Positions 1 through 60,727 of a stretch of DNA of 60,727 bases are shown here, piece by piece. The notes under the pieces are model-generated. The model searched no databases. It had not been told where the DNA came from and saw only the letters and a program-made list of their open reading frames with translations. Both the position numbers and the translations under genes were made by a program. How positions within the stretch are numbered: position 1 is the first letter of the stretch; every line of letters begins with the position of its first letter. The DNA is taken from NCBI GenBank assembly GCA_964631475.1, contig CAZVWK010000003.1, forward strand, positions 1 to 60,727, read 5' to 3'. The DNA is from an uncultured Elusimicrobiaceae bacterium. GTDB lineage: Bacteria > Elusimicrobiota > Elusimicrobia > Elusimicrobiales > UBA9959.

Positions 1-508
1 CTCGTCGCGCCTCGCACCCGTCTCAAAGTTCAAGCCTCCAGCGCCGACATTATTTGCGCAGGTCTCAGTAGCTCCGGCACATACTCCGTAAGCTCGCGGC
101 TTCGGACGGTTTTCTTAGGTGAGTCCCCGCCATCCCCCCGGGTGTTTCCTTATATGACTCCAGACCGGAGAGTTCCCGCCCGGCCGAGCGCAGCGCCTGG
201 CGCGTTTCAAAAAGCCGGACCGCGGCGGCTCATGAGACCCGGGCAGGAGCCGGGGGCGTGTGACGAGCGCGGGAGCCTTGGGGGTCCGGGGGCCTAGTGG
301 CGGAATGGGCCTTTCGGTTCTGGCGTGGGGAGAACGGATAACGGATGATATGATGATGGGTATAAAATACCTGGCCCCGTTTTCGCGCTGCTGATGGCGG
401 CGCTGCCTTTTACGGCTTTGGCCCAGCAGACGCCGCCGCTGCCGCCCATGCCCGTCACCGGCGACATGGGGACCCTGCCGCCGCCGGCCCTCCCCGCGCC
501 GCGCGCAG

Positions 509-542
509 AAAAAAAGAAGCCCTCCGTGGGGGGGAGGGCTTC
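509..542 (-). terminator. Intrinsic terminator downstream of the RND pump gene
   Basis: Perfect 10-bp stem gaagccctcc (516-525) / ggagggcttc (533-542) with a 7-nt loop. Read on the minus strand, the hairpin is followed by seven T (509-515). It lies 25 nt past the stop codon (567-569) of the 1029-aa ORF. Confidence 0.65.
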
Positions 543-566
543 GCGGCGGTCAACGGAACGGCAAGG

Positions 567-3500
567 TCAGACGGCTTCCCGTGCGGCAAGCCCGAACTTT
601 TTCCTGGCCCACTCCTGGAAGTCGTCCATATAGGCGTAGGTCACCGGCGTCATGAGCAGCGTGATGAGCAGCGACAGCAACTGGCCGCCTATGATGACCA
701 TGGCCATGGTGCGGCGCGTGCCCGAGCCGGCGCCGGTGCCCAGCGCCGTTGGTATCATGCTGACTATCAGGGTCAGCGTGGTCATCAGGATCGGGCGCAG
801 CCGGGTGCGGTTAGCCTCTATCATCGCCTGGTGCCTGGGCATCCCTTTCGCCCGCAGCGTATTGGTATAGTCCACCTGCAGGATGGAGTTCTTGGTGACT
901 ATGCCGAAGAGCATGAACATGCCCATGATGCTGAACAGCGTCAGGTTCTGGCCGGTCAGGAACAGCGAGATGATGGCGAACGGGATGGTCAGCGGCAGGA
1001 CCACCATGATGGAGACCGGGTAGACGAAGCTCTCGAACTGGCTGGCCAGCACGATGTAAATGAAGATGAAGGCCAGCGCGAAGGCTATGCCGAACTCCTT
1101 GAGCATGTTGCCGAGCTCCTTGGCCCGGCCGTACACCCCGGCCTTGTATTCCGGCGGCGCGCCCAGCGCCTTGAAAGCCTTGTCGGCTTCGGCCAGCAGC
1201 CGGTTGACCGGGATGCCGTCCACGTTGGCCGTGACCTGCACGTTGCGCTGGCGGTTGTAGCGGGCTATCTGCGTGGGGCCGAGCCCCTCGGTCACGCGCG
1301 CCACGCTGTCGAGGCGGGCGACGCGCTCGCCGGCGGCCGGCACCATCAGGGCCTCTATGGCCTCCTTGCGGTCGCGGAAGACGTCCTCGGCGCGCAGCCG
1401 GACCTGGTAGAGCTCGTCCCGGTCCTTGAACTTGGTGATGTCCTCCTCTCCGCCCACCAGCGTGCGCAGCGAGGTGGCTATGTCCTGCACCTTGACGCCC
1501 AGATCGTGGGCGCGGCCGCGGTCTATCTCCACGCGGTACTCGGGCTTGGCGTAGGAGAAGCTGGTGTCCACGTCCACGGCGCCCTTTATGCCGCGCAGCT
1601 TTTCGGCCACGGCGTTGGAATATTCCTCGAGCTTTCCGAGGTCCGGCCCCGAGATATTGAACATCAGCTCGGCGTCGCCGCCGCCGAAGCCGCCCGCGGG
1701 CATCACGGACGCCCGCAGGCCCTTGTACTTGGACATCATCTCGCGCGAGGCGAACATCAGCTCGCTCATCGGTATGTCGCGGCCGGACAGGCCGTCGAGC
1801 TCCACCAGCACGTAGCCCTGGTTGGCGGAAGACCCGCCGAAATTGCCGCCGGTGCCGGTGCCTATCGAAGAGAGGATGTTCTTCACGTGAGGCAACTGCC
1901 GCGTCTCGGCCTCTATCTGCGCGAAGATCTCTTTCATTTTGCCGAGGCTGGTGCCCTCCGGCGCGGTGACGTTTATCTGGTAGAGGCTGGTGTCGTCGGC
2001 CGGCATGAAGTCCTTGCCCAGGAGGATGAACAGCGGGACCATCGAGAAGACGACCGCGCCGGCGAAGACGACCATCCTGCGCTTGTGCGCCAGCGCCCAT
2101 TCGAGCATGGCTATGTAGCGCGAGGCCAGCCATTCGTTGACGCCGTCGGTGAACCTCTCCAGCCGGTTCTTGGCGCCGGGCCTGACTTTCAGGAAAAGCG
2201 AGCAGAGCATGGGAGTCAGCGTCAGCGCGACGAAGACGCTCAGGGCCACGGCGAAGGCTATGGTGAGGCCGTAACTCTTGAGGAAGCGGCCGATGATGCC
2301 GCCCATGTAGGCCAGCGGCACGAAAATGACCAGCAACGCGGCCGACATGGCCACCACGGCGAAGCCTATCTCGCGGGAGCCGTCGAGCGCCGCCTTGACC
2401 GGGCTCATCTTGCGCTCCTCCATGTGCCGGTAGATGTTCTCGAGCATGACTATGGCGTCGTCGACCACTATGCCCACGGCTATGGTCAGGCCCAGCAGGG
2501 TCATGATGTTTATGGTGAACCCGGCGGCCTGCATGAAGACGAAAGTCCCTATCAGCGAGGTGGGGATGGCCAGCGCGGAGATAATGGTCGAGCGGAAGTC
2601 GCCGAGGAAGAGCAGCACCATCAGCGCGGCGAACAGCGCGCCCAGGACCAGATGCTCGGTCACGCTGTTGACCGAGTCCTTGATGAAGACGCTCTGGTCG
2701 CCGATTATGGTGGTCCGCACGTCGGGCGGCAGGGAGCCCCGTATCTCCCCCAGGCGCGCCTTGATGTTCTCCACCACGGCGACCGTGTTGGTGCCGGACT
2801 GCTTCTTGACCACGGCGGTGACCGACGGGCGGCCGTTGTAGAACGAGGCGGTGCCCATCCGCTCGCCCGTGTCCTCGACCCGGCCTATGTCGGAGACGCG
2901 CACCGGCGAGCCGTCGATGGTGGCGACGACTATGGCGCCGAAATCCCGGGCGTCGTTTATGCGGCCCAGCGTGCGCAGGACGAATTCCCTGTCCTTCTGC
3001 TCGACCTTGCCGCCGGGGATCTCTATGTTCTGCTGGACGATGGCGTCCCGGACCTTGTTTATCGGCAGGTTCAGCGCGGCCAGCTTGAGCGGGTTGACCA
3101 CTATGTGGATCTCGCGCTCGCGGCCGCCGACTATGTCCACCGCGCCCACGCCGCTGACGGTCTCGATGTTCTCCTTGATGCTCTTTTTGGCGATCCGGGT
3201 CAGGTCTATCAGGTCGCGGTCGCCGTAGACGACCACGTTGAGCACGGACTGGGCGCCTATGTCGAATTTGCCTATGACCGGCGGGTCCGTGCCCTGAGGC
3301 AACTGGGCCAGCACGGAGTTGACTTTGTCGCGCACCTCCTGTGCGGCCACGTCGCCGTCCTTCTCCAGGGCGAACTTGAGTATGACCAGCGAGAGCCCCT
3401 CGAAGCTGGTGGAGTTGATATCCTCGATGCCGGAGATGGTGTTGACCGCCTCCTCTATGGGCTTGGTGACGGAGGACTCCATCTCCTCCGGCCCGGCGCC

Positions 3501-3656
3501 GCGCAGCGTGGTCTGTACCATCACGAAGGGGAATTCCACGTCGGGCATCAGGTCTATGCCCAGGCGGAGGTACGACGCCGCGCCCAGCACCAGGACGGTG
3601 AGGATCATCATCGTCGTCAGTACGGGGCGCTTTACCGAAAGGTCGGTGATCTTCAT
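567..3656 (-). CDS. RND (HAE1/AcrB-type) inner-membrane multidrug efflux transporter
   Basis: 1029-aa ORF. The N-terminus MKITDLSVKRPVLTTMMILTVLVLGAASYLRLGIDLMPDVEFPFV and the 12-TM, two-large-loop organisation are typical of the AcrB/AcrD/AcrF family. It sits 4 nt downstream of the adaptor gene. Confidence 0.95.
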   Translation of the reverse strand: MKITDLSVKRPVLTTMMILTVLVLGAASYLRLGIDLMPDVEFPFVMVQTTLRGAGPEEMESSVTKPIEEAVNTISGIEDINSTSFEGLSLVILKFALEKDGDVAAQEVRDKVNSVLAQLPQGTDPPVIGKFDIGAQSVLNVVVYGDRDLIDLTRIAKKSIKENIETVSGVGAVDIVGGREREIHIVVNPLKLAALNLPINKVRDAIVQQNIEIPGGKVEQKDREFVLRTLGRINDARDFGAIVVATIDGSPVRVSDIGRVEDTGERMGTASFYNGRPSVTAVVKKQSGTNTVAVVENIKARLGEIRGSLPPDVRTTIIGDQSVFIKDSVNSVTEHLVLGALFAALMVLLFLGDFRSTIISALAIPTSLIGTFVFMQAAGFTINIMTLLGLTIAVGIVVDDAIVMLENIYRHMEERKMSPVKAALDGSREIGFAVVAMSAALLVIFVPLAYMGGIIGRFLKSYGLTIAFAVALSVFVALTLTPMLCSLFLKVRPGAKNRLERFTDGVNEWLASRYIAMLEWALAHKRRMVVFAGAVVFSMVPLFILLGKDFMPADDTSLYQINVTAPEGTSLGKMKEIFAQIEAETRQLPHVKNILSSIGTGTGGNFGGSSANQGYVLVELDGLSGRDIPMSELMFASREMMSKYKGLRASVMPAGGFGGGDAELMFNISGPDLGKLEEYSNAVAEKLRGIKGAVDVDTSFSYAKPEYRVEIDRGRAHDLGVKVQDIATSLRTLVGGEEDITKFKDRDELYQVRLRAEDVFRDRKEAIEALMVPAAGERVARLDSVARVTEGLGPTQIARYNRQRNVQVTANVDGIPVNRLLAEADKAFKALGAPPEYKAGVYGRAKELGNMLKEFGIAFALAFIFIYIVLASQFESFVYPVSIMVVLPLTIPFAIISLFLTGQNLTLFSIMGMFMLFGIVTKNSILQVDYTNTLRAKGMPRHQAMIEANRTRLRPILMTTLTLIVSMIPTALGTGAGSGTRRTMAMVIIGGQLLSLLITLLMTPVTYAYMDDFQEWARKKFGLAAREAV

Positions 3657-3660
3657 GGCC

Positions 3661-4542
3661 TTAGTTCTGCGCCTTTATCTTGCTGCCGTCCTTGAGGCCG
3701 TAGAGGCCGAATGTGATGACCTCGTCTCCCGGCTTCAGGCCGTCCACCTGCGTATAGTCGGCGGTGGCGATGCCGGTCTTCACCGGCACCCGGCGCGCAG
3801 TATCGCCGGCCGGGACGAAGACCCAGGCCTGGCCGTTCTCCCTGAGCACTGCGCCCGACGGTACCGTGACGGCGGCGCCGCGCGAGGCGACGATGACGCG
3901 CACCTCGGCGAACATGCCGGACTTGAGGCGCCCTTCGGGATTGTCGAGCAGCACTTCCACCGCGGTGCTGCGCGAGCGGGCGTCGACCACAGGGCTGACG
4001 CGGTAGACGCGGCCGGTGAAATAACGGTCGGGGAAAGCGTCCACCTTTATCCGGGCGGTCTGGTCGCGGAAAACTTTGCCGATGTACTTCTCGGGGACGT
4101 CCACCTCGACGCGGACCTTGGACTGGTCCACCACCAGGGCTATGGGCGTCTGGGAGGTTACATTGGCGCCGGTGTCCTGGTAGACGCGGCCCACTATTCC
4201 GCTCAGCGTGGAGGGCACGGGCGCGGGCTCGTAGACCACGCCGACCTCGTCGCGCTCCACCAGGGCCACCGCCTCGTCCTTTTTGACCGGGTCGCCCTCT
4301 TTGAGCAGGTTGCGCAGCAGCTTGCCGGCGGCGCGCGGGTAGAGCGTCGCTTCGTCGAGCGCGCGGACCGAGCCTGTCAGGAGTATGTAGTCCTCGAGCG
4401 GGCGTGTCCGCGCCTGCTCGGTCCTGACCAGGAAGCGGTCCTTCTCCAGGGCGTCGAGCGCCTCCCTGGCGCGGCTGCCGCAGCCGGCCGACGACAGGGC
4501 GAAGGAGGCCAGGAGCAGGGCGGTGATATGGTTCTTGTTCAT
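3661..4542 (-). CDS. RND periplasmic adaptor (membrane fusion protein, HlyD/AcrA family), lipoprotein
   Basis: 293 aa with a lipobox-type signal peptide LLLASFALSSAGC. It has barrel-sandwich/beta-barrel MFP motifs (VRVEVDVPEKYIGKV, FTGRVYRVSPVVDARSRS) and lies between the TolC-like and RND genes. Confidence 0.9.
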   Translation of the reverse strand: MNKNHITALLLASFALSSAGCGSRAREALDALEKDRFLVRTEQARTRPLEDYILLTGSVRALDEATLYPRAAGKLLRNLLKEGDPVKKDEAVALVERDEVGVVYEPAPVPSTLSGIVGRVYQDTGANVTSQTPIALVVDQSKVRVEVDVPEKYIGKVFRDQTARIKVDAFPDRYFTGRVYRVSPVVDARSRSTAVEVLLDNPEGRLKSGMFAEVRVIVASRGAAVTVPSGAVLRENGQAWVFVPAGDTARRVPVKTGIATADYTQVDGLKPGDEVITFGLYGLKDGSKIKAQN

Positions 4543-4560
4543 ATTTTTTCCTTGTATTTT

Positions 4561-6429
4561 TCACTTTCCCACGGCCCAGTCAAGCCCGGCGGCCGCCGAG
4601 CAGACATCGTGCTGGGCCTGGGTGTGGAGGGTCTGGGCCCTGTTGAGGGCGAGCGTGGCGTCATTGAGGTCGAGCTGGCCGGCGAGGCCGTTCTTGAAGC
4701 GCAGCTCCGTCGCCGAGAGGGCCTTGCGGGCCGTCTCCACGGCGGCCGCCTGGGAGGCGAGGCGCTGGGAGGCCTCCCTGAGCTCCAGCCAGGCTTTCTT
4801 GACGGTTATCTTCAGGTCGCGCCCGGCGCTCTCCATATTTTCTTCCGCCACCCGCAGCGCCAGGTCGGCCTGCTTTACGCGCGAGGAGACCGAGCCGCCG
4901 GCGAACAGCGGCAGGCTGAGTTTGACCCCGGCGGTCAGGGCCCAGCTCCGCTGATCGGCGCCGGGAAAGGAGGAATCGGTCTGGCCCTGGAAGCCTCGCG
5001 AGGCGAAAGCGCCCAGGTAGGGATAATGCCCCGCCCGCTCCAGCGTAACGCCCTGTTCCGCCAGCTTTTTTTCCAGGCCGGCCAGCCGGTATTCCGGCCT
5101 CGCCGTCCTCGCGGCGGCGTAGAGTTCGTCTAGCGGGGGCGGTCCGGCTGGGGCGCAGCCCATCTGCCCGGTGAGCTCTATTTCGGCGTCCGGGTCCATG
5201 CCCAGCAGGTCCTTGAGCGCCAGCAGGCCCGACTCGTAAAAGTTCAGGTTCTGCGTTACGGCCGGCTCGTTGTTGGAGACCTCCACGCGCTGGCGCAGCA
5301 GGGCCAGGTCGCTGGCCAGGCCCTGCTTGTACCGGGCCTCTATGACGGCCAGGTGTTGGCGGGAAAGGTCGAGCGTCTCCCGCTGTATGTCGGCCATGGC
5401 CTTGGACAGCAGGACGGCGTAGTACATCTGCGTGACGGCCTTGCGCACCGAGTTGCGGACGGAGCGCAGCCGCTCGGCGCTGGAGTCGGAGTAGATGCCG
5501 GCCATCTCTATGCCGGTGCGCACCTTGCCGCCGGCCCAGAGAACCTGGTTGAGGTCCAGCGAGGCGGCCCAGGCGTTGTCGGAGCCCAGCTCTATCCTGT
5601 TCCCCCCGAAGAAGATGGAGGGCTTCTCTATGTTCCGGGTGTAGGAGGCCGCGGCGCTGAGCTGCGGGTAGACCCCGCCCCAGTACTCGCGGATCTTTTC
5701 CTTATATATGAGGCGGCCGCGCTCGGCGTTGGCCACGCCGGCGTTGTTCTCCATGGCCAGCTCCACGGCCCGGTCCACGTCCAGCGCGACCGTCCCGGCG
5801 CCGGCGGACAGGGGGGAGAGGAGGAACAGCAGGCAGGCGGCCTGCAGGGAGCGCGCGCCGGCGCAGATGATGCGGGCGAGGCGGCGGGGGAGGCCCTTGT
5901 CGATGGCGGAGGCTCCTTTCTCCCTGGCCTCTATCATGAAATGCTCTATGACAGAGCTAATCATGTGAAGTACGTCCTCTGCGGCGCGCGGGGAGAAATT
6001 CTCCTTCTTGAGCATGGCGCGCAGGGCGGCGCGGTTGCGCTCCTTGAGCCCGCGCGCGAGTTCGGCCAGCGTGCCCTCGGAGGGGGAGGACATCACCCTC
6101 AGCGCGCATTTGGGCATCTCCGGATAGCGGCGTATGAAGGCCAGGTGGTTGGAGAACACCTTCTCAAGGCGGCTTTCCAGGTCCAGCCCGGGCTGGTCTA
6201 TTTCTACCCGCACTTCCTTGAAATGCTTGGTCCCTTCCTCGAAGGCCGCTTTTATTAGAGCGGCCTTGTCCCTGAAATAGTAATAGAGGACCGGCTTGGT
6301 GATCTTCAGCGTGGCCGAGATCTCGCGCATCGAGACCGCGTCGGGTCCGCGCTCGGCCATCATGGCCGCCGCCGTCTCGAGTATCCTGCGCCGGGTCTCT
6401 TCGGCGCGCTTCCGCCTGGGGGTGGGCAT
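4561..6429 (-). CDS. TetR-family HTH regulator domain continuous in frame with a TolC-like outer membrane factor
   Basis: 622-aa ORF. Residues 1 to about 165 form a TetR N-terminal HTH (RRRILETAAAMMAERGPDAVSMREISATLKITKPVLYYYFRDK). From about residue 185 there is a signal-like segment RRLARIICAGARSLQAACLLFLLSPLSAGAG, then TolC/OprM-type repeats. No stop codon separates the two parts. An internal in-frame ATG lies at 5935-5937. Confidence 0.8.
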   Translation of the reverse strand: MPTPRRKRAEETRRRILETAAAMMAERGPDAVSMREISATLKITKPVLYYYFRDKAALIKAAFEEGTKHFKEVRVEIDQPGLDLESRLEKVFSNHLAFIRRYPEMPKCALRVMSSPSEGTLAELARGLKERNRAALRAMLKKENFSPRAAEDVLHMISSVIEHFMIEAREKGASAIDKGLPRRLARIICAGARSLQAACLLFLLSPLSAGAGTVALDVDRAVELAMENNAGVANAERGRLIYKEKIREYWGGVYPQLSAAASYTRNIEKPSIFFGGNRIELGSDNAWAASLDLNQVLWAGGKVRTGIEMAGIYSDSSAERLRSVRNSVRKAVTQMYYAVLLSKAMADIQRETLDLSRQHLAVIEARYKQGLASDLALLRQRVEVSNNEPAVTQNLNFYESGLLALKDLLGMDPDAEIELTGQMGCAPAGPPPLDELYAAARTARPEYRLAGLEKKLAEQGVTLERAGHYPYLGAFASRGFQGQTDSSFPGADQRSWALTAGVKLSLPLFAGGSVSSRVKQADLALRVAEENMESAGRDLKITVKKAWLELREASQRLASQAAAVETARKALSATELRFKNGLAGQLDLNDATLALNRAQTLHTQAQHDVCSAAAGLDWAVGK

Positions 6430-6448
6430 GCCTTTCTCCGTCTCTATG

Positions 6449-6496
6449 TATACTTACCGGTAGGTAAGTATATTAGAAAGGAGGCGCGGCGGTCAA
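6449..6496 (-). promoter_or_regulatory. Candidate promoter plus TetR-type operator of the efflux operon
   Basis: On the minus strand: TTGACC (6496-6491), then TAATAT after 15 nt or TATACT after 18 nt, then GGAGA about 5 nt before the ATG (6429). A 10-bp inverted repeat tatacttacc (6449-6458) / ggtaagtata (6463-6472) with a 4-bp spacer overlaps the -10/start region. Confidence 0.5.
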
Positions 6497-6866
6497 GCGG
6501 CGGAGCGCGGCGCGTTCCGGGGGCGCGGGCCGCGCGGCTTCAGCGGGCGGAGACGGCGGCGGCGACGCGGCGGGCCATGCGGTCCGCGAAGTCGGGGGGG
6601 AAATTGGAGAAGCGGCTGTGCTGGAACTCGAAGATGGTCAGCGTCATTACGCCGCGCACGAGCAGCCTGGCGTCCTCGGCGGCGCCGTCAAACCGGGGCC
6701 GAAGGGCCCAGAAAGGAGTAGGCCTTTTTTTCAGCCACAGGTGGGCTTACGGGCCCTTGGGCCGCCGCCCGGTTTAAGTTAACATTTATCAAGTCATTTC
6801 CTTTGTAATCCCCCGAAAGGCGGGGGAGTATCCACGCGGCCGCCTATGAATGGCCGTTCACCAGGG

Positions 6867-6906
6867 GAAAACAGGATAAGGGTTTATTCCTGTTTTCTTG
6901 TTTTTT
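6867..6906 (+). promoter_or_regulatory. Terminator-like hairpin in the 5' leader of the 6928 gene
   Basis: 10-bp stem gaaaacagga (6867-6876) / tcctgttttc (6888-6897) with an 11-nt loop, followed by ttgtttttt. No plus-strand gene lies upstream, because the region is a divergent intergenic spacer. Confidence 0.4.
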
Positions 6907-6927
6907 GGTCGCCCTGGTGAAAAACGG

Positions 6928-7812
6928 ATGATAAAAACACTTCTAATAACACTGCTATCGGCGCTGCCGGCCCATGCCGGCGGGGCCAGCGTATTCACGG
7001 ACCCCTCTTTTCAGAACTTCAACGAACTGGCCTACGGCTACAAGCGTCCCGGCCGGAACAATGAGCCGCCGGCTCATCAAGTGCCGGGCGCTATGCCGCC
7101 CGGCCTGCGCGACGCGGTCGCGTCGGCCCCGTCCGGCCTGGCGGCCGTGACGCCGCCGTCGGCCGTCTCCGCGCCCAAGGACGGGGCCGCCCAGCCTTCC
7201 GCCACGCTGCCGCCCGATGTGCCCGCCGGCTGGCCGCACCTGGTTTACCGGGTGCGTTCGGCCCTGCGCCGCGGCCCCATCTCGGCCTTCGTCCCTCAGC
7301 CGGGTTCGTCCCCGGACGGCGCCCACAAAGGCCTGGTCTATATAAGTTTCGTTCCGGTGCCCGAAGATTTCGGCCCGCTGGTGAAAGAGCTGGCGGAAAC
7401 GTCGGGCTTTTTTTACACCGGCGAGAGGGCCTTGCGCTACACGCCCTCGACCACCGCCCAGGTAAAGGTCTACGGCCTGGTGCCTTCGGCCTCGCTGCCT
7501 GAAGTCTATAGCCACCCGGCCGTGGCCCGGGCGGGCCTGGAGGGCGGCCGGCCCGAACTGCCGCTCAAGAGCTCCGTCGCTTTCACTCTGCGCGTGCCCG
7601 CCGGCGTGAACCCCGGCGAGTTCATAGACTCTTTCACGGCCGCCATGTCCGAGCGGACGGGCTTCTCCCTCGCCGTCTCGGCCCCGGCCGGCGGCGGCCG
7701 CCCCGGCCACGACAGTTTCACCCCTTATTCGCTCACCGGCGAGATACACTCGGACAGGGTCAGGGAGCTTATCGGGTCCCCCTTCGTTACCGCCGTTTCC
7801 GTAAAGAGCTGA
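6928..7812 (+). CDS. Hypothetical secreted protein
   Basis: The ORF track has 6898..7812. I prefer the ATG at 6928, which gives the signal peptide MIKTLLITLLSALPAHAGG. There is a Pro/Ala-rich linker, then a roughly 180-aa globular part. I recognise no family. Confidence 0.6.
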   Translation: MIKTLLITLLSALPAHAGGASVFTDPSFQNFNELAYGYKRPGRNNEPPAHQVPGAMPPGLRDAVASAPSGLAAVTPPSAVSAPKDGAAQPSATLPPDVPAGWPHLVYRVRSALRRGPISAFVPQPGSSPDGAHKGLVYISFVPVPEDFGPLVKELAETSGFFYTGERALRYTPSTTAQVKVYGLVPSASLPEVYSHPAVARAGLEGGRPELPLKSSVAFTLRVPAGVNPGEFIDSFTAAMSERTGFSLAVSAPAGGGRPGHDSFTPYSLTGEIHSDRVRELIGSPFVTAVSVKS

Positions 7813-7831
7813 GTTTCCCGCAGTTCAAAAC

Positions 7832-7864
7832 AGGCCGCGCCCTTTGAAGGCGCGGCCTTGTGTT
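7832..7864 (+). terminator. Intrinsic terminator after the 6928 gene
   Basis: 10-bp GC stem aggccgcgcc (7832-7841) / ggcgcggcct (7849-7858) with a 7-nt loop, followed by tgtgtt. It starts 20 nt after the stop codon. Confidence 0.6.
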
Positions 7865-7877
7865 ATATAATAATAAT

Positions 7878-8672
7878 ATGCAGGAACATACCCATAACGT
7901 CTCCAACGCACCTGAGGCCGCCCGCCGCAAAGGCTACAGGGTTGTCTTCCTTCTCGCTTTTACGGCGGCCATGCTCTTCGAGGCCCTGCTTTTCCTGCAC
8001 ACCCAGGCCAGGGAGATTCTCGGGTTGCTGGAAGACGACTTCCGGGTGGTCGTCCTCCTCAAGGACGGCAAACGGAAGGAGCGCGACGCCCTCTGGGAGT
8101 CCATACGCGCGCTGCAGGGGGTCAGGAGCGCGGTGTTCATTTCCAAGGACGAGCGGCTGGCGCGCATGCGCGAAGAGGACCCCGAGCTCATAAAGGGCGC
8201 CCTTTCGCTGGGCCCCAACCCGCTGCCCGACTCCTACGAGATAGCGGTGGACCAGTCCGTCATGAGCTCGCTCAACACCTGGACCGAGCTGCTCTGGGGC
8301 ATGAGCGGGGTCGCGGAGGTGCGCTATAAGCAGCTGGAGGCCTACGCCATCCTCCATTTCTCCTTTTACGACAATTTCATAGCCCTGGCTTTCGGACTCT
8401 CTCTGCTGGGCGCAGTGCTGTTCTCGCTGACCGTCCTGCTTTACCGCTTTTCCCCGGCCGGGCTCATGGAAGGCATCAGGAAGGACAAGCGCTGGTTCCT
8501 CTCCGGAGCCGGCGGGGCGGCCGCGGCCGTGCTGGCCTGCTACCTGATAGTCTATCCCGTGAGGTATCTGAGCCCCGTCTGGGCCTGGCCTAACCCGCTC
8601 TGGCACCTGGCCGGCGTACTGACGGCGGGCTTCCTGGCCTGGACCATGGTGCAATGGAAAAATTCGCGATAG
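7878..8672 (+). CDS. ftsX: Cell-division permease-like protein FtsX
   Basis: N-terminal TM segment, then a periplasmic domain with the FtsX signature (VVVLLKDG..., GVRSAVFISKDERL, LGPNPLPDSYEIAV), then three C-terminal TM segments. The ATG at 7878 is preferred to the GTG at 7860. Confidence 0.75.
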   Translation: MQEHTHNVSNAPEAARRKGYRVVFLLAFTAAMLFEALLFLHTQAREILGLLEDDFRVVVLLKDGKRKERDALWESIRALQGVRSAVFISKDERLARMREEDPELIKGALSLGPNPLPDSYEIAVDQSVMSSLNTWTELLWGMSGVAEVRYKQLEAYAILHFSFYDNFIALAFGLSLLGAVLFSLTVLLYRFSPAGLMEGIRKDKRWFLSGAGGAAAAVLACYLIVYPVRYLSPVWAWPNPLWHLAGVLTAGFLAWTMVQWKNSR

Positions 8673-9811
8673 CCGCCCTGGCCATGCTGCTGCTGGCGTC
8701 GCCCGCTTTTACGCAGACGGCGGAGAAGTTGCGCGACCGGAAGGACAGGCTGGGGGAGATAAACAGGCAGCTCGCTGAGAAGCAGGCCGAACTGGAGCGC
8801 TACCAGGCGGAACAGAAGAAGATCTCGTCCGAGATAGATTCCCTCAGGGCGCAGGACCGGCTGACCAAGACCAGGCAGCGTGAGCTGGAGGGGCAACTGG
8901 GAGCTTCGCGCAGGAAAGGCGCCGAGGCCAGGGACAAGCTCGCCGCGCTCGAGCGCGCGCAGAAAGAACTGGCCGGCGCGGCCTCTTCCGAGGTCGCGAT
9001 GTACTCGATGGACAGGCTCTTCTACTCCCCTTATTACGGGCGCCCCGACCTGATGCGAGACGTTTTTATCAGGACCGCCATAATGAACAAGTACGCCTTG
9101 GCCGCCACCCTGAAGGGGGAGAAGAGGAAGGTTTCGGACGATATGCGGACGCTGGAGAAGCGCCAGAAAGAACTGGCCGTCAGCCGGGACAGGCTGGCCA
9201 GGGAGATAACCGTAAGCCAGCGCAACGTGCGCGACAAGCAGAAGGAGCTTTCCCGGGCGAAGGACAGGGAGAAGGCGCTGCGCCGGGAGCTCGAGGACCT
9301 GAAGAACGCGGCCGCCGGCCTGAACACGCTGGTAAAAAAGCTCGAGAAGCAGGCTCCCTACAGGACCCGCCAGCCCGGCGAACTGCCTATTGAGAAGGGC
9401 TCCCTGCCCTGGCCCGCAGCCGGCCGCGTCATAAGCAAGTACGGGCGGGAGCAGGTGCCAGAGCTCAAGACCTGGATAGTGCGGGAGGGCATAAGGATCC
9501 GCACGGCCGACCGGGCGCCGGTCACGCCGGTGCTGCCGGGCAAGGTCATCTATTCCGGCCCTTTCAGGACCTACGGCAATGTGGTGATAGTCGACCACGA
9601 GAAAGGATTTTTTACGGTTTACGGTCTGCTCGGTTCGGTGGCCGCGTCCAGGGGCGACCGGGTGACCGAATCGTCGAGGATAGGCTTCGCCGGCGCCGAC
9701 ACGCAGGCCATCTCGGGCGGCGAGCAGGCGGAGGGGAGCACGGTGTATTTCGAGATACGCTCCGGCTCTGACGCCATAAACCCGCTGCCCTGGCTCGCCC
9801 CGGAGCCCTGA
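8654..9811 (+). CDS. EnvC-like coiled-coil murein hydrolase activator with a C-terminal M23 (LytM) domain
   Basis: Signal peptide, about 230 aa of coiled coil, then an M23 domain (GKVIYSGPFRTYGNVVIVDHEKGFFTVYGLL..., TVYFEIRSGSDAINPLPWL). It overlaps the end of ftsX by 19 nt. Confidence 0.85.
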   Translation: MEKFAIAALAMLLLASPAFTQTAEKLRDRKDRLGEINRQLAEKQAELERYQAEQKKISSEIDSLRAQDRLTKTRQRELEGQLGASRRKGAEARDKLAALERAQKELAGAASSEVAMYSMDRLFYSPYYGRPDLMRDVFIRTAIMNKYALAATLKGEKRKVSDDMRTLEKRQKELAVSRDRLAREITVSQRNVRDKQKELSRAKDREKALRRELEDLKNAAAGLNTLVKKLEKQAPYRTRQPGELPIEKGSLPWPAAGRVISKYGREQVPELKTWIVREGIRIRTADRAPVTPVLPGKVIYSGPFRTYGNVVIVDHEKGFFTVYGLLGSVAASRGDRVTESSRIGFAGADTQAISGGEQAEGSTVYFEIRSGSDAINPLPWLAPEP

Positions 9812-9841
9812 GTCCGGCGGAAGCGGAATAAGGAGAAATGT

Positions 9842-11122
9842 ATGCGGATACCCAGGAAAGTCATTCTGATAGGCGGGACGGCGGCGCTGATGGGGCTGGC
9901 CTTCCCCTACGCCAGCTCGGCGGTGGACCAGACCTACCAGCAGCTCAAGACCATAGTGGACGTGATGGAGCTGATAAGGGAGAACTACGTCGACGAGACG
10001 GACTCCCAGAAGCTGATCTACGGCGCCGCGCACGGCATGGTGCAGCAGCTCGACGACTTCTCGCAGTTCATGGAGCCAGACCTCTACAAGCGCGTCAAGA
10101 GCGACACGGAGGGCGAGTTCGGCGGTATAGGGATAAGGGTGGATATGCGCGAGGGCTGGCTGACCGTGGTCACGCCGCTGCCCAATACCCCGGCCTACCG
10201 CGCCGGTCTTTATCCGGGCGACAAGATAATCAAGATCGAGGGCGAGAGCACCAAGGAGATGATAATCGACGAGGCCATCAAGCGCCTCCGGGGCGCGCCG
10301 GGCACCAAGGTCAACATCACCACGGCCCGCGAGCCTGACGACAAGGACGCGGAGTGGATACAGCGCGACGTGGCGCTGGTCCGGGAGCTTATAAAGACCG
10401 AGGCCGTGCGATACAAGATGCTGGAAGGCAAGGTCGGCTACATAAGGCTGGTGGATTTTACCGGCCACGTGGTGGAGGACGTCAACAAGGCCCTGGAGTC
10501 GCTCAAGACACAGGGCATGGAGGCGCTGGTCATCGACGTGCGCTATAACCCGGGCGGCCTGCTCTCCGCCGCGGTAGACGTCTCCAAATTTTTCGTCGAC
10601 GGCAACAGGATGATCGTCTACACCAAGGGGCGCAAGCCCGAGAATTACCAGGAGTTCCGGGCGGCCTCCAGGGCCCCTTTCCCCACCCTGCCGGTAGTGG
10701 TGCTGGTCAACCGCTTCTCGGCCTCGGCCAGCGAGATCCTGGCCGGCGCGCTGCAGGACAACAAGCGCGCCGTCGTCATAGGCGAGCGCACCTTCGGCAA
10801 GGCCAGCGTGCAGTCCATGATCCCGCTCTCGGACAAGTCGGCCCTGCGCCTGACCATAGCCAAGTATTACACCCCCACCGGCAAGTCGATACACCGCGAC
10901 GCCAAGGGCGAGAACGGCGGCATCACGCCGGACATAGAGATAAAGGTGGACCGGGAGACCGAGACCAAGCTGATAAAGCAGGCCGAAGAACTTTTCTACC
11001 CGGGCAAGGAGAGCGAGCAGAACGGGAAGGCGAAGCCCAGGACCCGCGACGAGATGCTCGAGCGCGGGCTGGAGCTGCTCAAGGCTAGGGAAGTGCTGGG
11101 CAACCTGAGGGCGGCCAAGTAA
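9842..11122 (+). CDS. ctpA: Carboxy-terminal processing protease (S41, PDZ-containing)
   Basis: PDZ segment (GGIGIRVDMREGWLTVVTPLPNTPAYRAGLYPGDKIIKIEG). The S41 core (IDVRYNPGGLL, VVLVNRFSASASEILAGAL, GERTFGKASVQ) keeps the Ser/Lys dyad context. AAGGAG lies 7 nt upstream of the start. Confidence 0.9.
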   Translation: MRIPRKVILIGGTAALMGLAFPYASSAVDQTYQQLKTIVDVMELIRENYVDETDSQKLIYGAAHGMVQQLDDFSQFMEPDLYKRVKSDTEGEFGGIGIRVDMREGWLTVVTPLPNTPAYRAGLYPGDKIIKIEGESTKEMIIDEAIKRLRGAPGTKVNITTAREPDDKDAEWIQRDVALVRELIKTEAVRYKMLEGKVGYIRLVDFTGHVVEDVNKALESLKTQGMEALVIDVRYNPGGLLSAAVDVSKFFVDGNRMIVYTKGRKPENYQEFRAASRAPFPTLPVVVLVNRFSASASEILAGALQDNKRAVVIGERTFGKASVQSMIPLSDKSALRLTIAKYYTPTGKSIHRDAKGENGGITPDIEIKVDRETETKLIKQAEELFYPGKESEQNGKAKPRTRDEMLERGLELLKAREVLGNLRAAK

Positions 11123-11133
11123 GCCTTAAAGAA

Positions 11134-12171
11134 GTGCAGACGCTCGCCATAGAGACCACCTGCGACGAGACCGCGGCCTGCGTGCTGCGGGACGGCAGGA
11201 TAATCTCCGAGGCCGTATTCTCGCAGATAGCCCTGCACCGGCGCTACAGCGGCGTGGTGCCGGAGCTGGCCAGCCGCGCGCACCTGGAAAAGATAAACCA
11301 TGTCCTGCGCGCCGCGCTGGAGGGCGCGGGTATAAGGCTGCCGGCGGGCAAAAAAGGCAAAAAGATATTCGACGCGGTCGCTTTTTCCCGCGGCCCCGGC
11401 CTTCCCGGGGCGATACTTGTAGGCCGCGTGGCCGCGCAGACCGCCGCCCGGGTCTTCGGCGCGCCGCTGATAGGAGTGAACCACCTCGAAGGCCACCTGC
11501 TGGCCTGCGAATTCCGCAGGGGGCGCGCGGACGCCCGGCTGAAGTTCCCGCTAGCCGCGCTGATAGTCTCCGGCGGGCACACCGAGCTCTGGCGGGCCGG
11601 GGGCTACGGCGACTACGAGCGGCTGGGGAGCACGCGCGACGACGCCGCCGGCGAGGCTTTCGACAAGGTCGCCCGCCTGCTCGGACTGGGCTATCCCGGC
11701 GGGCCGGAAGTGGAGCGCCTGGCCCTGCGGGCCGGCCCGCGAAGGCCGGCCTTCCCCCGGCCTTTCATGGACGGCGGCCTGGATTTCTCTTTCAGCGGCC
11801 TCAAGACGGCGGTCGCCTATTATCTGCAGGACCATCCGCGCCCCGGCGCCGCCGCCAAGGCCGCCGTGTGCGCGGCTTTCCAGGAGGCGGTAGCCGACAC
11901 GCTCGCGGCCAAGGCCGCGCTGGCCTGCCGCAAGTACGGCCTCGGGTCCGCGGCCGCCGGCGGCGGCGTCTCGGCCAATTCGCTGCTGAGGGAGCGGATG
12001 ACGGCTTCCTGCGCGGCGGCGGGCGCCCCGGCCGTGTTCTCCGAGAAAAAATACTGCACCGACAACGCCGCCATGATAGCCCTGGCCGCACAGCGCCGGC
12101 TGGAAAGCGGCCGGCGACTGAAGCACAACGTGGAGGTCGACCCGGACCTGGAGATAGAAAGCTGGCGTTAA
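11134..12171 (+). CDS. tsaD: tRNA N6-adenosine threonylcarbamoyltransferase TsaD
   Basis: GTG start. LAIETTCDETAACVL, GVVPELASRAHLE, GVNHLEGHL, SGGHTEL and GYPGGPEVERLA are canonical Kae1/TsaD motifs. Confidence 0.95.
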   Translation: MQTLAIETTCDETAACVLRDGRIISEAVFSQIALHRRYSGVVPELASRAHLEKINHVLRAALEGAGIRLPAGKKGKKIFDAVAFSRGPGLPGAILVGRVAAQTAARVFGAPLIGVNHLEGHLLACEFRRGRADARLKFPLAALIVSGGHTELWRAGGYGDYERLGSTRDDAAGEAFDKVARLLGLGYPGGPEVERLALRAGPRRPAFPRPFMDGGLDFSFSGLKTAVAYYLQDHPRPGAAAKAAVCAAFQEAVADTLAAKAALACRKYGLGSAAAGGGVSANSLLRERMTASCAAAGAPAVFSEKKYCTDNAAMIALAAQRRLESGRRLKHNVEVDPDLEIESWR

Positions 12172-12212
12172 CATTAATTTAACAACGCCCTGTTATAAAT
12201 TAGCGCGCTATA

Positions 12213-13403
12213 ATGAAAATCTGGATATTGTCGGATTACGACTCCCGCAAGCACCTGGCGGTCAAGAACCTGCTGGCGCGCTTCTACGCGGAATACCCGG
12301 AGCGAAAGTCCGGTTTCGAGGTGCTCAGCCGACGCTCGCTCTGGGACGCGCTGTTCGCCCACCTGCGCGACCCGAAGAACGCCCCGGCCGCCGACCTTAT
12401 CGAGCTCCCCCAGTCCTGGATCCCGCTTTTCTCCAAGCTGGGCCTGCTCGCCGACCTGTCCGGTCAGCTGGAGGGCCCCTCGGCCCGCTATCCCGAGTTC
12501 ATCCGCCGCAGCTGCCTGCCGGCCGAGGGCGGCGCGGTTTACGCCATGCCCTGGTGGGTCGAGATAGTCTGCCTGCACTACAGGGCCGACTCGCTTAAAA
12601 AAGTCTCGAAGGACCCCGAGGCGGACCTCGCCTCCTGGGAGGGCCTGCTGGACGTCTGCGGCAGGCTGAAGGCCGCCTGCCGGAAGAAGGACTATTACCC
12701 TCTGGAGAATTCCAACCCGTCGGGGGCGGTCAGCGCCGCCGACGCGCTGCCCTGCGTCTGGAACCGCGGCGGCGATCTCTTCAGCGAGGGCTTCAGCCGC
12801 TGCGCGGTGACGCGCGCCGAGACCGTGCGCGGCATCGAGGACTATCTCGGACTGGCCTCCAGGGAGTACATGCCGCTTTTCGAGGAGAATTTCCACGAGA
12901 GCGGATTCCTGGCTTCGGGCCTGAGCGACCTGGTCTTCTCGGGCCGGCTGCCGATACAGGTCAAGGCCGGCGGCCGCGGCGCCCAGCTGCGCCCCGTCCC
13001 CTACCCCTCTTTCGGCAGGCCCGTCTCGCCGTGCTTCGTCAATTCGCTGGCGCTGTGCAGCGGGTCCGCCGGCCAGGAGGGTCCGGCGGAACTCCTGAAA
13101 TGGCTGCTGGACCCGAGGCGGGCCAGGTATTTCACCGGCGCCTTCGGCGCCTTCCCCTGCCACCGCCAGCCCCTGGAGGACGCGCTGGACGCCAGCCGCC
13201 ACGGGGCGACGTACCGCAAGATCACCGAAAGCGCCAGGTTCAGGCCCGGCGTCACGGCCTACCCCACCTGCGAGCTGCTGCTGGACGCCGCGCTGGCCGG
13301 GGCCGCGCTGCGCTCGGCCGAGCGGGACTACGACGGTTCGGACCTGCGGCGGGAGCTGATAAAGATACAGGGCGAGGTGGATTACCTGCTTTCGATTTAC
13401 TGA
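12213..13403 (+). CDS. Periplasmic-binding-protein fold (SBP family 1-like) protein without a signal peptide
   Basis: 396 aa beginning directly with MKIWILSDYDS. SBP_bac_1-like blocks are present (DLIELPQSWIPLFSKLGLLADLS, YAMPWWVEIVCLHYRADSLKK). Only 41 nt separate it from tsaD, so there is no room for a leader peptide. Its stop overlaps the next start (TGATG). Confidence 0.65.
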   Translation: MKIWILSDYDSRKHLAVKNLLARFYAEYPERKSGFEVLSRRSLWDALFAHLRDPKNAPAADLIELPQSWIPLFSKLGLLADLSGQLEGPSARYPEFIRRSCLPAEGGAVYAMPWWVEIVCLHYRADSLKKVSKDPEADLASWEGLLDVCGRLKAACRKKDYYPLENSNPSGAVSAADALPCVWNRGGDLFSEGFSRCAVTRAETVRGIEDYLGLASREYMPLFEENFHESGFLASGLSDLVFSGRLPIQVKAGGRGAQLRPVPYPSFGRPVSPCFVNSLALCSGSAGQEGPAELLKWLLDPRRARYFTGAFGAFPCHRQPLEDALDASRHGATYRKITESARFRPGVTAYPTCELLLDAALAGAALRSAERDYDGSDLRRELIKIQGEVDYLLSIY

Positions 13404-14944
13404 TGAAGAGGAAAGAGCGCGATATTTACGAGGAACTGGAGCGGGCGGGCCTGACCGGGCCCAACGCCTTCTTCGGACACCTGCTCGGCGAGCTGGCCGC
13501 GGCCTATTCGCTGGACGGCGTCTCTTTCTTCGAGACGGACCTCAAGCGGTCGCTGCTGGGCCTGAAACTGCGCTGGAAGCACGGCCTGGTTTTCGAGCAC
13601 GAGGAGAACATCCGGCTGGACCAGGCCTCCGCGCTCGGCCAGGCTATACTGCGCGGCCGCTCGCACGCCGCGCGCGTACCCGGCATGCACCATCTCTACA
13701 TCCCCTTCTCGCTGGAGGGCCAGGCCGGGATCCCCGGACCGCAGCGCTCCGGCGTCATCCGCGCCGAGCGGCTGCACGGCAAGCGCGGGTTCCGCGACCG
13801 CGAGCGGCAGGGCGCGGCGGCCATGGTCCGCGGCCTGGTCCGGCACTATTACAGGGCCGAGTACGCGGACCTGCTGCGCCGCCACGAGCGCGGCATGGCC
13901 GCCGTGGCCGAGCTGACCGAGATCTTCGCCACCTCGATACGCGTGCGCGAGAGTTTCAAGCATATCCTGACCGGCGTGCAGAAATATTTCGGTTTCGACC
14001 GGGTCCGCCTCTACCTAATAGACAAGGGCGCCAACAAGCTGAAAGGGGAGTACAGCGCCGACATCCGCGGACAGGTCAAGAGCATCTCCTACGACGAGAT
14101 TCCGCTCGAGCCCGGCGCCCACCGCTTCGCCGACATCGTGCTCGGCAAGAGCACCGGCGCGTTCATGGACCGCTACCGCGAATGCGTGCTCTACCTGCCG
14201 CTGGTCGTTCAGGGCTCCACGATAGGGCTGCTCATCGTCGACAATATCCTCTCCCAGCACAAGATAGACCCGGCCGACCTGTCGATGCTCAGGTCTTTCG
14301 CCGGGCAGATCGCGCTGGCCGTGGATAACGTCAAGCTCTTCGATAAAGTCGAGGAACTGTCACTGCACGACGAACTGACCAGGCTGCCGCTGCGCCGTTA
14401 TTTCATGCAGCGCTTCCAGGAGGAATTCTACCGCGCCGAGCGTTCGCGCAAGCCGATGGCGCTGGTCTGGATAGACCTGGACTACTTCAAGGAGATCAAC
14501 GACACCTACGGCCACCAGATCGGCGACAAGGTGCTCAAGGAGGTCGGCCGCGTCATACTGGGCAACCTCCGCAAGATAGACTTCCCGTGCCGCTACGGCG
14601 GCGACGAGATACTCATACTGCTGCCCGAAACCGCCGCTTTCGACGCCAGGAAGCTCTGCGAGCGCCTCGCCGCCGAGATACGCGACCTCAAGATCCCCGT
14701 GCCTTTCTCGCGCAACCGCGAACTGCAGGTGTCGCTGAGCGTGGGCATCTCGGTGTTCCCGCACGACGCCTCGTCCACCGAAGAATTGCTGCGCAAGGCC
14801 GACGAGGCGCTCTACAAGGTAAAGTCCGGCGGCCGCGGCCTCATCATGCTCTACGACGAAAAGGCGGCCCAGACCACCGCCCCGGCTCAGGACTGCGCCG
14901 GAGCGCCGCTCCCCACTAAGGAGGCCGCGCCCGATGCGAAGTAA
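13403..14944 (+). CDS. GAF-domain diguanylate cyclase (GGDEF)
   Basis: The track ORF 13031..14944 overlaps the previous gene. The ATG at 13403 is in frame and shares one nucleotide with the upstream stop. It has a GAF-like segment and a GGDEF domain (DYFKEINDTYGHQIGDKVL, RYGGDEILILLPE), with an RxxD I-site (RKID) five residues before GGDE. Confidence 0.9.
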   Translation: MKRKERDIYEELERAGLTGPNAFFGHLLGELAAAYSLDGVSFFETDLKRSLLGLKLRWKHGLVFEHEENIRLDQASALGQAILRGRSHAARVPGMHHLYIPFSLEGQAGIPGPQRSGVIRAERLHGKRGFRDRERQGAAAMVRGLVRHYYRAEYADLLRRHERGMAAVAELTEIFATSIRVRESFKHILTGVQKYFGFDRVRLYLIDKGANKLKGEYSADIRGQVKSISYDEIPLEPGAHRFADIVLGKSTGAFMDRYRECVLYLPLVVQGSTIGLLIVDNILSQHKIDPADLSMLRSFAGQIALAVDNVKLFDKVEELSLHDELTRLPLRRYFMQRFQEEFYRAERSRKPMALVWIDLDYFKEINDTYGHQIGDKVLKEVGRVILGNLRKIDFPCRYGGDEILILLPETAAFDARKLCERLAAEIRDLKIPVPFSRNRELQVSLSVGISVFPHDASSTEELLRKADEALYKVKSGGRGLIMLYDEKAAQTTAPAQDCAGAPLPTKEAAPDAK

Positions 14945-16298
14945 GACCATCTTTCAGGCCCTGCTGGCCCTGTTCCTCGCGGTCTCCCCGGCCCGCGCGG
15001 TATTCGAGGACGTCGGCCTGGGCGCGGCCCAGGCGGCTATGGCCTGGTCGGGCTCGGTCCTGGACGGCCACGGCCTGCTCAATCCCGCCGCGGCGGGCGG
15101 GACGCGAAAGACCGTCGCGGGCGCCCACTATCTTTCGTCACGCCGGCTGCCGGGCGGTCCCTATGATTTCGACGACTATTCCTTCGACCTGCGCCATCCC
15201 CTGCTCATGAAGGGGAGGCAGGGCACTCTCACCGGGGCCCTGCGCTACCGCACCGACGGCTCGCTGGCGCGCCAGCGCGATATCGCGCTGGGCTGGTCCA
15301 GCTGGCAGCTCCTGCGCGTCGCCGGCGGCTCGCTGGACCTGGGCGTCAATTTCCGCATGCAGCAGCTGACGCATATACCCAGCGAGGAGGCCGCCTCCAA
15401 TCCCGGCCTGGACATAGGCGCGGTCTACAGGGCGGAAGAGGGCGTCTCGTACGGCTTCTCCGCGCTGAACCTCGGCAACCCGGAGTTTACGGCCGGCACA
15501 CTGGCCGATAATTCGCCCAGGATATACAAACTCGGCGCGGCCCAGGAGGCGCGGCACTACCGGCTGGCCATGGACTTCACCCGCCGCTCGGACTCCGCCG
15601 GCCACGGGGCCACCTACACGCTCAGTTCCGGCGCGGAGCGGGCCTGGCATTTCCTCAGGCGGGGCACGCTGCTGGCCCGGGGTGGCCTGCACCTGGGCGA
15701 CGCCTCGTCCCTGCTGGCGCTGGGCGCCGGGTGGCGGCTGGCCGAATCCGATCTTTCATACGCCTTCATGCTGCCGCTCAGCGGCGGCCGGTCCGCCGGG
15801 CACGCGCTGACGCTCAACTTGCGCTTCGGCGACAGGGACGCTTCCCAGGAATGGGAGAGGCTGCTGGAGCGGGAGATGAAGTTCCGCAAGGACCTGCTCC
15901 AGGCCCTCGACGAGGCCTCGCTGCGCGAGGGGGCGCTCAAAGACGAGCTGGATTTCCTGCGCCGGGAATTCGTAGCTCTCAACGCCATGTTCGCCGCCGA
16001 GTCGGAGCGGGCGGCGGCCGCCGGCGACCAGAAGCGCCGCGTCGAGGCCGCCCTGGAGCGGCAGCGCCGCGCGGCGGCCGAGCTGAAAGAACTGGAGGAG
16101 AAGCGCCGCAGGGACAGGCTGACCCAGCTTGCCTACCAGTTCAGCGTAGATTTCGAGGCCTACCTGAAGATGAAGGCGGGGGGGGGGCCGCCCGAAAGCC
16201 TGCGCGCCGCGCTGGGCCGGGTCATAGGCCAGTACCAGGATTCCGGCATAGACATCAGCCGGGCCACGGTGGAACTGCAGTCGCTGGTGGGAAAGTGA
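14934..16298 (+). CDS. Outer-membrane beta-barrel (PorV/PorQ-like) with a C-terminal coiled-coil extension
   Basis: Signal peptide ending ARA. The N-terminal motif VFEDVGLGAAQAAMAWSGSVLDGHGLLNPAA resembles the PorV/PorQ-type start, followed by alternating barrel-like strands for about 290 aa. A charged coiled-coil tail of about 150 aa follows. It overlaps the GGDEF gene by 11 nt, and AAGGAGG lies upstream. Confidence 0.6.
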   Translation: MRSKTIFQALLALFLAVSPARAVFEDVGLGAAQAAMAWSGSVLDGHGLLNPAAAGGTRKTVAGAHYLSSRRLPGGPYDFDDYSFDLRHPLLMKGRQGTLTGALRYRTDGSLARQRDIALGWSSWQLLRVAGGSLDLGVNFRMQQLTHIPSEEAASNPGLDIGAVYRAEEGVSYGFSALNLGNPEFTAGTLADNSPRIYKLGAAQEARHYRLAMDFTRRSDSAGHGATYTLSSGAERAWHFLRRGTLLARGGLHLGDASSLLALGAGWRLAESDLSYAFMLPLSGGRSAGHALTLNLRFGDRDASQEWERLLEREMKFRKDLLQALDEASLREGALKDELDFLRREFVALNAMFAAESERAAAAGDQKRRVEAALERQRRAAAELKELEEKRRRDRLTQLAYQFSVDFEAYLKMKAGGGPPESLRAALGRVIGQYQDSGIDISRATVELQSLVGK

Positions 16299-16302
16299 TT
16301 CC

Positions 16303-16380
16303 GGGGACAGTATATCTATTTCCCCCGGTCGGGGCGCGTGCGCGCGATGGCTGGCGGATGGAAACAGGTATACTGTCCCC
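16303..16380 (+). other. Long-range inverted repeat just after the 14934 gene
   Basis: 12-bp arms ggggacagtata (16303-16314) / tatactgtcccc (16369-16380) enclose 54 nt of GC-rich sequence. Only a weak T4 run follows, 7 nt downstream. Confidence 0.35.
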
Positions 16381-16470
16381 CGTAATCTTTTGTTAACAAT
16401 TAGTTCACCGCCCCTTAACGGCCTCCCCGGTAAAATAATATGACCGCCGGCTCACAGCCGACCGGTCCCT

Positions 16471-18192
16471 ATGGAAAACTCAGAACTGGACAAGAAGATA
16501 TCCGAGGTCTGGAAGCGCGTGGCCGGGACGGACCTGCCCCCGTCGGCGCCGCGCCTGCCGGAGATGCGCGAATCCTCGGTGGAGACCGTCCGGTTCCTCA
16601 AGGACAATTACGGCAAGGCCCAGGCCGAGTGGGAACGCCTGCTTTCGGCCAAGGAACTCAATATCCGGGACCTCTCCTCCCAGCTGGAGGAGACCCGCGC
16701 CCACCTGGCCGAGCTCAAGCAGCATTACACCGAGGCCCGCGAGAAGCTGGTCACCGAGCAGCTCAATACGGCCCTGAACCTGGAGGAGACACGCAAGGTG
16801 CTGCGCGAGCAGAAGGCTTCGCACCAGAAAGAGCTGCGCCTGCTGCAGGAGGTCCTCGAGCGCGGCAGGACCGAGCTGCGCGAGCTGGGCGCCCGCCTGG
16901 AAGCCCTGACCCGCGAGCGCGACGAGCACCGCCGCAGGCACGGAGAGGCGAACGTCGAGTCCGCCAATCTGCGCGACGCCGCGGCGGCCCTGGAAAAGAA
17001 GCTTTCCGACGCCAAGGCCGCCGTCGAAGCCACCCTCTCCGAACTGCTGGCCGAGCGCAAAGAACGCGCCGAGGCCGGCAGGCGGATCAAGGAGCTCGAG
17101 CGCAAGAATTCCGAGATGGCCGAAGAACTTTCGGCCGCCAAGGCCGCCTGGGACGCCGAGCGGACGCAGTGGAAGGAACTCTGGGAGCGCGAGCGCTCCG
17201 TCTGGGAGACCCACCGCCAGGAATTCGCCGTCTGGGAGGAGCGCCTGCGCTCCGAGCGCCAGGCCTGGCTGGAGAAACTGCGCGGCGAGGAGCGGAAGGG
17301 CCTCGCTCACGCCGAAGGCCTGGCCAGGGTCCTGCAAGATTCTTCCGAATGGTCGCAGAAGGTCACCCAGGTGCTGCAGCTTTACGCCCTTAAAGGAGTC
17401 GAACTGCCGAAGGTTTTCGTCTCCGCCCCGTCCGGCCCCGTGGAGCGCACCCGCGGCCTGCGCCGCGCTTTCATGATGGCCGGCGCCGCCCTGGTATTGC
17501 TGGCCGGCACCGCCTTCTATATCCACGACTACCGCTCCAGGCCCCATTTCAGGCTGCTGCAGTCCTGGCCGCTGGACCTTAAAGGAGTATCTTATATAGC
17601 CGGCTCGGAGGAGGGCCTCTGGCTGGCCGACTGGGAGCAGGGACTGGTGCTTAAAGACCGCAAGGACCTGTCCACCCTGCGCCGCATAGACGGCAACGCG
17701 GGCGTGCCGTTGCGCGCGGCCGCCGCCGCGCCGGTTCCGGGTTCCGTCTGGGCGCTGGACCTGGCCCAGCTGCGCCTGGTTCGCAAAGAGTCCGTCTCCG
17801 GCCGCGAACTCGACGGCGTCCGCACCCCCGGCCCGGCACCGCAGGGCCTGGCCCACGACGGCCACAGTCTCTGGTCCTTCGACGCCGCCTCGGGCCTGTT
17901 CTACCGCCACGGCCCCGATCCCTCCAGGGGCGCCCTGGCCAGCTACGAGATCAGGGGCGTAAAGACCGTCAAGGCCATGCAGTGGGCCGGCGGCCGGCTC
18001 TGGGTCCTAGACGGCAACGGCGCGCTGGCTATATACGACTTCAGCCACGGGGGCTTTAAGAGGGCTTCGCGCGGGGACCTCGGTCCCGGTGCCGAGGGCT
18101 TCTGGCTGGACGGGGAGAACTTCTGGACCCTGCAGAAGGCCCGCGATTCCTCGGCCCTGGAGCTGCGCAAGAGCGCCCTTAAGTTATATTGA
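16471..18192 (+). CDS. Bitopic protein: long cytoplasmic coiled coil, one TM segment, C-terminal propeller-like domain
   Basis: About 300 aa of heptad-rich, charged sequence, then a TM segment AFMMAGAALVLLAGTAFYI. The C-terminal 200 aa carry about five repeated LW-x-D strands (GLWLADWE, SVWALDLA, SLWSFDAA, RLWVLDGN, GFWLDGEN). Confidence 0.65.
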   Translation: MENSELDKKISEVWKRVAGTDLPPSAPRLPEMRESSVETVRFLKDNYGKAQAEWERLLSAKELNIRDLSSQLEETRAHLAELKQHYTEAREKLVTEQLNTALNLEETRKVLREQKASHQKELRLLQEVLERGRTELRELGARLEALTRERDEHRRRHGEANVESANLRDAAAALEKKLSDAKAAVEATLSELLAERKERAEAGRRIKELERKNSEMAEELSAAKAAWDAERTQWKELWERERSVWETHRQEFAVWEERLRSERQAWLEKLRGEERKGLAHAEGLARVLQDSSEWSQKVTQVLQLYALKGVELPKVFVSAPSGPVERTRGLRRAFMMAGAALVLLAGTAFYIHDYRSRPHFRLLQSWPLDLKGVSYIAGSEEGLWLADWEQGLVLKDRKDLSTLRRIDGNAGVPLRAAAAAPVPGSVWALDLAQLRLVRKESVSGRELDGVRTPGPAPQGLAHDGHSLWSFDAASGLFYRHGPDPSRGALASYEIRGVKTVKAMQWAGGRLWVLDGNGALAIYDFSHGGFKRASRGDLGPGAEGFWLDGENFWTLQKARDSSALELRKSALKLY

Positions 18193-18339
18193 TTTGTGAG
18201 AAACCAAAATGCGAGAATCCAAGGTATGCTAATGGGACACAATACCTGATTCCCGTTAACCAGGACGGAGACGGCATCGCGAGAGTAAAATCCAGGGGGA
18301 ATTAAGTGTTATGTCCCCATTTTTACGGAGCCCGAGATT

Positions 18340-19335
18340 ATGAAAAACAGGATTTTGGCGGCTATATTCGCGGGGGCGGCGCTGTTCTGGGCCGCGCCGG
18401 CCGCGGCCCAGCAGCTCTATATCTCCACCATGGTGGTGGGCGACGGCGGAGGAACCTACTGCAACAGCGGCGGTCTCGGAACGAACAGGTCCTTCTTCAC
18501 CGGCCTCACCGGCGATCCCTGGACCGATTCCGCGCTCATCGAGTTCGAGCGCCCCAGGGCCTCCTACCCAGGCGCCTGCCTGGCCCTCTGCGTGCAGATA
18601 CAGTGCGTAGTGCCCAGCACCCCCACCACTTTCGGCATAGACGAGCTCTCTTTCGAGATCTTCAAGTTCGGCCCCGGCGGCAATCCCCTGGACCCCGCCT
18701 CGACCCCGCCGATACGCACCATCAACATGTACAATATCGGCACCTGTTCGCAGACTAGCGGGACCCCCGCTGCAATGACCATTGCTAACACGAGTACGGG
18801 AGGAAATTATTTCTGCGGAGCCTGGGACGGTATGTATAATATCAACGGCATGTTCGGCAAGACCAACGGCCAGTACGGTTTCCGGGCCACGGTCAAGACC
18901 AACCAGGTCAGCCAGACGGCCGGAAACATCTCGATACAGCAGACCGCGGCCTACCCGGGCCAGAACCAGATTCCCATACAGGTCAATGTCACCAATATAC
19001 ACGCGGTGCGCTCCAGCCCCACCGTGGTGGGACGGATAACCGGAGTAGCGGCTCAGCCCTACAATATCCTTTACCGTCTCTCCAAGGACGCCACCACTAC
19101 CATAAGGATATACGCCGCCAATGACGGCAATCTCCCCCTAGTCCGTACCCTGGTGAACAGTTTGCCGAGGGTCGGGGAGGGCGTGCCCGACGGCACGCTC
19201 ACCAACGGCGACTTCTGGGACGGCCGCGACAATAACGGGCGCATGCTGCCCTCGGGGGTCTACCTGGCGCAGATAGACGCCGAGTCCAACGACATGTGGG
19301 CCGGGACCTGGCCCGGCCCGCCACGGTGCAGATAG
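18340..19335 (+). CDS. FlgD-Ig-repeat surface protein, N-terminal segment (signal peptide; interrupted)
   Basis: Signal peptide MKNRILAAIFAGAALFWAAPAAAQQ. It ends inside a FlgD-Ig-type repeat (GDFWDGRDNNGRMLPSGVYLAQIDAES), and the downstream frame continues that same domain. Confidence 0.7.
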   Translation: MKNRILAAIFAGAALFWAAPAAAQQLYISTMVVGDGGGTYCNSGGLGTNRSFFTGLTGDPWTDSALIEFERPRASYPGACLALCVQIQCVVPSTPTTFGIDELSFEIFKFGPGGNPLDPASTPPIRTINMYNIGTCSQTSGTPAAMTIANTSTGGNYFCGAWDGMYNINGMFGKTNGQYGFRATVKTNQVSQTAGNISIQQTAAYPGQNQIPIQVNVTNIHAVRSSPTVVGRITGVAAQPYNILYRLSKDATTTIRIYAANDGNLPLVRTLVNSLPRVGEGVPDGTLTNGDFWDGRDNNGRMLPSGVYLAQIDAESNDMWAGTWPGPPRCR

Positions 19336-21452
19336 GCCTGGACCCGCTTCAGATAACCGACGTGGCCATAAAGCCGCTCGGCTCTTCGTCCACCGACATG
19401 GCCACTATCAGTTACATGCTGACCGAAGCCGCCACGGTATATGTGGGCATCTACTCGCCTGGCACCAGCTTCACGAACATAAACGCCTCCCCGCCCGTCA
19501 TATCGTCCGGCCAGCTCCTACGGCTGATAACCGAGCAGAAGGACAGGCGCACTACCGTGTCCACGCTCTGGGACGGTCGCGACTCCAACGGCAGCCCCGT
19601 CTGCGACGGGGATTATGTCTACGCGATCTGGGCCGAGCTGCCTTCCGGGGCTTGGACGGTCAGGACCAGCAGGACCATGGTGGGTATGGTGCCGGTGGCC
19701 AGGGGCCTGCCGCTGAACCTGATGACCCCCTCGTCCACCGTCATAGGCTCCAGCCCTACCGCGGCCGGACTGGACCCCTTCTATTTCCGCTACACGCCGC
19801 AGCGCGACGCCCTAGTGAACCTCACCATCAAGGAGATGAACGGCTCCGCCGTCGTCCGACGGGTGGTGCAGAACGAAGTGCGCTACGCCAACTTCTCCAA
19901 CCGCGACGTCTGGGACGGCAAGAACGACAGCGGCAACTATGTCTCCAGCGGCACCTACCTGGCGGAGCTGGCCACCACCGACCCGCTGCTCTGCTCCGCG
20001 CTCAAGACCTCCACTTTCACCGCTATAATACCGGTCAATATATTCCGCATCGTGGACGTGCGCAGCACCGCGCTGCTGGGCGGCTCCACCGCCCAGGCCT
20101 CGGTCAGCTTCGAGCTGTCCAAGACCATGTGGATCGACCTGAAAATCTATCCCGCCGGCACCACCGTGGCCGCCAACGCGTGGCCCTGGGAGACCGGCAT
20201 GCCTTCGACGGTCTACAGAGTGTCCGGCGTCAGGCCCGGCCGCTTCCGCATAACCGAGTACTGGGACGGCCGCGATTCCGACGGCTACCTGGTGCCCGAC
20301 GGCCGCTACCCGTTCACGCTGACGGCCAAGAGCAGCGGCACGGCCGGCGCCCAGATGATGTACGCGACCGACAAGGTCAGCGGCTATATAGACGTGACGC
20401 GCGGCCAGATCATCTTCTCCGGCTTCGACGTCATACCTACGATCCCCACGATGTACAACTCCAGCGACGTGGTCAAGCTGCCCCCCTACGAGATCACCTA
20501 CGCGCTCAACCGCCAGAGCTCGGTCACCGTCCAGGTCCTGAATGCTGTAAACTCCACGGAAGTGAAGGCCAACATCGTGAGCGGCGGCATACGCGACGGC
20601 GATATAATCTACCGGGAGTACTGGGACGGCAAGGACGACAAGGGGAATTACGTGAAGGGCCCCCATAACGTGCGCATTATCGCCGAGGACCTGCAGGCGC
20701 AACTCACCTCGCGCGCCACGGCGCAGATGACGGTAGACGTGTTCCCGCTGCGCATCTACGACGTCTCCATCGTGCCGTTGACGGCGGACAACCCGGCCAT
20801 GATCTCCTACCAGGTCTCGGAAGCCATGAAGGTGGCGACCAAGATTTACAAGCCGGGCACCAGCCGCGCGGGCGTGGCCGATCCGGGCGCGGAGTCCCCC
20901 GACACCCTGGTCAAGCGGATAATCGGCGTGCGGCCGGCCCGCACGCAGATAACCGAATACTGGGACGGCACGGACCTGACGCTCTCAAAAGTCCCGGACG
21001 GCACCTATGTCTTCCAGATATACGGCTCCACGGATACTTCGAACATCAACACACTGGACGGCCTGATATCGAACATCGGCGTCCTGGCCGACGACGTGGT
21101 GACGGCCAATATCCCGCTGACCAAGGGGGGGGTGGCCGACCTCTGCGGCCAGTTCAATAGCGGCTCATACTTCCGCCCAAACCCCTACACCGGGACTTCG
21201 GGCAGGTTCAGGCTCTGGTCGCCGATAAGCGGGACCATGAGCCTGCGGCTCTACAACCTCGCCGGCGACCTAGTTTACAAGTACGACTTCGGCGCCCAGC
21301 AGGGCGACAACGAGGTCCTGCATCCCTGGGCGCGCGTGAACACGGCCGGCCGGACAGTGGCGCAGGGCGTCTACCTGGCCGTCCTGCGCTTCGAAGCCAC
21401 GCAGGGCACCAGGGAAGTGTGCCAGACCGTGAAGAAGATACTGATACCCTGA
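19296..21452 (+). CDS. FlgD-Ig-repeat surface protein, C-terminal segment with a T9SS-type/FlgD-Ig C-terminal domain
   Basis: No signal peptide. At least five repeats carry the motif WDG(R/K)D-x-x-G-x(5-7)-G-x-Y. The last 90 aa (FRPNPYTG...MSLRLYNLAGDLVY...GVYLAVLRFEA...VKKILIP) have the pattern of Por-secretion-tail / FlgD_ig C-terminal domains. Confidence 0.75.
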   Translation: MGRDLARPATVQIGLDPLQITDVAIKPLGSSSTDMATISYMLTEAATVYVGIYSPGTSFTNINASPPVISSGQLLRLITEQKDRRTTVSTLWDGRDSNGSPVCDGDYVYAIWAELPSGAWTVRTSRTMVGMVPVARGLPLNLMTPSSTVIGSSPTAAGLDPFYFRYTPQRDALVNLTIKEMNGSAVVRRVVQNEVRYANFSNRDVWDGKNDSGNYVSSGTYLAELATTDPLLCSALKTSTFTAIIPVNIFRIVDVRSTALLGGSTAQASVSFELSKTMWIDLKIYPAGTTVAANAWPWETGMPSTVYRVSGVRPGRFRITEYWDGRDSDGYLVPDGRYPFTLTAKSSGTAGAQMMYATDKVSGYIDVTRGQIIFSGFDVIPTIPTMYNSSDVVKLPPYEITYALNRQSSVTVQVLNAVNSTEVKANIVSGGIRDGDIIYREYWDGKDDKGNYVKGPHNVRIIAEDLQAQLTSRATAQMTVDVFPLRIYDVSIVPLTADNPAMISYQVSEAMKVATKIYKPGTSRAGVADPGAESPDTLVKRIIGVRPARTQITEYWDGTDLTLSKVPDGTYVFQIYGSTDTSNINTLDGLISNIGVLADDVVTANIPLTKGGVADLCGQFNSGSYFRPNPYTGTSGRFRLWSPISGTMSLRLYNLAGDLVYKYDFGAQQGDNEVLHPWARVNTAGRTVAQGVYLAVLRFEATQGTREVCQTVKKILIP

Positions 21453-21459
21453 GGCGACC

Positions 21460-22473
21460 GTGAACGGGAGAAAGGCGGAATTTATGAATAACTTTATGGG
21501 TCCGAATGCGCGGCTTGCGGCGGTCCTGGCGGCGGCGCTCTGCTGCCCCGCGGCCCCGCTCGAAGCCGCGGACGGGAGCGCCGGCACCTACGGGGCCGTG
21601 TTCATGAAGATACCGACGGGCTCTCCCAGGGCGCAGGCCCTGGGCAACTCCGGCGCGGCGCTGGTGGAGGGTTCCGAGGCGCTCAACATAAACCCGGCCG
21701 GCATAGCCACCTCGCAGCTGCGCGAGTTCAGTTTCTCCTACCTGGGCTGGTTCGGCGGGTACGGCGGACAGTACATGGCCTATATCCACCCGATAGGGCA
21801 GTCCGTGCTCGGCCTCAACGCGGCCTATTACAGCATCGAGGACTTCGACGTACGCGATTCGGCCGGCATCCCCCAGTACTCCACCGACGTCCGGGTGCGC
21901 AACGCCTACGCCACCCTCGCCCTGGCCAAGTCCTTCTTCCTGGAGCGCTTCTCGCTCGGGGCTTCCGTCAAGAGCGTCCTGGAGGACAACCACAGCGTCT
22001 CCTACCGGAATTACGTCTTCGACCTCGGGGCCTCGCTCAGGCTGGGCCGCAGGCTTTCCCTGGGCTGGAGCGGCCAGAACTATTCCGGCCGCGACCAGGA
22101 GGTGGTGCAGATACGCCGGCTGGGCGCGGTATTCTCGCCCAGCCCTTTCTTCACCTTCCTGCTCGAGAACAAGAAGTACAGCGACCGGGGCGATTCCGCC
22201 CTGGGCGGCGGCCTCGAGTTCAGCATCCCCGAGGAGGTCCTGCAGGTGGGCAAGGTCTCCTTCCGGGCCGGCTATACCGACACCAGCGACTTCGGCAAGA
22301 GCTACGACGAGTTACTGGACCGCTTCGGCCTGACCGAAGCCAGCGGCTGGAGCTTCGGCATAGGCATCTACACCGCCCAGTCGCTGGGCTACGGCGTGGG
22401 CATCGACTACGCCCTGGTCCCCTACGGCGCCCTGGGCAAGGCCAGCCAGATTTCGGTCAAGATGCAGTTCTAG
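21460..22473 (+). CDS. PorV/PorQ-family outer-membrane beta-barrel
   Basis: Signal peptide, then GAVFMKIPTGSPRAQALGNSGAALVEGSEALNINPAGIA, the characteristic N-terminal motif of this family. Alternating beta strands follow and it ends in an aromatic residue (VKMQF). It starts 7 nt after the cargo gene. Confidence 0.7.
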   Translation: MNGRKAEFMNNFMGPNARLAAVLAAALCCPAAPLEAADGSAGTYGAVFMKIPTGSPRAQALGNSGAALVEGSEALNINPAGIATSQLREFSFSYLGWFGGYGGQYMAYIHPIGQSVLGLNAAYYSIEDFDVRDSAGIPQYSTDVRVRNAYATLALAKSFFLERFSLGASVKSVLEDNHSVSYRNYVFDLGASLRLGRRLSLGWSGQNYSGRDQEVVQIRRLGAVFSPSPFFTFLLENKKYSDRGDSALGGGLEFSIPEEVLQVGKVSFRAGYTDTSDFGKSYDELLDRFGLTEASGWSFGIGIYTAQSLGYGVGIDYALVPYGALGKASQISVKMQF

Positions 22474-22476
22474 CCT

Positions 22477-22716
22477 ATGGCCGGGCCGCGCCTGAAGCTG
22501 TGCGTCCTGGGCCGCCCGGGCGGTATGCCGGGGGGGGCGGCCGGTCGACGGCGCGGACGCCGGCGGCTCGGTCAGACCGCGGTCGAATATATCCTGGTCA
22601 CCACCGCCCTCCTGATCGCTTTCGTGATGATATACAGGGTCATGCAGTGGTACCTGACGGCGCAGTTCAGGGACGGGGGCATGGTGATAATGCGCAAATA
22701 CGAGGCCTTGCCCTGA
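22477..22716 (+). CDS. Flp-type prepilin with a long Arg-rich leader
   Basis: RRRLG|QTAVEYILVTTALLIAFV fits the Flp/TadE G/xxxxEY processing motif plus a hydrophobic helix. The start is uncertain (ATG 22477 or the internal Met at 22525). Confidence 0.55.
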   Translation: MAGPRLKLCVLGRPGGMPGGAAGRRRGRRRLGQTAVEYILVTTALLIAFVMIYRVMQWYLTAQFRDGGMVIMRKYEALP

Positions 22717-22787
22717 GCCGGACCGGGGCGGACGCCGGCCCCAAATAATATATAATTCCCAAGACAGACTCTGCGGAGGTTTCAATA

Positions 22788-22976
22788 ATGAAACTGCTTA
22801 AGAACAGGAAAGGTCAGAATACGGTGGAATACCTGCTGATGCTCGCGGTCGTGGTCGGCGTGGTGCTAATCGCCGGTATGGCGCTCAAGAACTACATGCC
22901 CGGTCTCTTCCAGAGCATACAGGGCATGATCAGCGGCGCGGCCAGCTCGCTGGGCGCCAGCGGCGGCAACCGCTGA
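22788..22976 (+). CDS. flp: Flp family type IVb pilin
   Basis: 62 aa. MKLLKNRKG|QNTVEYLLMLAVVVGVVLIAG is a textbook Flp leader, cleavage motif and hydrophobic core. GGAGG lies 9 nt upstream. Confidence 0.85.
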   Translation: MKLLKNRKGQNTVEYLLMLAVVVGVVLIAGMALKNYMPGLFQSIQGMISGAASSLGASGGNR

Positions 22977-23004
22977 AGACGAAGCGGACGGAGCCGGACG
23001 CCGC

Positions 23005-23042
23005 CGTTCCCGGCCGCCCCCCCGAGGGTGCGGCCGGGAACG
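23005..23042 (+). terminator. Strong hairpin after the flp gene (partial terminator or stabiliser candidate)
   Basis: Perfect 13-bp stem cgttcccggccgc (23005-23017) / gcggccgggaacg (23030-23042) with a 12-nt loop, 29 nt after the flp stop. No U-tract follows. Confidence 0.45.
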
Positions 23043-23074
23043 GACGTTACGGCGGGCCGGCGCTAGGAGCGGCG

Positions 23075-23566
23075 ATGGAGCGGGGCGAACGCAGGAGGGG
23101 ACAGGTCACGGTGGAGCTTCTGCTGGTGCTCCCCGTGTTCATGCTGATGCTCTTCCTAATAATGGAGCTCGGCAACCTGGCCTTCCAGACCATCCTCGCC
23201 CATCACAGCACCTACGAACTGGCGCGCATCGGTTCGCTGGTGGCCGGCCCCAGGGGAGGGGAGCTTTCCAACAACTGCGACAAGGGCAAGGCCGAGATAA
23301 AGATGCGCGAAGTGCTCTGCGATATGTTCACCAACTGCAACAACATGAGCGTTACGGCTGAATGCGTCTGGACCGGCCGGGACAGGCAGGTGCAGGACAC
23401 GGGCCTGCGGCACGACAACCACGACCTGCAGGTAACCCTGCTCTACCCGGCCAGGCTGGTATTCCCGGGCGCCAATTACATACTGTCCGACCCGCCCAGG
23501 CAGAAGCATTCCAAGGAAATAAAGGTGGTGTTGCGGATGCCCGTGGAGAAGCCGTTCCTGCAGTAG
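23075..23566 (+). CDS. tadE: TadE-like pseudopilin
   Basis: RRRGQVTVELLLVLPVFMLMLFLIMELGNLAF is a TadE-family N-terminus. 163 aa. Confidence 0.8.
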   Translation: MERGERRRGQVTVELLLVLPVFMLMLFLIMELGNLAFQTILAHHSTYELARIGSLVAGPRGGELSNNCDKGKAEIKMREVLCDMFTNCNNMSVTAECVWTGRDRQVQDTGLRHDNHDLQVTLLYPARLVFPGANYILSDPPRQKHSKEIKVVLRMPVEKPFLQ

Positions 23567-23638
23567 CAGCGATTTAACAGTAATTTAACAACCCTGTAAC
23601 CCGGGGCCGGTAAACTATAAGCCAGAGGTGCTCTGTCT

Positions 23639-24394
23639 ATGGAAAAGAAAGGATTCCTTCTCCCGCTGCTGCTTGCGCTGGGCGCGGCCATGATCTACTG
23701 GTGGATACTCTCCCAGAAGGAGAAGAACCTCGCCAAGGCCTACGAGATCGGGCAGGTGCTGGTCGCCCGGTTTGACCTGCCGGCCCGCACGGTCATCAAG
23801 GAGGACCTCGTCGAGGTCATCCAGATCCCGCGCAAGTACATGCAGCAGGACGTCTACGAGGTCCGCAGCCCCTCGGACATCAAGCACGTCGCCAATCTCG
23901 TGACCGCGGTCCGCATCCCCAAGGGCAACCAGGTCACCCAGAGCGCGCTGGTCTCCCTGAGCCCCGAGGCGGGCCTCAGCGTGAAAGTGCCTCCCGGCTA
24001 CCGCGGTTGCATCCTGCCGCTGGAGAACGAACTGCTCAGACTGGTCAAGCCCGGCGACCGCGTGGACGTGCTGGTCACTTTCGACGCCGTCATGGGCGAC
24101 AGCCGTAAGGAGAAGGTCACGGCCACGATCCTGCAGAACGTGCTGGTCCTGGGCGTCGGCACCAACCTCGGCCAGGGCATGTCCGCCGGCATGGCCAAGG
24201 ACAAAGCGGGCAAAGAGGCCGCCGACCAGGCCTTCTCCGACAAGGGCGTACTGAGCCTGGCCCTCAACCCCAACGAGGCGCAGTATCTCTCGCTCTCCGC
24301 CAAAACCGGCGAGGTGTCCGTGATAGTCCGAGGCCTCGGCGACATAGAACTGCATCCGATGGAGATAGCCAGCTTCAGGAAACTGATAAGGTGA
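23639..24394 (+). CDS. cpaB: Flp pilus assembly protein CpaB/RcpC
   Basis: N-terminal TM segment, a SAF-like segment (VLVARFDLPARTVIKEDL) and an RcpC-like beta part (VDVLVTFD...ILQNVLVLGVG). The position between tadE and the secretin is canonical. Confidence 0.85.
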   Translation: MEKKGFLLPLLLALGAAMIYWWILSQKEKNLAKAYEIGQVLVARFDLPARTVIKEDLVEVIQIPRKYMQQDVYEVRSPSDIKHVANLVTAVRIPKGNQVTQSALVSLSPEAGLSVKVPPGYRGCILPLENELLRLVKPGDRVDVLVTFDAVMGDSRKEKVTATILQNVLVLGVGTNLGQGMSAGMAKDKAGKEAADQAFSDKGVLSLALNPNEAQYLSLSAKTGEVSVIVRGLGDIELHPMEIASFRKLIR

Positions 24395-24416
24395 GCCCGT
24401 CCACGGGAGGATTTGG

Positions 24417-25142
24417 ATGAAAAGAATAATGCTGGCCCCCGCCCTCGCCGCCCTCCTGGCGTCGCCGGCGCAGGCCCAGAAGACCCAGATGGTGGCCGTC
24501 AGCGCCGACATCGTGGAGATAAGCGGCTCGATACAGAAGACGCGCGGCTTCTCCTGGAACCAGCTCTTCGAATTCGGGGAAAAGTCGGTCCCCGGGATAA
24601 TACGGCTGGGCGAGTTCGAACGCAAGACGCAGCTGAGCACCTCGCTCAAGCTCCTCGAGACCGAGGGCAAGGCCCAGCTGCTTTCCAACCCCAAGGTCAT
24701 AGCCAAGAGCGGCTCGCAGGCCAACTTCACGGTCGGCGGCGAAGTCCCCGTCCCCTATTCCAACAACCAGGGAGTCGGCGCGGAGTTCAAGAAGCACGGC
24801 GTCATCCTGCAGGTGCTGCCGGTGGTGCTGGCGGAGAAGAAGGACACCGTCGACGTGCAGATCGCGCTGGAGGTCTCCAACCCCGACTATTCCAAGCCGG
24901 TGGTCGTGGGCGGCACCACCATCCCGTCGATGATAACTAGGCAGGTGCAGACCGAGGTGGAGCTCAAGAGCGGCGAAACCCTGGTCATAGGCGGCCTCAA
25001 GAAGAGCAGCCGCAACGTTTCCAAGAACCGCGTGCCGATACTGGGCCATATCCCGCTGATCGGCAAGCTTTTTAGCTCTACGGACATAGTGGAGGACCAG
25101 AGCTCCCTGTTCCTCTTCGTGACTTTCGAGATAATAAAGTAG
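24417..25142 (+). CDS. cpaC: Secretin (CpaC/RcpA type), unusually short
   Basis: Signal peptide and a secretin C-domain (LLSNPKVIAKSGSQANFTVGGEVPVP, GVILQVLPVV, VELKSGETLVIGGL, VPILGHIPLIGKLF). It is only 241 aa in total, with about 70 aa before the secretin domain. Confidence 0.85.
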   Translation: MKRIMLAPALAALLASPAQAQKTQMVAVSADIVEISGSIQKTRGFSWNQLFEFGEKSVPGIIRLGEFERKTQLSTSLKLLETEGKAQLLSNPKVIAKSGSQANFTVGGEVPVPYSNNQGVGAEFKKHGVILQVLPVVLAEKKDTVDVQIALEVSNPDYSKPVVVGGTTIPSMITRQVQTEVELKSGETLVIGGLKKSSRNVSKNRVPILGHIPLIGKLFSSTDIVEDQSSLFLFVTFEIIK

Positions 25143-25155
25143 CGAGGCTGCAAGG

Positions 25156-27393
<2,238 letters not shown>

Positions 27394-27403
27394 GGGCGGT
27401 CTT

Positions 27404-28948
27404 ATGAGGAAAGCCGCCGCCGCCGCCCTTTTCCTGCTGGTCCTCGCCGTTCCCCGGGCGGAGGCCTCCGTCTTCACGCGCGCGGAGATGGACGAGATAA
27501 GCTGCGCCGCCCTCAAGCTGCAGCTCTTCTATTACTACTTGGCCCCGGACAGGGAGCAGAAGATCCTAGACTACTCCTTCAAGTGCCGCGGCCGCGACAT
27601 ACGGCTGAAGATGCCGCAGTGGATGATAGATTCCGTCCAGGGCATGGCGGCCAAGCCCGCCTGGCGCGACCCCGAGGAGGGCGAGATAAGCGAGGCGGCC
27701 CTCTGGCAGGCCTCGGTCTCCATCCTCTACGAGTTCATGGAGATAAGCCGCAAGACCTTCCCGCCCGACCAGGGCGGGGCCTCCATCGCGCCGGCGCTGC
27801 TGGTGAAGGAATATTCCGACATGCGCATCCGGTTCCAGATGTCCCTGGACCGGCTCTACCGCGCCCGGCTGGGCGATTCCATGGAGGGGCGCGGGCGCGG
27901 CATGCTGGCGACCCTCTCCCTGATACTAAAGGAGATGGAGAGCATCGCCGACGCCATCTCCAGTTCCGACTCCAAGGCCTACGCCGCTGCGGTGACCGCC
28001 TCCTCGGTCCTGGCGCAGGACGCCTTCTTCCAGGTCTTCGAGCCGCCCCGCAAGTACGAGCCGCCCCGCCAAGCTTCGCGGTACGACAACCTAGTTACCG
28101 TGGCGGCCACGGTCCTCGGCGTCATACTGGTCTTCGCGGCGGTCCGCCTCTTCTTCATGCTCAACGAGAAAGAGACGGAGAAGATGACCGCGGATTACAT
28201 GGGCCGCGTCAACAGGTGGACCGACGACTTCTCGCGCCAGTTCATGACGGTCAAGGTGCACTACCTGGTCTTCCTGCCGGCGGGCTTCTTCGCGCTGTTG
28301 GGACTGCTGACCTTCAACCTGCTGATGTTCCTGCTGCTGAGCGCCTTCGGCATCTACGTCGGCATGAAGATGCCCGGCATCGTGCTGAAGTCCATGAAGC
28401 AGAGCCGCGGCAAGAAGATCGACACGCAGCTGATGGACGCGCTGATCCTGCTCTCCAACTGCCTCCGTTCGGGCCTGGACGTGGTCCAAGGCTTCGAAAT
28501 GGTCTCCAAGGATCTGCTGCCGCCCATCTCGGACGAGTTCGGCCTGGTCATAAAGAACTACCAGCTCGGCATGCCCTTCGAGAAGGCGCTGGGCGTCATG
28601 GAGGAGCGCGTCGAGTCAAAACTGCTCTCCTACATGATACGCGCCATCGTCCTGCAGCGCCAGATGGGCGGCAACCTGACCAAGGTCTTCGAGCGCATCG
28701 TGGTGGACATCCGCGAGGAGTCCAAGCTGGAGGAGAAGACCAAGGCGATGACGGCCCAGCAGAAGATACAGTCCATAGTCGTGGGCATCATGCCGTGGAT
28801 CATGGTCTCGGTCATGTTCATGTTCCAGCCGGACACGATGATGAAATTCTACGGGACGCCGCTCGGCATGTTCGTTTTCGTCGGCTGCGCCATCTGGATA
28901 AGCATAGGGATGAAGGTCGTTTCCAGCCTGGGTAAGATCCGGGTCTAG
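27404..28948 (+). CDS. tadB: TadB (T2SS-F family) with an N-terminal extension of about 250 aa
   Basis: The C-terminal 250 aa are T2SSF-like (LILLSNCLRSGLDVVQGFEMV, AIVLQRQMGGNL, flanking TM segments). The N-terminal part has a signal-like start MRKAAAAALFLLVLAVPRAEA and no family I recognise. Confidence 0.85.
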   Translation: MRKAAAAALFLLVLAVPRAEASVFTRAEMDEISCAALKLQLFYYYLAPDREQKILDYSFKCRGRDIRLKMPQWMIDSVQGMAAKPAWRDPEEGEISEAALWQASVSILYEFMEISRKTFPPDQGGASIAPALLVKEYSDMRIRFQMSLDRLYRARLGDSMEGRGRGMLATLSLILKEMESIADAISSSDSKAYAAAVTASSVLAQDAFFQVFEPPRKYEPPRQASRYDNLVTVAATVLGVILVFAAVRLFFMLNEKETEKMTADYMGRVNRWTDDFSRQFMTVKVHYLVFLPAGFFALLGLLTFNLLMFLLLSAFGIYVGMKMPGIVLKSMKQSRGKKIDTQLMDALILLSNCLRSGLDVVQGFEMVSKDLLPPISDEFGLVIKNYQLGMPFEKALGVMEERVESKLLSYMIRAIVLQRQMGGNLTKVFERIVVDIREESKLEEKTKAMTAQQKIQSIVVGIMPWIMVSVMFMFQPDTMMKFYGTPLGMFVFVGCAIWISIGMKVVSSLGKIRV

Positions 28949-28961
28949 CGGGACACGCGAT

Positions 28962-29858
28962 ATGGAACAGTTCGTGAGCTTTTTCATGCTGGCGCTCCTC
29001 TTCGTGGGGTCGATGGCGACCTTCACGGCGGTGCAGCGCCTGATGAAGCCGCCGGACGCCGGGCCGTCCCCCATCGGCGACATCAGCGACATGGAGGGCA
29101 AGGAAACCTCGGTCTTCTCGCGCCTGGACCCCAACCGCAGCGCCTTCGAGCGGCTGGACCTCTTCCTGGCCCGGGACCTGGGCCTGGAGAAGAAGCTGGA
29201 GGAGACCTACATGCTCCTCGGCAAGCCGGCCAACACCGACCCGCTCAAGATCCTCCACGCCAAGGAGATGGCCGCCGTCGGCCTGCCGCTGATAATGTAC
29301 CTGGCCAGCGGCTCCGTCTTCTCCATCATATTCATGCCCCTGGGGTTCCTGCTGCCGGACGGGGTCATATTCTCCCGCCGCATCCGCGAGCGCCAGGAGG
29401 ACATCATCCGCAACTTCCCGACCTTCGTGGACCTTTCGGCGCTGATGATAGAGTCGGGCCTGGACTACATGACGGCCTTCGACCGCATCGTGAAGATCTC
29501 CACCCAGAAGACAGGCCTGGAGCTGGAGGTGGAGCGCATGATAAACGAGGTGCAGCTGGGGTACTCCCGCCGCGACGCGCTGCGCAACCTCGCTATGCGC
29601 ACCGGCCTGCAGGAGATCCGCTCCTTCGTGGGCCTGATCATCCAGTCGGACGAGCTGGGCACCAGCCTCGTCGAGCTGCTGCGCAACTTCTCCACGGACA
29701 TGCGCTTCCGGCGCCTCAACAAGGCAGAGAAGCTGGCGGCGCAGGCCTCCACGAAGATGCTCATCCCGCTCTTCATATTCATTTTCCCGACCGTGTTCAT
29801 ACTGATGCTGTCGCCCATGATAGCCGACCTGCTGATGGGCGGAGCTCTCCCGTTCTGA
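28962..29858 (+). CDS. tadC: TadC (T2SS-F family)
   Basis: NFPTFVDLSALMIESGLDYMTAF, GLIIQSDELGTSLVELL and terminal TM segments. It follows tadB. Confidence 0.85.
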   Translation: MEQFVSFFMLALLFVGSMATFTAVQRLMKPPDAGPSPIGDISDMEGKETSVFSRLDPNRSAFERLDLFLARDLGLEKKLEETYMLLGKPANTDPLKILHAKEMAAVGLPLIMYLASGSVFSIIFMPLGFLLPDGVIFSRRIRERQEDIIRNFPTFVDLSALMIESGLDYMTAFDRIVKISTQKTGLELEVERMINEVQLGYSRRDALRNLAMRTGLQEIRSFVGLIIQSDELGTSLVELLRNFSTDMRFRRLNKAEKLAAQASTKMLIPLFIFIFPTVFILMLSPMIADLLMGGALPF

Positions 29859-29893
29859 CGGGGGGGCGGAAATAACGAATCAAAGAGGGCCTT

Positions 29894-31216
29894 ATGAAAA
29901 ACATCGCTATGTTCCTCCTGGCCGCGGCGGCGGCCTGGGCGCCGGCCTACGGGCGGCAGCCCGCCAAGCCCTCCCACACGGAGGAATCGCTGTTCCTCAA
30001 CATGCAGAAGATCGGCCTGGGCGCGCTCGACGACGCGGACGAGAAAAAGAAGTTCCTCGACACGGTGCAGCTCGAGAAGCAGAAGATCCAGTACAAGATG
30101 CTGCAGGGCGTCTACGAGAACGCCTACCAGCTCTACCGCTCCGGCGACTACGACAGCGCCAGGAACCTGGCGGCGCGGATACTTTCGATAGACCCCAATT
30201 TCCAGGACGCCTCCATGATCATGGAGGCGTCGGCCCAGCTGCGCGGCAGCGCCAGGCCGGCGCTCTCCGAGCGCGTCATGATAGAGGACCGGTTCAAGGA
30301 GGCCCTCTCCCTGTACCAGGAGGGCCGTATCGTGGAGGCCCACCGCAAGATGGAGGAGGTCGCCAAGCTCTCTCCCAACAACATCAAGGCCCGCTACTGG
30401 CTGGGCCGCATGAAGGACAACCTCAAGGACTATTACGTCTCCAAGGGCGAGGAATCCTACGGCAAGCGCGACCTCAAGGGCTCGCTGGACAACTACTACA
30501 ACGCGCTGCTGATAAAGCCGCGCGAAACCGCGATTATCGACCGCATAGCCCGCGTCGAGGACGAGCTCAGGCGCGAGCGCGCCACCGACAGCCTGAAATC
30601 CGCGCTCGAGGCCTACGCGCAGGGCAACCTGCAGGGCGCCTACAACGGCCTGCGCAAGGCGCTCGAGATCCAGCCCGGCGACGCCAAGGCCGGCAAGCTG
30701 CTGGGCGACGTCAAGAGCGAGATAGAGCAGGGCTTCATCGCCCGCGGCCGCAAACTTTACGGGGAGCGCAAGTACACAGAGGCCATCTCGGAGTGGGACA
30801 AGGCCAAACCCTATTCCGCCAATCCCAAGTACCTAGCCCAGCTGGTCTCCCGCGCCAAGGAGCAGATGCGGCTCGAGGAGGAGGCGCGCAAGCGCAGGGC
30901 CGAGGAGGCCGCGCGCAGGGCCCGCGAGGAGGAGGAGCGCAGGGCGAAGGAGGAGGAGGAGCGGCGCAAGGCGGAGGAGGAGGCCAGGCGCAGGGGAACG
31001 GCCTCCGGCCCCATAGAAAAGAAGCCCCAGGGCGTCAGCGAGGAGAACCGCCAGGCCGCCCAGCGGCACTACATGGAGGGCATCAAGCACTTCCAGAGCG
31101 CCAACTACGACAAGGCCCGCGACGAATGGACCATCGCCAAGCAGCTCGATCCGGGCAACGCCGACGCCGACGCCGGCCTCAAGCGCATCGAGCAGCTGCT
31201 CTCCGGGGGGCGCTAG
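29894..31216 (+). CDS. Secreted TPR-repeat protein (TadD-like position) with an embedded E/R/K-rich helix
   Basis: Signal peptide, several TPR-like units (YQLYRSGDYDSARNLAARILSIDPNF, HFQSANYDKARDEWTIAKQLDPGN) and a charged run RKRRAEEAARRAREEEERRAKEEEERRKAEEEARRR. Confidence 0.8.
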   Translation: MKNIAMFLLAAAAAWAPAYGRQPAKPSHTEESLFLNMQKIGLGALDDADEKKKFLDTVQLEKQKIQYKMLQGVYENAYQLYRSGDYDSARNLAARILSIDPNFQDASMIMEASAQLRGSARPALSERVMIEDRFKEALSLYQEGRIVEAHRKMEEVAKLSPNNIKARYWLGRMKDNLKDYYVSKGEESYGKRDLKGSLDNYYNALLIKPRETAIIDRIARVEDELRRERATDSLKSALEAYAQGNLQGAYNGLRKALEIQPGDAKAGKLLGDVKSEIEQGFIARGRKLYGERKYTEAISEWDKAKPYSANPKYLAQLVSRAKEQMRLEEEARKRRAEEAARRAREEEERRAKEEEERRKAEEEARRRGTASGPIEKKPQGVSEENRQAAQRHYMEGIKHFQSANYDKARDEWTIAKQLDPGNADADAGLKRIEQLLSGGR

Positions 31217-31289
31217 CCGGGGCCGCCCCGGACCGGGGCGCGCCAGGCGCGAAACATTTCCGCAATCGGGGCCGGTTATACTATAACCT

Positions 31290-32408
31290 ATGAGACTCAC
31301 CGGGAAATGGCTGCTCTGGTTCACGATGATAGGCGCCTACGTCATGGTGCTGGGCGGCGTCTTCTATTACAACCTATTCAAGTGGACCTTCGACGAGAAA
31401 CTGAAGCAGGACATCGTCGAGACCGTGAAGGTCTACGCCCCCACCATGCGCAACGGCCTGCTCAAGAACCCGCGCGCGATCACCTTCGAGGAATACGACA
31501 TCATGCAGTCCCTGGCCAAGGACGAGCGCATCAGCTCGATGATCTACCTCAGCCGCCATGGCACCATACGCTGGCATAAGGAGCCGCGCTTCCTGGGCAT
31601 TCCCTGGGACGAGTTCCAGAAGCAGGTGCCGCCGCCGACCGACGCCATCGCGCAGGCCTACCTCTCCAAGATGCCCAAGACGCGGCAGGTGCCCAAGGAG
31701 CCCTTCTACGAGATAGCCATCCCCTTCTCGGTGCGCGGGGAGATCATCGGCATCATAGACCTGCTGGTCTCGCGGGCCGGGGCCGAGGTGCTGATCGGCT
31801 CGGCCATGCGCAAGTACGTCTTCGGCGCCGTCGGCGTGCTTTTCCTGCTGGGGCTGCCGCTCTATTTCTTCTTCCACCACTACGTAATCTCGCCCCTGGA
31901 GGCGCTGCGCGACAGCGTCGACACCATCTCGCTCAAGAACATGGACCTGCGCTTTCCCCAGCGCCCCGACGAGATAGGGGAGTTGGGCCAGGCGATAGCG
32001 ATGTTCCTCCAGAAAGTGAAGGGGGAACTCGACTCCCAGCTCAACAAGGACAGGAAGTACCGCGAGGCCGAGCAGCGCTGGTGGCGCTCGCTGCTGGGCG
32101 TCATAATCCCGGCCACGGAATACGTGATAGTGGTGGACGAGAACAACAACGTGCTCTACGCCAATTTCGAGCTCGGCGGCGGCCTGGACGCCAAGAATAT
32201 CCACCTGCTGGACGTGGTGGACAGCCAGCAGCAGAACCTGCTGCGGCTGGTCGGCCAGGGCTTCGAGAGCCCCAACCGGACCATAGAAGGGGAGACCGTC
32301 TTCAAGGGCCAGGCCTCCACGGTCAAGGTGCTGCACGTCGGCGAGGGCGCGGACCTCAGCCGCACGCTGATCCTCTTCTCCCCCAGAAAGACCGCCGTAA
32401 GTATCTAA
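31290..32408 (+). CDS. Membrane sensor with HAMP and PAS-like domains but no output domain
   Basis: Two TM segments flank a periplasmic domain of about 150 aa. HAMP segment (ISPLEALRDSVDTISLKNMDLRFPQRPDEIGELGQAIAMF), then about 130 aa that look PAS-like. No kinase or GGDEF motifs. Confidence 0.7.
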   Translation: MRLTGKWLLWFTMIGAYVMVLGGVFYYNLFKWTFDEKLKQDIVETVKVYAPTMRNGLLKNPRAITFEEYDIMQSLAKDERISSMIYLSRHGTIRWHKEPRFLGIPWDEFQKQVPPPTDAIAQAYLSKMPKTRQVPKEPFYEIAIPFSVRGEIIGIIDLLVSRAGAEVLIGSAMRKYVFGAVGVLFLLGLPLYFFFHHYVISPLEALRDSVDTISLKNMDLRFPQRPDEIGELGQAIAMFLQKVKGELDSQLNKDRKYREAEQRWWRSLLGVIIPATEYVIVVDENNNVLYANFELGGGLDAKNIHLLDVVDSQQQNLLRLVGQGFESPNRTIEGETVFKGQASTVKVLHVGEGADLSRTLILFSPRKTAVSI

Positions 32409-32434
32409 ATCAGGATAAAATTGCTAATATAAAT

Positions 32435-32467
32435 CCGGCCCCGGGCGCGCAGCCGCGCGGGGGCCGG
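32435..32467 (+). terminator. GC-rich hairpin after the HAMP gene
   Basis: Outer 8-bp stem ccggcccc (32435-42) / ggggccgg (32460-67) with further internal GC pairing. It lies 27 nt after the stop. The U-tract is poor. Confidence 0.4.
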
Positions 32468-32503
32468 CTGTTCCGCACATATTCGACCCGGAGGTAGTTA
32501 GCG

Positions 32504-32800
32504 ATGAAACTAGAGGTAAAAGGCGTTCAGCTGGGTTCGCTGGTCCTTTCTTCCGTTCCCGCCGTTCTGTTCTTCATCGGCCTGCTCGGAGGCGTTATAA
32601 CCTTCTTCGTGGAGAACCCGCAGACCGCCTACCTGCCGCTGGGCGGGAAACTGCTCGGCACGGCCGTCTTCTCCCTCCTCTACATGCTGCTGATGGCCGC
32701 GCTGGTGGTGATAGCCGCCTTCATCTACAACATGCTGACCACCGTCATAGGGATGCGCGGGGTGCGCCTGGAAATAGAAGAGATTGCCGAAGGGGAGTGA
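32504..32800 (+). CDS. Small integral membrane protein (hypothetical)
   Basis: 98 aa with three hydrophobic segments. GGAGG lies 10 nt upstream. Confidence 0.5.
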   Translation: MKLEVKGVQLGSLVLSSVPAVLFFIGLLGGVITFFVENPQTAYLPLGGKLLGTAVFSLLYMLLMAALVVIAAFIYNMLTTVIGMRGVRLEIEEIAEGE

Positions 32801-32809
32801 CGCGAACCC

Positions 32810-33565
32810 GTGAAGATCAACGTAATATTCGCCGCAAAGGATTTCTCCCGCGCATCGCTGGTGCTGGAGATGCTCTCCCGCCAGGGCTACTCGGTGCTGA
32901 CCGCCCACAAGGCCCGCGAGGTCATGGGGCTCCTGTCCGAGAAGAGCTTCGACCTGCTCATAGTCGGGCAGAACCTGGCCGACGAGGAAGGCCTGAGCTT
33001 CCTCAAGAACCTCCGCGCGAAGAACAAGACCCTGCCGGTCATCGCGCTGCTCGAGTCCCCGGACACTTACCTCGACCACATGCCCTCCGGCCTGACCGCC
33101 GAGGCGTTCCACCTGCGCGGCTCGTCCGGCTCGCCCAAGATCACCTATAAGCTGGCTTTCTTCCAGCTCGGCGCCGACGAGTGCCTCAGCTGCAGCCAGG
33201 ACCTGCACGAGAGCATGGCCCGCATCAGGGCCGTCGTGCGCCGCACCGCCTCGGTGCAGCCCGAAGAGCTCATCAAGATGAGCGAGATAGAGCTCAACAT
33301 GTCGAGCTACACCGTAAAGATAGCCGGCAAGGAGATCACGGTCACCGCCAAGGAGTTCGACCTGCTCTACGTCTTCCTGAGCTCCCCCAACCGCGTGCTC
33401 TCGCGCCCCTACCTCATCGAGCGCGTCTGGGGCTACAACTACTTCGGCTCCCCCAGGACCGTCGACGTGCACGTCAGGCGCCTGCGCGCCAAGATGGGCA
33501 AGGCCGCCCGCTACGTGCACACGGTGCCCTGCGTCGGCTACAAGCTCGTGCCCGGCTCGAAATAA
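32810..33565 (+). CDS. OmpR/PhoB-type winged-helix regulator with a degenerate (pseudo) receiver domain
   Basis: The C-terminal Trans_reg_C domain is intact (TAKEFDLLYVFLSSPNRVLSRPYLIERVWGYNYFGSPRTVDVHVRRLRAKMG...VGYKL). The receiver-like N-terminus lacks the acidic pair (IFAAKD), has Gly where the phospho-Asp belongs (DLLIVGQNL), and lacks the conserved Thr and Lys. GTG start. Confidence 0.8.
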   Translation: MKINVIFAAKDFSRASLVLEMLSRQGYSVLTAHKAREVMGLLSEKSFDLLIVGQNLADEEGLSFLKNLRAKNKTLPVIALLESPDTYLDHMPSGLTAEAFHLRGSSGSPKITYKLAFFQLGADECLSCSQDLHESMARIRAVVRRTASVQPEELIKMSEIELNMSSYTVKIAGKEITVTAKEFDLLYVFLSSPNRVLSRPYLIERVWGYNYFGSPRTVDVHVRRLRAKMGKAARYVHTVPCVGYKLVPGSK

Positions 33566-33577
33566 CGGAGGTTCGAT

Positions 33578-33952
33578 ATGGCTTACAAAGTCCTCATAAT
33601 AGACGACGACACCCACCTCAGGGAGGGCCTGGCCGAGGTCCTCGACGCGGAAGGCTTTTCCTGCACGGAGGCCGGCAACGCCAGGGGCGGCGTCGATTCC
33701 GCCAAGAAGCAAAACCCGGACGTCGTCATCATGGACATACAACTGCCCGACTCCAGCGGCTTCCAAATCTGCCAGGAGCTCCGCAGGCACTCGAAGGAGT
33801 TCGTCCTGATCATGATGACAGGCCGGTTCCTCTCCGCGGAGGAGAAGACGCAGGGCTTCGAACTGGGCGCCGACGAGTACATCACCAAGCCTTTCGACAT
33901 ACAGGAGTTGTCCATACGCATAAAGCAGCTCCTCTCCAGGAAGGGAAAATGA
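33578..33952 (+). CDS. Single-domain (CheY-like) response regulator
   Basis: VLIIDDD, VVIMDIQLPDSSG, MMTG and ITKPF are all present, so all receiver signatures are intact. 124 aa. Confidence 0.9.
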   Translation: MAYKVLIIDDDTHLREGLAEVLDAEGFSCTEAGNARGGVDSAKKQNPDVVIMDIQLPDSSGFQICQELRRHSKEFVLIMMTGRFLSAEEKTQGFELGADEYITKPFDIQELSIRIKQLLSRKGK

Positions 33953-35385
33953 AGCGCCTGATGCCGGTCCTCCTGCTGCTCGCCTGCTCTTTCCAGGCCG
34001 CGCCCTCGCGCGCCGCCGGACCGGAGCTGGAACTCTATTTCGAGGCGATGGACGGGCAGAGCTGGCAGTGGTTCTTCATGGCCGACGCGGTCCGCAGGCG
34101 CATGCCCGGCGCGAAACTGGAGGTCCTGCCGCTGGTCTCCCGGGGGGAGAGCGGATGGGTCTCCAAGCGCGGCGAGCCGGAGCTGGAGGAGTCGGCCAGG
34201 ATAGCCTGGGTCGCCGCCGAGCGCCGGGAAGACCTTTTCAACTACCTCAACGCCCGCTCGCTGAGCCCCTGGGCCGACGGCTGGCGCGACGCGGCGCTCT
34301 TCAGCGGCATCGACCCCGACGAACTGGGCCGGAAGTCCGCCGAGGCCAGGGAGAAGCTTCTCGCCGGCCTCCACGAGCGCTCGGCCGCCCGCAAGGCCGA
34401 CTCCACCGCGCTGTACATAAACGGGGGGCTTTACGAAGGGGGACAGCGCCTGCTGGACCTCTACGCGGCCGCCAACGCCGTCCTGCCCGAGGCCTCGCGG
34501 CTCTACAAGCCCGCCGCGGAGGCCCCCGGCAAGCCCTCCGCCGCCGCCCGGACCCCCAGGATGTGGGTGCTGCTCTCCGCGAAGGACGAGGTGTCCGGCG
34601 ATCCCAACGTCGCCGGGGCTTTCAAGCGTTATTTCGCCGGCATAAAGCCCAAAGAGCTGGACTACGCCTCCGCGGAGGCGAAGAAGCTCCTCCGGTCGCC
34701 CAAATCCCTCCCCGCCTATGTCATCGAAGACACCCCGGAGGTGCGCAAGGCCTTCGAACAGGCGATACAGGCCGGCGCCTTCGAGCAGGCCGGCAGGAAT
34801 TTCGTCTACTACGACAGGGGCCGCAGGTCCGTTCTGCCGCTGGAGAAGTCCCTGCCCGGCGAGCTGGAGCTTTTCACCATGAGCATGTGCCCCTACGGCG
34901 TGCAGGCCGGCAACTCGCTGGCCGTCGCCCAGAAGCAGGGGCTGCTGCCGAAGGGTACGAAGCTGCGCTTCCGCTACATAGCCGACGCGGTCGCCGACGA
35001 GAAAGGCGGCCTGACCTTCAAGAGCCTGCAGGGCACCCCCGAATGGGAGGAGAACGCCAGGCAGCTCTTCATAAAAAAGAATTTCCCCGACAAGTTCTTC
35101 GACTACCTGCTGACGCGCAACAAGGACGTCAAGTCCAGCCGCTGGGAGGCCGCCGCCGAGGCGGCCGGCATAGACCCGGCGGCGGTGGCGGCCGGTTTCG
35201 AGGAAGGCAAGAGGCTGCTGGCCGAGGACGTCAAAAAGGCCGGCGCCCTGCGCATCGGGTCGTCGCCGACCTTCCTCGTCGACGGGCGCGTGCTGGTCAC
35301 CGGCCTGGGCGGCCTGGTCCAGATGAAGGGTTTCGAGAAGATACCCGTCAACCCTTCCGCGCAGGACATGGCCTGCGGCCGCTGA
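33949..35385 (+). CDS. Secreted protein with two DsbA/thioredoxin-like halves and degenerate active sites
   Basis: The in-frame ATG at 33949 overlaps the CheY stop (ATGA). Signal peptide MKRLMPVLLLLACSFQAAPSRAAG. Two similar halves each start ELELYFEAMD / ELELFTMSMCPYG, and the second ends in a DsbA-like GSSPTFLVDGRVL. Only CPYG is present, with no CxxC. Confidence 0.55.
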   Translation: MKRLMPVLLLLACSFQAAPSRAAGPELELYFEAMDGQSWQWFFMADAVRRRMPGAKLEVLPLVSRGESGWVSKRGEPELEESARIAWVAAERREDLFNYLNARSLSPWADGWRDAALFSGIDPDELGRKSAEAREKLLAGLHERSAARKADSTALYINGGLYEGGQRLLDLYAAANAVLPEASRLYKPAAEAPGKPSAAARTPRMWVLLSAKDEVSGDPNVAGAFKRYFAGIKPKELDYASAEAKKLLRSPKSLPAYVIEDTPEVRKAFEQAIQAGAFEQAGRNFVYYDRGRRSVLPLEKSLPGELELFTMSMCPYGVQAGNSLAVAQKQGLLPKGTKLRFRYIADAVADEKGGLTFKSLQGTPEWEENARQLFIKKNFPDKFFDYLLTRNKDVKSSRWEAAAEAAGIDPAAVAAGFEEGKRLLAEDVKKAGALRIGSSPTFLVDGRVLVTGLGGLVQMKGFEKIPVNPSAQDMACGR

Positions 35386-35388
35386 CAG

Positions 35389-35423
35389 GGAAATATTTCC
35401 GCAACATAGTTTTGTGATAATAT
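35389..35423 (+). promoter_or_regulatory. 12-bp palindrome plus an extended -10 promoter candidate upstream of the histidine kinase
   Basis: GGAAATATTTCC (35389-35400) is a perfect palindrome. TGaTAATAT (35415-35423) is an extended -10. GGAGA lies 8-12 nt before the ATG at 35470. Confidence 0.35.
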
Positions 35424-35469
35424 CCGTGGCGGCGCGCGCAGCGCCTGACCCACGGAGACGGTTTCTATT

Positions 35470-37350
35470 ATGACACAGAGAAGGCAAAGAGGGCGGCTTT
35501 TTTACAAATTCCTGTTCGTTTTCCTGATAGTCTCGCTGGTGCCGCTCGGCATAGTGGGCTACTACCTGGTAAACCTCACGCAGGTCACCCTCAACAAGGC
35601 CATCACCCGCGACCAGGAGTCCCTGGCGGTCGGCTTCGCGGACACCGTCTCCACCTACATCACCTCCTTCCGGAACGTGCTCTACGACGCCGCGCACCTG
35701 AGCGACTTCGTCGGCATGGATACCGAGAAGCAGCGGAACATGGTGAACAACATCATGCAGCTGCACGCGGCCTTCCTCGAGGTGTCGGTCATCGGGGCGG
35801 ACGGGCAGGAGACCATACGCATAGGGCGCTTCCTCAAGGACAGCAGACTGCGCGATTTCTCCGGGGACGGCATCTTCCAGAAGGCGATAACGCGCGGCGA
35901 GTTCATCGGCGGCCTGGAACGCTATATGGGCTCCTACCCGACGCTCACCATAGCCATACAAATCGTCAGCCCGTCCGACAACCGGGCCGTGGGGGCGGTG
36001 CTGGCCAAGCTCAGCCTCAACGGGCTCTCCGGCATACTCAAGACCAGCTTTCCCGAGAGCACCCACACCCAGGCCGCGGTCATAGACTCGAGCGGCTTTC
36101 TGGTGGCGCATTCCAACCTGGAGGAGGTCTACAAGTCCGACGCCAAGATACCTGAGGACGTGCTCAAGATACTGCTGCAGAACGACGCCAGGACCGGCGG
36201 AGGGGAGATACTGCTCGACAGCGGGGAGAAAGTCCTGGGGGCCTTCGCCGAGGCAGAAGAGCTGGGCTGGGTCGTATACATACAGCGGTCCGTTTCCGTC
36301 GCCTACCAGGCCTCCGCGGATATGCTCGAGCGCACCTACAAGATGGGAGGCATCGTCTTCTTTTTCGTGCTCTTCCTGGGCTACGCCGTCTCGCTGGTCA
36401 TCGCCCAGCCCATACAGGCGCTGCGCGAGGCGGCCATAAAGCTGGGCGAGGGCGACTTCGACTACCTGCCCGACCTCAGTATGCCCAACGACGAGATCGG
36501 CGAGCTGGCCCACACCTTCATGCAGATGAGCGAGAGCCTCAAGGTCAAGACGGCCGAGATCATCTCGGCCAGGGACGAGATGGAGCGCCTCAACCGCAGC
36601 CTCGAGAACCGCGTCGAGGCCCGCACGCGCGAGCTGCGCAGCGCCCAGGACGAGCTGATCAAGAAGGAGCGCCTGGCCGCCATCGGGCAGATGTCGTCCG
36701 TCGTAGGCCACGAGATCCGCAACCCCCTGGCCGTCATCAACAACTCCATCTACTTCATAAAGACCAAGCTCGGCGCCGCGCCGCAGCAGCCGGACCCCAA
36801 GATGCTCAAGCACATCTCTATCATCGAGTCCGAGATACGCCAGGCCAACGGCATCATAGACGAGATACTCGGCTTCGCCAGGACCCGCGAGTTCAACCTC
36901 AAGCCCGCCAGCCTGAACTCCTATCTCGAGGACCTGACGATGTCTTTCCCTTTCCCGCCCCACGTGGAACTGGTCAAGCAGTTCTCCCCCGAAAACCCCG
37001 GGGTCAACATAGACGCGGACCAACTTGCCCAGGCCCTGCGCAACCTCATAAAGAACGGCATAGAGGTCATGCCCGAACGCGGCAGGGTCTACGTCCGCAG
37101 CGAGGTGGTCTCCCAGGACTGGGTGCGGGTCGATATCGAGGACGAGGGCCCCGGCATCCCCAAGGACGTCCTGGAAAAGATCTTCGCCCCCTTCTTCACC
37201 ACCAAGGCCCGCGGCACCGGCCTCGGCCTGGCGGTGGTCAAGAAGGTCACCGACGGGCACAAGGGTAAAGTGGAAGTGGTCAGCACCGTCGGCAAGGGCA
37301 CCTGTTTCAAGATTTACCTGCCTATTGTAAATATCGGTCGAAATAAGTGA
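35470..37350 (+). CDS. Sensor histidine kinase (TM, Cache-like periplasmic domain, TM, HAMP, HisKA, HATPase)
   Basis: HAMP segment (QPIQALREAAIKLGEGDFDY...DEIGELAHTF), H-box (SSVVGHEIRNPL), N/G boxes (NLIKNGIEV, DEGPGI, GTGLGLAVV). Confidence 0.9.
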   Translation: MTQRRQRGRLFYKFLFVFLIVSLVPLGIVGYYLVNLTQVTLNKAITRDQESLAVGFADTVSTYITSFRNVLYDAAHLSDFVGMDTEKQRNMVNNIMQLHAAFLEVSVIGADGQETIRIGRFLKDSRLRDFSGDGIFQKAITRGEFIGGLERYMGSYPTLTIAIQIVSPSDNRAVGAVLAKLSLNGLSGILKTSFPESTHTQAAVIDSSGFLVAHSNLEEVYKSDAKIPEDVLKILLQNDARTGGGEILLDSGEKVLGAFAEAEELGWVVYIQRSVSVAYQASADMLERTYKMGGIVFFFVLFLGYAVSLVIAQPIQALREAAIKLGEGDFDYLPDLSMPNDEIGELAHTFMQMSESLKVKTAEIISARDEMERLNRSLENRVEARTRELRSAQDELIKKERLAAIGQMSSVVGHEIRNPLAVINNSIYFIKTKLGAAPQQPDPKMLKHISIIESEIRQANGIIDEILGFARTREFNLKPASLNSYLEDLTMSFPFPPHVELVKQFSPENPGVNIDADQLAQALRNLIKNGIEVMPERGRVYVRSEVVSQDWVRVDIEDEGPGIPKDVLEKIFAPFFTTKARGTGLGLAVVKKVTDGHKGKVEVVSTVGKGTCFKIYLPIVNIGRNK

Positions 37351-37372
37351 TAATTCAACTGGCCTGCGGGGG

Positions 37373-37400
37373 CCGGGCGGGACGGGTCCCGCCCGGTTTT
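37373..37400 (+). terminator. Intrinsic terminator between the kinase and the hybrid kinase
   Basis: ccgggcgggac (37373-83) / gtcccgcccgg (37386-96) form 10-11 bp of GC-rich stem, followed by TTTT (37397-400). It lies 23 nt after the kinase stop and 17 nt before the next ATG. Confidence 0.65.
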
Positions 37401-37416
37401 ACGGGGCCGTTCTCTC

Positions 37417-38601
37417 ATGGGAAGCAAGATACTCATAACCGACGACGATTCGCATCTCCGCGAGACGCTGCGCGACCTCCTGGAAATGGAGGGCTACCAG
37501 GTATTCGAGGCCGCCTCTGGCGCCGAGGCCATGAAGATGGTGGTCTCGGATTTCTTCCACGTCATCCTGATGGACTTCAACCTGACCGACAAGACCGGCA
37601 TCGAGGTCATCAAGGACATCCGCAAGCTCAATACCGACAGCCAGATCCTCATGATGACCGCGCACGCCTCGCTCGACACCGCAGTCAAGGCCATACAGGA
37701 GTCGGTCTACGACTTCCTGATAAAGCCCGTCGATTTCAACTACCTGCGGCGCGCCATCAAGAAGGCCGAGGAGAAGCTCTACCTCGAGCAGGAGAACAAG
37801 CGGCTCATCGACATGCTGCGCCGCAACAACGAGCAGCTCGACCGGCTCAACAACATGAAGTCGAAGTTCCTGTCGATGGCCTCGCACGACCTGTCCAACT
37901 CGCTGATGACGCTGCAGATTAGCTTCGAGATGCTGGCCGGCACAATCAAGCCCGACGACGACCAGAAGAAAAAGATGGATTTCATCACCGCCAGCATCAC
38001 CCAGATCTCGCGCCTCATCGGGGACCTGGTGGACTGGGCGTCCATCGAGCAGGGCAAGTTCCGGCTCGAGAAAAACTATTTCGAGATGGACAAGATGGTC
38101 GCCGAGCTCGTCGCCGGGCCCAAGGCCCGCGCGCACCAGAAAAGCATCGAGATCGACTACAAGATCGGCGAGGGCCTCAAGATGGTCTGCGCCGACAGGC
38201 GCCGCATCGGCCAGGTCCTGCTCAACCTCCTCGAGAACGGCATCCGCCACACGCAGCGCGGCGGGAAGATCATCGTCTTCGTGGACAAGCTGGAGGACTC
38301 GGTCTGCGTCTCCGTGACCGACAACGGCGAGGGCATCCCCGCCGACGTGCTGACCAAACTTTTCCAGAGCTTTTACCAGCCGCAGGGCGGCAAGTCGCCG
38401 CACGGGCGGCTGGGCCTCGGCCTGAGCATTTCGAAAGAGATAATCCAGAGCCACGACGGGCGGATATGGGTGGAGTCGGAGGGGGAGGGGAAAGGCTCCT
38501 CCTTCAAGTTCACCATCCCTTTCGCCAAGGAAGGGTCCCGGACGGAGGGCGCGCCCCAGGCGCAGCAGCTGCCCAGGCAGCCGCCGGCCCAGCAGCAGTA
38601 A
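37417..38601 (+). CDS. Hybrid protein with an N-terminal receiver and a C-terminal histidine kinase
   Basis: REC domain (ILITDDD, VILMDFNLTD, MMTAH, LIKPV), then HisKA (FLSMASHDLSNSL) and HATPase (LLENGIRHT, DNGEGI, GLGLSISKEI). Confidence 0.9.
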   Translation: MGSKILITDDDSHLRETLRDLLEMEGYQVFEAASGAEAMKMVVSDFFHVILMDFNLTDKTGIEVIKDIRKLNTDSQILMMTAHASLDTAVKAIQESVYDFLIKPVDFNYLRRAIKKAEEKLYLEQENKRLIDMLRRNNEQLDRLNNMKSKFLSMASHDLSNSLMTLQISFEMLAGTIKPDDDQKKKMDFITASITQISRLIGDLVDWASIEQGKFRLEKNYFEMDKMVAELVAGPKARAHQKSIEIDYKIGEGLKMVCADRRRIGQVLLNLLENGIRHTQRGGKIIVFVDKLEDSVCVSVTDNGEGIPADVLTKLFQSFYQPQGGKSPHGRLGLGLSISKEIIQSHDGRIWVESEGEGKGSSFKFTIPFAKEGSRTEGAPQAQQLPRQPPAQQQ

Positions 38602-38680
38602 AGGCCGTGGACGGGGGATGCCATGCGGCATGATGTCCCCTGGGGTCCCGGCAGAGAAACCAAGGCAAGGAGCTAGAAAC

Positions 38681-39358
38681 ATGGCAAGCCCCAAAAAGAC
38701 GGTTACGGTTCTTATAGCGGACGACCAGACCCTTTTCCGGGAGGGAATAAAGGACCTCCTGGAGGATGAGAAAGGGATAACGGTGGTCGGCGAGGCCTCC
38801 AACGGCCCCGAGGCCGTCGCTATGGCCAAGAAGATAAAGCCCGACGTTATCCTGATGGACATAAAGCTGCCCCAGATGGACGGCGTCTCGGCCACCCGCA
38901 TCATCCGCAAGGACTGCCCGCAGACCAACGTGCTGATACTCTCCTCCTACGAGGACGAGGCCCACATCACCGAGGCCATACAGGCCGGCGCCAACGGCTA
39001 CCTGTCCAAGATGCTCCCGGCCAGTGAACTGGTCCACGCGCTCAAGACCTTCACCGCCGAGGGAGTCATGATCCCGCAGCCCATCATGGGCAAGCTGATA
39101 CAGGGCCTGCGCCAGATGGGCCCCGGAGGCTACGACAGCGCCCCGGATTCCCTGACCGCCACCGAGATCAAGGTGATGGCGCTGCTGGGCAAGGGCAAGA
39201 GCAACAAGGAGATAGCCGCTGAGCTCGGCTGCTCAGTCAAGACGGTCAAGAACCACCTCAACAGCATCTTCCAGAAACTGGGCGTCAACAACCGCACCGA
39301 GGCGGTCGTCAAGGCCATAGAGAAGGGCCTGATTACGCCGGAGGATGGCGCGAGGTAA
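38681..39358 (+). CDS. NarL/FixJ-type response regulator (REC plus LuxR HTH)
   Basis: The ATG at 38681 is preceded by AAGGAG. REC domain (VLIADDQ, VILMDIKLPQMDG, LSSY, YLSK) and LuxR HTH (LTATEIKVMALLGKGKSNKEIAAELGCSVKTVKNHLNSIFQKLGV). Confidence 0.9.
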   Translation: MASPKKTVTVLIADDQTLFREGIKDLLEDEKGITVVGEASNGPEAVAMAKKIKPDVILMDIKLPQMDGVSATRIIRKDCPQTNVLILSSYEDEAHITEAIQAGANGYLSKMLPASELVHALKTFTAEGVMIPQPIMGKLIQGLRQMGPGGYDSAPDSLTATEIKVMALLGKGKSNKEIAAELGCSVKTVKNHLNSIFQKLGVNNRTEAVVKAIEKGLITPEDGAR

Positions 39359-39397
39359 AAACCGGGCTGGGGTGCGAACGGTGTCCCCGTTCTCTCC

Positions 39398-39432
39398 GGA
39401 GAGGCGGCCGGTCCCGGACCGCCCGCCTCTCC
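39398..39432 (+). terminator. GC-rich hairpin after the NarL-type regulator
   Basis: 10-bp stem ggagaggcgg (39398-39407) / ccgcctctcc (39423-39432) with further pairing inside the 15-nt loop. It lies 40 nt after the stop. No U-tract follows. Confidence 0.45.
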
Positions 39433-39483
39433 ATTGCCCGCCGCGCAACACCTATTTAACAATGGCTATCCATAATAGGGGTA

Positions 39484-39512
39484 TTGAAAACCCCGGTTTT
39501 TGGTGGTATAAC
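39484..39512 (+). promoter_or_regulatory. Sigma70-type promoter of the second flp cluster
   Basis: TTGAAA (39484-89), a 17-nt spacer, then TATAAC (39507-12). It lies 35 nt upstream of the flp ATG at 39547. Confidence 0.55.
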
Positions 39513-39546
39513 ATCGAGTAGAATCAGCGGGCCGGGAACGCGGAAA

Positions 39547-39750
39547 ATGACGGAACTGGAACTTGTTAAATACCTGCCGGCGCCTGCCGCCCTCCGCTTC
39601 AGGCGGGGGCAGAACCTAGTGGAGTATATGCTCATGCTGGCCGTAGTGGTCGGCGTGACGCTGATGCTCGGGGTCGCCTTTCACCGGAGGTTCCTCGGCG
39701 GGTTCTTCACGCTGATAGGCATGATTATAGGCGGCGGCGCGCCTAAATGA
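39547..39750 (+). CDS. flp: Flp family pilin (third paralogue)
   Basis: LRFRRG|QNLVEYMLMLAVVVGVTLMLG. The core is nearly identical to the 22788 pilin (GQN-VEY-LMLAVVVGV). The ATG at 39547 is preferred to the TTG at 39484, which sits inside the promoter. Confidence 0.8.
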   Translation: MTELELVKYLPAPAALRFRRGQNLVEYMLMLAVVVGVTLMLGVAFHRRFLGGFFTLIGMIIGGGAPK

Positions 39751-39763
39751 GCGGCGGGGACTT

Positions 39764-40948
39764 ATGAACGCGAGCGGGACCGAAGGCGGACGCGGGTGGA
39801 CCGGGCTCAGGCGCGCGGGACAAGTCCTCATTCCCTCCATCTTCGTAATTCCCACGCTTTTCCTTTTCGTCTACCTCCTGTTTGAGACGGCCAAGATCTC
39901 CCGCGAGAAGATCCGCCAGCAGTTCGCGGTGGACTCGGCCGCCTTCATACAGATGGGCGACTATACCAATTTCTTCAACCGCACGGCCTACGTGAACGGC
40001 GCCTTCCCCTACCGCATTTTCAAGGAGGCTTTCGAGTGCCCCTCCATCGGGCCGGAGATAGACAACGTCTACAAGTACACCAACAAAGAGGAATACCTCT
40101 GCCTCTACGACATGCTCTACGACAACGGCGTCATTCCCAAGTACGACGGCGACGAGCCGCGCGTGCAGCCCAGGCCGCTCGACTCCGAGACCAAGTGGAG
40201 CATCGCCTACAAGGACACGCTCCGGCCCGGCATCAACGACCTGCAGCCCGGCACCGACCTCGACGAGAGGCTCATCCTGCTCACCTACAACCAGGGCCAG
40301 TACGTCTACATCTTCTGGAACGAGGCCTCGGGCTTCGTCTACAAGTTCTACGCCCAGGTCTATACGCTCCTCGGGTCCGTGCAGGAATCCCAGTACACGG
40401 TCTTCAAGCGCCTGACGGAGAACTTCAATTTCTTCCGCAAGTCGTACTACCTCAACGCCAGCCCGCAGGACTGCGTGGACAACCCGGCCACCTGCGGCGA
40501 GCAGGGGCTCACGTCCGGGGGCAACAACTTCATCTCGCGCCGGATCACCAAGAGCGACGGCAACTTCGCGATGCACTTCATACAGAAGATAAAGTTCTTC
40601 TCCAAGAAGCCCTATATGCACCCCATACTGGGGCAGCAGTACCAGATGGTGGAGACGCCCGACATAGACATGCCCTCGCCCGGGCTCTTCCAGGTCGCGT
40701 CGATCAGGAAAGACGATCTGCGCCGGCTGGGAGAGGGCGTGGAGATCTTCCAGGGCTGGAACGCCGGGGCCAACTATTTCAACGTGCCGCTTGACACTCT
40801 CGCCGCCTGCCGGGAGACCGGACGCCCATGCGTGCACGCGCGCGTGGCCACGCAGTGCCCTGCGATGTGGGGCGGCGGCTGGTCCGGCAAGAACAACTGC
40901 GTCTGGCCCAACCCCACGCCCAAATACCAGACCAGGCTCTATCCCTGA
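39764..40948 (+). CDS. TadG-like large pseudopilin / pilus-associated protein
   Basis: N-terminus RRAGQVLIPSIFVIPTLFLFVYLLFETAKISREKIRQQFAVDSAAF resembles the Tad_N/TadG start. 394 aa with several Cys. It lies directly after flp. Confidence 0.65.
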   Translation: MNASGTEGGRGWTGLRRAGQVLIPSIFVIPTLFLFVYLLFETAKISREKIRQQFAVDSAAFIQMGDYTNFFNRTAYVNGAFPYRIFKEAFECPSIGPEIDNVYKYTNKEEYLCLYDMLYDNGVIPKYDGDEPRVQPRPLDSETKWSIAYKDTLRPGINDLQPGTDLDERLILLTYNQGQYVYIFWNEASGFVYKFYAQVYTLLGSVQESQYTVFKRLTENFNFFRKSYYLNASPQDCVDNPATCGEQGLTSGGNNFISRRITKSDGNFAMHFIQKIKFFSKKPYMHPILGQQYQMVETPDIDMPSPGLFQVASIRKDDLRRLGEGVEIFQGWNAGANYFNVPLDTLAACRETGRPCVHARVATQCPAMWGGGWSGKNNCVWPNPTPKYQTRLYP

Positions 40949-41520
40949 TGACCCGTCATAAGGCCCCTGACATCCGCCTGAAGGACCGCCTGGAGGCCGC
41001 CGGCCTCTGGCCCCGCCCGCGCCGCCGCAGAGGGCAGGCCATGACCGAGGTCGTGCTGCTGTTCCCCATCTTCATGATTATCGCCTTCCTGACGCTGAAG
41101 ATCTTCCAGCTGCTGGTGCTGGTGCAGAAGATGGAGATAGCCTCTTACTACGCCGGCCGCCGCTGGCAGCTGGAGTCCCATATCAATGTCGCCTACACTC
41201 CCGACGACAAGGCCCTGAAGATGGACATAGAGAAGGTGGTGCGGGACTATCTCGGCTACGGTACCGACGCCAGGAGCGTCAGGCTGGACATCGAGCGCAC
41301 CCAGGTCTGGAACGTAGTGACGATAACCGTCGAGACCCGCCCCCCGGGGCTCGGGCTCTTCTGCAGGTATCCCAAACAGACCATCTGCGCCCATCCCTAC
41401 GGCCAGGCCTGCAACGACGGCTACGATTATATCTGCGGCGGCGGGAAGAAGCTGGAGGTGGTCAAGTACGTGCCCAACCGCGACCGCCCCATACGGTTCG
41501 TGCTGCCGGGCCTGCAATAG
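40948..41520 (+). CDS. tadE: TadE-like pseudopilin
   Basis: The ATG at 40948 shares a nucleotide with the upstream stop (TGATG). RRRGQAMTEVVLLFPIFMIIAFLTLKIF is a TadE-type N-terminus. Confidence 0.75.
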   Translation: MTRHKAPDIRLKDRLEAAGLWPRPRRRRGQAMTEVVLLFPIFMIIAFLTLKIFQLLVLVQKMEIASYYAGRRWQLESHINVAYTPDDKALKMDIEKVVRDYLGYGTDARSVRLDIERTQVWNVVTITVETRPPGLGLFCRYPKQTICAHPYGQACNDGYDYICGGGKKLEVVKYVPNRDRPIRFVLPGLQ

Positions 41521-41531
41521 GGCGCGCCCCC

Positions 41532-41560
41532 TTGAAATCCGCGCCGCGGCCTGCTATAAC
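41532..41560 (+). promoter_or_regulatory. Sigma70-type promoter with the same hexamers as the flp promoter at 39484
   Basis: TTGAAA (41532-37), a 17-nt spacer, then TATAAC (41555-60). It starts 12 nt after the tadE-like stop. Confidence 0.55.
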
Positions 41561-41686
41561 ATTGGCGTAGGGAGCGCGGCCGGAGCAGGGCGGCAATGCC
41601 GCAGTCGGTGCCGCGAACTCTGCGGGCGGCCCCGGAGATGGCGAGAGGCTATTCCCCGGGCCGTAGTGTCTTTTTACGGAGGCCGT

Positions 41687-42949
41687 ATGGAAGAGGAAAA
41701 GGGTTCTAAAAAAGGCGGAGGCTGGTTCTGGCTGTTGCCCGTGGCCGGTTTCCTCCTCGTCGGCGGCTTCATAGCTCTGGTGACGATGCGCGACGCCGCT
41801 GAAAAACTTTCCGGCCGGCCCCAGGCGGGCGGTAATCCGGCCGGCGGCGGGCCGGCGCTGGCCGGGGGCGGCTCCGCGCTGGAGAGCCGCGATTTCTTCT
41901 CCTCCGACGAGACCGTCTCCCCAGAGGCCCTGGCCTCTTATGAGAAGCACCGGCTGGAGGTGGAGGACAGGCTCTATGAAAAAGGCCCCTCCGCCGGAAA
42001 AGTCGCGGCTTTCTCCGCGGGCGCGGCGCAGGCCGGGTCGGGCGACGGCGCGGACGCCGCGGGCGGCGCCGCAGCGGCCAGGCCGGGCGGCGGCCCGGGG
42101 CCGGCGCCAAGGATGTCGGCGTCCCTGTCTTCCGCCGGGGGCGCGGGCGGCGGGGGCTCCAGGTCCTCGCTGGGCGCCGCCGGCGCCTCCTCTTTCGGCG
42201 GGCCGGGCGCCAGGCCCGCCGTGGTGGCTTCCGCTTCGGGCGAGACGGGGGTCAGGGGCGGCGCCTCCAGGTCCGGCGGGGGCGGCGTAATAGAATCGCT
42301 GCGCAGCGCCTGGCGGGGGTCGGTGATGGGCGCGCGCGAGGCCTCCAACGACGCGGCCAGGACCCTGCTCGCCCGTTCCTTCGACGGCTCTCCCGCCAGC
42401 GAGCGGCTCTCGCTGCAGTACGACGAGAAAATGAAGAAGGAACTGGACGTGGTCAACCCGGATTCCATTCCCAAGTTCCTGCGCGACCAGGACATCAGCG
42501 CCGACCGCGCCTCCGCCTTCGAAGTGCCCGACATAAAGGGCGTCAAGGTGAACAGGGAAGGAACCGAGGCCTCGCTCAAGGAGGACAAGAACTACCAGGA
42601 GGCCCTGTCCAAGATGGCCGGCGGTATGCTCAACCCGATGTTCGGCGGGCTTACCGACAAAAACGAGGCCGCCGGCGCCGACGGCGGCCCGGAGACGGCC
42701 GGCGGCCTGAGCATACCGGACACCCCCCAGGACGACCAGTGGTTCAACGACCTCGGCAATGAGCAGCTCATGAACGCGGCCGGTTTCGAGGACTGCGGAG
42801 AGAGCTGCGGCTGCAGCTGCGCCGCGCCCTGCTGCTGCCTGCCGCAGGCGCCCGCCGGCTGCCCGCTGTACGGGCCTTTCCTGCCCGACGACCCCTGCGG
42901 TTCGGATTTCGGCGCCCCGCCCCCGGGCGGCGAACTGGTATGGGTGTAG
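41687..42949 (+). CDS. Membrane-anchored Gly/Ala/Ser-rich protein with a C-terminal Cys cluster (hypothetical)
   Basis: The ATG at 41687 has GGAGG 4 nt upstream (the track starts at GTG 41666). TM segment WFWLLPVAGFLLVGGFIALV, about 200 aa of low-complexity G/A/S/P sequence, then CGESCGCSCAAPCCCLPQAPAGCPLYGPFLPDDPC. Confidence 0.6.
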   Translation: MEEEKGSKKGGGWFWLLPVAGFLLVGGFIALVTMRDAAEKLSGRPQAGGNPAGGGPALAGGGSALESRDFFSSDETVSPEALASYEKHRLEVEDRLYEKGPSAGKVAAFSAGAAQAGSGDGADAAGGAAAARPGGGPGPAPRMSASLSSAGGAGGGGSRSSLGAAGASSFGGPGARPAVVASASGETGVRGGASRSGGGGVIESLRSAWRGSVMGAREASNDAARTLLARSFDGSPASERLSLQYDEKMKKELDVVNPDSIPKFLRDQDISADRASAFEVPDIKGVKVNREGTEASLKEDKNYQEALSKMAGGMLNPMFGGLTDKNEAAGADGGPETAGGLSIPDTPQDDQWFNDLGNEQLMNAAGFEDCGESCGCSCAAPCCCLPQAPAGCPLYGPFLPDDPCGSDFGAPPPGGELVWV

Positions 42950-42959
42950 GAAAGGACGC

Positions 42960-44066
42960 GTGATGGTGAAAAGGACGCTGCTCTGCGCGCTGGCCGCCCT
43001 CGCCTGCGCCTGCTCTTCCGAGGGTTCGAGGGACAGGAAGATAATCGCCATTTTCGGCAAACATTCGGCGGAACTTCACGACCCGTCCAGGCTCGCCTCC
43101 GAACTGCGCTCCCGCGGCCCGGCCGGGCTGCGGCTTTTCGACCCCTACGCTTCGATAGTCGCGAAGGAGGTCGAAACCAGGGTGGCCGGCCCGCGCGAGG
43201 ACGCCCCGGCGCCCAGCGGACTGCTGCTGGGCCCCTGCGGCGCCTCGGCCTGCGTGCTGCGCGTCTTCAGGGGTTCTCCGGCCGAGCGCGCCGGGTTCAG
43301 GGATTACGACAGGATAGTTTCGGCCGGCGGCGCCGGGCCCGGGGCCGCGGAGGTCCTGGCCTCTTTATCTTCGGGCGCGCGGGAAGTCGCGGTCTCCCGC
43401 CGCGGAGCCGTCTCGGCCCTGCCCCTCGCCAGAGAGGCCTTCTCCCCGCCGCCGGTTTTCGGCTTTTACGACCCGGCCACCAGGTCGGTTTACATCAGGC
43501 TGGGCATGCTCTACGAGGGAGCCTCCGCCGTCATGGAGAAGGGGCTGGCCGCCTACCGGTCCGCCTCCCCGCGCAGGATAGTCGTGGACCTGCGCTATAA
43601 CCGCGGCGGGCTGCCGCAGGAGGCCGCGGCGGTGTTCCGCCTCCTGGCCGGCCGGGGAAAGAAGTGTTTTTCGCTGGCTTCCCGCCACCCCGGCTATTCG
43701 GTTTCCTTCCCGCCGGCCGCCGGCGGGGCTTACGCCGGCGCGGAGCTGGCGGTGCTGGTCAACGGCGAGACCGCCGCGGCGGCCGAGGCGCTGGCCGCGG
43801 CGCTCAAGGAGGCCGGGGCCCGGGTCTACGGCTCGCGGACCAGGGGCGCCGCGGGGCTGCAGCGTAATTTTGCGCTGGACGGGAGGAACTCCCTGAGGCT
43901 CACCGTCGCCAGGTTCCTGGCCCCGTCAGGCGCCGAACTGGAAGGCAGGGGCCTGGTCCCTTCGTATGAGGCAAAAGAACCGGCGGACTTCGCGCCCGTC
44001 TGGCGCGCCCCGGCGGAGGACCTCTTTTTCAGGGACCCGGCCTGGCTCGCCGCCATAAAAGGCTGA
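42960..44066 (+). CDS. S41-peptidase-like lipoprotein with a PDZ segment, predicted catalytically dead
   Basis: Lipobox LAALACAC. Homologous blocks to ctpA are present (VDLRYNRGGLPQEAA). The Ser motif reads VLVNGETAAAAEALAAAL (versus SASASE) and the Lys motif reads RTRGAAG (versus TFGKAS). The start is GTG 42960 or ATG 42963. Confidence 0.8.
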   Translation: MMVKRTLLCALAALACACSSEGSRDRKIIAIFGKHSAELHDPSRLASELRSRGPAGLRLFDPYASIVAKEVETRVAGPREDAPAPSGLLLGPCGASACVLRVFRGSPAERAGFRDYDRIVSAGGAGPGAAEVLASLSSGAREVAVSRRGAVSALPLAREAFSPPPVFGFYDPATRSVYIRLGMLYEGASAVMEKGLAAYRSASPRRIVVDLRYNRGGLPQEAAAVFRLLAGRGKKCFSLASRHPGYSVSFPPAAGGAYAGAELAVLVNGETAAAAEALAAALKEAGARVYGSRTRGAAGLQRNFALDGRNSLRLTVARFLAPSGAELEGRGLVPSYEAKEPADFAPVWRAPAEDLFFRDPAWLAAIKG

Positions 44067-44104
44067 AGTCCCGCCGGCCGCTTGACCTGTCAAGACCTAA
44101 CCCC

Positions 44105-44132
44105 TTGACAAAGGAGAAAAATCCTGTATACT
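44105..44132 (+). promoter_or_regulatory. Sigma70-type promoter of the riboswitch-like leader
   Basis: TTGACA (44105-10), a 16-nt spacer, then TATACT (44127-32). It is preceded by the palindrome CTTGAC-ct-GTCAAG (44081-94). Confidence 0.55.
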
Positions 44133-44159
44133 ATAGTGCCCGGCCCCGGTGGCCGCGCG

Positions 44160-44252
44160 TTTTGGTGTGTCACGACAATAGCAAACCCGTCCAAAGACGG
44201 GGGCGCAAAGCCGAGGGTCCGACCGCGGACTGCCTGGCTGCCGAAGACCGGA
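44160..44252 (+). promoter_or_regulatory. Candidate c-di-GMP-I (GEMM-I) riboswitch aptamer
   Basis: Ordered conserved blocks: AGCAAACC (44180-87); hairpin CCCGUC-CAAA-GACGGG (44186-44201); GGCGCAAAGCC (44202-12); hairpin GUCCG-ACCG-CGGAC (44217-30); CCUGGCUGCCGAAG (44233-46). These match the GEMM-I consensus as I recall it. Terminator hairpins follow. Not verified with a covariance model. Confidence 0.55.
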
Positions 44253-44257
44253 AAGCG

Positions 44258-44280
44258 GAAAAGGGCGCTTGCGCCTTTTC
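44258..44280 (+). terminator. First terminator-like hairpin of the leader
   Basis: GAAAAGG(G)CG-CUUG-CGCCUUUUC: short GC stem, A/U extension and a U4 run. Confidence 0.4.
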
Positions 44281-44296
44281 AACGCAATCTTTCAGG

Positions 44297-44341
44297 CCGT
44301 TCGCCTGTCTTCGGGATACCGGAGCCGGCGGGCGGTTTTTT
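44297..44341 (+). terminator. Second, stronger intrinsic terminator of the leader
   Basis: CCGUUCGCC (44297-305) pairs with GGCGGGCGG (44327-35) for 9 bp including two G-U pairs. An internal UUCG mini-hairpin is present, followed by U6 (44336-41). Confidence 0.6.
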
Positions 44342-44499
44342 ATTTCGGCGGGGTTTTTATGAAAAAAGACCTGATTTGCGGAAAAAGGCGTCTCGCGCGC
44401 GCTGAAACAAATCCGAAATATTGTACTATTATCATAATCAACGCGCTTTGCCGCCTGGAAAGGGCTCTGCGGCAAGGCGTGGTTCTACTTTATTGCCTG

Positions 44500-45201
44500 A
44501 TGACCGGACTTTCACTAATCATCCTGTTGGCCGCCGCCCCGGCGGCTTTCGCCGACGCCGGGACCGTCTCCGTTTCCACCCGGCCGCCCTCGCAGGCCGA
44601 GCTGGCCCCCGCGCAGGCTGTCAATATTCCCGCCGCGGTGAGCGCGCTCAAGGGGAAGAATTACTCGGCCAAAATGGCGGCCATCTTGAACCTGGCGAAA
44701 ACCCGGGACAGCGGCGCCGTGCCAGAGCTGCTCAGGCAGTACATGAGAGAGAAGGACTCCGGCGTAAAAGCGAAGATATTGGAGGCGGCCTCCGCTTTCG
44801 GCGACTCGGCTCTTATGCGGGAGGCGGCCGGCGAACTGCTGACCAGCACTGACACCCGCCTTCGCTACAGCGCGGTCTACGCGCTGGGCTACTCCCCCTC
44901 CGGTGCCGCAGTCCCCTCGCTGCTGGCCATCTTCCGCGGCGCCGACGAGCCAAAACCTCTGCGTATGCAGGCGGCCAACGCGCTTTCCCGCTTCCCGCGC
45001 GAGGACGTCTACGCGGCTTTCGTGGAGGCATTGTCCGACGGCGACCCGGAGATGCGCAGACAGGCCGCGGTCTCTCTGTCCCTCTGCTTCGCCGGCGAGC
45101 CGGACAGGGTGCGGCCCCACCTGGAAAAATTAAGGTCCGATCCGGAGACCGCGGAGACCGCGGAGACTTACCTGGAGATGATGGGCCCGGTGAAAAAATG
45201 A
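44500..45201 (+). CDS. Secreted HEAT-repeat (PBS-lyase-HEAT-like) protein
   Basis: The ATG at 44500 gives the signal peptide MTGLSLIILLAAAPAAFADA. Repeated units of about 30 aa follow (AILNLAKTRDSGAVPELL; RYSAVYALGYSPSGAAVPSLL; RMQAANALSRFPREDVYAAFVEAL; MRRQAAVSL). In-frame codons upstream (44269-44499) are AT-rich and atypical, so I treat them as non-coding. Confidence 0.65.
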   Translation: MTGLSLIILLAAAPAAFADAGTVSVSTRPPSQAELAPAQAVNIPAAVSALKGKNYSAKMAAILNLAKTRDSGAVPELLRQYMREKDSGVKAKILEAASAFGDSALMREAAGELLTSTDTRLRYSAVYALGYSPSGAAVPSLLAIFRGADEPKPLRMQAANALSRFPREDVYAAFVEALSDGDPEMRRQAAVSLSLCFAGEPDRVRPHLEKLRSDPETAETAETYLEMMGPVKK

Positions 45202-45208
45202 GGCGAAG

Positions 45209-48200
45209 ATGACCCCGGCCAGCCGGAAAAAACGCGCCGCCCTCGCGGCAGCCCTGCGCGGCTGCCTCGCGACCGGGCTTTTCCTCCTGCCGGAGCCGGC
45301 CGCCGCCCAGGCCATACCCTGGGGCAATACGCATACCGGCAAGAACGTGCGCATACATGTCTCGATGAATGGCGTCGGCGACGGCTCGGCCATAAGCTTC
45401 ACGGCACCCAAGGACGGCAAGATCGCCGAGATACAGATAGTCGGCTCACGCGACGTGGACGGCTCGTTCATCCTCGGCCTCAGCGAGACGCTTACCTCGG
45501 ATTTCAATGTCTGGCTGGATTCCGCCTCATATACGCTCAATACGGCGGGCGACGGCGTCTTCTGGGCCGGTTCCAATATGCCGGACCTGCCGGACGTTGT
45601 CGGCGGCCGGCTCTACTATATAATCGCAATGCGCAATACCGGCGCCGACACCGAGAACGGCGTTGTCTGTTTCGAGGATAATCCCACCATCGCCTTCGAC
45701 AATAGCGGTAACCCGGTGGAAGACGTCAACCTCGGCGCCTTCGCCAATGAGAACGGCTTGGCCTGGGGCGGCATCACCGGCGCCCCCATCTTCCTCGTCC
45801 GCTATACCGACGGCACCTGGTACGGCCAGCCCTATGTCAGGGCGCCCAATAACGCCTCCACCACCGGCTACGATACCGTCTTGGCCGGCGCGCCGATACT
45901 CAGCGTCCCGGTCTACTCCAACACCAACCTCGTCGCCCAGCGCTTCACGCCCGGCGCCTCCGATATAGGCGTCACCGGCTTCGGCCTCTATATGCAGCGT
46001 GTGGGCAGTCCCGCCGGCGACCTTTTCGCGCGGCTGCACAATGTCACCGATAATATGGTGGTCGTCGATACCGTTTCCGTGACGAACGCGGCCTCGGTCC
46101 CCCTAAGCCCGGCCGCCGGCTGGCTGGACGTGGTCTTCCCCGGAGTGAGACTGCAGGCCGGCAAGAACTACCGGCTCTCCTTCTTCTCGCCGGCGGCCAA
46201 CGCCAGCAATTATTACCGCCCGATAGTTCACGATGTGAGGAACAGCGGCGCCCCATACGAGAACGTCAGCTTCGGCGGCACCGGAGCCTGGTACGAGACC
46301 AGCGCCAATAACGGTGCCAGCTGGAACCTGCCGGCCATCGGCGGAGACGTGGCTTTCCGCCTGCTCAGGGACGTCAACCCGCCCACGGTGACGCTGCTGC
46401 AGCCTCAGCATAATACCTGGCGCAAAACGTTGCCGCAGATAACCGGCACGGCGGTGGACGACTACTACATCCCCGCCGGAGGCGTGAAACTCTTCCTGAT
46501 AGACGATATCGCGGGCAAACGCTGGAACGGGACGGACTGGAACACCGACTATTTCACCGGCGACGAAAATACGCCCGCGCTATGGGTCTCCGCCGGCGCG
46601 CAGTCCGCCGCGCCCGGCGCCATAGTGAACTGGACATACGATATCTCCTGGCAGCACGACAGGCGCTATACCATCTACGCCAGAGCTATGGACCGGGCCG
46701 GCAACTATTCGGCCGGCTGGTCCACCACAACATTTCATTACGACAATTATCAGCCGGCGCCGGAGCGGCCCGATTCGCTGGTCACCACACCATCTCCCGG
46801 CTCCTATGTAAGCCAGATGACGGCCCTCGTCGGCACGTCTTATGACAACCTGCGCGGCGGCATAAACCTGGTCAAGTGGCTGCTCTGGCGTCAGTCGGAC
46901 GGTAATTACTGGAACACCTCTGTCTGGACGCCAGGCCCGCTGCCCGCTGCCGACGCCTGGTACAATTCCAATATCTTCCCCGCCGGCGGCGTCAGCGTGA
47001 CCTGGCAGCCGGACCCGGCCACCCTGCCGCTGGCGGCGGATATGCTGGCCGGCGATATCTACCACATTTCCGCGCGCGCCCAGGACCGGGTCGTGGACGC
47101 CGCCGGCGCCCCGGCCCCCAACTTGGAGGTAGACAGGTCCACCATAACCTTTTACTGGGACGATATTCCTCCAACCTCGTCGATCACGCTGCCGCTTGAT
47201 GGCGGCGTGGTAGGCCAGACCCCTGTTTTTTACGGCACCTATTACGACCAGCACGCGGGCATCGGCCCGTCCATCGGCGGCACGGTCAAGATTAAACTCT
47301 ATGATAAGACCATGAACCTGTGGTACTACACGGGCGACTGGCGCAGCGCCGCGCCGACCAACGACCAGCTGCCCTCGGCCCAGGTCTGGGCTTCCTCCTG
47401 GACCTTCGCCACCCCGCCTCTGACGGGCGGACATCAGTACCTGGTCGTCAGCGTGGCGCAGGACCGCGCCACGCCCGGAAATTACCAGACTTCTTTCGCC
47501 GAAGGAACCTCCTCCAACACTTTCGTCTGCGACAACGAGAACCCTTCCGCCGGCATAACCACGCCTTCCCATAACCATCACAATATCATGGCCCAGCTGG
47601 CAGGCACGGCTTCAGACAGCCCCCAGGCTTCCCAGATAAACCGCGTGGAGTTCGAGCTCGTCTACCCGGCGGGTTCCCCGGCCTGGGCCTGGGACGGCGC
47701 GGCGGGTATCTGGCGCGCCTCCTCCGGGAATTTCAGCACCTACAACGTGGTTATGGGGGGATATCCCGCCTGGACTTACGATGTGCCGGGCGGCATAAAC
47801 TGGCAGCAGGATACCCTCTACAGGCTGCGCGTCCGCTCGGTGGACAATATCGGCAACAAGAGCCAGAATTTCGTCGACGGCCTGACCGAGCGCACTTTCT
47901 ACTACGACGTGTCCAACCCCACTTCCACCGTCACTACGGCGGTGCAGGCCGGCCAGCCTGTCCCGCTGCTGGCCGGGACGAGCAATTATCTGCGCGACAT
48001 AAGCCTGGTCTACGGCACGGCCGCGGACTGGCCGGCCGTCGGCAGCGAGCTGAGCGCCGTCTCCGTCTTCATCAGGAAGATGGACGACCCGGCCGTCAAC
48101 TATTACTGGTACGAGCCGGGCAAATGCTGGAGGACGGGCGGCACCGTATACGCCAATAATTACGAGACCCGGGTGGGCGGCTGGCAGTACGACACTTTCG

Positions 48201-51200
48201 CGCAGGGCGTTTCCTGGTCCACCGGCACCAGGTGCGACAACGGCGCCGCCGCCTGGAACAACGGCGGCACTTTCGAGATACGGACCGAAGCCCGGGACAG
48301 CGCCTATCCCGGCAATAACCCGCTGCCTTACGGCAACCGGGAAAAAGGCGGCACCTACGACAGCCTGGGCCGCGCCGTCGTGGTCTACGATCCGAAAAGA
48401 CCTTTCTCCCGGCTTTCCAATATCCCGGGGACCAATTACACCAACAGCCTGCCGACTCTTTACGGCACGGCCTCCGACAACGACGCGGGAGTCGTCACCT
48501 ACTCGCCCGGCATAAGTTCGGTGAAAGTGCATATCTACAAGCAGGGCCCGCCGCCGGTGCAGACCTACAACGGCACGGCCTGGGTGGACGGCGAGCAGAT
48601 GGACGACGCCTACTGGCTGAACGCGACCTATACGCCTTATTTCGCGGGGGCTTCGTCCGGCACCTGGTCCTACACTGTCGGCAACGATAAATGGCAGCAC
48701 GGCACCACCTACCGTATAGTGCCCAAGACCTACGACCTCGCGGGCAATTACGACGCGGTCCTGGCCACCAGGACTTTCGTTTACGACGTTTACCAGGCCC
48801 CTCCTTCCGAGGCCCCGCGCAGCGAGATCTCTTACCCCGTGGACGATTTCCACACCAATAACTGGAGCGACCTGGTCACCGTGACCGGCACGGCCCATGA
48901 CAATCCTCCGATAGGCAAGGTCCATAAACTCAAACTGATACTCAAGCGCATACAGGGGAATACTACCTCCTACTGGAACGGCGTGACCTGGGCCGACGGC
49001 GACGTGCCCTCCGATACGACGGCCTGGCCCGAGGGCGATCCCGCCGACGGGGCCTACAATACCTCGGAAGAGGCTTTCATCTGCGGAGCCGGCGCGACGG
49101 CCTGTGTGGTGCCCGACGGAGCCACGGTCTGGACGCCCGACCTGAAATACTACCTCTACGCCGAGACGCAGGACCAGGCGGGCAACTATGAGCGGGAGCG
49201 CACCACTCATACCTTCGTCTACGAGGTGCAGGCCCCCACGGTGACCATTACCTACCCGCAGACGGATCTGTATGTTTCCCAGACCGGCAGGGTCGCCGGC
49301 ACAGCGGCCGATAACTGGCCGGGCCGGGTCAATCACGTCGAGGTGCGCATAAGGCGCGACGACGGCTATTACTGGAGGGCCTCGGACGATACCTGGACCC
49401 AGGACGGCGCGCCCGAGGTCTGGAACAATATCGTGTCGCAGGGCACGCTGAGCCCCTCCGGCACCTGGTGGCAGCTCAACGATACCCCCTGGGAAACGAA
49501 CAGGACATACGGCGTCAACGCGCGCGTACGCGACAAGGCCGGCAACTGGGGTCTCGTCTACAGCACCGCTTCCAATGTCGCGGCCGACTTTACCACGCCA
49601 ACTTCCACCGTCACCTACCCGGCGCACGGCGCCAACCTGCAGGAGGAGGTCACGATCATCTCCGGTTCGGCCTCGGACGCGGCGCCCGGCCAGGTGGACA
49701 AAGTCCTGGTCTCCTTCTACTGCAATAACGATATCTGCCAGGGCAATTACTGGAACCCCGTGGCGTCGGCCTGGAATTCCGCGTCGGAGATATTCAGCGA
49801 GGCGACCCTGCTGACCGGCAACAGGTGGCAGATAGCGGCCCCTATATGGGCCAATTCCACCGGCGAAGTGGAATACCAGGTCTTCGCAAAGGCGGTGGAC
49901 AAGGCGGGCGGGGAAGTCCCCAAACCCGGCGCCACCGGCGACGGCCCCTGGATAACTTTCTACCTGACAACTCCCGGGCCCAGTTCCGGGATCACTACGC
50001 CGAACGACGAAACTCCGCATTGGAACCCGTCGGTGGCCCCGGCGCTGGCCGGTACGGCCAACTTCGCCAACTCGGTGGCCCTGAGGCTTGTCGATCACGG
50101 CTCTGACAACCTGCTGGGCACCGGCGACGACCTTGCCTGGGACGGCGATTCCTGGGAGCCGGCCGGCGCCTATACCGGCTATTTCCCGGTAACCGTCTTC
50201 AATGCCCCCAACTGGCAGTGGTCGATGGCGGCCGGCAACTGGAACCCGGACCGCAAATACCGCGTCCGCTCCAAGGCCACGGGCGCGACCGAAGAGGTCC
50301 CGGGCCTGGGCGTTGACTTCGTGCTGGACGCGGACGATCCTTCAGCGGCCATTACCCTGCCGACGGCCGACTACGTCCGGTCCGTGCCGCTGCTGGCCGG
50401 CAACGCCTCGGACGCGGCGCCCGGCGTAGTACAGGAAGTCTATTTCAGGGTAAGGCGGCAGGAATCGTCCCAGTTCTGGAACTGGAACGCCGCCACTTTC
50501 ACCGCGCTGAGCGGCGCCGACACCAACCTGACGGCTTACCTGGACGCGGGCGTTTACAAGTACGACATGCCGTCCGAGGCCTTCGAGACCGACAAGGGCT
50601 ATATCGCCCAGCTCGTCGTGAAGGATAAGGCCGGCAACCTGACCCAGGCCACCGACAGGCCTTTTGCCATAGACAAGTCCTCGCCCGTGGCCAGGCTACT
50701 GCTGCCCTACGACGCCAATGACAAGGGCGTCCGTTCGATACCGGCCATCTCGGGTACCGCAGCCGATACGCAGAAAAATAGCTCGGTGCAGATAGCCATA
50801 CAGAAATGGGTCGGCGCCACACTGGTCTGGTACGACGGGTCCGGTTTCACCTCGCTGCAGGAGGAGCCTTACTGGATTCCCGTCACGCCCCTCAACGGCT
50901 TCCTGTCGCCGGATGCCACCTCCTGGGCCTACGCCCCGGCCGGCCTCAACGATAATTTCGAGGGAGGGTATCGCTATCTGATACTCACCCGCGCCGTGGA
51001 CACGGCCGGAAATACGCAGGAATCATTCTCGGTGGGCGTTTCCTCCCGGGTCGTGAAAGTGGACAAGGCGCCGCCTTCCTCGCTGTTCATCGCGCCGCTG
51101 GACAACGGCGACGGGGTCAGCGGGCGGTACAAGCCGTCCGCCATAGGCCAGTTCCCCGCCAATCACCTGCGCGGCACGGCCTCAGACAACCCTTCCAACC

Positions 51201-54200
51201 TGGCGGCCGGGCTGCAGACGGCGCAGATACGGCTCTCTTACCTGCTCGCGGGCGACACCTATTACTGGACCGGCGCCTCCTTCAGCTCCGGAGCCGTGGC
51301 CGAGGCCGCGGCCTGGCGCAACGCCTCCATAACCGGCTCGGCCCCGATCTGGAACTGGGACTATACCACCAGCGTGGTCTGGCCCGCCGGGGACAGGGAG
51401 TACCTAGCCGAGGCGCGCGGCATGGACGACTCGCGGCTCTCCGACGACGGCGGCGACGGCAACTGGGAGCAGGCCCCCTATGTCAGCCGCGGGTTCATAG
51501 TCGACAATACCCCGCCTGAAGTCCTCATCACCTCGCCCGTGGCTGCGGCGGTCAGGACGATGAGCATCATACGCGGCACGGCGGAAGCCGGCCTGGCGGG
51601 CCACAAGTGGACCGAGCTGAAGCTCTCCACCTCCGGAGTGGACGGCACCCGCTACTGGACCGGTTCGGATTGGACGCCGGCGGAGACCTGGATAACGACG
51701 GTTAAGGAGGGCCCGACTTCCTGGTATTACACCGTCCCTCCCGCTCTGCTCTCCGACGGCAGGGACTATACGGCCGTCGCGCGGGCGCTCGATTTCGCCG
51801 ATAACTACTCCTCAGTTTACTCCACCTACGTCTTCACCTATGACACCGTGCCGCCGTATGTCGCCGTCTCGTTCCCGCTCAACGACGCGCCTTACTCGCA
51901 AATAAGGCTTTCCACGCCGGTGGCCGGCTCCTCGCATCAGAACGACCAGGCCTCGGCCCGGGCCAAGGTCAGCACGGTGGCGGTGCAGATAGCCGACCTG
52001 GACGCTCCCGGCGGGCCTTTCTGTTTCGACGGCGCCCTCTTCGGCGCCTGCCCCAGCTGGCACCCGGCGCAGGGGACCGTCGACTCCTGGACCTGGAACA
52101 GCGCCGCCCTGGCTTTCGTCAACGACAGGCGCTACCAGTTCACCGCCAAGGCCGTCGACTTCGCCGGCAATGAGTCGGCGGCGGCGCAGGTCTTCATCCG
52201 CTACGACGTGGAGCGGCCCACGTCCACCATAACCCAGCCGCTGGCCGGCTATACCACGGGCTTCACCCAGATACGCGGCACCGCCAGCGACGAACGGGAC
52301 GGCCCCCGGAGCTACGAGGCGAGGCTGTCCAGCTATACCGTGAAGGTCGCTCTCAAGCGGCTCACGGCGCCGGCCGGCTGGTGGAACCCGGCCACCGACG
52401 ATTTCAGCGACGCCAACCCGCTCTGGTTCGAGGCCTATACCAGCACCTCGGCCACCCCCAACCAGTTCACCTACAACCTGACGGGTCCCATGCTATCTTA
52501 CCTGGCCAACCCGTCCAACCAGAACGTCACCTACCGCATAGTGCCGTGGGCCTTCGACCGGGCGCTCAACAGGGAGTACGGCCCTTCTGCGGCCGAGCCG
52601 CAGGACGGCGATATCCCGGCGGACGTGGGGATAACCGTCATCTACGACAACGAGAAGCCGGTCACTTCCATAACGCTGCCAAATGCCGCGGCCCATAATA
52701 CGCTGCCGAACATAACCGGCACCGCCGACGATAATATTCGCGTAAATTCCGTGCGCTTCACGGTCTACAACCAGAGCCAGAGCAAGTACTACGACCCGTC
52801 GCAGAACCCCCCGTGGGTCATCGACGTGGAGAACAACGCCCCGTGGGTCCTTGCCCAGAGCACCATCTATCAGACCTCGGCGGCCTGGACCTACAATATC
52901 CAGAATTCCAGCTGGACCAGCGGCGTGCGCTACCGCGTGCGGGCCAGGGCCACGGACCTCGCCGGCAACCTGGACGTCGTCTACAGCACTTCTACCTTCC
53001 AGTTCGACAATAATGCCCCGGTCTCCAGCGTGACCTACCCGGCCAACGGCCAGCACCTCAGCGCCGCCGCCCTGCCGGTGACCATAACCGGCACCAGCTT
53101 CGACTTCCCCGTAGGCGACCAGAGCGGCGTCAGCCAGATCGGTATGTACCTGCAGCGCGCCTCAGACCTGGCCTACTGGTCCGGCAGCGGCTGGGAGCCG
53201 CTCGAGCAGGTGCTGCTGGCCAACCCCGTCGGAGATTACTCCTCCTGGAACAGGGGGGTGGAAGGCGGCATGTTCACCGGCAATGACGGGGAGCGCTTCC
53301 ACATCCACCTCAACGCCCGCGACGCGGCGACGAACCAGGAGGGCTACTCGGTCAAATCCACCTTCGTCTACGACATCGGCAGGCCCACCGGGACCATCTC
53401 CTACCCCTTTGACAACGGCTACATAAGCCAGACGGGCCGGATAACCGGCGGCTCCTATGACAAGCCCAACGGCGCGGTCAGCGACGTGCGCGTGCGCATA
53501 AGGCAGACCGCCGGGCCGAACGCCGGCCGCTACTGGCGCGTCTCGGACGGCAGCTGGACCATAGACGGCGCGCCGGAAGTCTGGAACAGCGCGGCGCAGT
53601 ACGGGACCCTGAGCCCGGCGGGCACCTGGTGGCAGCTCAATACCGCGCCCTGGCAGAGCGGCGAGACCTACGAGGTGGACGCCTATGCGCTGGACATGGC
53701 GGGCAACTACCAGCTGCCTTTCTCCACGGCGACGAACGTAAAGGCCGACTTTACGGCGCCGTCTTCGACGGTCACTTATCCGGCTCACGCCTCGGTTGTG
53801 GAATCCGAACTGACCGTCATCTCCGGCTCCGCCTCGGACCCGGCGCCCGGCGTACTGGACAAGGTGCGGGTCTCCTACTACAAGGTGGACACGGCCAGGT
53901 GGTGGGATTTCGGCGCGCAGGCCTGGAGCGCGACCTCTGAGCAATTCACCGAGGCGGCCCTGCTGGCCGGCAATCGCTGGGAGGCCACCGGCGTCTCTAC
54001 GCCGACCTGGATCGCCACGCTGGCCGGTCTCGATTACCGCATTTTCGCCAGGGCCGTGGACCAGGCCGGCAACGAGGTGGCCAAGCCCGGCGCCCCGGCC
54101 GCCGACTCCTCTTTCATACAGTTCACGCTGCGGCCTCCGCCGCCGGAGTCTACCATAACGACCCCCGACGACACCGTGCCGCATCTGCGGACTTCGCCGG

Positions 54201-57200
54201 CCCCGACCATCATCGGCACGGCCATATACTCCACCACGGTGCAGCTCAGGATAGTCGACTACGGCGCGGACCTCGCCGAAGGTCTCGGCAACGACGACCT
54301 GGCCTGGAACGGCTCGGCCTGGGTGTCAACCACGGCCTTCGCCGGCTATATCGGCGTGAACAGTTTCGCCTCTCCCAACTGGCAGTGGACCATGGCGGGG
54401 GGGAACTGGAACAATAACCGCCGCTACCGGGTGCGTTCCATGTCCGCCCACGAGGTGGACGGCACCAGCGAGGCGCCGGCCCCCGGCCGCGAGTTCATAA
54501 TAGACGATACTCCGCCTTCCGCCGCGGTCACCGCCCCGGACAGGGCCTATCTGCCGCGCCTCCAGGAACTGCGCGGCTCGGTCTCAGACGTGTCTCCCGG
54601 CCTGCTGCAGTCCGGCTATTTCCGTGTCACGCGCCAGGGGGCGGCCCAGTTCTGGGACTGGCGCCTGTCCACTTTCACGGCCGCCGGCGCGGACATAAAC
54701 CTCCCGGCGTCCATCCTGGCCGGCATCGCCTCCTATACGACCGACTATTTCCAGACGGGCCAGGCGTGGGAGGCCGACCGGACTTACGAGGTTCAGCTTT
54801 TCGCCTCGGACCGGGCCGGCAACCTGGGCTCCTCACCGGTCGCGACTTTTACAGTAGACCGCAGTTCGCCGGCGGCCCGCATCCTCGTGCCGCGCGACGC
54901 CAACGGCAAAGGCATCCGCTCGATAGCCTCGATCAGCGGCACCGCCGCCGACAACTGGGGCAACGCCAATATAGAGGTGGCCGTGCAGCAGTGGGGCAGC
55001 CCGCGGCTCTGGTTCAACGGCACGGATTTCCTGGAGCCCGGCGAAACACCCTACTTCATACCGCTGGACGCCAACGGCACGCTCTCGCAGTACGCCACCT
55101 CCTGGGCCTACGCTCCCGCGGTCCTGGACACGCGCTTTACCGCCGGGACCACCGGCCTGCGCTACCTGGTGCTGGCGCGGGCCACGGATATAGCGGGCAA
55201 TATCCAGGACCAATACGCCGTCGGTTTCTCTTCGGTCATCATCTCCATCGACAAGAGGCCTCCATCCTCGCTCATCGCTTTTCCGGCCGACCACCAAGAC
55301 GGCGTGAGCGGACGCTATAAGCCGTCCAATGCCGGCAAGGCGGGCACCGGGACCCGCTTTTTAGGCTCCGCTTCCGACAATTTCTACAGCGAGCGCAATG
55401 CCGGCGTGTCGGCCGCCAGGATACGGCTCTCCCATCTGCTCGCCGGCGATACCTGGTACTGGCTGGGCGCGTCGTTCAGTTCCGGCACGCTGGCCGAGGC
55501 GGGCGCCTGGCAGCCGGTCAGCGTCAGCGCCAATCCCCCGGACTGGGACTGGGTCTACCTGCCCGACGTGGAGTGGCCGGCGGGCGACAGGGAGTACAGG
55601 CTGGAATCCATGGCGATGGACGACTCGCGGCTCTCCGACGACGGCGGCGACGGCAACTGGGAGAGCGCCTGGACCAGGGGCGCCAACCTCAGGCAGTTCA
55701 TCATCGACGATACCCCGCCGGCCGTGCTGATAACTTCGCCGACTTTCGACGCCTCGGGCGCGCTGGCCGAGATACGCGGCACCGCCGACGCCGACATCGC
55801 CGGCTTCAAGCGTACTGAAATAAAGATTTCCACCAGCGGCGTGGACGGCGCCCGCTACTGGACCGGCGCCGGCTGGTCGCCTTCGGAGACCTGGATAAAC
55901 TCCGACAAACAGGGGCCGGCCTCCTGGTACTATACGGTGCCCGGCGCCATGCTCAGTGACGATACGGTCTACACGGCCGTGACCCGCGCCGTGGACTACG
56001 CCGATAATTTTTCCTCGGTCTATTCGACGAAGACCTTCACTTACGACGTCACCCCGCCGCTGGTCTCGATGTCGCACCCTGAGAACGCCGCCACCTATTC
56101 GCGCATCTCCCTCTCCACCCCGATAGCCGGCGCCACCGCCAATACGCAGTCCTCGCCTTTCACCGGCGCCAGCGCGGTCGCCGTCGCGATCAGCGAGATA
56201 GACGGCGCCGGCGGTTACTCCGCCTGTTTCGACGGCAACGCCTTCGCGGGCTGTCCCTCGCCGGTCTGGCTGCCGGCGCAGGGTACGCCGGCCAGCTGGA
56301 CCTTCAACGACGCGGACCTGTCCTTCCTGAGCGACAGGCGCTACAAGTACGAGGCCCGGGCGACGGACATAGCGGGCAACCAGTCCGCCCCCGCGTACGT
56401 TATAACAAAGTTCGACCTGGATATCCCGACCTCGACCGTGGTCTCCCCTTCCGCCGAATATGTCAGGACTCTCACGCTGATATCCGGCACCGCCTCCGAC
56501 GAGCGCTACGGCGCCCGCACTTACGAAGCCGGCCTGGGCACCTACACGGTCAAGGTCGCCGTCCGGCTGGTGGGAGGCGACTGGTGGAACGGCGTCGACG
56601 CTTTCAATTCGGCCAATCCGCTCTGGTACGAAGCCTCGGTGGACACCGCGCCCTACGGCGCCGGCCAGCCGGTGCTGAACTGGACCTACGCCGTGCCGGC
56701 CAGCATGCAGGGCGTCATCTCCGGCCTGGGCAGGAAAGATTACCTGGCCGTGCCCTGGGCCTATGACCTGGCGCTCAACCGCGAATTCGGCCCGGGCGGC
56801 GCCGAGCCTTCCAACGCCGACATCCCGGCCGGCGTCGGCCGCGTCATACGCTACGACAATATCATCCCCGTGGCGGAGTCCACCGCCCCGGCCGACGGCG
56901 GCTACTACAACAGCGTCGCCGCCCTCTACGGAGTCGCCTACGACACCGGCTCGGTGACCGGCGTGCAGGTGCTCTTCAAGGCGAGGGGGTCGTTCAACGC
57001 GACCTGGCGCGGCACCTATAACAACGACACCTCCGACTGGGACGACACGGCGTCCAAGTACACGCGCTGGAGCACCGCCACCTTCAACAACGGCGCCTGG
57101 ACCATAGCGCTGCCTTCGCTGATGCCGGTCAACAATAACCGCTTCTCAGTCTGGGCGCGGGCCATAGACGCGGCCGGCAACTGGCAGCTAAGCCCCTCCC

Positions 57201-60200
57201 CGGCCCAGATAGACGCCAACCTGAAGGCGGACGGCTCTCCCGCCCATGTCTTCACTTTCGACCGCACCATCCCGGTCACGGGCGTCACGGCCCCGTCCAG
57301 CTACGCGCTGGCCGTCTCCACCGGCCTCATCACCGGCACTTCGTTCGACGCGGGCACCGAGCCCTCGGGCGTCAGCGAGGTGCGCCTGCGCTTCCGCCGT
57401 TCCGACAACTCTTGGTGGAGTTTTATAGACAATAACTGGACCAGCGCCACCCAGTCCGACACCTTCGGCGTGGACGGCTCCGACCCTTGGTCCAAACCGA
57501 TAAACCAGGCTTCGCAGGAGGACGGCTACCGCTACGATATCTACCACTTCGCCAAGGACCGCGCGGGCAACAATGAGTCGGGCGCCTCTTTCTCCACCTT
57601 CACTTTCATCACCGACTATACCGCGCCTTCGTCCAGCATCACCTTCCCGGCCAATAACAGCTTCATCGGCGCGGTCACCAGCCTCTCCGGCACCGCGGAC
57701 GACAGCGCGGAGAACCTGCGCGGCTGGTCCGGCGCCCGCGGCTTTGAGTCCGGCGTGTCCGCCGGAGGCGTGGCGGTCGCTCTCCAGCGCCTGACCGACA
57801 ACTACTGGTGGAACGGGACCAATAACTTCGTGTCCGGCGCCATGCAGTGGCATGCGGCCGCCTTCGACGGCGCGTCTTCCGGCACCTGGACCTACGCCCT
57901 GCCGGCCGGGGCCATAGCCGACGGCACCACGTACTACGCGATGAGCCGGGTGACGGACATCGCGGGCAACATAAAGACGCAGTGGACGACCAACTACTTC
58001 ACCGGCGACACGACCCCGCCCGATTCCAGGGCCACCGGGCCCATGGGAACGCAGTCCGTAGTCAACACCATCTCGGGCACCGCGCAGGATACACCTCCGG
58101 GCGAGCTTAGGCCGACGGGGACCATCATGGTGGCGCTGCGGCAGATTTCGCCCGTAGTGAACTGCTTCAACGGCTCCGGTTTCGTCGCTTGCCCGGCCGG
58201 CGTCTATCCGGACGACCGCGTCTGGATCGCCACCGGCACAACCGGAAACCCGGCCGGGCAGCCCGCGGCCTGGACCTGGGACACCTCGCTGATAAACTGG
58301 GCCAATAACGCCGACTACGACGTGCAGGCGCTGGCGGTGGACCGCGCCGGCAACACCCGTCCCCAGCCCGGGGCCTCCTCGCCCGACCTGACATTCAGGT
58401 TCGTCAGCCCGGCGGCGGACACGGTCATTACGCAGCCCGCGACCGAGTTCGGCAATTACCGCGCGGGAGACGTGCTGTCGATGCTGGGCACCGGCGTCAA
58501 CCTGCGCGCCTCCAACAGCGTGGAGATACGGGTAAAGCGGCTGAAGGAGCCGGCCAGCTGGTGGTTCGAGCCCTCGGTGCACTGGGTGAACAGCGACACC
58601 TTTACCTATGTCGGCCACACCGCCGGCTCCTGGTCCATGGGCCTCAGCGGCTCGTCGGCCTTCAACGTGGACAATGCCAGCTACACCCTGTCGGCGGTGG
58701 GCTATAACGCCGCCAATGAGGCGGAAGTCCCGCCGACCAACAGGACGATAATAATAGACAATACCGTCCCGCTGGCGGTCATCCAGTCGCCGTCATACCA
58801 GTACATCAGGACCATGCCGGCCATAAGCGGCACCGCGGCCGATCCCGGACGCGGCGAACTGCCGTCCGATTACCGCGAGGGGATGAGCCATGTCCGAGTC
58901 ATTATCAAGGACCTTTTCGCCGGCACCTACTGGAGCGGTTCCTCTTTCGGGTCATTTGGCCCGCAGAGCGAACTTCCCGTCAACGGCGTGCTGAACTGGT
59001 CCACCTCCACCCACGTGACCCCGGCGCTGCTCGACGGGCGCAACTACCGCGTCTTCGCCAAGGCTTACGACAAGGCCGGCAACCGCGACGACAACGAGGG
59101 CTCGATGCCCGGCTTCGGCGTGGTCTTCGACACCGCCCCGCCGAACTCGTTCGTCGCCTACCCGGCGCATATGCAGGTGCTGCGCTCCCTCTCGCCGCTG
59201 GCCGGCACCGCCGAGGATCCGGCCGGGGCCAATCCGCCCAATCTGAAATCCGACCTAGGGCGGGTCGCGGTGCAGCTCTACGACGAGGCCGGCGTGAAAT
59301 GGTGGCATCACGGCGCCGGCGCCTTCTCGGTGCTCAGTTCCAGCTTCAACATAACCTCAGGCACCGATACATGGTCCTATACGCACCCGAACCTGGAGGC
59401 CTCGCTGGAGTCGGGCAAGTACTACATACTGAGCTCCAGCGCGGTGGACCGCGCCGGCAATCCCCAGGCCGCGGTGGTCAACGAGGTGTCCTCCCTCACC
59501 TTCGTCTGGGACAGGACGGCCCCCGAGGCCTTCTTCGCCGTGCCGGTCGAGGGCGGGCGCTACCGCCCGTCGGTTCTCACCGGCGTCAATGCGCTCAACG
59601 GTACCGCCTCGGACGCGCCGCTGCCGGGCATTACGGACCAGCTCAATAAGGCGCAGATAAACCTGAGTTATCTGCACTCCGGCGACACCTATTACTGGAC
59701 CGGCGCGGCCTTCAGTTCCTGGACAGTGACCTTCGACGGGGCCTGGCAGGACGTGGTCGGGGCCGCTTCGTGGAACTATCCTTTCGACGGCGCGAAATGG
59801 GTGTCCGACAGGGAGTACACGCTGCTGGTACGGGCCTTCGACAAGGCCGAGCCCATGGGCGCCAACGGCGGCAACGAGAGCGCCTGGGCGCAGGTGAAGT
59901 TCGTGGTGGACGGCACTCCCCCGGTCTCCCGGGTTTCCACGCCCACCGCCGGCAGCTACATCCAGGCTTCGCTCTCCGAAATATCCGGCACTTCCTTCGG
60001 CGGCCTGTCGGGCCTGCAGTCCGGGGCGTCGGGCCTGCGGTTGCGCGCCTACTACACCCAGGGCGTGAACACCTGGTACTGGCGCGGCACCGCCGCCCTA
60101 GGCTGGTCGCTGAACTCCCCGGTGGATCTGCCAGTGGATTTCACGGCCTCCGCCTCAACCGTAACCTGGAGCTACCCGCCGGTGGGATGGGAGCCGCCGG

Positions 60201-60727
60201 TCATCTCCACCAACAACCAGGTTTATAACTTCTCCATATCCGGCCAGGACCTGGCCGGGAACGCCGAAGCCTACGCCGCGATTTCCGTCACCTCCGACTT
60301 TAACTATCCGGCCATAACCATCTCCACGCCGATGGCCGGAGCGAACGCCTTCTACGGCGCGGCGAGAACGATGCCCGACATGCGCGGCCTCGCGGGCGAC
60401 TCACCGGCCGGCATAGTCCTGCCGGTACTGGCGCAGATGTCGAACATATCCGAGAGCGGCGCCGTCAAGCCCAAGTGGGACGGGGCTCAGTGGAGCGTGG
60501 CGGGGTCCACCTGGATGGCCGTCGCCGCCGCGCTGCCGAACTGGACCTTCTCCTCTCCCTCGTGGCCGGTGAACAAGCGCTTCCGCGTCGAGATGACAGG
60601 AGTCGACGCCGCGGGCAACTCCGTGCCGCCGGGGACCTATACCCGCGACTTCATCTACGACGTCAACAGGCCGTCCACGTCTATAAACGGGCTCGCCGCC
60701 GCCGGTTTCCGGAATCCCTCCCAGATA
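45209..60727 (+). CDS. Giant secreted multi-Ig-like-domain surface protein (partial; open to the window end)
   Basis: ATG at 45209, 8 nt after the HEAT gene. Signal peptide MTPASRKKRAALAAALRGCLATGLFLLPEPAAAQA. I read the frame (positions congruent to 2 mod 3) codon by codon to 60727 and saw no stop, which gives 5173 codons. It has genome-typical codon usage and a recurring module F-x-YD-x-x-P-x-S-x-I-x-x-P...I-x-GTA-x-D...YW...W...Y...A-x-D-x-AGN. It is not in the ORF track. Confidence 0.9.
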   Translation, partial: MTPASRKKRAALAAALRGCLATGLFLLPEPAAAQAIPWGNTHTGKNVRIHVSMNGVGDGSAISFTAPKDGKIAEIQIVGSRDVDGSFILGLSETLTSDFNVWLDSASYTLNTAGDGVFWAGSNMPDLPDVVGGRLYYIIAMRNTGADTENGVVCFEDNPTIAFDNSGNPVEDVNLGAFANENGLAWGGITGAPIFLVRYTDGTWYGQPYVRAPNNASTTGYDTVLAGAPILSVPVYSNTNLVAQRFTPGASDIGVTGFGLYMQRVGSPAGDLFARLHNVTDNMVVVDTVSVTNAASVPLSPAAGWLDVVFPGVRLQAGKNYRLSFFSPAANASNYYRPIVHDVRNSGAPYENVSFGGTGAWYETSANNGASWNLPAIGGDVAFRLLRDVNPPTVTLLQPQHNTWRKTLPQITGTAVDDYYIPAGGVKLFLIDDIAGKRWNGTDWNTDYFTGDENTPALWVSAGAQSAAPGAIVNWTYDISWQHDRRYTIYARAMDRAGNYSAGWSTTTFHYDNYQPAPERPDSLVTTPSPGSYVSQMTALVGTSYDNLRGGINLVKWLLWRQSDGNYWNTSVWTPGPLPAADAWYNSNIFPAGGVSVTWQPDPATLPLAADMLAGDIYHISARAQDRVVDAAGAPAPNLEVDRSTITFYWDDIPPTSSITLPLDGGVVGQTPVFYGTYYDQHAGIGPSIGGTVKIKLYDKTMNLWYYTGDWRSAAPTNDQLPSAQVWASSWTFATPPLTGGHQYLVVSVAQDRATPGNYQTSFAEGTSSNTFVCDNENPSAGITTPSHNHHNIMAQLAGTASDSPQASQINRVEFELVYPAGSPAWAWDGAAGIWRASSGNFSTYNVVMGGYPAWTYDVPGGINWQQDTLYRLRVRSVDNIGNKSQNFVDGLTERTFYYDVSNPTSTVTTAVQAGQPVPLLAGTSNYLRDISLVYGTAADWPAVGSELSAVSVFIRKMDDPAVNYYWYEPGKCWRTGGTVYANNYETRVGGWQYDTFAQGVSWSTGTRCDNGAAAWNNGGTFEIRTEARDSAYPGNNPLPYGNREKGGTYDSLGRAVVVYDPKRPFSRLSNIPGTNYTNSLPTLYGTASDNDAGVVTYSPGISSVKVHIYKQGPPPVQTYNGTAWVDGEQMDDAYWLNATYTPYFAGASSGTWSYTVGNDKWQHGTTYRIVPKTYDLAGNYDAVLATRTFVYDVYQAPPSEAPRSEISYPVDDFHTNNWSDLVTVTGTAHDNPPIGKVHKLKLILKRIQGNTTSYWNGVTWADGDVPSDTTAWPEGDPADGAYNTSEEAFICGAGATACVVPDGATVWTPDLKYYLYAETQDQAGNYERERTTHTFVYEVQAPTVTITYPQTDLYVSQTGRVAGTAADNWPGRVNHVEVRIRRDDGYYWRASDDTWTQDGAPEVWNNIVSQGTLSPSGTWWQLNDTPWETNRTYGVNARVRDKAGNWGLVYSTASNVAADFTTPTSTVTYPAHGANLQEEVTIISGSASDAAPGQVDKVLVSFYCNNDICQGNYWNPVASAWNSASEIFSEATLLTGNRWQIAAPIWANSTGEVEYQVFAKAVDKAGGEVPKPGATGDGPWITFYLTTPGPSSGITTPNDETPHWNPSVAPALAGTANFANSVALRLVDHGSDNLLGTGDDLAWDGDSWEPAGAYTGYFPVTVFNAPNWQWSMAAGNWNPDRKYRVRSKATGATEEVPGLGVDFVLDADDPSAAITLPTADYVRSVPLLAGNASDAAPGVVQEVYFRVRRQESSQFWNWNAATFTALSGADTNLTAYLDAGVYKYDMPSEAFETDKGYIAQLVVKDKAGNLTQATDRPFAIDKSSPVARLLLPYDANDKGVRSIPAISGTAADTQKNSSVQIAIQKWVGATLVWYDGSGFTSLQEEPYWIPVTPLNGFLSPDATSWAYAPAGLNDNFEGGYRYLILTRAVDTAGNTQESFSVGVSSRVVKVDKAPPSSLFIAPLDNGDGVSGRYKPSAIGQFPANHLRGTASDNPSNLAAGLQTAQIRLSYLLAGDTYYWTGASFSSGAVAEAAAWRNASITGSAPIWNWDYTTSVVWPAGDREYLAEARGMDDSRLSDDGGDGNWEQAPYVSRGFIVDNTPPEVLITSPVAAAVRTMSIIRGTAEAGLAGHKWTELKLSTSGVDGTRYWTGSDWTPAETWITTVKEGPTSWYYTVPPALLSDGRDYTAVARALDFADNYSSVYSTYVFTYDTVPPYVAVSFPLNDAPYSQIRLSTPVAGSSHQNDQASARAKVSTVAVQIADLDAPGGPFCFDGALFGACPSWHPAQGTVDSWTWNSAALAFVNDRRYQFTAKAVDFAGNESAAAQVFIRYDVERPTSTITQPLAGYTTGFTQIRGTASDERDGPRSYEARLSSYTVKVALKRLTAPAGWWNPATDDFSDANPLWFEAYTSTSATPNQFTYNLTGPMLSYLANPSNQNVTYRIVPWAFDRALNREYGPSAAEPQDGDIPADVGITVIYDNEKPVTSITLPNAAAHNTLPNITGTADDNIRVNSVRFTVYNQSQSKYYDPSQNPPWVIDVENNAPWVLAQSTIYQTSAAWTYNIQNSSWTSGVRYRVRARATDLAGNLDVVYSTSTFQFDNNAPVSSVTYPANGQHLSAAALPVTITGTSFDFPVGDQSGVSQIGMYLQRASDLAYWSGSGWEPLEQVLLANPVGDYSSWNRGVEGGMFTGNDGERFHIHLNARDAATNQEGYSVKSTFVYDIGRPTGTISYPFDNGYISQTGRITGGSYDKPNGAVSDVRVRIRQTAGPNAGRYWRVSDGSWTIDGAPEVWNSAAQYGTLSPAGTWWQLNTAPWQSGETYEVDAYALDMAGNYQLPFSTATNVKADFTAPSSTVTYPAHASVVESELTVISGSASDPAPGVLDKVRVSYYKVDTARWWDFGAQAWSATSEQFTEAALLAGNRWEATGVSTPTWIATLAGLDYRIFARAVDQAGNEVAKPGAPAADSSFIQFTLRPPPPESTITTPDDTVPHLRTSPAPTIIGTAIYSTTVQLRIVDYGADLAEGLGNDDLAWNGSAWVSTTAFAGYIGVNSFASPNWQWTMAGGNWNNNRRYRVRSMSAHEVDGTSEAPAPGREFIIDDTPPSAAVTAPDRAYLPRLQELRGSVSDVSPGLLQSGYFRVTRQGAAQFWDWRLSTFTAAGADINLPASILAGIASYTTDYFQTGQAWEADRTYEVQLFASDRAGNLGSSPVATFTVDRSSPAARILVPRDANGKGIRSIASISGTAADNWGNANIEVAVQQWGSPRLWFNGTDFLEPGETPYFIPLDANGTLSQYATSWAYAPAVLDTRFTAGTTGLRYLVLARATDIAGNIQDQYAVGFSSVIISIDKRPPSSLIAFPADHQDGVSGRYKPSNAGKAGTGTRFLGSASDNFYSERNAGVSAARIRLSHLLAGDTWYWLGASFSSGTLAEAGAWQPVSVSANPPDWDWVYLPDVEWPAGDREYRLESMAMDDSRLSDDGGDGNWESAWTRGANLRQFIIDDTPPAVLITSPTFDASGALAEIRGTADADIAGFKRTEIKISTSGVDGARYWTGAGWSPSETWINSDKQGPASWYYTVPGAMLSDDTVYTAVTRAVDYADNFSSVYSTKTFTYDVTPPLVSMSHPENAATYSRISLSTPIAGATANTQSSPFTGASAVAVAISEIDGAGGYSACFDGNAFAGCPSPVWLPAQGTPASWTFNDADLSFLSDRRYKYEARATDIAGNQSAPAYVITKFDLDIPTSTVVSPSAEYVRTLTLISGTASDERYGARTYEAGLGTYTVKVAVRLVGGDWWNGVDAFNSANPLWYEASVDTAPYGAGQPVLNWTYAVPASMQGVISGLGRKDYLAVPWAYDLALNREFGPGGAEPSNADIPAGVGRVIRYDNIIPVAESTAPADGGYYNSVAALYGVAYDTGSVTGVQVLFKARGSFNATWRGTYNNDTSDWDDTASKYTRWSTATFNNGAWTIALPSLMPVNNNRFSVWARAIDAAGNWQLSPSPAQIDANLKADGSPAHVFTFDRTIPVTGVTAPSSYALAVSTGLITGTSFDAGTEPSGVSEVRLRFRRSDNSWWSFIDNNWTSATQSDTFGVDGSDPWSKPINQASQEDGYRYDIYHFAKDRAGNNESGASFSTFTFITDYTAPSSSITFPANNSFIGAVTSLSGTADDSAENLRGWSGARGFESGVSAGGVAVALQRLTDNYWWNGTNNFVSGAMQWHAAAFDGASSGTWTYALPAGAIADGTTYYAMSRVTDIAGNIKTQWTTNYFTGDTTPPDSRATGPMGTQSVVNTISGTAQDTPPGELRPTGTIMVALRQISPVVNCFNGSGFVACPAGVYPDDRVWIATGTTGNPAGQPAAWTWDTSLINWANNADYDVQALAVDRAGNTRPQPGASSPDLTFRFVSPAADTVITQPATEFGNYRAGDVLSMLGTGVNLRASNSVEIRVKRLKEPASWWFEPSVHWVNSDTFTYVGHTAGSWSMGLSGSSAFNVDNASYTLSAVGYNAANEAEVPPTNRTIIIDNTVPLAVIQSPSYQYIRTMPAISGTAADPGRGELPSDYREGMSHVRVIIKDLFAGTYWSGSSFGSFGPQSELPVNGVLNWSTSTHVTPALLDGRNYRVFAKAYDKAGNRDDNEGSMPGFGVVFDTAPPNSFVAYPAHMQVLRSLSPLAGTAEDPAGANPPNLKSDLGRVAVQLYDEAGVKWWHHGAGAFSVLSSSFNITSGTDTWSYTHPNLEASLESGKYYILSSSAVDRAGNPQAAVVNEVSSLTFVWDRTAPEAFFAVPVEGGRYRPSVLTGVNALNGTASDAPLPGITDQLNKAQINLSYLHSGDTYYWTGAAFSSWTVTFDGAWQDVVGAASWNYPFDGAKWVSDREYTLLVRAFDKAEPMGANGGNESAWAQVKFVVDGTPPVSRVSTPTAGSYIQASLSEISGTSFGGLSGLQSGASGLRLRAYYTQGVNTWYWRGTAALGWSLNSPVDLPVDFTASASTVTWSYPPVGWEPPVISTNNQVYNFSISGQDLAGNAEAYAAISVTSDFNYPAITISTPMAGANAFYGAARTMPDMRGLAGDSPAGIVLPVLAQMSNISESGAVKPKWDGAQWSVAGSTWMAVAAALPNWTFSSPSWPVNKRFRVEMTGVDAAGNSVPPGTYTRDFIYDVNRPSTSINGLAAAGFRNPSQI
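49214..57598 (+). repeat. Tandem duplication of an 11-module super-repeat inside the giant gene
   Basis: Copy A is 49214-53362 (1383 codons) and copy B is 53363-57598 (1412 codons). They are colinear module by module (for example GAPEVWN...GTLSP(S/A)GTWWQLN; CFDG-x-x-F-x-x-CPS; MDDSRLSDDGGDGNWE). A 48-nt identical run occurs at 51422-51469 and 55616-55663. Confidence 0.8.

Follow-up and report, generated by a model that had tools for sequence, protein, structure and literature searches.

Giant repetitive surface proteins are an already known kind of protein. RTX adhesins (MpIBP/MpAFP region II, PDB 4p99, and 5irb; SiiE-type, 2yn3) reach several thousand residues, are built of tandem Ig-like modules of ~100-130 aa, and have ligand-binding domains at one end of a long stalk. 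SprB-type T9SS cargo of Bacteroidota consists of a Sec signal peptide, a very long repetitive β-rich body and a C-terminal β-sandwich sorting-type domain. To our knowledge the T9SS has been described only in Bacteroidota and their relatives and in no member of the Elusimicrobia; a literature search on T9SS in Elusimicrobia found nothing relevant. DUF4082 domains are likewise found in large extracellular multi-domain proteins. We know of no function for DUF4082, and the name explains little. GEMM-I riboswitches (RF01051, Vc2; GEMM-Ib of Geobacter) lie in the 5' leaders of extracellular and surface genes, and we know of no study of GEMM-I-type cyclic-dinucleotide signalling in Elusimicrobia.

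Giant genes have also been surveyed in uncultivated lineages. Those of Omnitrophota have T2SS/T4P-like genes and genes for c-di-GMP-binding PilZ proteins nearby, and adhesion to other cells has been suggested (bioRxiv 10.1101/2023.11.21.568195). Elusimicrobia are among the phyla rich in proteins of > 5,000 aa, with a link to host association (PMC11573180).

The giant gene described here lies at the end of a 60,727-nt stretch of DNA, the window, from an uncultured Elusimicrobiaceae bacterium. It shares with the surveyed giants (bioRxiv 10.1101/2023.11.21.568195; PMC11573180) the size class, an uncultivated lineage, an assembly that breaks within the gene, and the presence of pilus or secretion genes and cyclic-di-GMP signalling nearby. 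The Omnitrophota giants reach greater lengths, up to tens of thousands of aa, and contain many enzymatic domains including peptidases, whereas the protein encoded here consists almost entirely of repeats and a head. The cyclic-dinucleotide link also takes another form, a riboswitch in the leader instead of downstream PilZ genes. Compared with RTX adhesins, the protein is of the same general size and module type and has its putative binding head at one end of the stalk, but this end is N-terminal, not C-terminal. The layout of T9SS cargo such as the gliding adhesin SprB is the same, with the C-terminal domain judged from relatives; one difference is that the C-terminal matches of these relatives are to FlgD_ig and lie below or near threshold.

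The giant open reading frame

An earlier note, made from the sequence by eye, had claimed an uninterrupted frame from the ATG at 45209 to the last base of the window. Translation confirmed this: frame 2 at 45209..60727 (+) has 5,173 codons (15,519 nt) and no stop. Its absence from the supplied ORF track is explained, as that note had presumed, by the rule of the listing, which leaves out frames still open at the edge of the source. The window end coincides with a codon boundary, as would happen by chance one time in three. The closest in-frame stop on the 5' side is a TGA at 45191, and the ATG at 45209 is therefore the first possible start. A GAGG Shine-Dalgarno sequence at 45200-45203 shares bases with the upstream gene's stop codon.

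The giant ORF is coding and under purifying selection. At a stop probability of 0.025 per random codon, set by the base composition of the window, the chance of 5,173 open codons is ~10^-57.5. The position-specific GC content (0.57/0.53/0.85) resembles that of other genes in the window, and dN/dS against the orthologue L001 is 0.12-0.34. The antisense ORFs at 47612..50098 (-) and 57188..58618 (-), with a GC3 of ~0.55, are shadow ORFs. The 5,173-aa product is acidic and Cys-poor, with 490 D+E against 326 K+R and 15 Cys.

Collinear orthologues with 61-89% identity are found on five independently assembled Elusimicrobia MAG contigs. Among them, L001 belongs to JAVHLJ010000002.1, which extends 18 kb further, and L005 to JAJYNO010000009.1, which extends 33 kb further. 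In L001, L003, L004 and L005 the frame stays open for at least 3,333 aa beyond the position of the window end, which bears out the claim that the gene runs past the window, and four orthologues are stop-free over 12-21 kb. The giant ORF is the 5' part of one much longer gene for a huge repetitive cell-surface protein. Direct comparison with the orthologues predicts a gene of at least 8,500 codons, and by extrapolation the full gene has perhaps ~11,900 aa (~12,000 codons). Collapsed repeats were sought by TRF and by blastn self-comparison and none was found; TRF reported no tandem DNA repeat in the giant ORF region. With a longest exact DNA repeat of only 48 nt and the collinearity of the five contigs, assembly collapse or chimera is unlikely.

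Signal peptide and N-terminal head

The signal peptide claimed earlier was upheld as a Sec-type signal on sequence and hydropathy. It spans aa 1-33 (45209..45307 (+); MTPASRKKRAALAAALRGCLATGLFLLPEPAAA, followed by QA) and consists of a charged n-region (RKKR), a hydrophobic core and an AAA-QA site, with the predicted cleavage before QA. A lipoprotein signal was also considered and rejected; the candidate LRGC has R at position -2 and is not a canonical lipobox.

The first ~400 aa contain two β-sandwich units, in agreement with the earlier reading. Unit 1 covers aa ~47-208 (45347..45832 (+)) and unit 2 covers aa ~235-390 (45911..46378 (+)). The AlphaFold2 model of the head computed with an alignment has a pLDDT of 83.9 and a pTM of 0.82, while the model from the single sequence has a pLDDT of 33. 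By hhalign, unit 1 is homologous to unit 2 (probability 96.8%).

The proposed likeness of the second unit to DUF4082 was borne out only indirectly, through homologues of the head and not by the head itself. No DUF4082 (PF13313) match was found in the head at E ≤ 1 (aa 1-500) or at E ≤ 0.1 (aa 32-400), but 11 of 41 aligned sequences, comprising the head and 40 distant homologues collected at E 1e-17 to 8e-4, match the domain with a best E of 2.2e-10, most single matches being below the gathering score of 28.4. The matches fall on either unit (unit 1 in P0009, unit 2 in P0011). Together with the AlphaFold2 model and hhalign, they suggest that unit 2 is a distant DUF4082 relative, though the head family differs from DUF4082 in being a fixed tandem of two units. 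Lectin_like matches occur in four of the 41 sequences.

Foldseek searches with the whole head returned uncharacterised phage proteins (E 5e-12, TM 0.55-0.57) and, more weakly, phage tail, receptor-binding and CBM proteins and a fungal lectin. Against the PDB it gave weak matches to two-domain jelly-roll proteins (TM ~0.2), and a head profile run against PDB sequences gave only chance-level T-cell-receptor matches. PHROGs had no match for the head, the head homologues or the HEAT-repeat protein encoded upstream. Close relatives of the head were returned by neither the word-indexed nor the exhaustive protein search; the word-indexed search with the head alone gave no match, the head itself included. 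Two metagenome scans, one with the head and one with modules 1-5, found no relatives.

The Ig-like module string

The head is followed by 37 contiguous Ig-like modules of 112-151 aa each (aa 398-5152; 46400..60664 (+)), delimited with a self-built HMM. This number agrees with the "three to four dozen" counted by eye. The start of module 38 (60665..60727 (+)) is cut by the window end; it is placed by the end of module 37 and by the collinear orthologues, which continue with the same modules. The module consensus is P..S.IT.P...GTA.D...V.V......W.G..W.....W.......Y...A.D.AGN....F.YD. The terminal AGN motif that the earlier note gave as the module ending holds for only part of the string, since an exact D-x-AGN is present in 21 of the 37 modules and is absent in that form from the others.

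The assignment of the modules to the Big_5/SbsA type had to be abandoned. No Big_5 (PF13205) match was found at E ≤ 0.01 in the two halves of the protein, at E ≤ 1 in 600-aa pieces of aa 1-2000, or at E ≤ 0.1 in the 37 modules. Matched instead were Big_13 (64.3 bits, gathering score 27), Big_7 (43.5, 24.1), Big_3_3 (28.6, 27) and Big_3_2 (26.0, 23.3), these whole-protein scores being sums of many weak stretches; the NCBIfam OmpL47-type domain was matched as well. Among single modules at E ≤ 0.1, 10 of 37 match Big_13 (best 2.3e-4) and five match Big_7 (best 2.3e-5), with partial model coverage that is limited to positions ~56-101 of Big_13 and ~1-57 of Big_7. The module looks like a longer relative of Big_13, Big_7 and Big_3_x rather than a plain member.

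A profile of the modules matches the extender Ig domains of giant adhesins in the PDB, namely MpAFP RII (4p99, 3.2e-14), an RTX adhesin (5irb, 3.5e-9) and 2yn3 (1.7e-7), and the C-terminal strand motif ...Y.v.a.D.AGN... is common to both sets of modules. The matches are confined to profile positions 65-118 of 119, the C-terminal half of the module; the extra, Trp-rich N-terminal half lies outside them. A second difference is that RTX-adhesin modules are near-identical, whereas those of the giant protein are diverged, with 17-34% identity to module 1.

Best-partner comparison of the modules revealed a super-repeat. Copy 1 comprises modules 6-16 (48347..52612 (+)) and copy 2 modules 17-27 (52613..56803 (+)), with 45-63% protein and 64% DNA identity between them. 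The best partner of each super-repeat module is the module 11 places on, module 7 being the weakest case. By this comparison the two copies are an old duplication of an 11-module block, through which the string grew in part.

The C-terminal region of relatives

Past the position of the window end the orthologue string has ~16 more modules, followed by a second repeat of ~125 aa and non-repetitive β-rich sequence. In the L001 protein the modules extend to ~aa 5800, where the second repeat starts. Module number differs by two between orthologues.

The 3' end of the gene was approached through a more distant relative, L006, which overlaps the L001 tail at 48-61% identity, reaches the 3' end and ends in FlgD_ig (E 3.2e-4; 21.1 bits, below the gathering score of 27). 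An in-frame TAA separates its FlgD_ig-bearing part from the preceding part. In addition, six C-terminal fragments (P0080-P0085) carry precomputed PF13860, and three of the six are named Elusimicrobia MAG proteins. The C-terminal sequence of these relatives, ...FPNPV...ITY.L....V...LYD..G..V...WDG.N..G..V..G.Y..., matches FlgD_ig, and no Por_Secre_tail was found on the C-termini of L006 or P0080-P0085. The head relatives P0002 and P0003 likewise end in FlgD_ig, Por_Secre_tail or CHU_C domains. The C-terminal FlgD_ig domain looks like a T9SS C-terminal sorting domain, as known from relatives 42-61% identical in the overlaps, the C-termini of the gene itself and of its close orthologues lying beyond the data. 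The N-terminal Sec signal peptide, also a feature of T9SS cargo, is present in the giant protein. HemolysinCabind/RTX repeats were found in none of the window part, the L001 and L005 tails, and L006.

Word-indexed protein searches with the L001 and L006 tails returned partial fragments only, with no 100% self-match. The full-length giants seem to be absent from the word-indexed database, and public data represent the family only by fragments labelled "hypothetical protein, partial". No other contigs were found that encode two window neighbours of the giant gene.

Leader, riboswitch and operon

The giant gene appears to be the second gene of a two-gene operon. The first, at 44359..45201 (+), encodes a HEAT-repeat protein of 280 aa from the ATG at 44359 (HEAT_2, 2.6e-18) with an N-terminal hydrophobic segment; its ORF is open from 44269. 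The operon is inferred from the 7-nt gap between the end of the HEAT gene and the giant gene ATG, and no plus-strand terminator-like site was found between the two genes. Upstream lies a σ70-like candidate promoter, TTGACA-16 nt-TATACT (44105..44132 (+)), placed by consensus match (11 of 12 positions). The scan gave two overlapping promoter-like sites against 0.3 expected in shuffles.

Between promoter and operon is a cyclic-dinucleotide riboswitch aptamer of the c-di-GMP-I (GEMM-I) clan (44171..44246 (+)). It matches all 80 positions of Rfam RF03167 and forms every helix, with 63.1 bits (gathering score 59; E 1.4e-12), and exceeding the gathering score over the full length places it in clan CL00126. 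The best-scoring model is the c-di-GMP-I-GGC variant, yet the aptamer lacks the G47 of that variant: where the RF03167 consensus reads CGCGAAgC, the window reads CGCAAAGC. The G at the A47 equivalent is, as we take it, the middle letter of "GGC". In alignments read by eye, the ligand-contact columns have A at the equivalent of Vc2 G20, A at A47 and C at C92. The sequence at the first of these is AAUA-GCAAACC, whereas both Rfam consensus sequences have G before GCAAA.

The A at the G20 equivalent is shared with the cGAMP-sensing GEMM-Ib of Geobacter, and in cGAMP riboswitches G20 is replaced by A (PMC6140456). By sequence, this A marks riboswitches that sense cGAMP or are bispecific. The ligand does not follow from A20 by itself, since both ligands are bound by Vc2 G20A and by several natural A20 examples (PMC6140456). 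A GGDEF protein in the window (13031-14944) was considered as a cGAMP-making "Hypr" enzyme; its motif is GGDEI without the canonical base-contact residues, and it gave no support.

A candidate expression platform follows at 44260..44345 (+), located by hairpin scan and folding. Two terminator-like hairpins lie in it: a short one that carries a U-run (44260-44281), and a long GC-rich one with UUUUUUAUUU behind it (~44294-44345). The leader folds with an MFE of -56.3 kcal/mol (z = -2.9), and the 3' strand of the aptamer is predicted to pair alternatively with an SD-like GGCGGGG. The giant gene appears to be switched by a cyclic-dinucleotide-sensing RNA.

Genomic neighbourhood

Upstream of the giant gene are genes for the HEAT protein, an S41-like peptidase, unknown proteins and two-component proteins. 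A Tad-like locus at 23075-31216 encodes TadE, a TadZ/TadA-like ATPase, two TadB/C-like proteins and a TPR protein. T9SS machinery genes (SprA, PorV, PorU and others) were not found within the 60.7-kb window. Some of the window neighbours match Por_Secre_tail and CHU_C.

Function

Our preferred reading, to which we give a probability of roughly 60%, is that the gene encodes a cyclic-dinucleotide-controlled adhesin-like surface fibre, the word "adhesin" being taken from architecture alone. The giant protein would be exported by Sec, and its C-terminal domain would take it across the outer membrane or anchor it there. The product would form a rod a few hundred nanometres long with a lectin-like or CBM-like N-terminal head at the far end, whose target may be a glycan or the surface of another cell. 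The HEAT gene and the giant gene would be transcribed together, and a cyclic dinucleotide would govern elongation or translation of the shared transcript. The A at the G20-equivalent position leaves c-di-GMP and 3'3'-cGAMP as the candidates. With such control the fibre would be made only in a surface-associated state.

A structural envelope protein, such as an S-layer-like coat, a sheath or a spacer whose head binds the cell's own envelope glycan, is an unlikely alternative that draws on the same architectural evidence. The acidic, Cys-poor composition is like that of many surface-layer proteins, and the data are silent on which end of the protein is distal. However, riboswitch control suits a conditional role such as attachment better than a constitutive coat, the two-module difference between orthologues is usual for adhesin stalks, and a single giant monomer would be an unusual builder of a lattice.

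It is also rather improbable that the protein is a cell-contact tool for epibiotic or predatory attachment, made together with the Tad-type pilus. The Tad-like locus is ~14 kb upstream, and in fold the head is similar to tail and receptor-binding proteins of phages. Cell contact has been proposed for Omnitrophota giants with T2SS/T4P-like and PilZ genes nearby (bioRxiv 10.1101/2023.11.21.568195), and the listing of Elusimicrobia as rich in > 5,000-aa proteins is tied to host association (PMC11573180). Nevertheless, searches of the 5,173 aa and of the orthologue tails turned up no domain of a peptidase, lytic or toxin type, and two-component and other genes separate the Tad genes from the giant gene.

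The idea of an RTX-type adhesin that leaves the cell through type I secretion, as MpIBP, SiiE or LapA do, is already largely refuted. The module profile does match MpAFP RII, an RTX adhesin and 2yn3, making these extenders the closest solved structures, but only through the C-terminal half of the module. T1SS substrates lack the Sec-type signal peptide seen here, the window part and orthologue tails have no HemolysinCabind/RTX repeats, and the relatives end in FlgD_ig. Within the window, on the upstream side, no T1SS ABC/MFP pair adjoins the gene; the window does have AcrB/OEP genes (567-6429), but these lie 39 kb from the giant gene and form an RND efflux set.

That the giant ORF is not one functional gene but an assembly chimera, a repeat collapse or a decaying pseudogene is just as improbable: repetitive genes are often misassembled and relatives do show breaks (the in-frame TAA of L006, a frameshift at the start of L003, fragmented calls in the low-coverage contig L007), but here there are no near-identical DNA repeats, the window is collinear with five MAG contigs, stops are missing from 15.5 kb here and from 12-21 kb of four orthologues, and dN/dS is well below 1.

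The surface-fibre reading can be extended to a more specific joint proposal, which we consider doubtful: that the ~12,000-aa fibre stands outside curated families, has a head fold otherwise found only in uncharacterised phage proteins, uses FlgD_ig-type export and is switched on by 3'3'-cGAMP via A20.

Implications

The existence of the giant ORF is not surprising because such proteins are known and Elusimicrobia were already listed as rich in proteins of > 5,000 aa. The window is the only intact 5' end of the family that was found, as no close head relative was returned and the tail queries gave only partial fragments, and it comes with the signal peptide, the head and the regulatory leader. 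A Sec signal combined with a FlgD_ig-type C-terminus, in a lineage without a described T9SS, raises the question of how proteins of ~1 MDa reach the surface. If the joint proposal is true, FlgD_ig-type export without a known T9SS would point to an undescribed route of outer-membrane export or anchoring. The A20 riboswitch leader offers a directly testable way into two questions: when an uncultivated bacterium makes such a fibre, and whether cGAMP signalling reaches beyond the groups in which it was discovered. A 3'3'-cGAMP switch, if true, would add Elusimicrobia to the Geobacter-type bacteria in which cGAMP riboswitches signal, and would link this signalling to adhesion.

A giant gene under purifying selection

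The frame that begins at the ATG at 45209 continues to 60727 on the forward strand, and its translation gave 5,173 codons with zero stops, confirming the ORF of at least 5173 codons described in the earlier note. This ATG is the first available start because an in-frame stop sits upstream at 45191. A GAGG located 6-9 nt 5' of the ATG shares bases with the stop codon of the upstream gene. The window is 64.7% G+C, which sets the stop probability per random codon at p = 0.025, so the chance of 5,173 open codons at the window base composition is ~10^-57.5. The GC fractions at codon positions 1, 2 and 3 are 0.57, 0.53 and 0.85, a pattern also seen in the window's other genes, and the long opposite-strand ORFs in the region, with GC3 of ~0.55, are shadows. 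The ORF is missing from the supplied ORF track for want of a stop, as had been suspected, because the track's ORF finder drops ORFs that run off the end and states this omission.

When the last 407 aa of the window protein were compared with GTDB species-representative genomes, five Elusimicrobia MAG contigs, L001-L005, were matched with identities of 89, 86, 83, 65 and 61%. These are collinear with the window across 800 to 3,700 aa, and most 400-aa pieces are 46-90% identical. The Nei-Gojobori dN/dS of the giant gene against L001 (JAVHLJ010000002.1) is 0.12-0.34 in four segments. The giant ORF is a real gene and purifying selection acts on it. Tandem Repeats Finder reported no tandem repeat in 45209-60727. 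A blastn self-comparison of the ORF found a single long internal similarity (3.2 kb, 64% identity), and its longest exact DNA repeat is 48 nt (51422-51469 and 55616-55663); this repetition is too small to give repeat collapse a foundation. The view that the ORF is an artefact or a pseudogene is contradicted by the absence of collapsible repeats, the five collinear MAG contigs and the dN/dS range.

In one of these contigs, L003, positions 1-160 hold module-like sequence that occupies frame 0 up to nt 155 and a different frame thereafter. This switch near the contig end would stem from either a frameshift or a misassembly in the MAG.

Continuation beyond the window

The gene was expected to run past the window, and in four orthologues (L001, L003, L004, L005) the frame indeed stays open through the entire 3,333 aa flank. 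In L001 the same modules go on for ~2,060 aa and are followed by a different ~125-aa repeat, about nine copies of which precede the locus end. Big_1 is present in distant relatives of this repeat. L006, a more distant JGI contig that reaches the 3' end, overlaps the final 810 aa of L001 at 48-61% identity. One in-frame TAA (2571-2573) divides its homologous frame into calls of 852 aa and 3,348 aa in the same frame; this TAA may reflect a sequencing error, mark a true gene boundary or be a read-through site. The 3,348-aa gene is mostly non-repetitive and beta-rich, ends in ...FPNPVDLRKGGIEAKVDITYILNEDAEVTMTLYDLLGYVV...WDGRNSLGGIVSKGGYIVRIKASS, and matches FlgD_ig. Three of six other C-terminal fragments are named as proteins of Elusimicrobia MAGs. 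All six align with the L006 end at 44-49% identity and contain PF13860 (6/6). Their contigs start within the giant gene, and the downstream genes differ.

Close orthologues directly show a length of no less than 8,500 aa. Summed across organisms, the full length would extrapolate to about 11,900 aa (5,173 + 3,333 + 52 + 3,348), and the 18 kb left on the L001 contig has room enough for it.

Signal peptide and head

Residues 1-33 (MTPASRKKRAALAAALRGCLATGLFLLPEPAAA, then QA) are laid out like a Sec signal peptide, with charged residues, a hydrophobic stretch and then small residues. They are predicted to be one, with a putative cleavage site, in line with the classical signal peptide first proposed. 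The N-terminal region of ~400 aa had been read as two beta-sandwich-like units. An AlphaFold2 model built on an alignment of 40 relatives agrees (pLDDT 83.9, pTM 0.82), confidently giving two beta-sandwiches at residues ~47-208 and ~235-390 with a disordered linker between them. The two units are mutually homologous (hhalign probability 96.8%, E 2.2e-10).

The head is remote from curated families. Pfam gave no match even at E<=1, and neither a word-indexed protein search, a PHROG search nor a sequence-level search of the PDB found a relative. Exhaustive searching of 1.84 billion cluster representatives yielded 69 relatives at E<=1e-3, led by one at E 4.9e-28 and 31% identity; many are proteins of 300-500 aa containing little besides the head. 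DUF4082 is matched by 11 of 41 aligned head sequences (best 2.2e-10, on either unit) and Lectin_like by four of the 41. Thus the resemblance to DUF4082 suggested earlier holds as distant homology, but the head's own sequence fails the family model. In the PDB, Foldseek gave only weak jelly-roll, lectin and CBM matches (best E 5e-4, TM ~0.2). In BFVD it aligned two uncharacterised phage proteins over the entire head (E 5e-12 and 6e-12, TM 0.55-0.57). Below these ranked many tail-fibre, receptor-binding and CBM-type proteins. An extracellular location of the head family is favoured because two distant relatives, P0002 and P0003, likewise carry C-terminal Por_Secre_tail, CHU_C or FlgD_ig domains.

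Ig-like modules

A self-trained HMM divides residues 398-5152 into 37 modules of 112-151 aa with no unexplained gaps (alignment A1), within the three to four dozen estimated by eye. The closing motif A-x-D-x-AGN was only partly borne out: exact D-x-AGN ends 21 of the 37, while the other 16 have degenerate versions. At this place modules 13 and 24 carry MDDSRLSDDGGDGNWE, an acidic loop encoded by the 48-nt exact DNA repeat, the remainder of the two blocks being 64% identical. The loop could be a metal-binding site or a gene-conversion product.

The assignment to Big_5 (SbsA type) has to be replaced, since Pfam never matched Big_5 in the giant protein. Whole-protein scores above gathering were obtained for Big_7, Big_13, Big_3_2 and Big_3_3, and NCBIfam matched an OmpL47-type domain. 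With single modules at E<=0.1, Big_13 was found in 10 of 37 and Big_7 in five of 37, each spanning about half a module. Against the PDB, the module profile hits giant-adhesin extender Ig domains (MpAFP region II 4p99, 3.2e-14; RTX adhesin 5irb, 3.5e-9; 2yn3, 1.7e-7) and, more weakly, chitinase Ig/FN3 domains, all confined to profile positions 65-118. We read the module as an Ig-like domain akin to these families, apparently with a longer, Trp-rich first half.

For modules 8-16 the clearly best partner sits 11 modules later (scores 258-435 vs ~100 for others). Modules 6 and 17 also pair, and module 35 is similar to modules 13 and 24. Since best partners lie 11 modules apart, the stalk expanded when a block of 11 modules was duplicated long ago (45-63% protein identity between copies), and traces of a third copy remain. 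Module number differs among orthologues, as the closest, L001 and L002, are without ~265-270 aa, roughly modules 15-16 (window aa ~2180-2476, ~51750-52640), a stretch that is present both in the window and in L005 (JAJYNO010000009.1), a more distant orthologue.

Genomic context

The window reads as ordinary chromosomal DNA of a diderm bacterium. Its genes include AcrB, OEP, FtsX, M23 peptidase, CtpA and TsaD, as well as histidine kinases and a LuxR-type regulator. A Tad/Flp-type pilus locus (23075-31216, +) precedes the giant gene by 14 kb. It consists of a TadE-like gene (23075-23566, +), a 745-aa ATPase with a CbiA/ParA-like (TadZ/CpaE-like) N-terminal half fused to a T2SSE/TadA domain (25156-27393, +), two T2SSF proteins (27404-29858, +) and a TPR protein (29894-31216, +). 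Two adjacent proteins at 18340-21452 (+) have FlgD_ig repeats, and the second (718 aa) has a CHU_C/Por_Secre_tail-like end (CHU_C 1.5e-9; TIGR04183 21.3 bits, cut-off 23). Because of these domains the source genome appears to employ T9SS-type C-terminal domains despite being Elusimicrobia, a group in which we know of no T9SS. Two genes upstream of the riboswitch described below is a 427-aa Gly/Ala/Ser-rich low-complexity protein (41666-42949, +) with a single N-terminal hydrophobic segment, a Cys-rich C-terminal end (CGESCGCSCAAPCCCLPQAPAGCP) and no match in Pfam.

Riboswitch leader

The giant gene is directly preceded by a HEAT-repeat gene (ATG 44359 to 45201) with its stop 7 nt before the giant gene ATG, and this in turn, across a gap of 290 nt, by an S41-like peptidase gene (42960-44066). 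The gap holds a near-consensus promoter, TTGACA-16-TATACT (44105-44132, +), and a full-length aptamer of the c-di-GMP-I (GEMM-I) clan (44171-44246, +; RF03167, 63.1 bits vs gathering 59, E 1.4e-12). Next, at 44260-44345 (+), come two hairpins: a short one with a U-run, then a long, GC-rich one that ends in UUUUUUAUUU at ~44345, just 5' of the HEAT gene's SD-like GGCGGGG. The aptamer 3' strand has an alternative pairing with this SD region. No plus-strand terminator-like site separates the HEAT gene from the giant gene, and we infer that the two form one riboswitch-controlled transcript.

The aptamer scores best on the GGC variant RF03167, yet it is without that variant's G47: the column after GACGC/GGCGC is A in the window and G in the variant. 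The column before GCAAACC is A (AAUA, then GCAAACC), where both Rfam consensus sequences have G, and the junction C is kept. We take these three columns to be Vc2 positions 20, 47 and 92, by a count along the Vc2 sequence checked against the variant name letters G, G, C. Riboswitches that bind cGAMP have A in place of G20, the Vc2 G20A mutant has similar affinity for c-di-GMP and cGAMP, and several natural examples are bispecific (PMC6140456). The A at the G20-equivalent column would thus be a signature of cGAMP-sensing or bispecific riboswitches, making c-di-GMP, 3'3'-cGAMP or both the candidate ligand. A second GEMM-I aptamer (3335-3414, +; RF01051, 60.9 bits) with the identical AAUA and GCAAA is present in L009, another Elusimicrobia MAG locus, 230 nt past the 3' end of a homologous giant gene; TPR and FliG-domain genes come next.

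The window also encodes a GAF-GGDEF protein (13031-14944, +), whose true ORF start probably lies downstream of the listed one. As a clue to the dinucleotide made it is uninformative because its active-site motif is degenerate (GGDEI); the usual NRR and Asp base-contact residues are absent, and the protein may act as a receptor or be an inactive cyclase.

Proposed function

The domain order, repeat history, selection, orthologues and leader elements documented here suggest the following scheme. The protein would be exported via Sec, and an FlgD_ig-type C-terminal domain would direct it to the outer membrane or anchor it there. This layout is similar to that of T9SS cargo, with a C-terminal domain match that is sub-threshold and read in relatives. 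Ig-like extender domains are roughly 4-5 nm each, so ~65 modules would form a rod ~0.3 micrometres long. The tandem beta-sandwich head at its distal N-terminal end would bind a glycan or a cell surface, and the protein would work like giant Ig-repeat adhesins.

Alternatively, it may be a cell-cell contact device working with the Tad pilus, a contact role that is discussed for Omnitrophota giants, or it may be a structural coat protein. An RTX/T1SS adhesin, the family of the matched adhesin extender domains, is contradicted by the Sec-type signal peptide at the start of the protein; neither the window part nor the orthologue tails gave a match to RTX repeats, and no T1SS genes adjoin the giant gene on its upstream side. 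Three defining features of that family were checked and none was found, which places the protein outside it.

Huge proteins are frequent in Elusimicrobia (PMC11573180), and the size of this adhesin-like protein is not new. What is noteworthy is its uncurated head and module types, its likely export route and its A20 riboswitch leader. The leader, which came from reading the 290-nt gap, is the main addition to the earlier finding: cyclic dinucleotides usually signal surface-attached life, and through this leader one of them would gate production of the giant protein.
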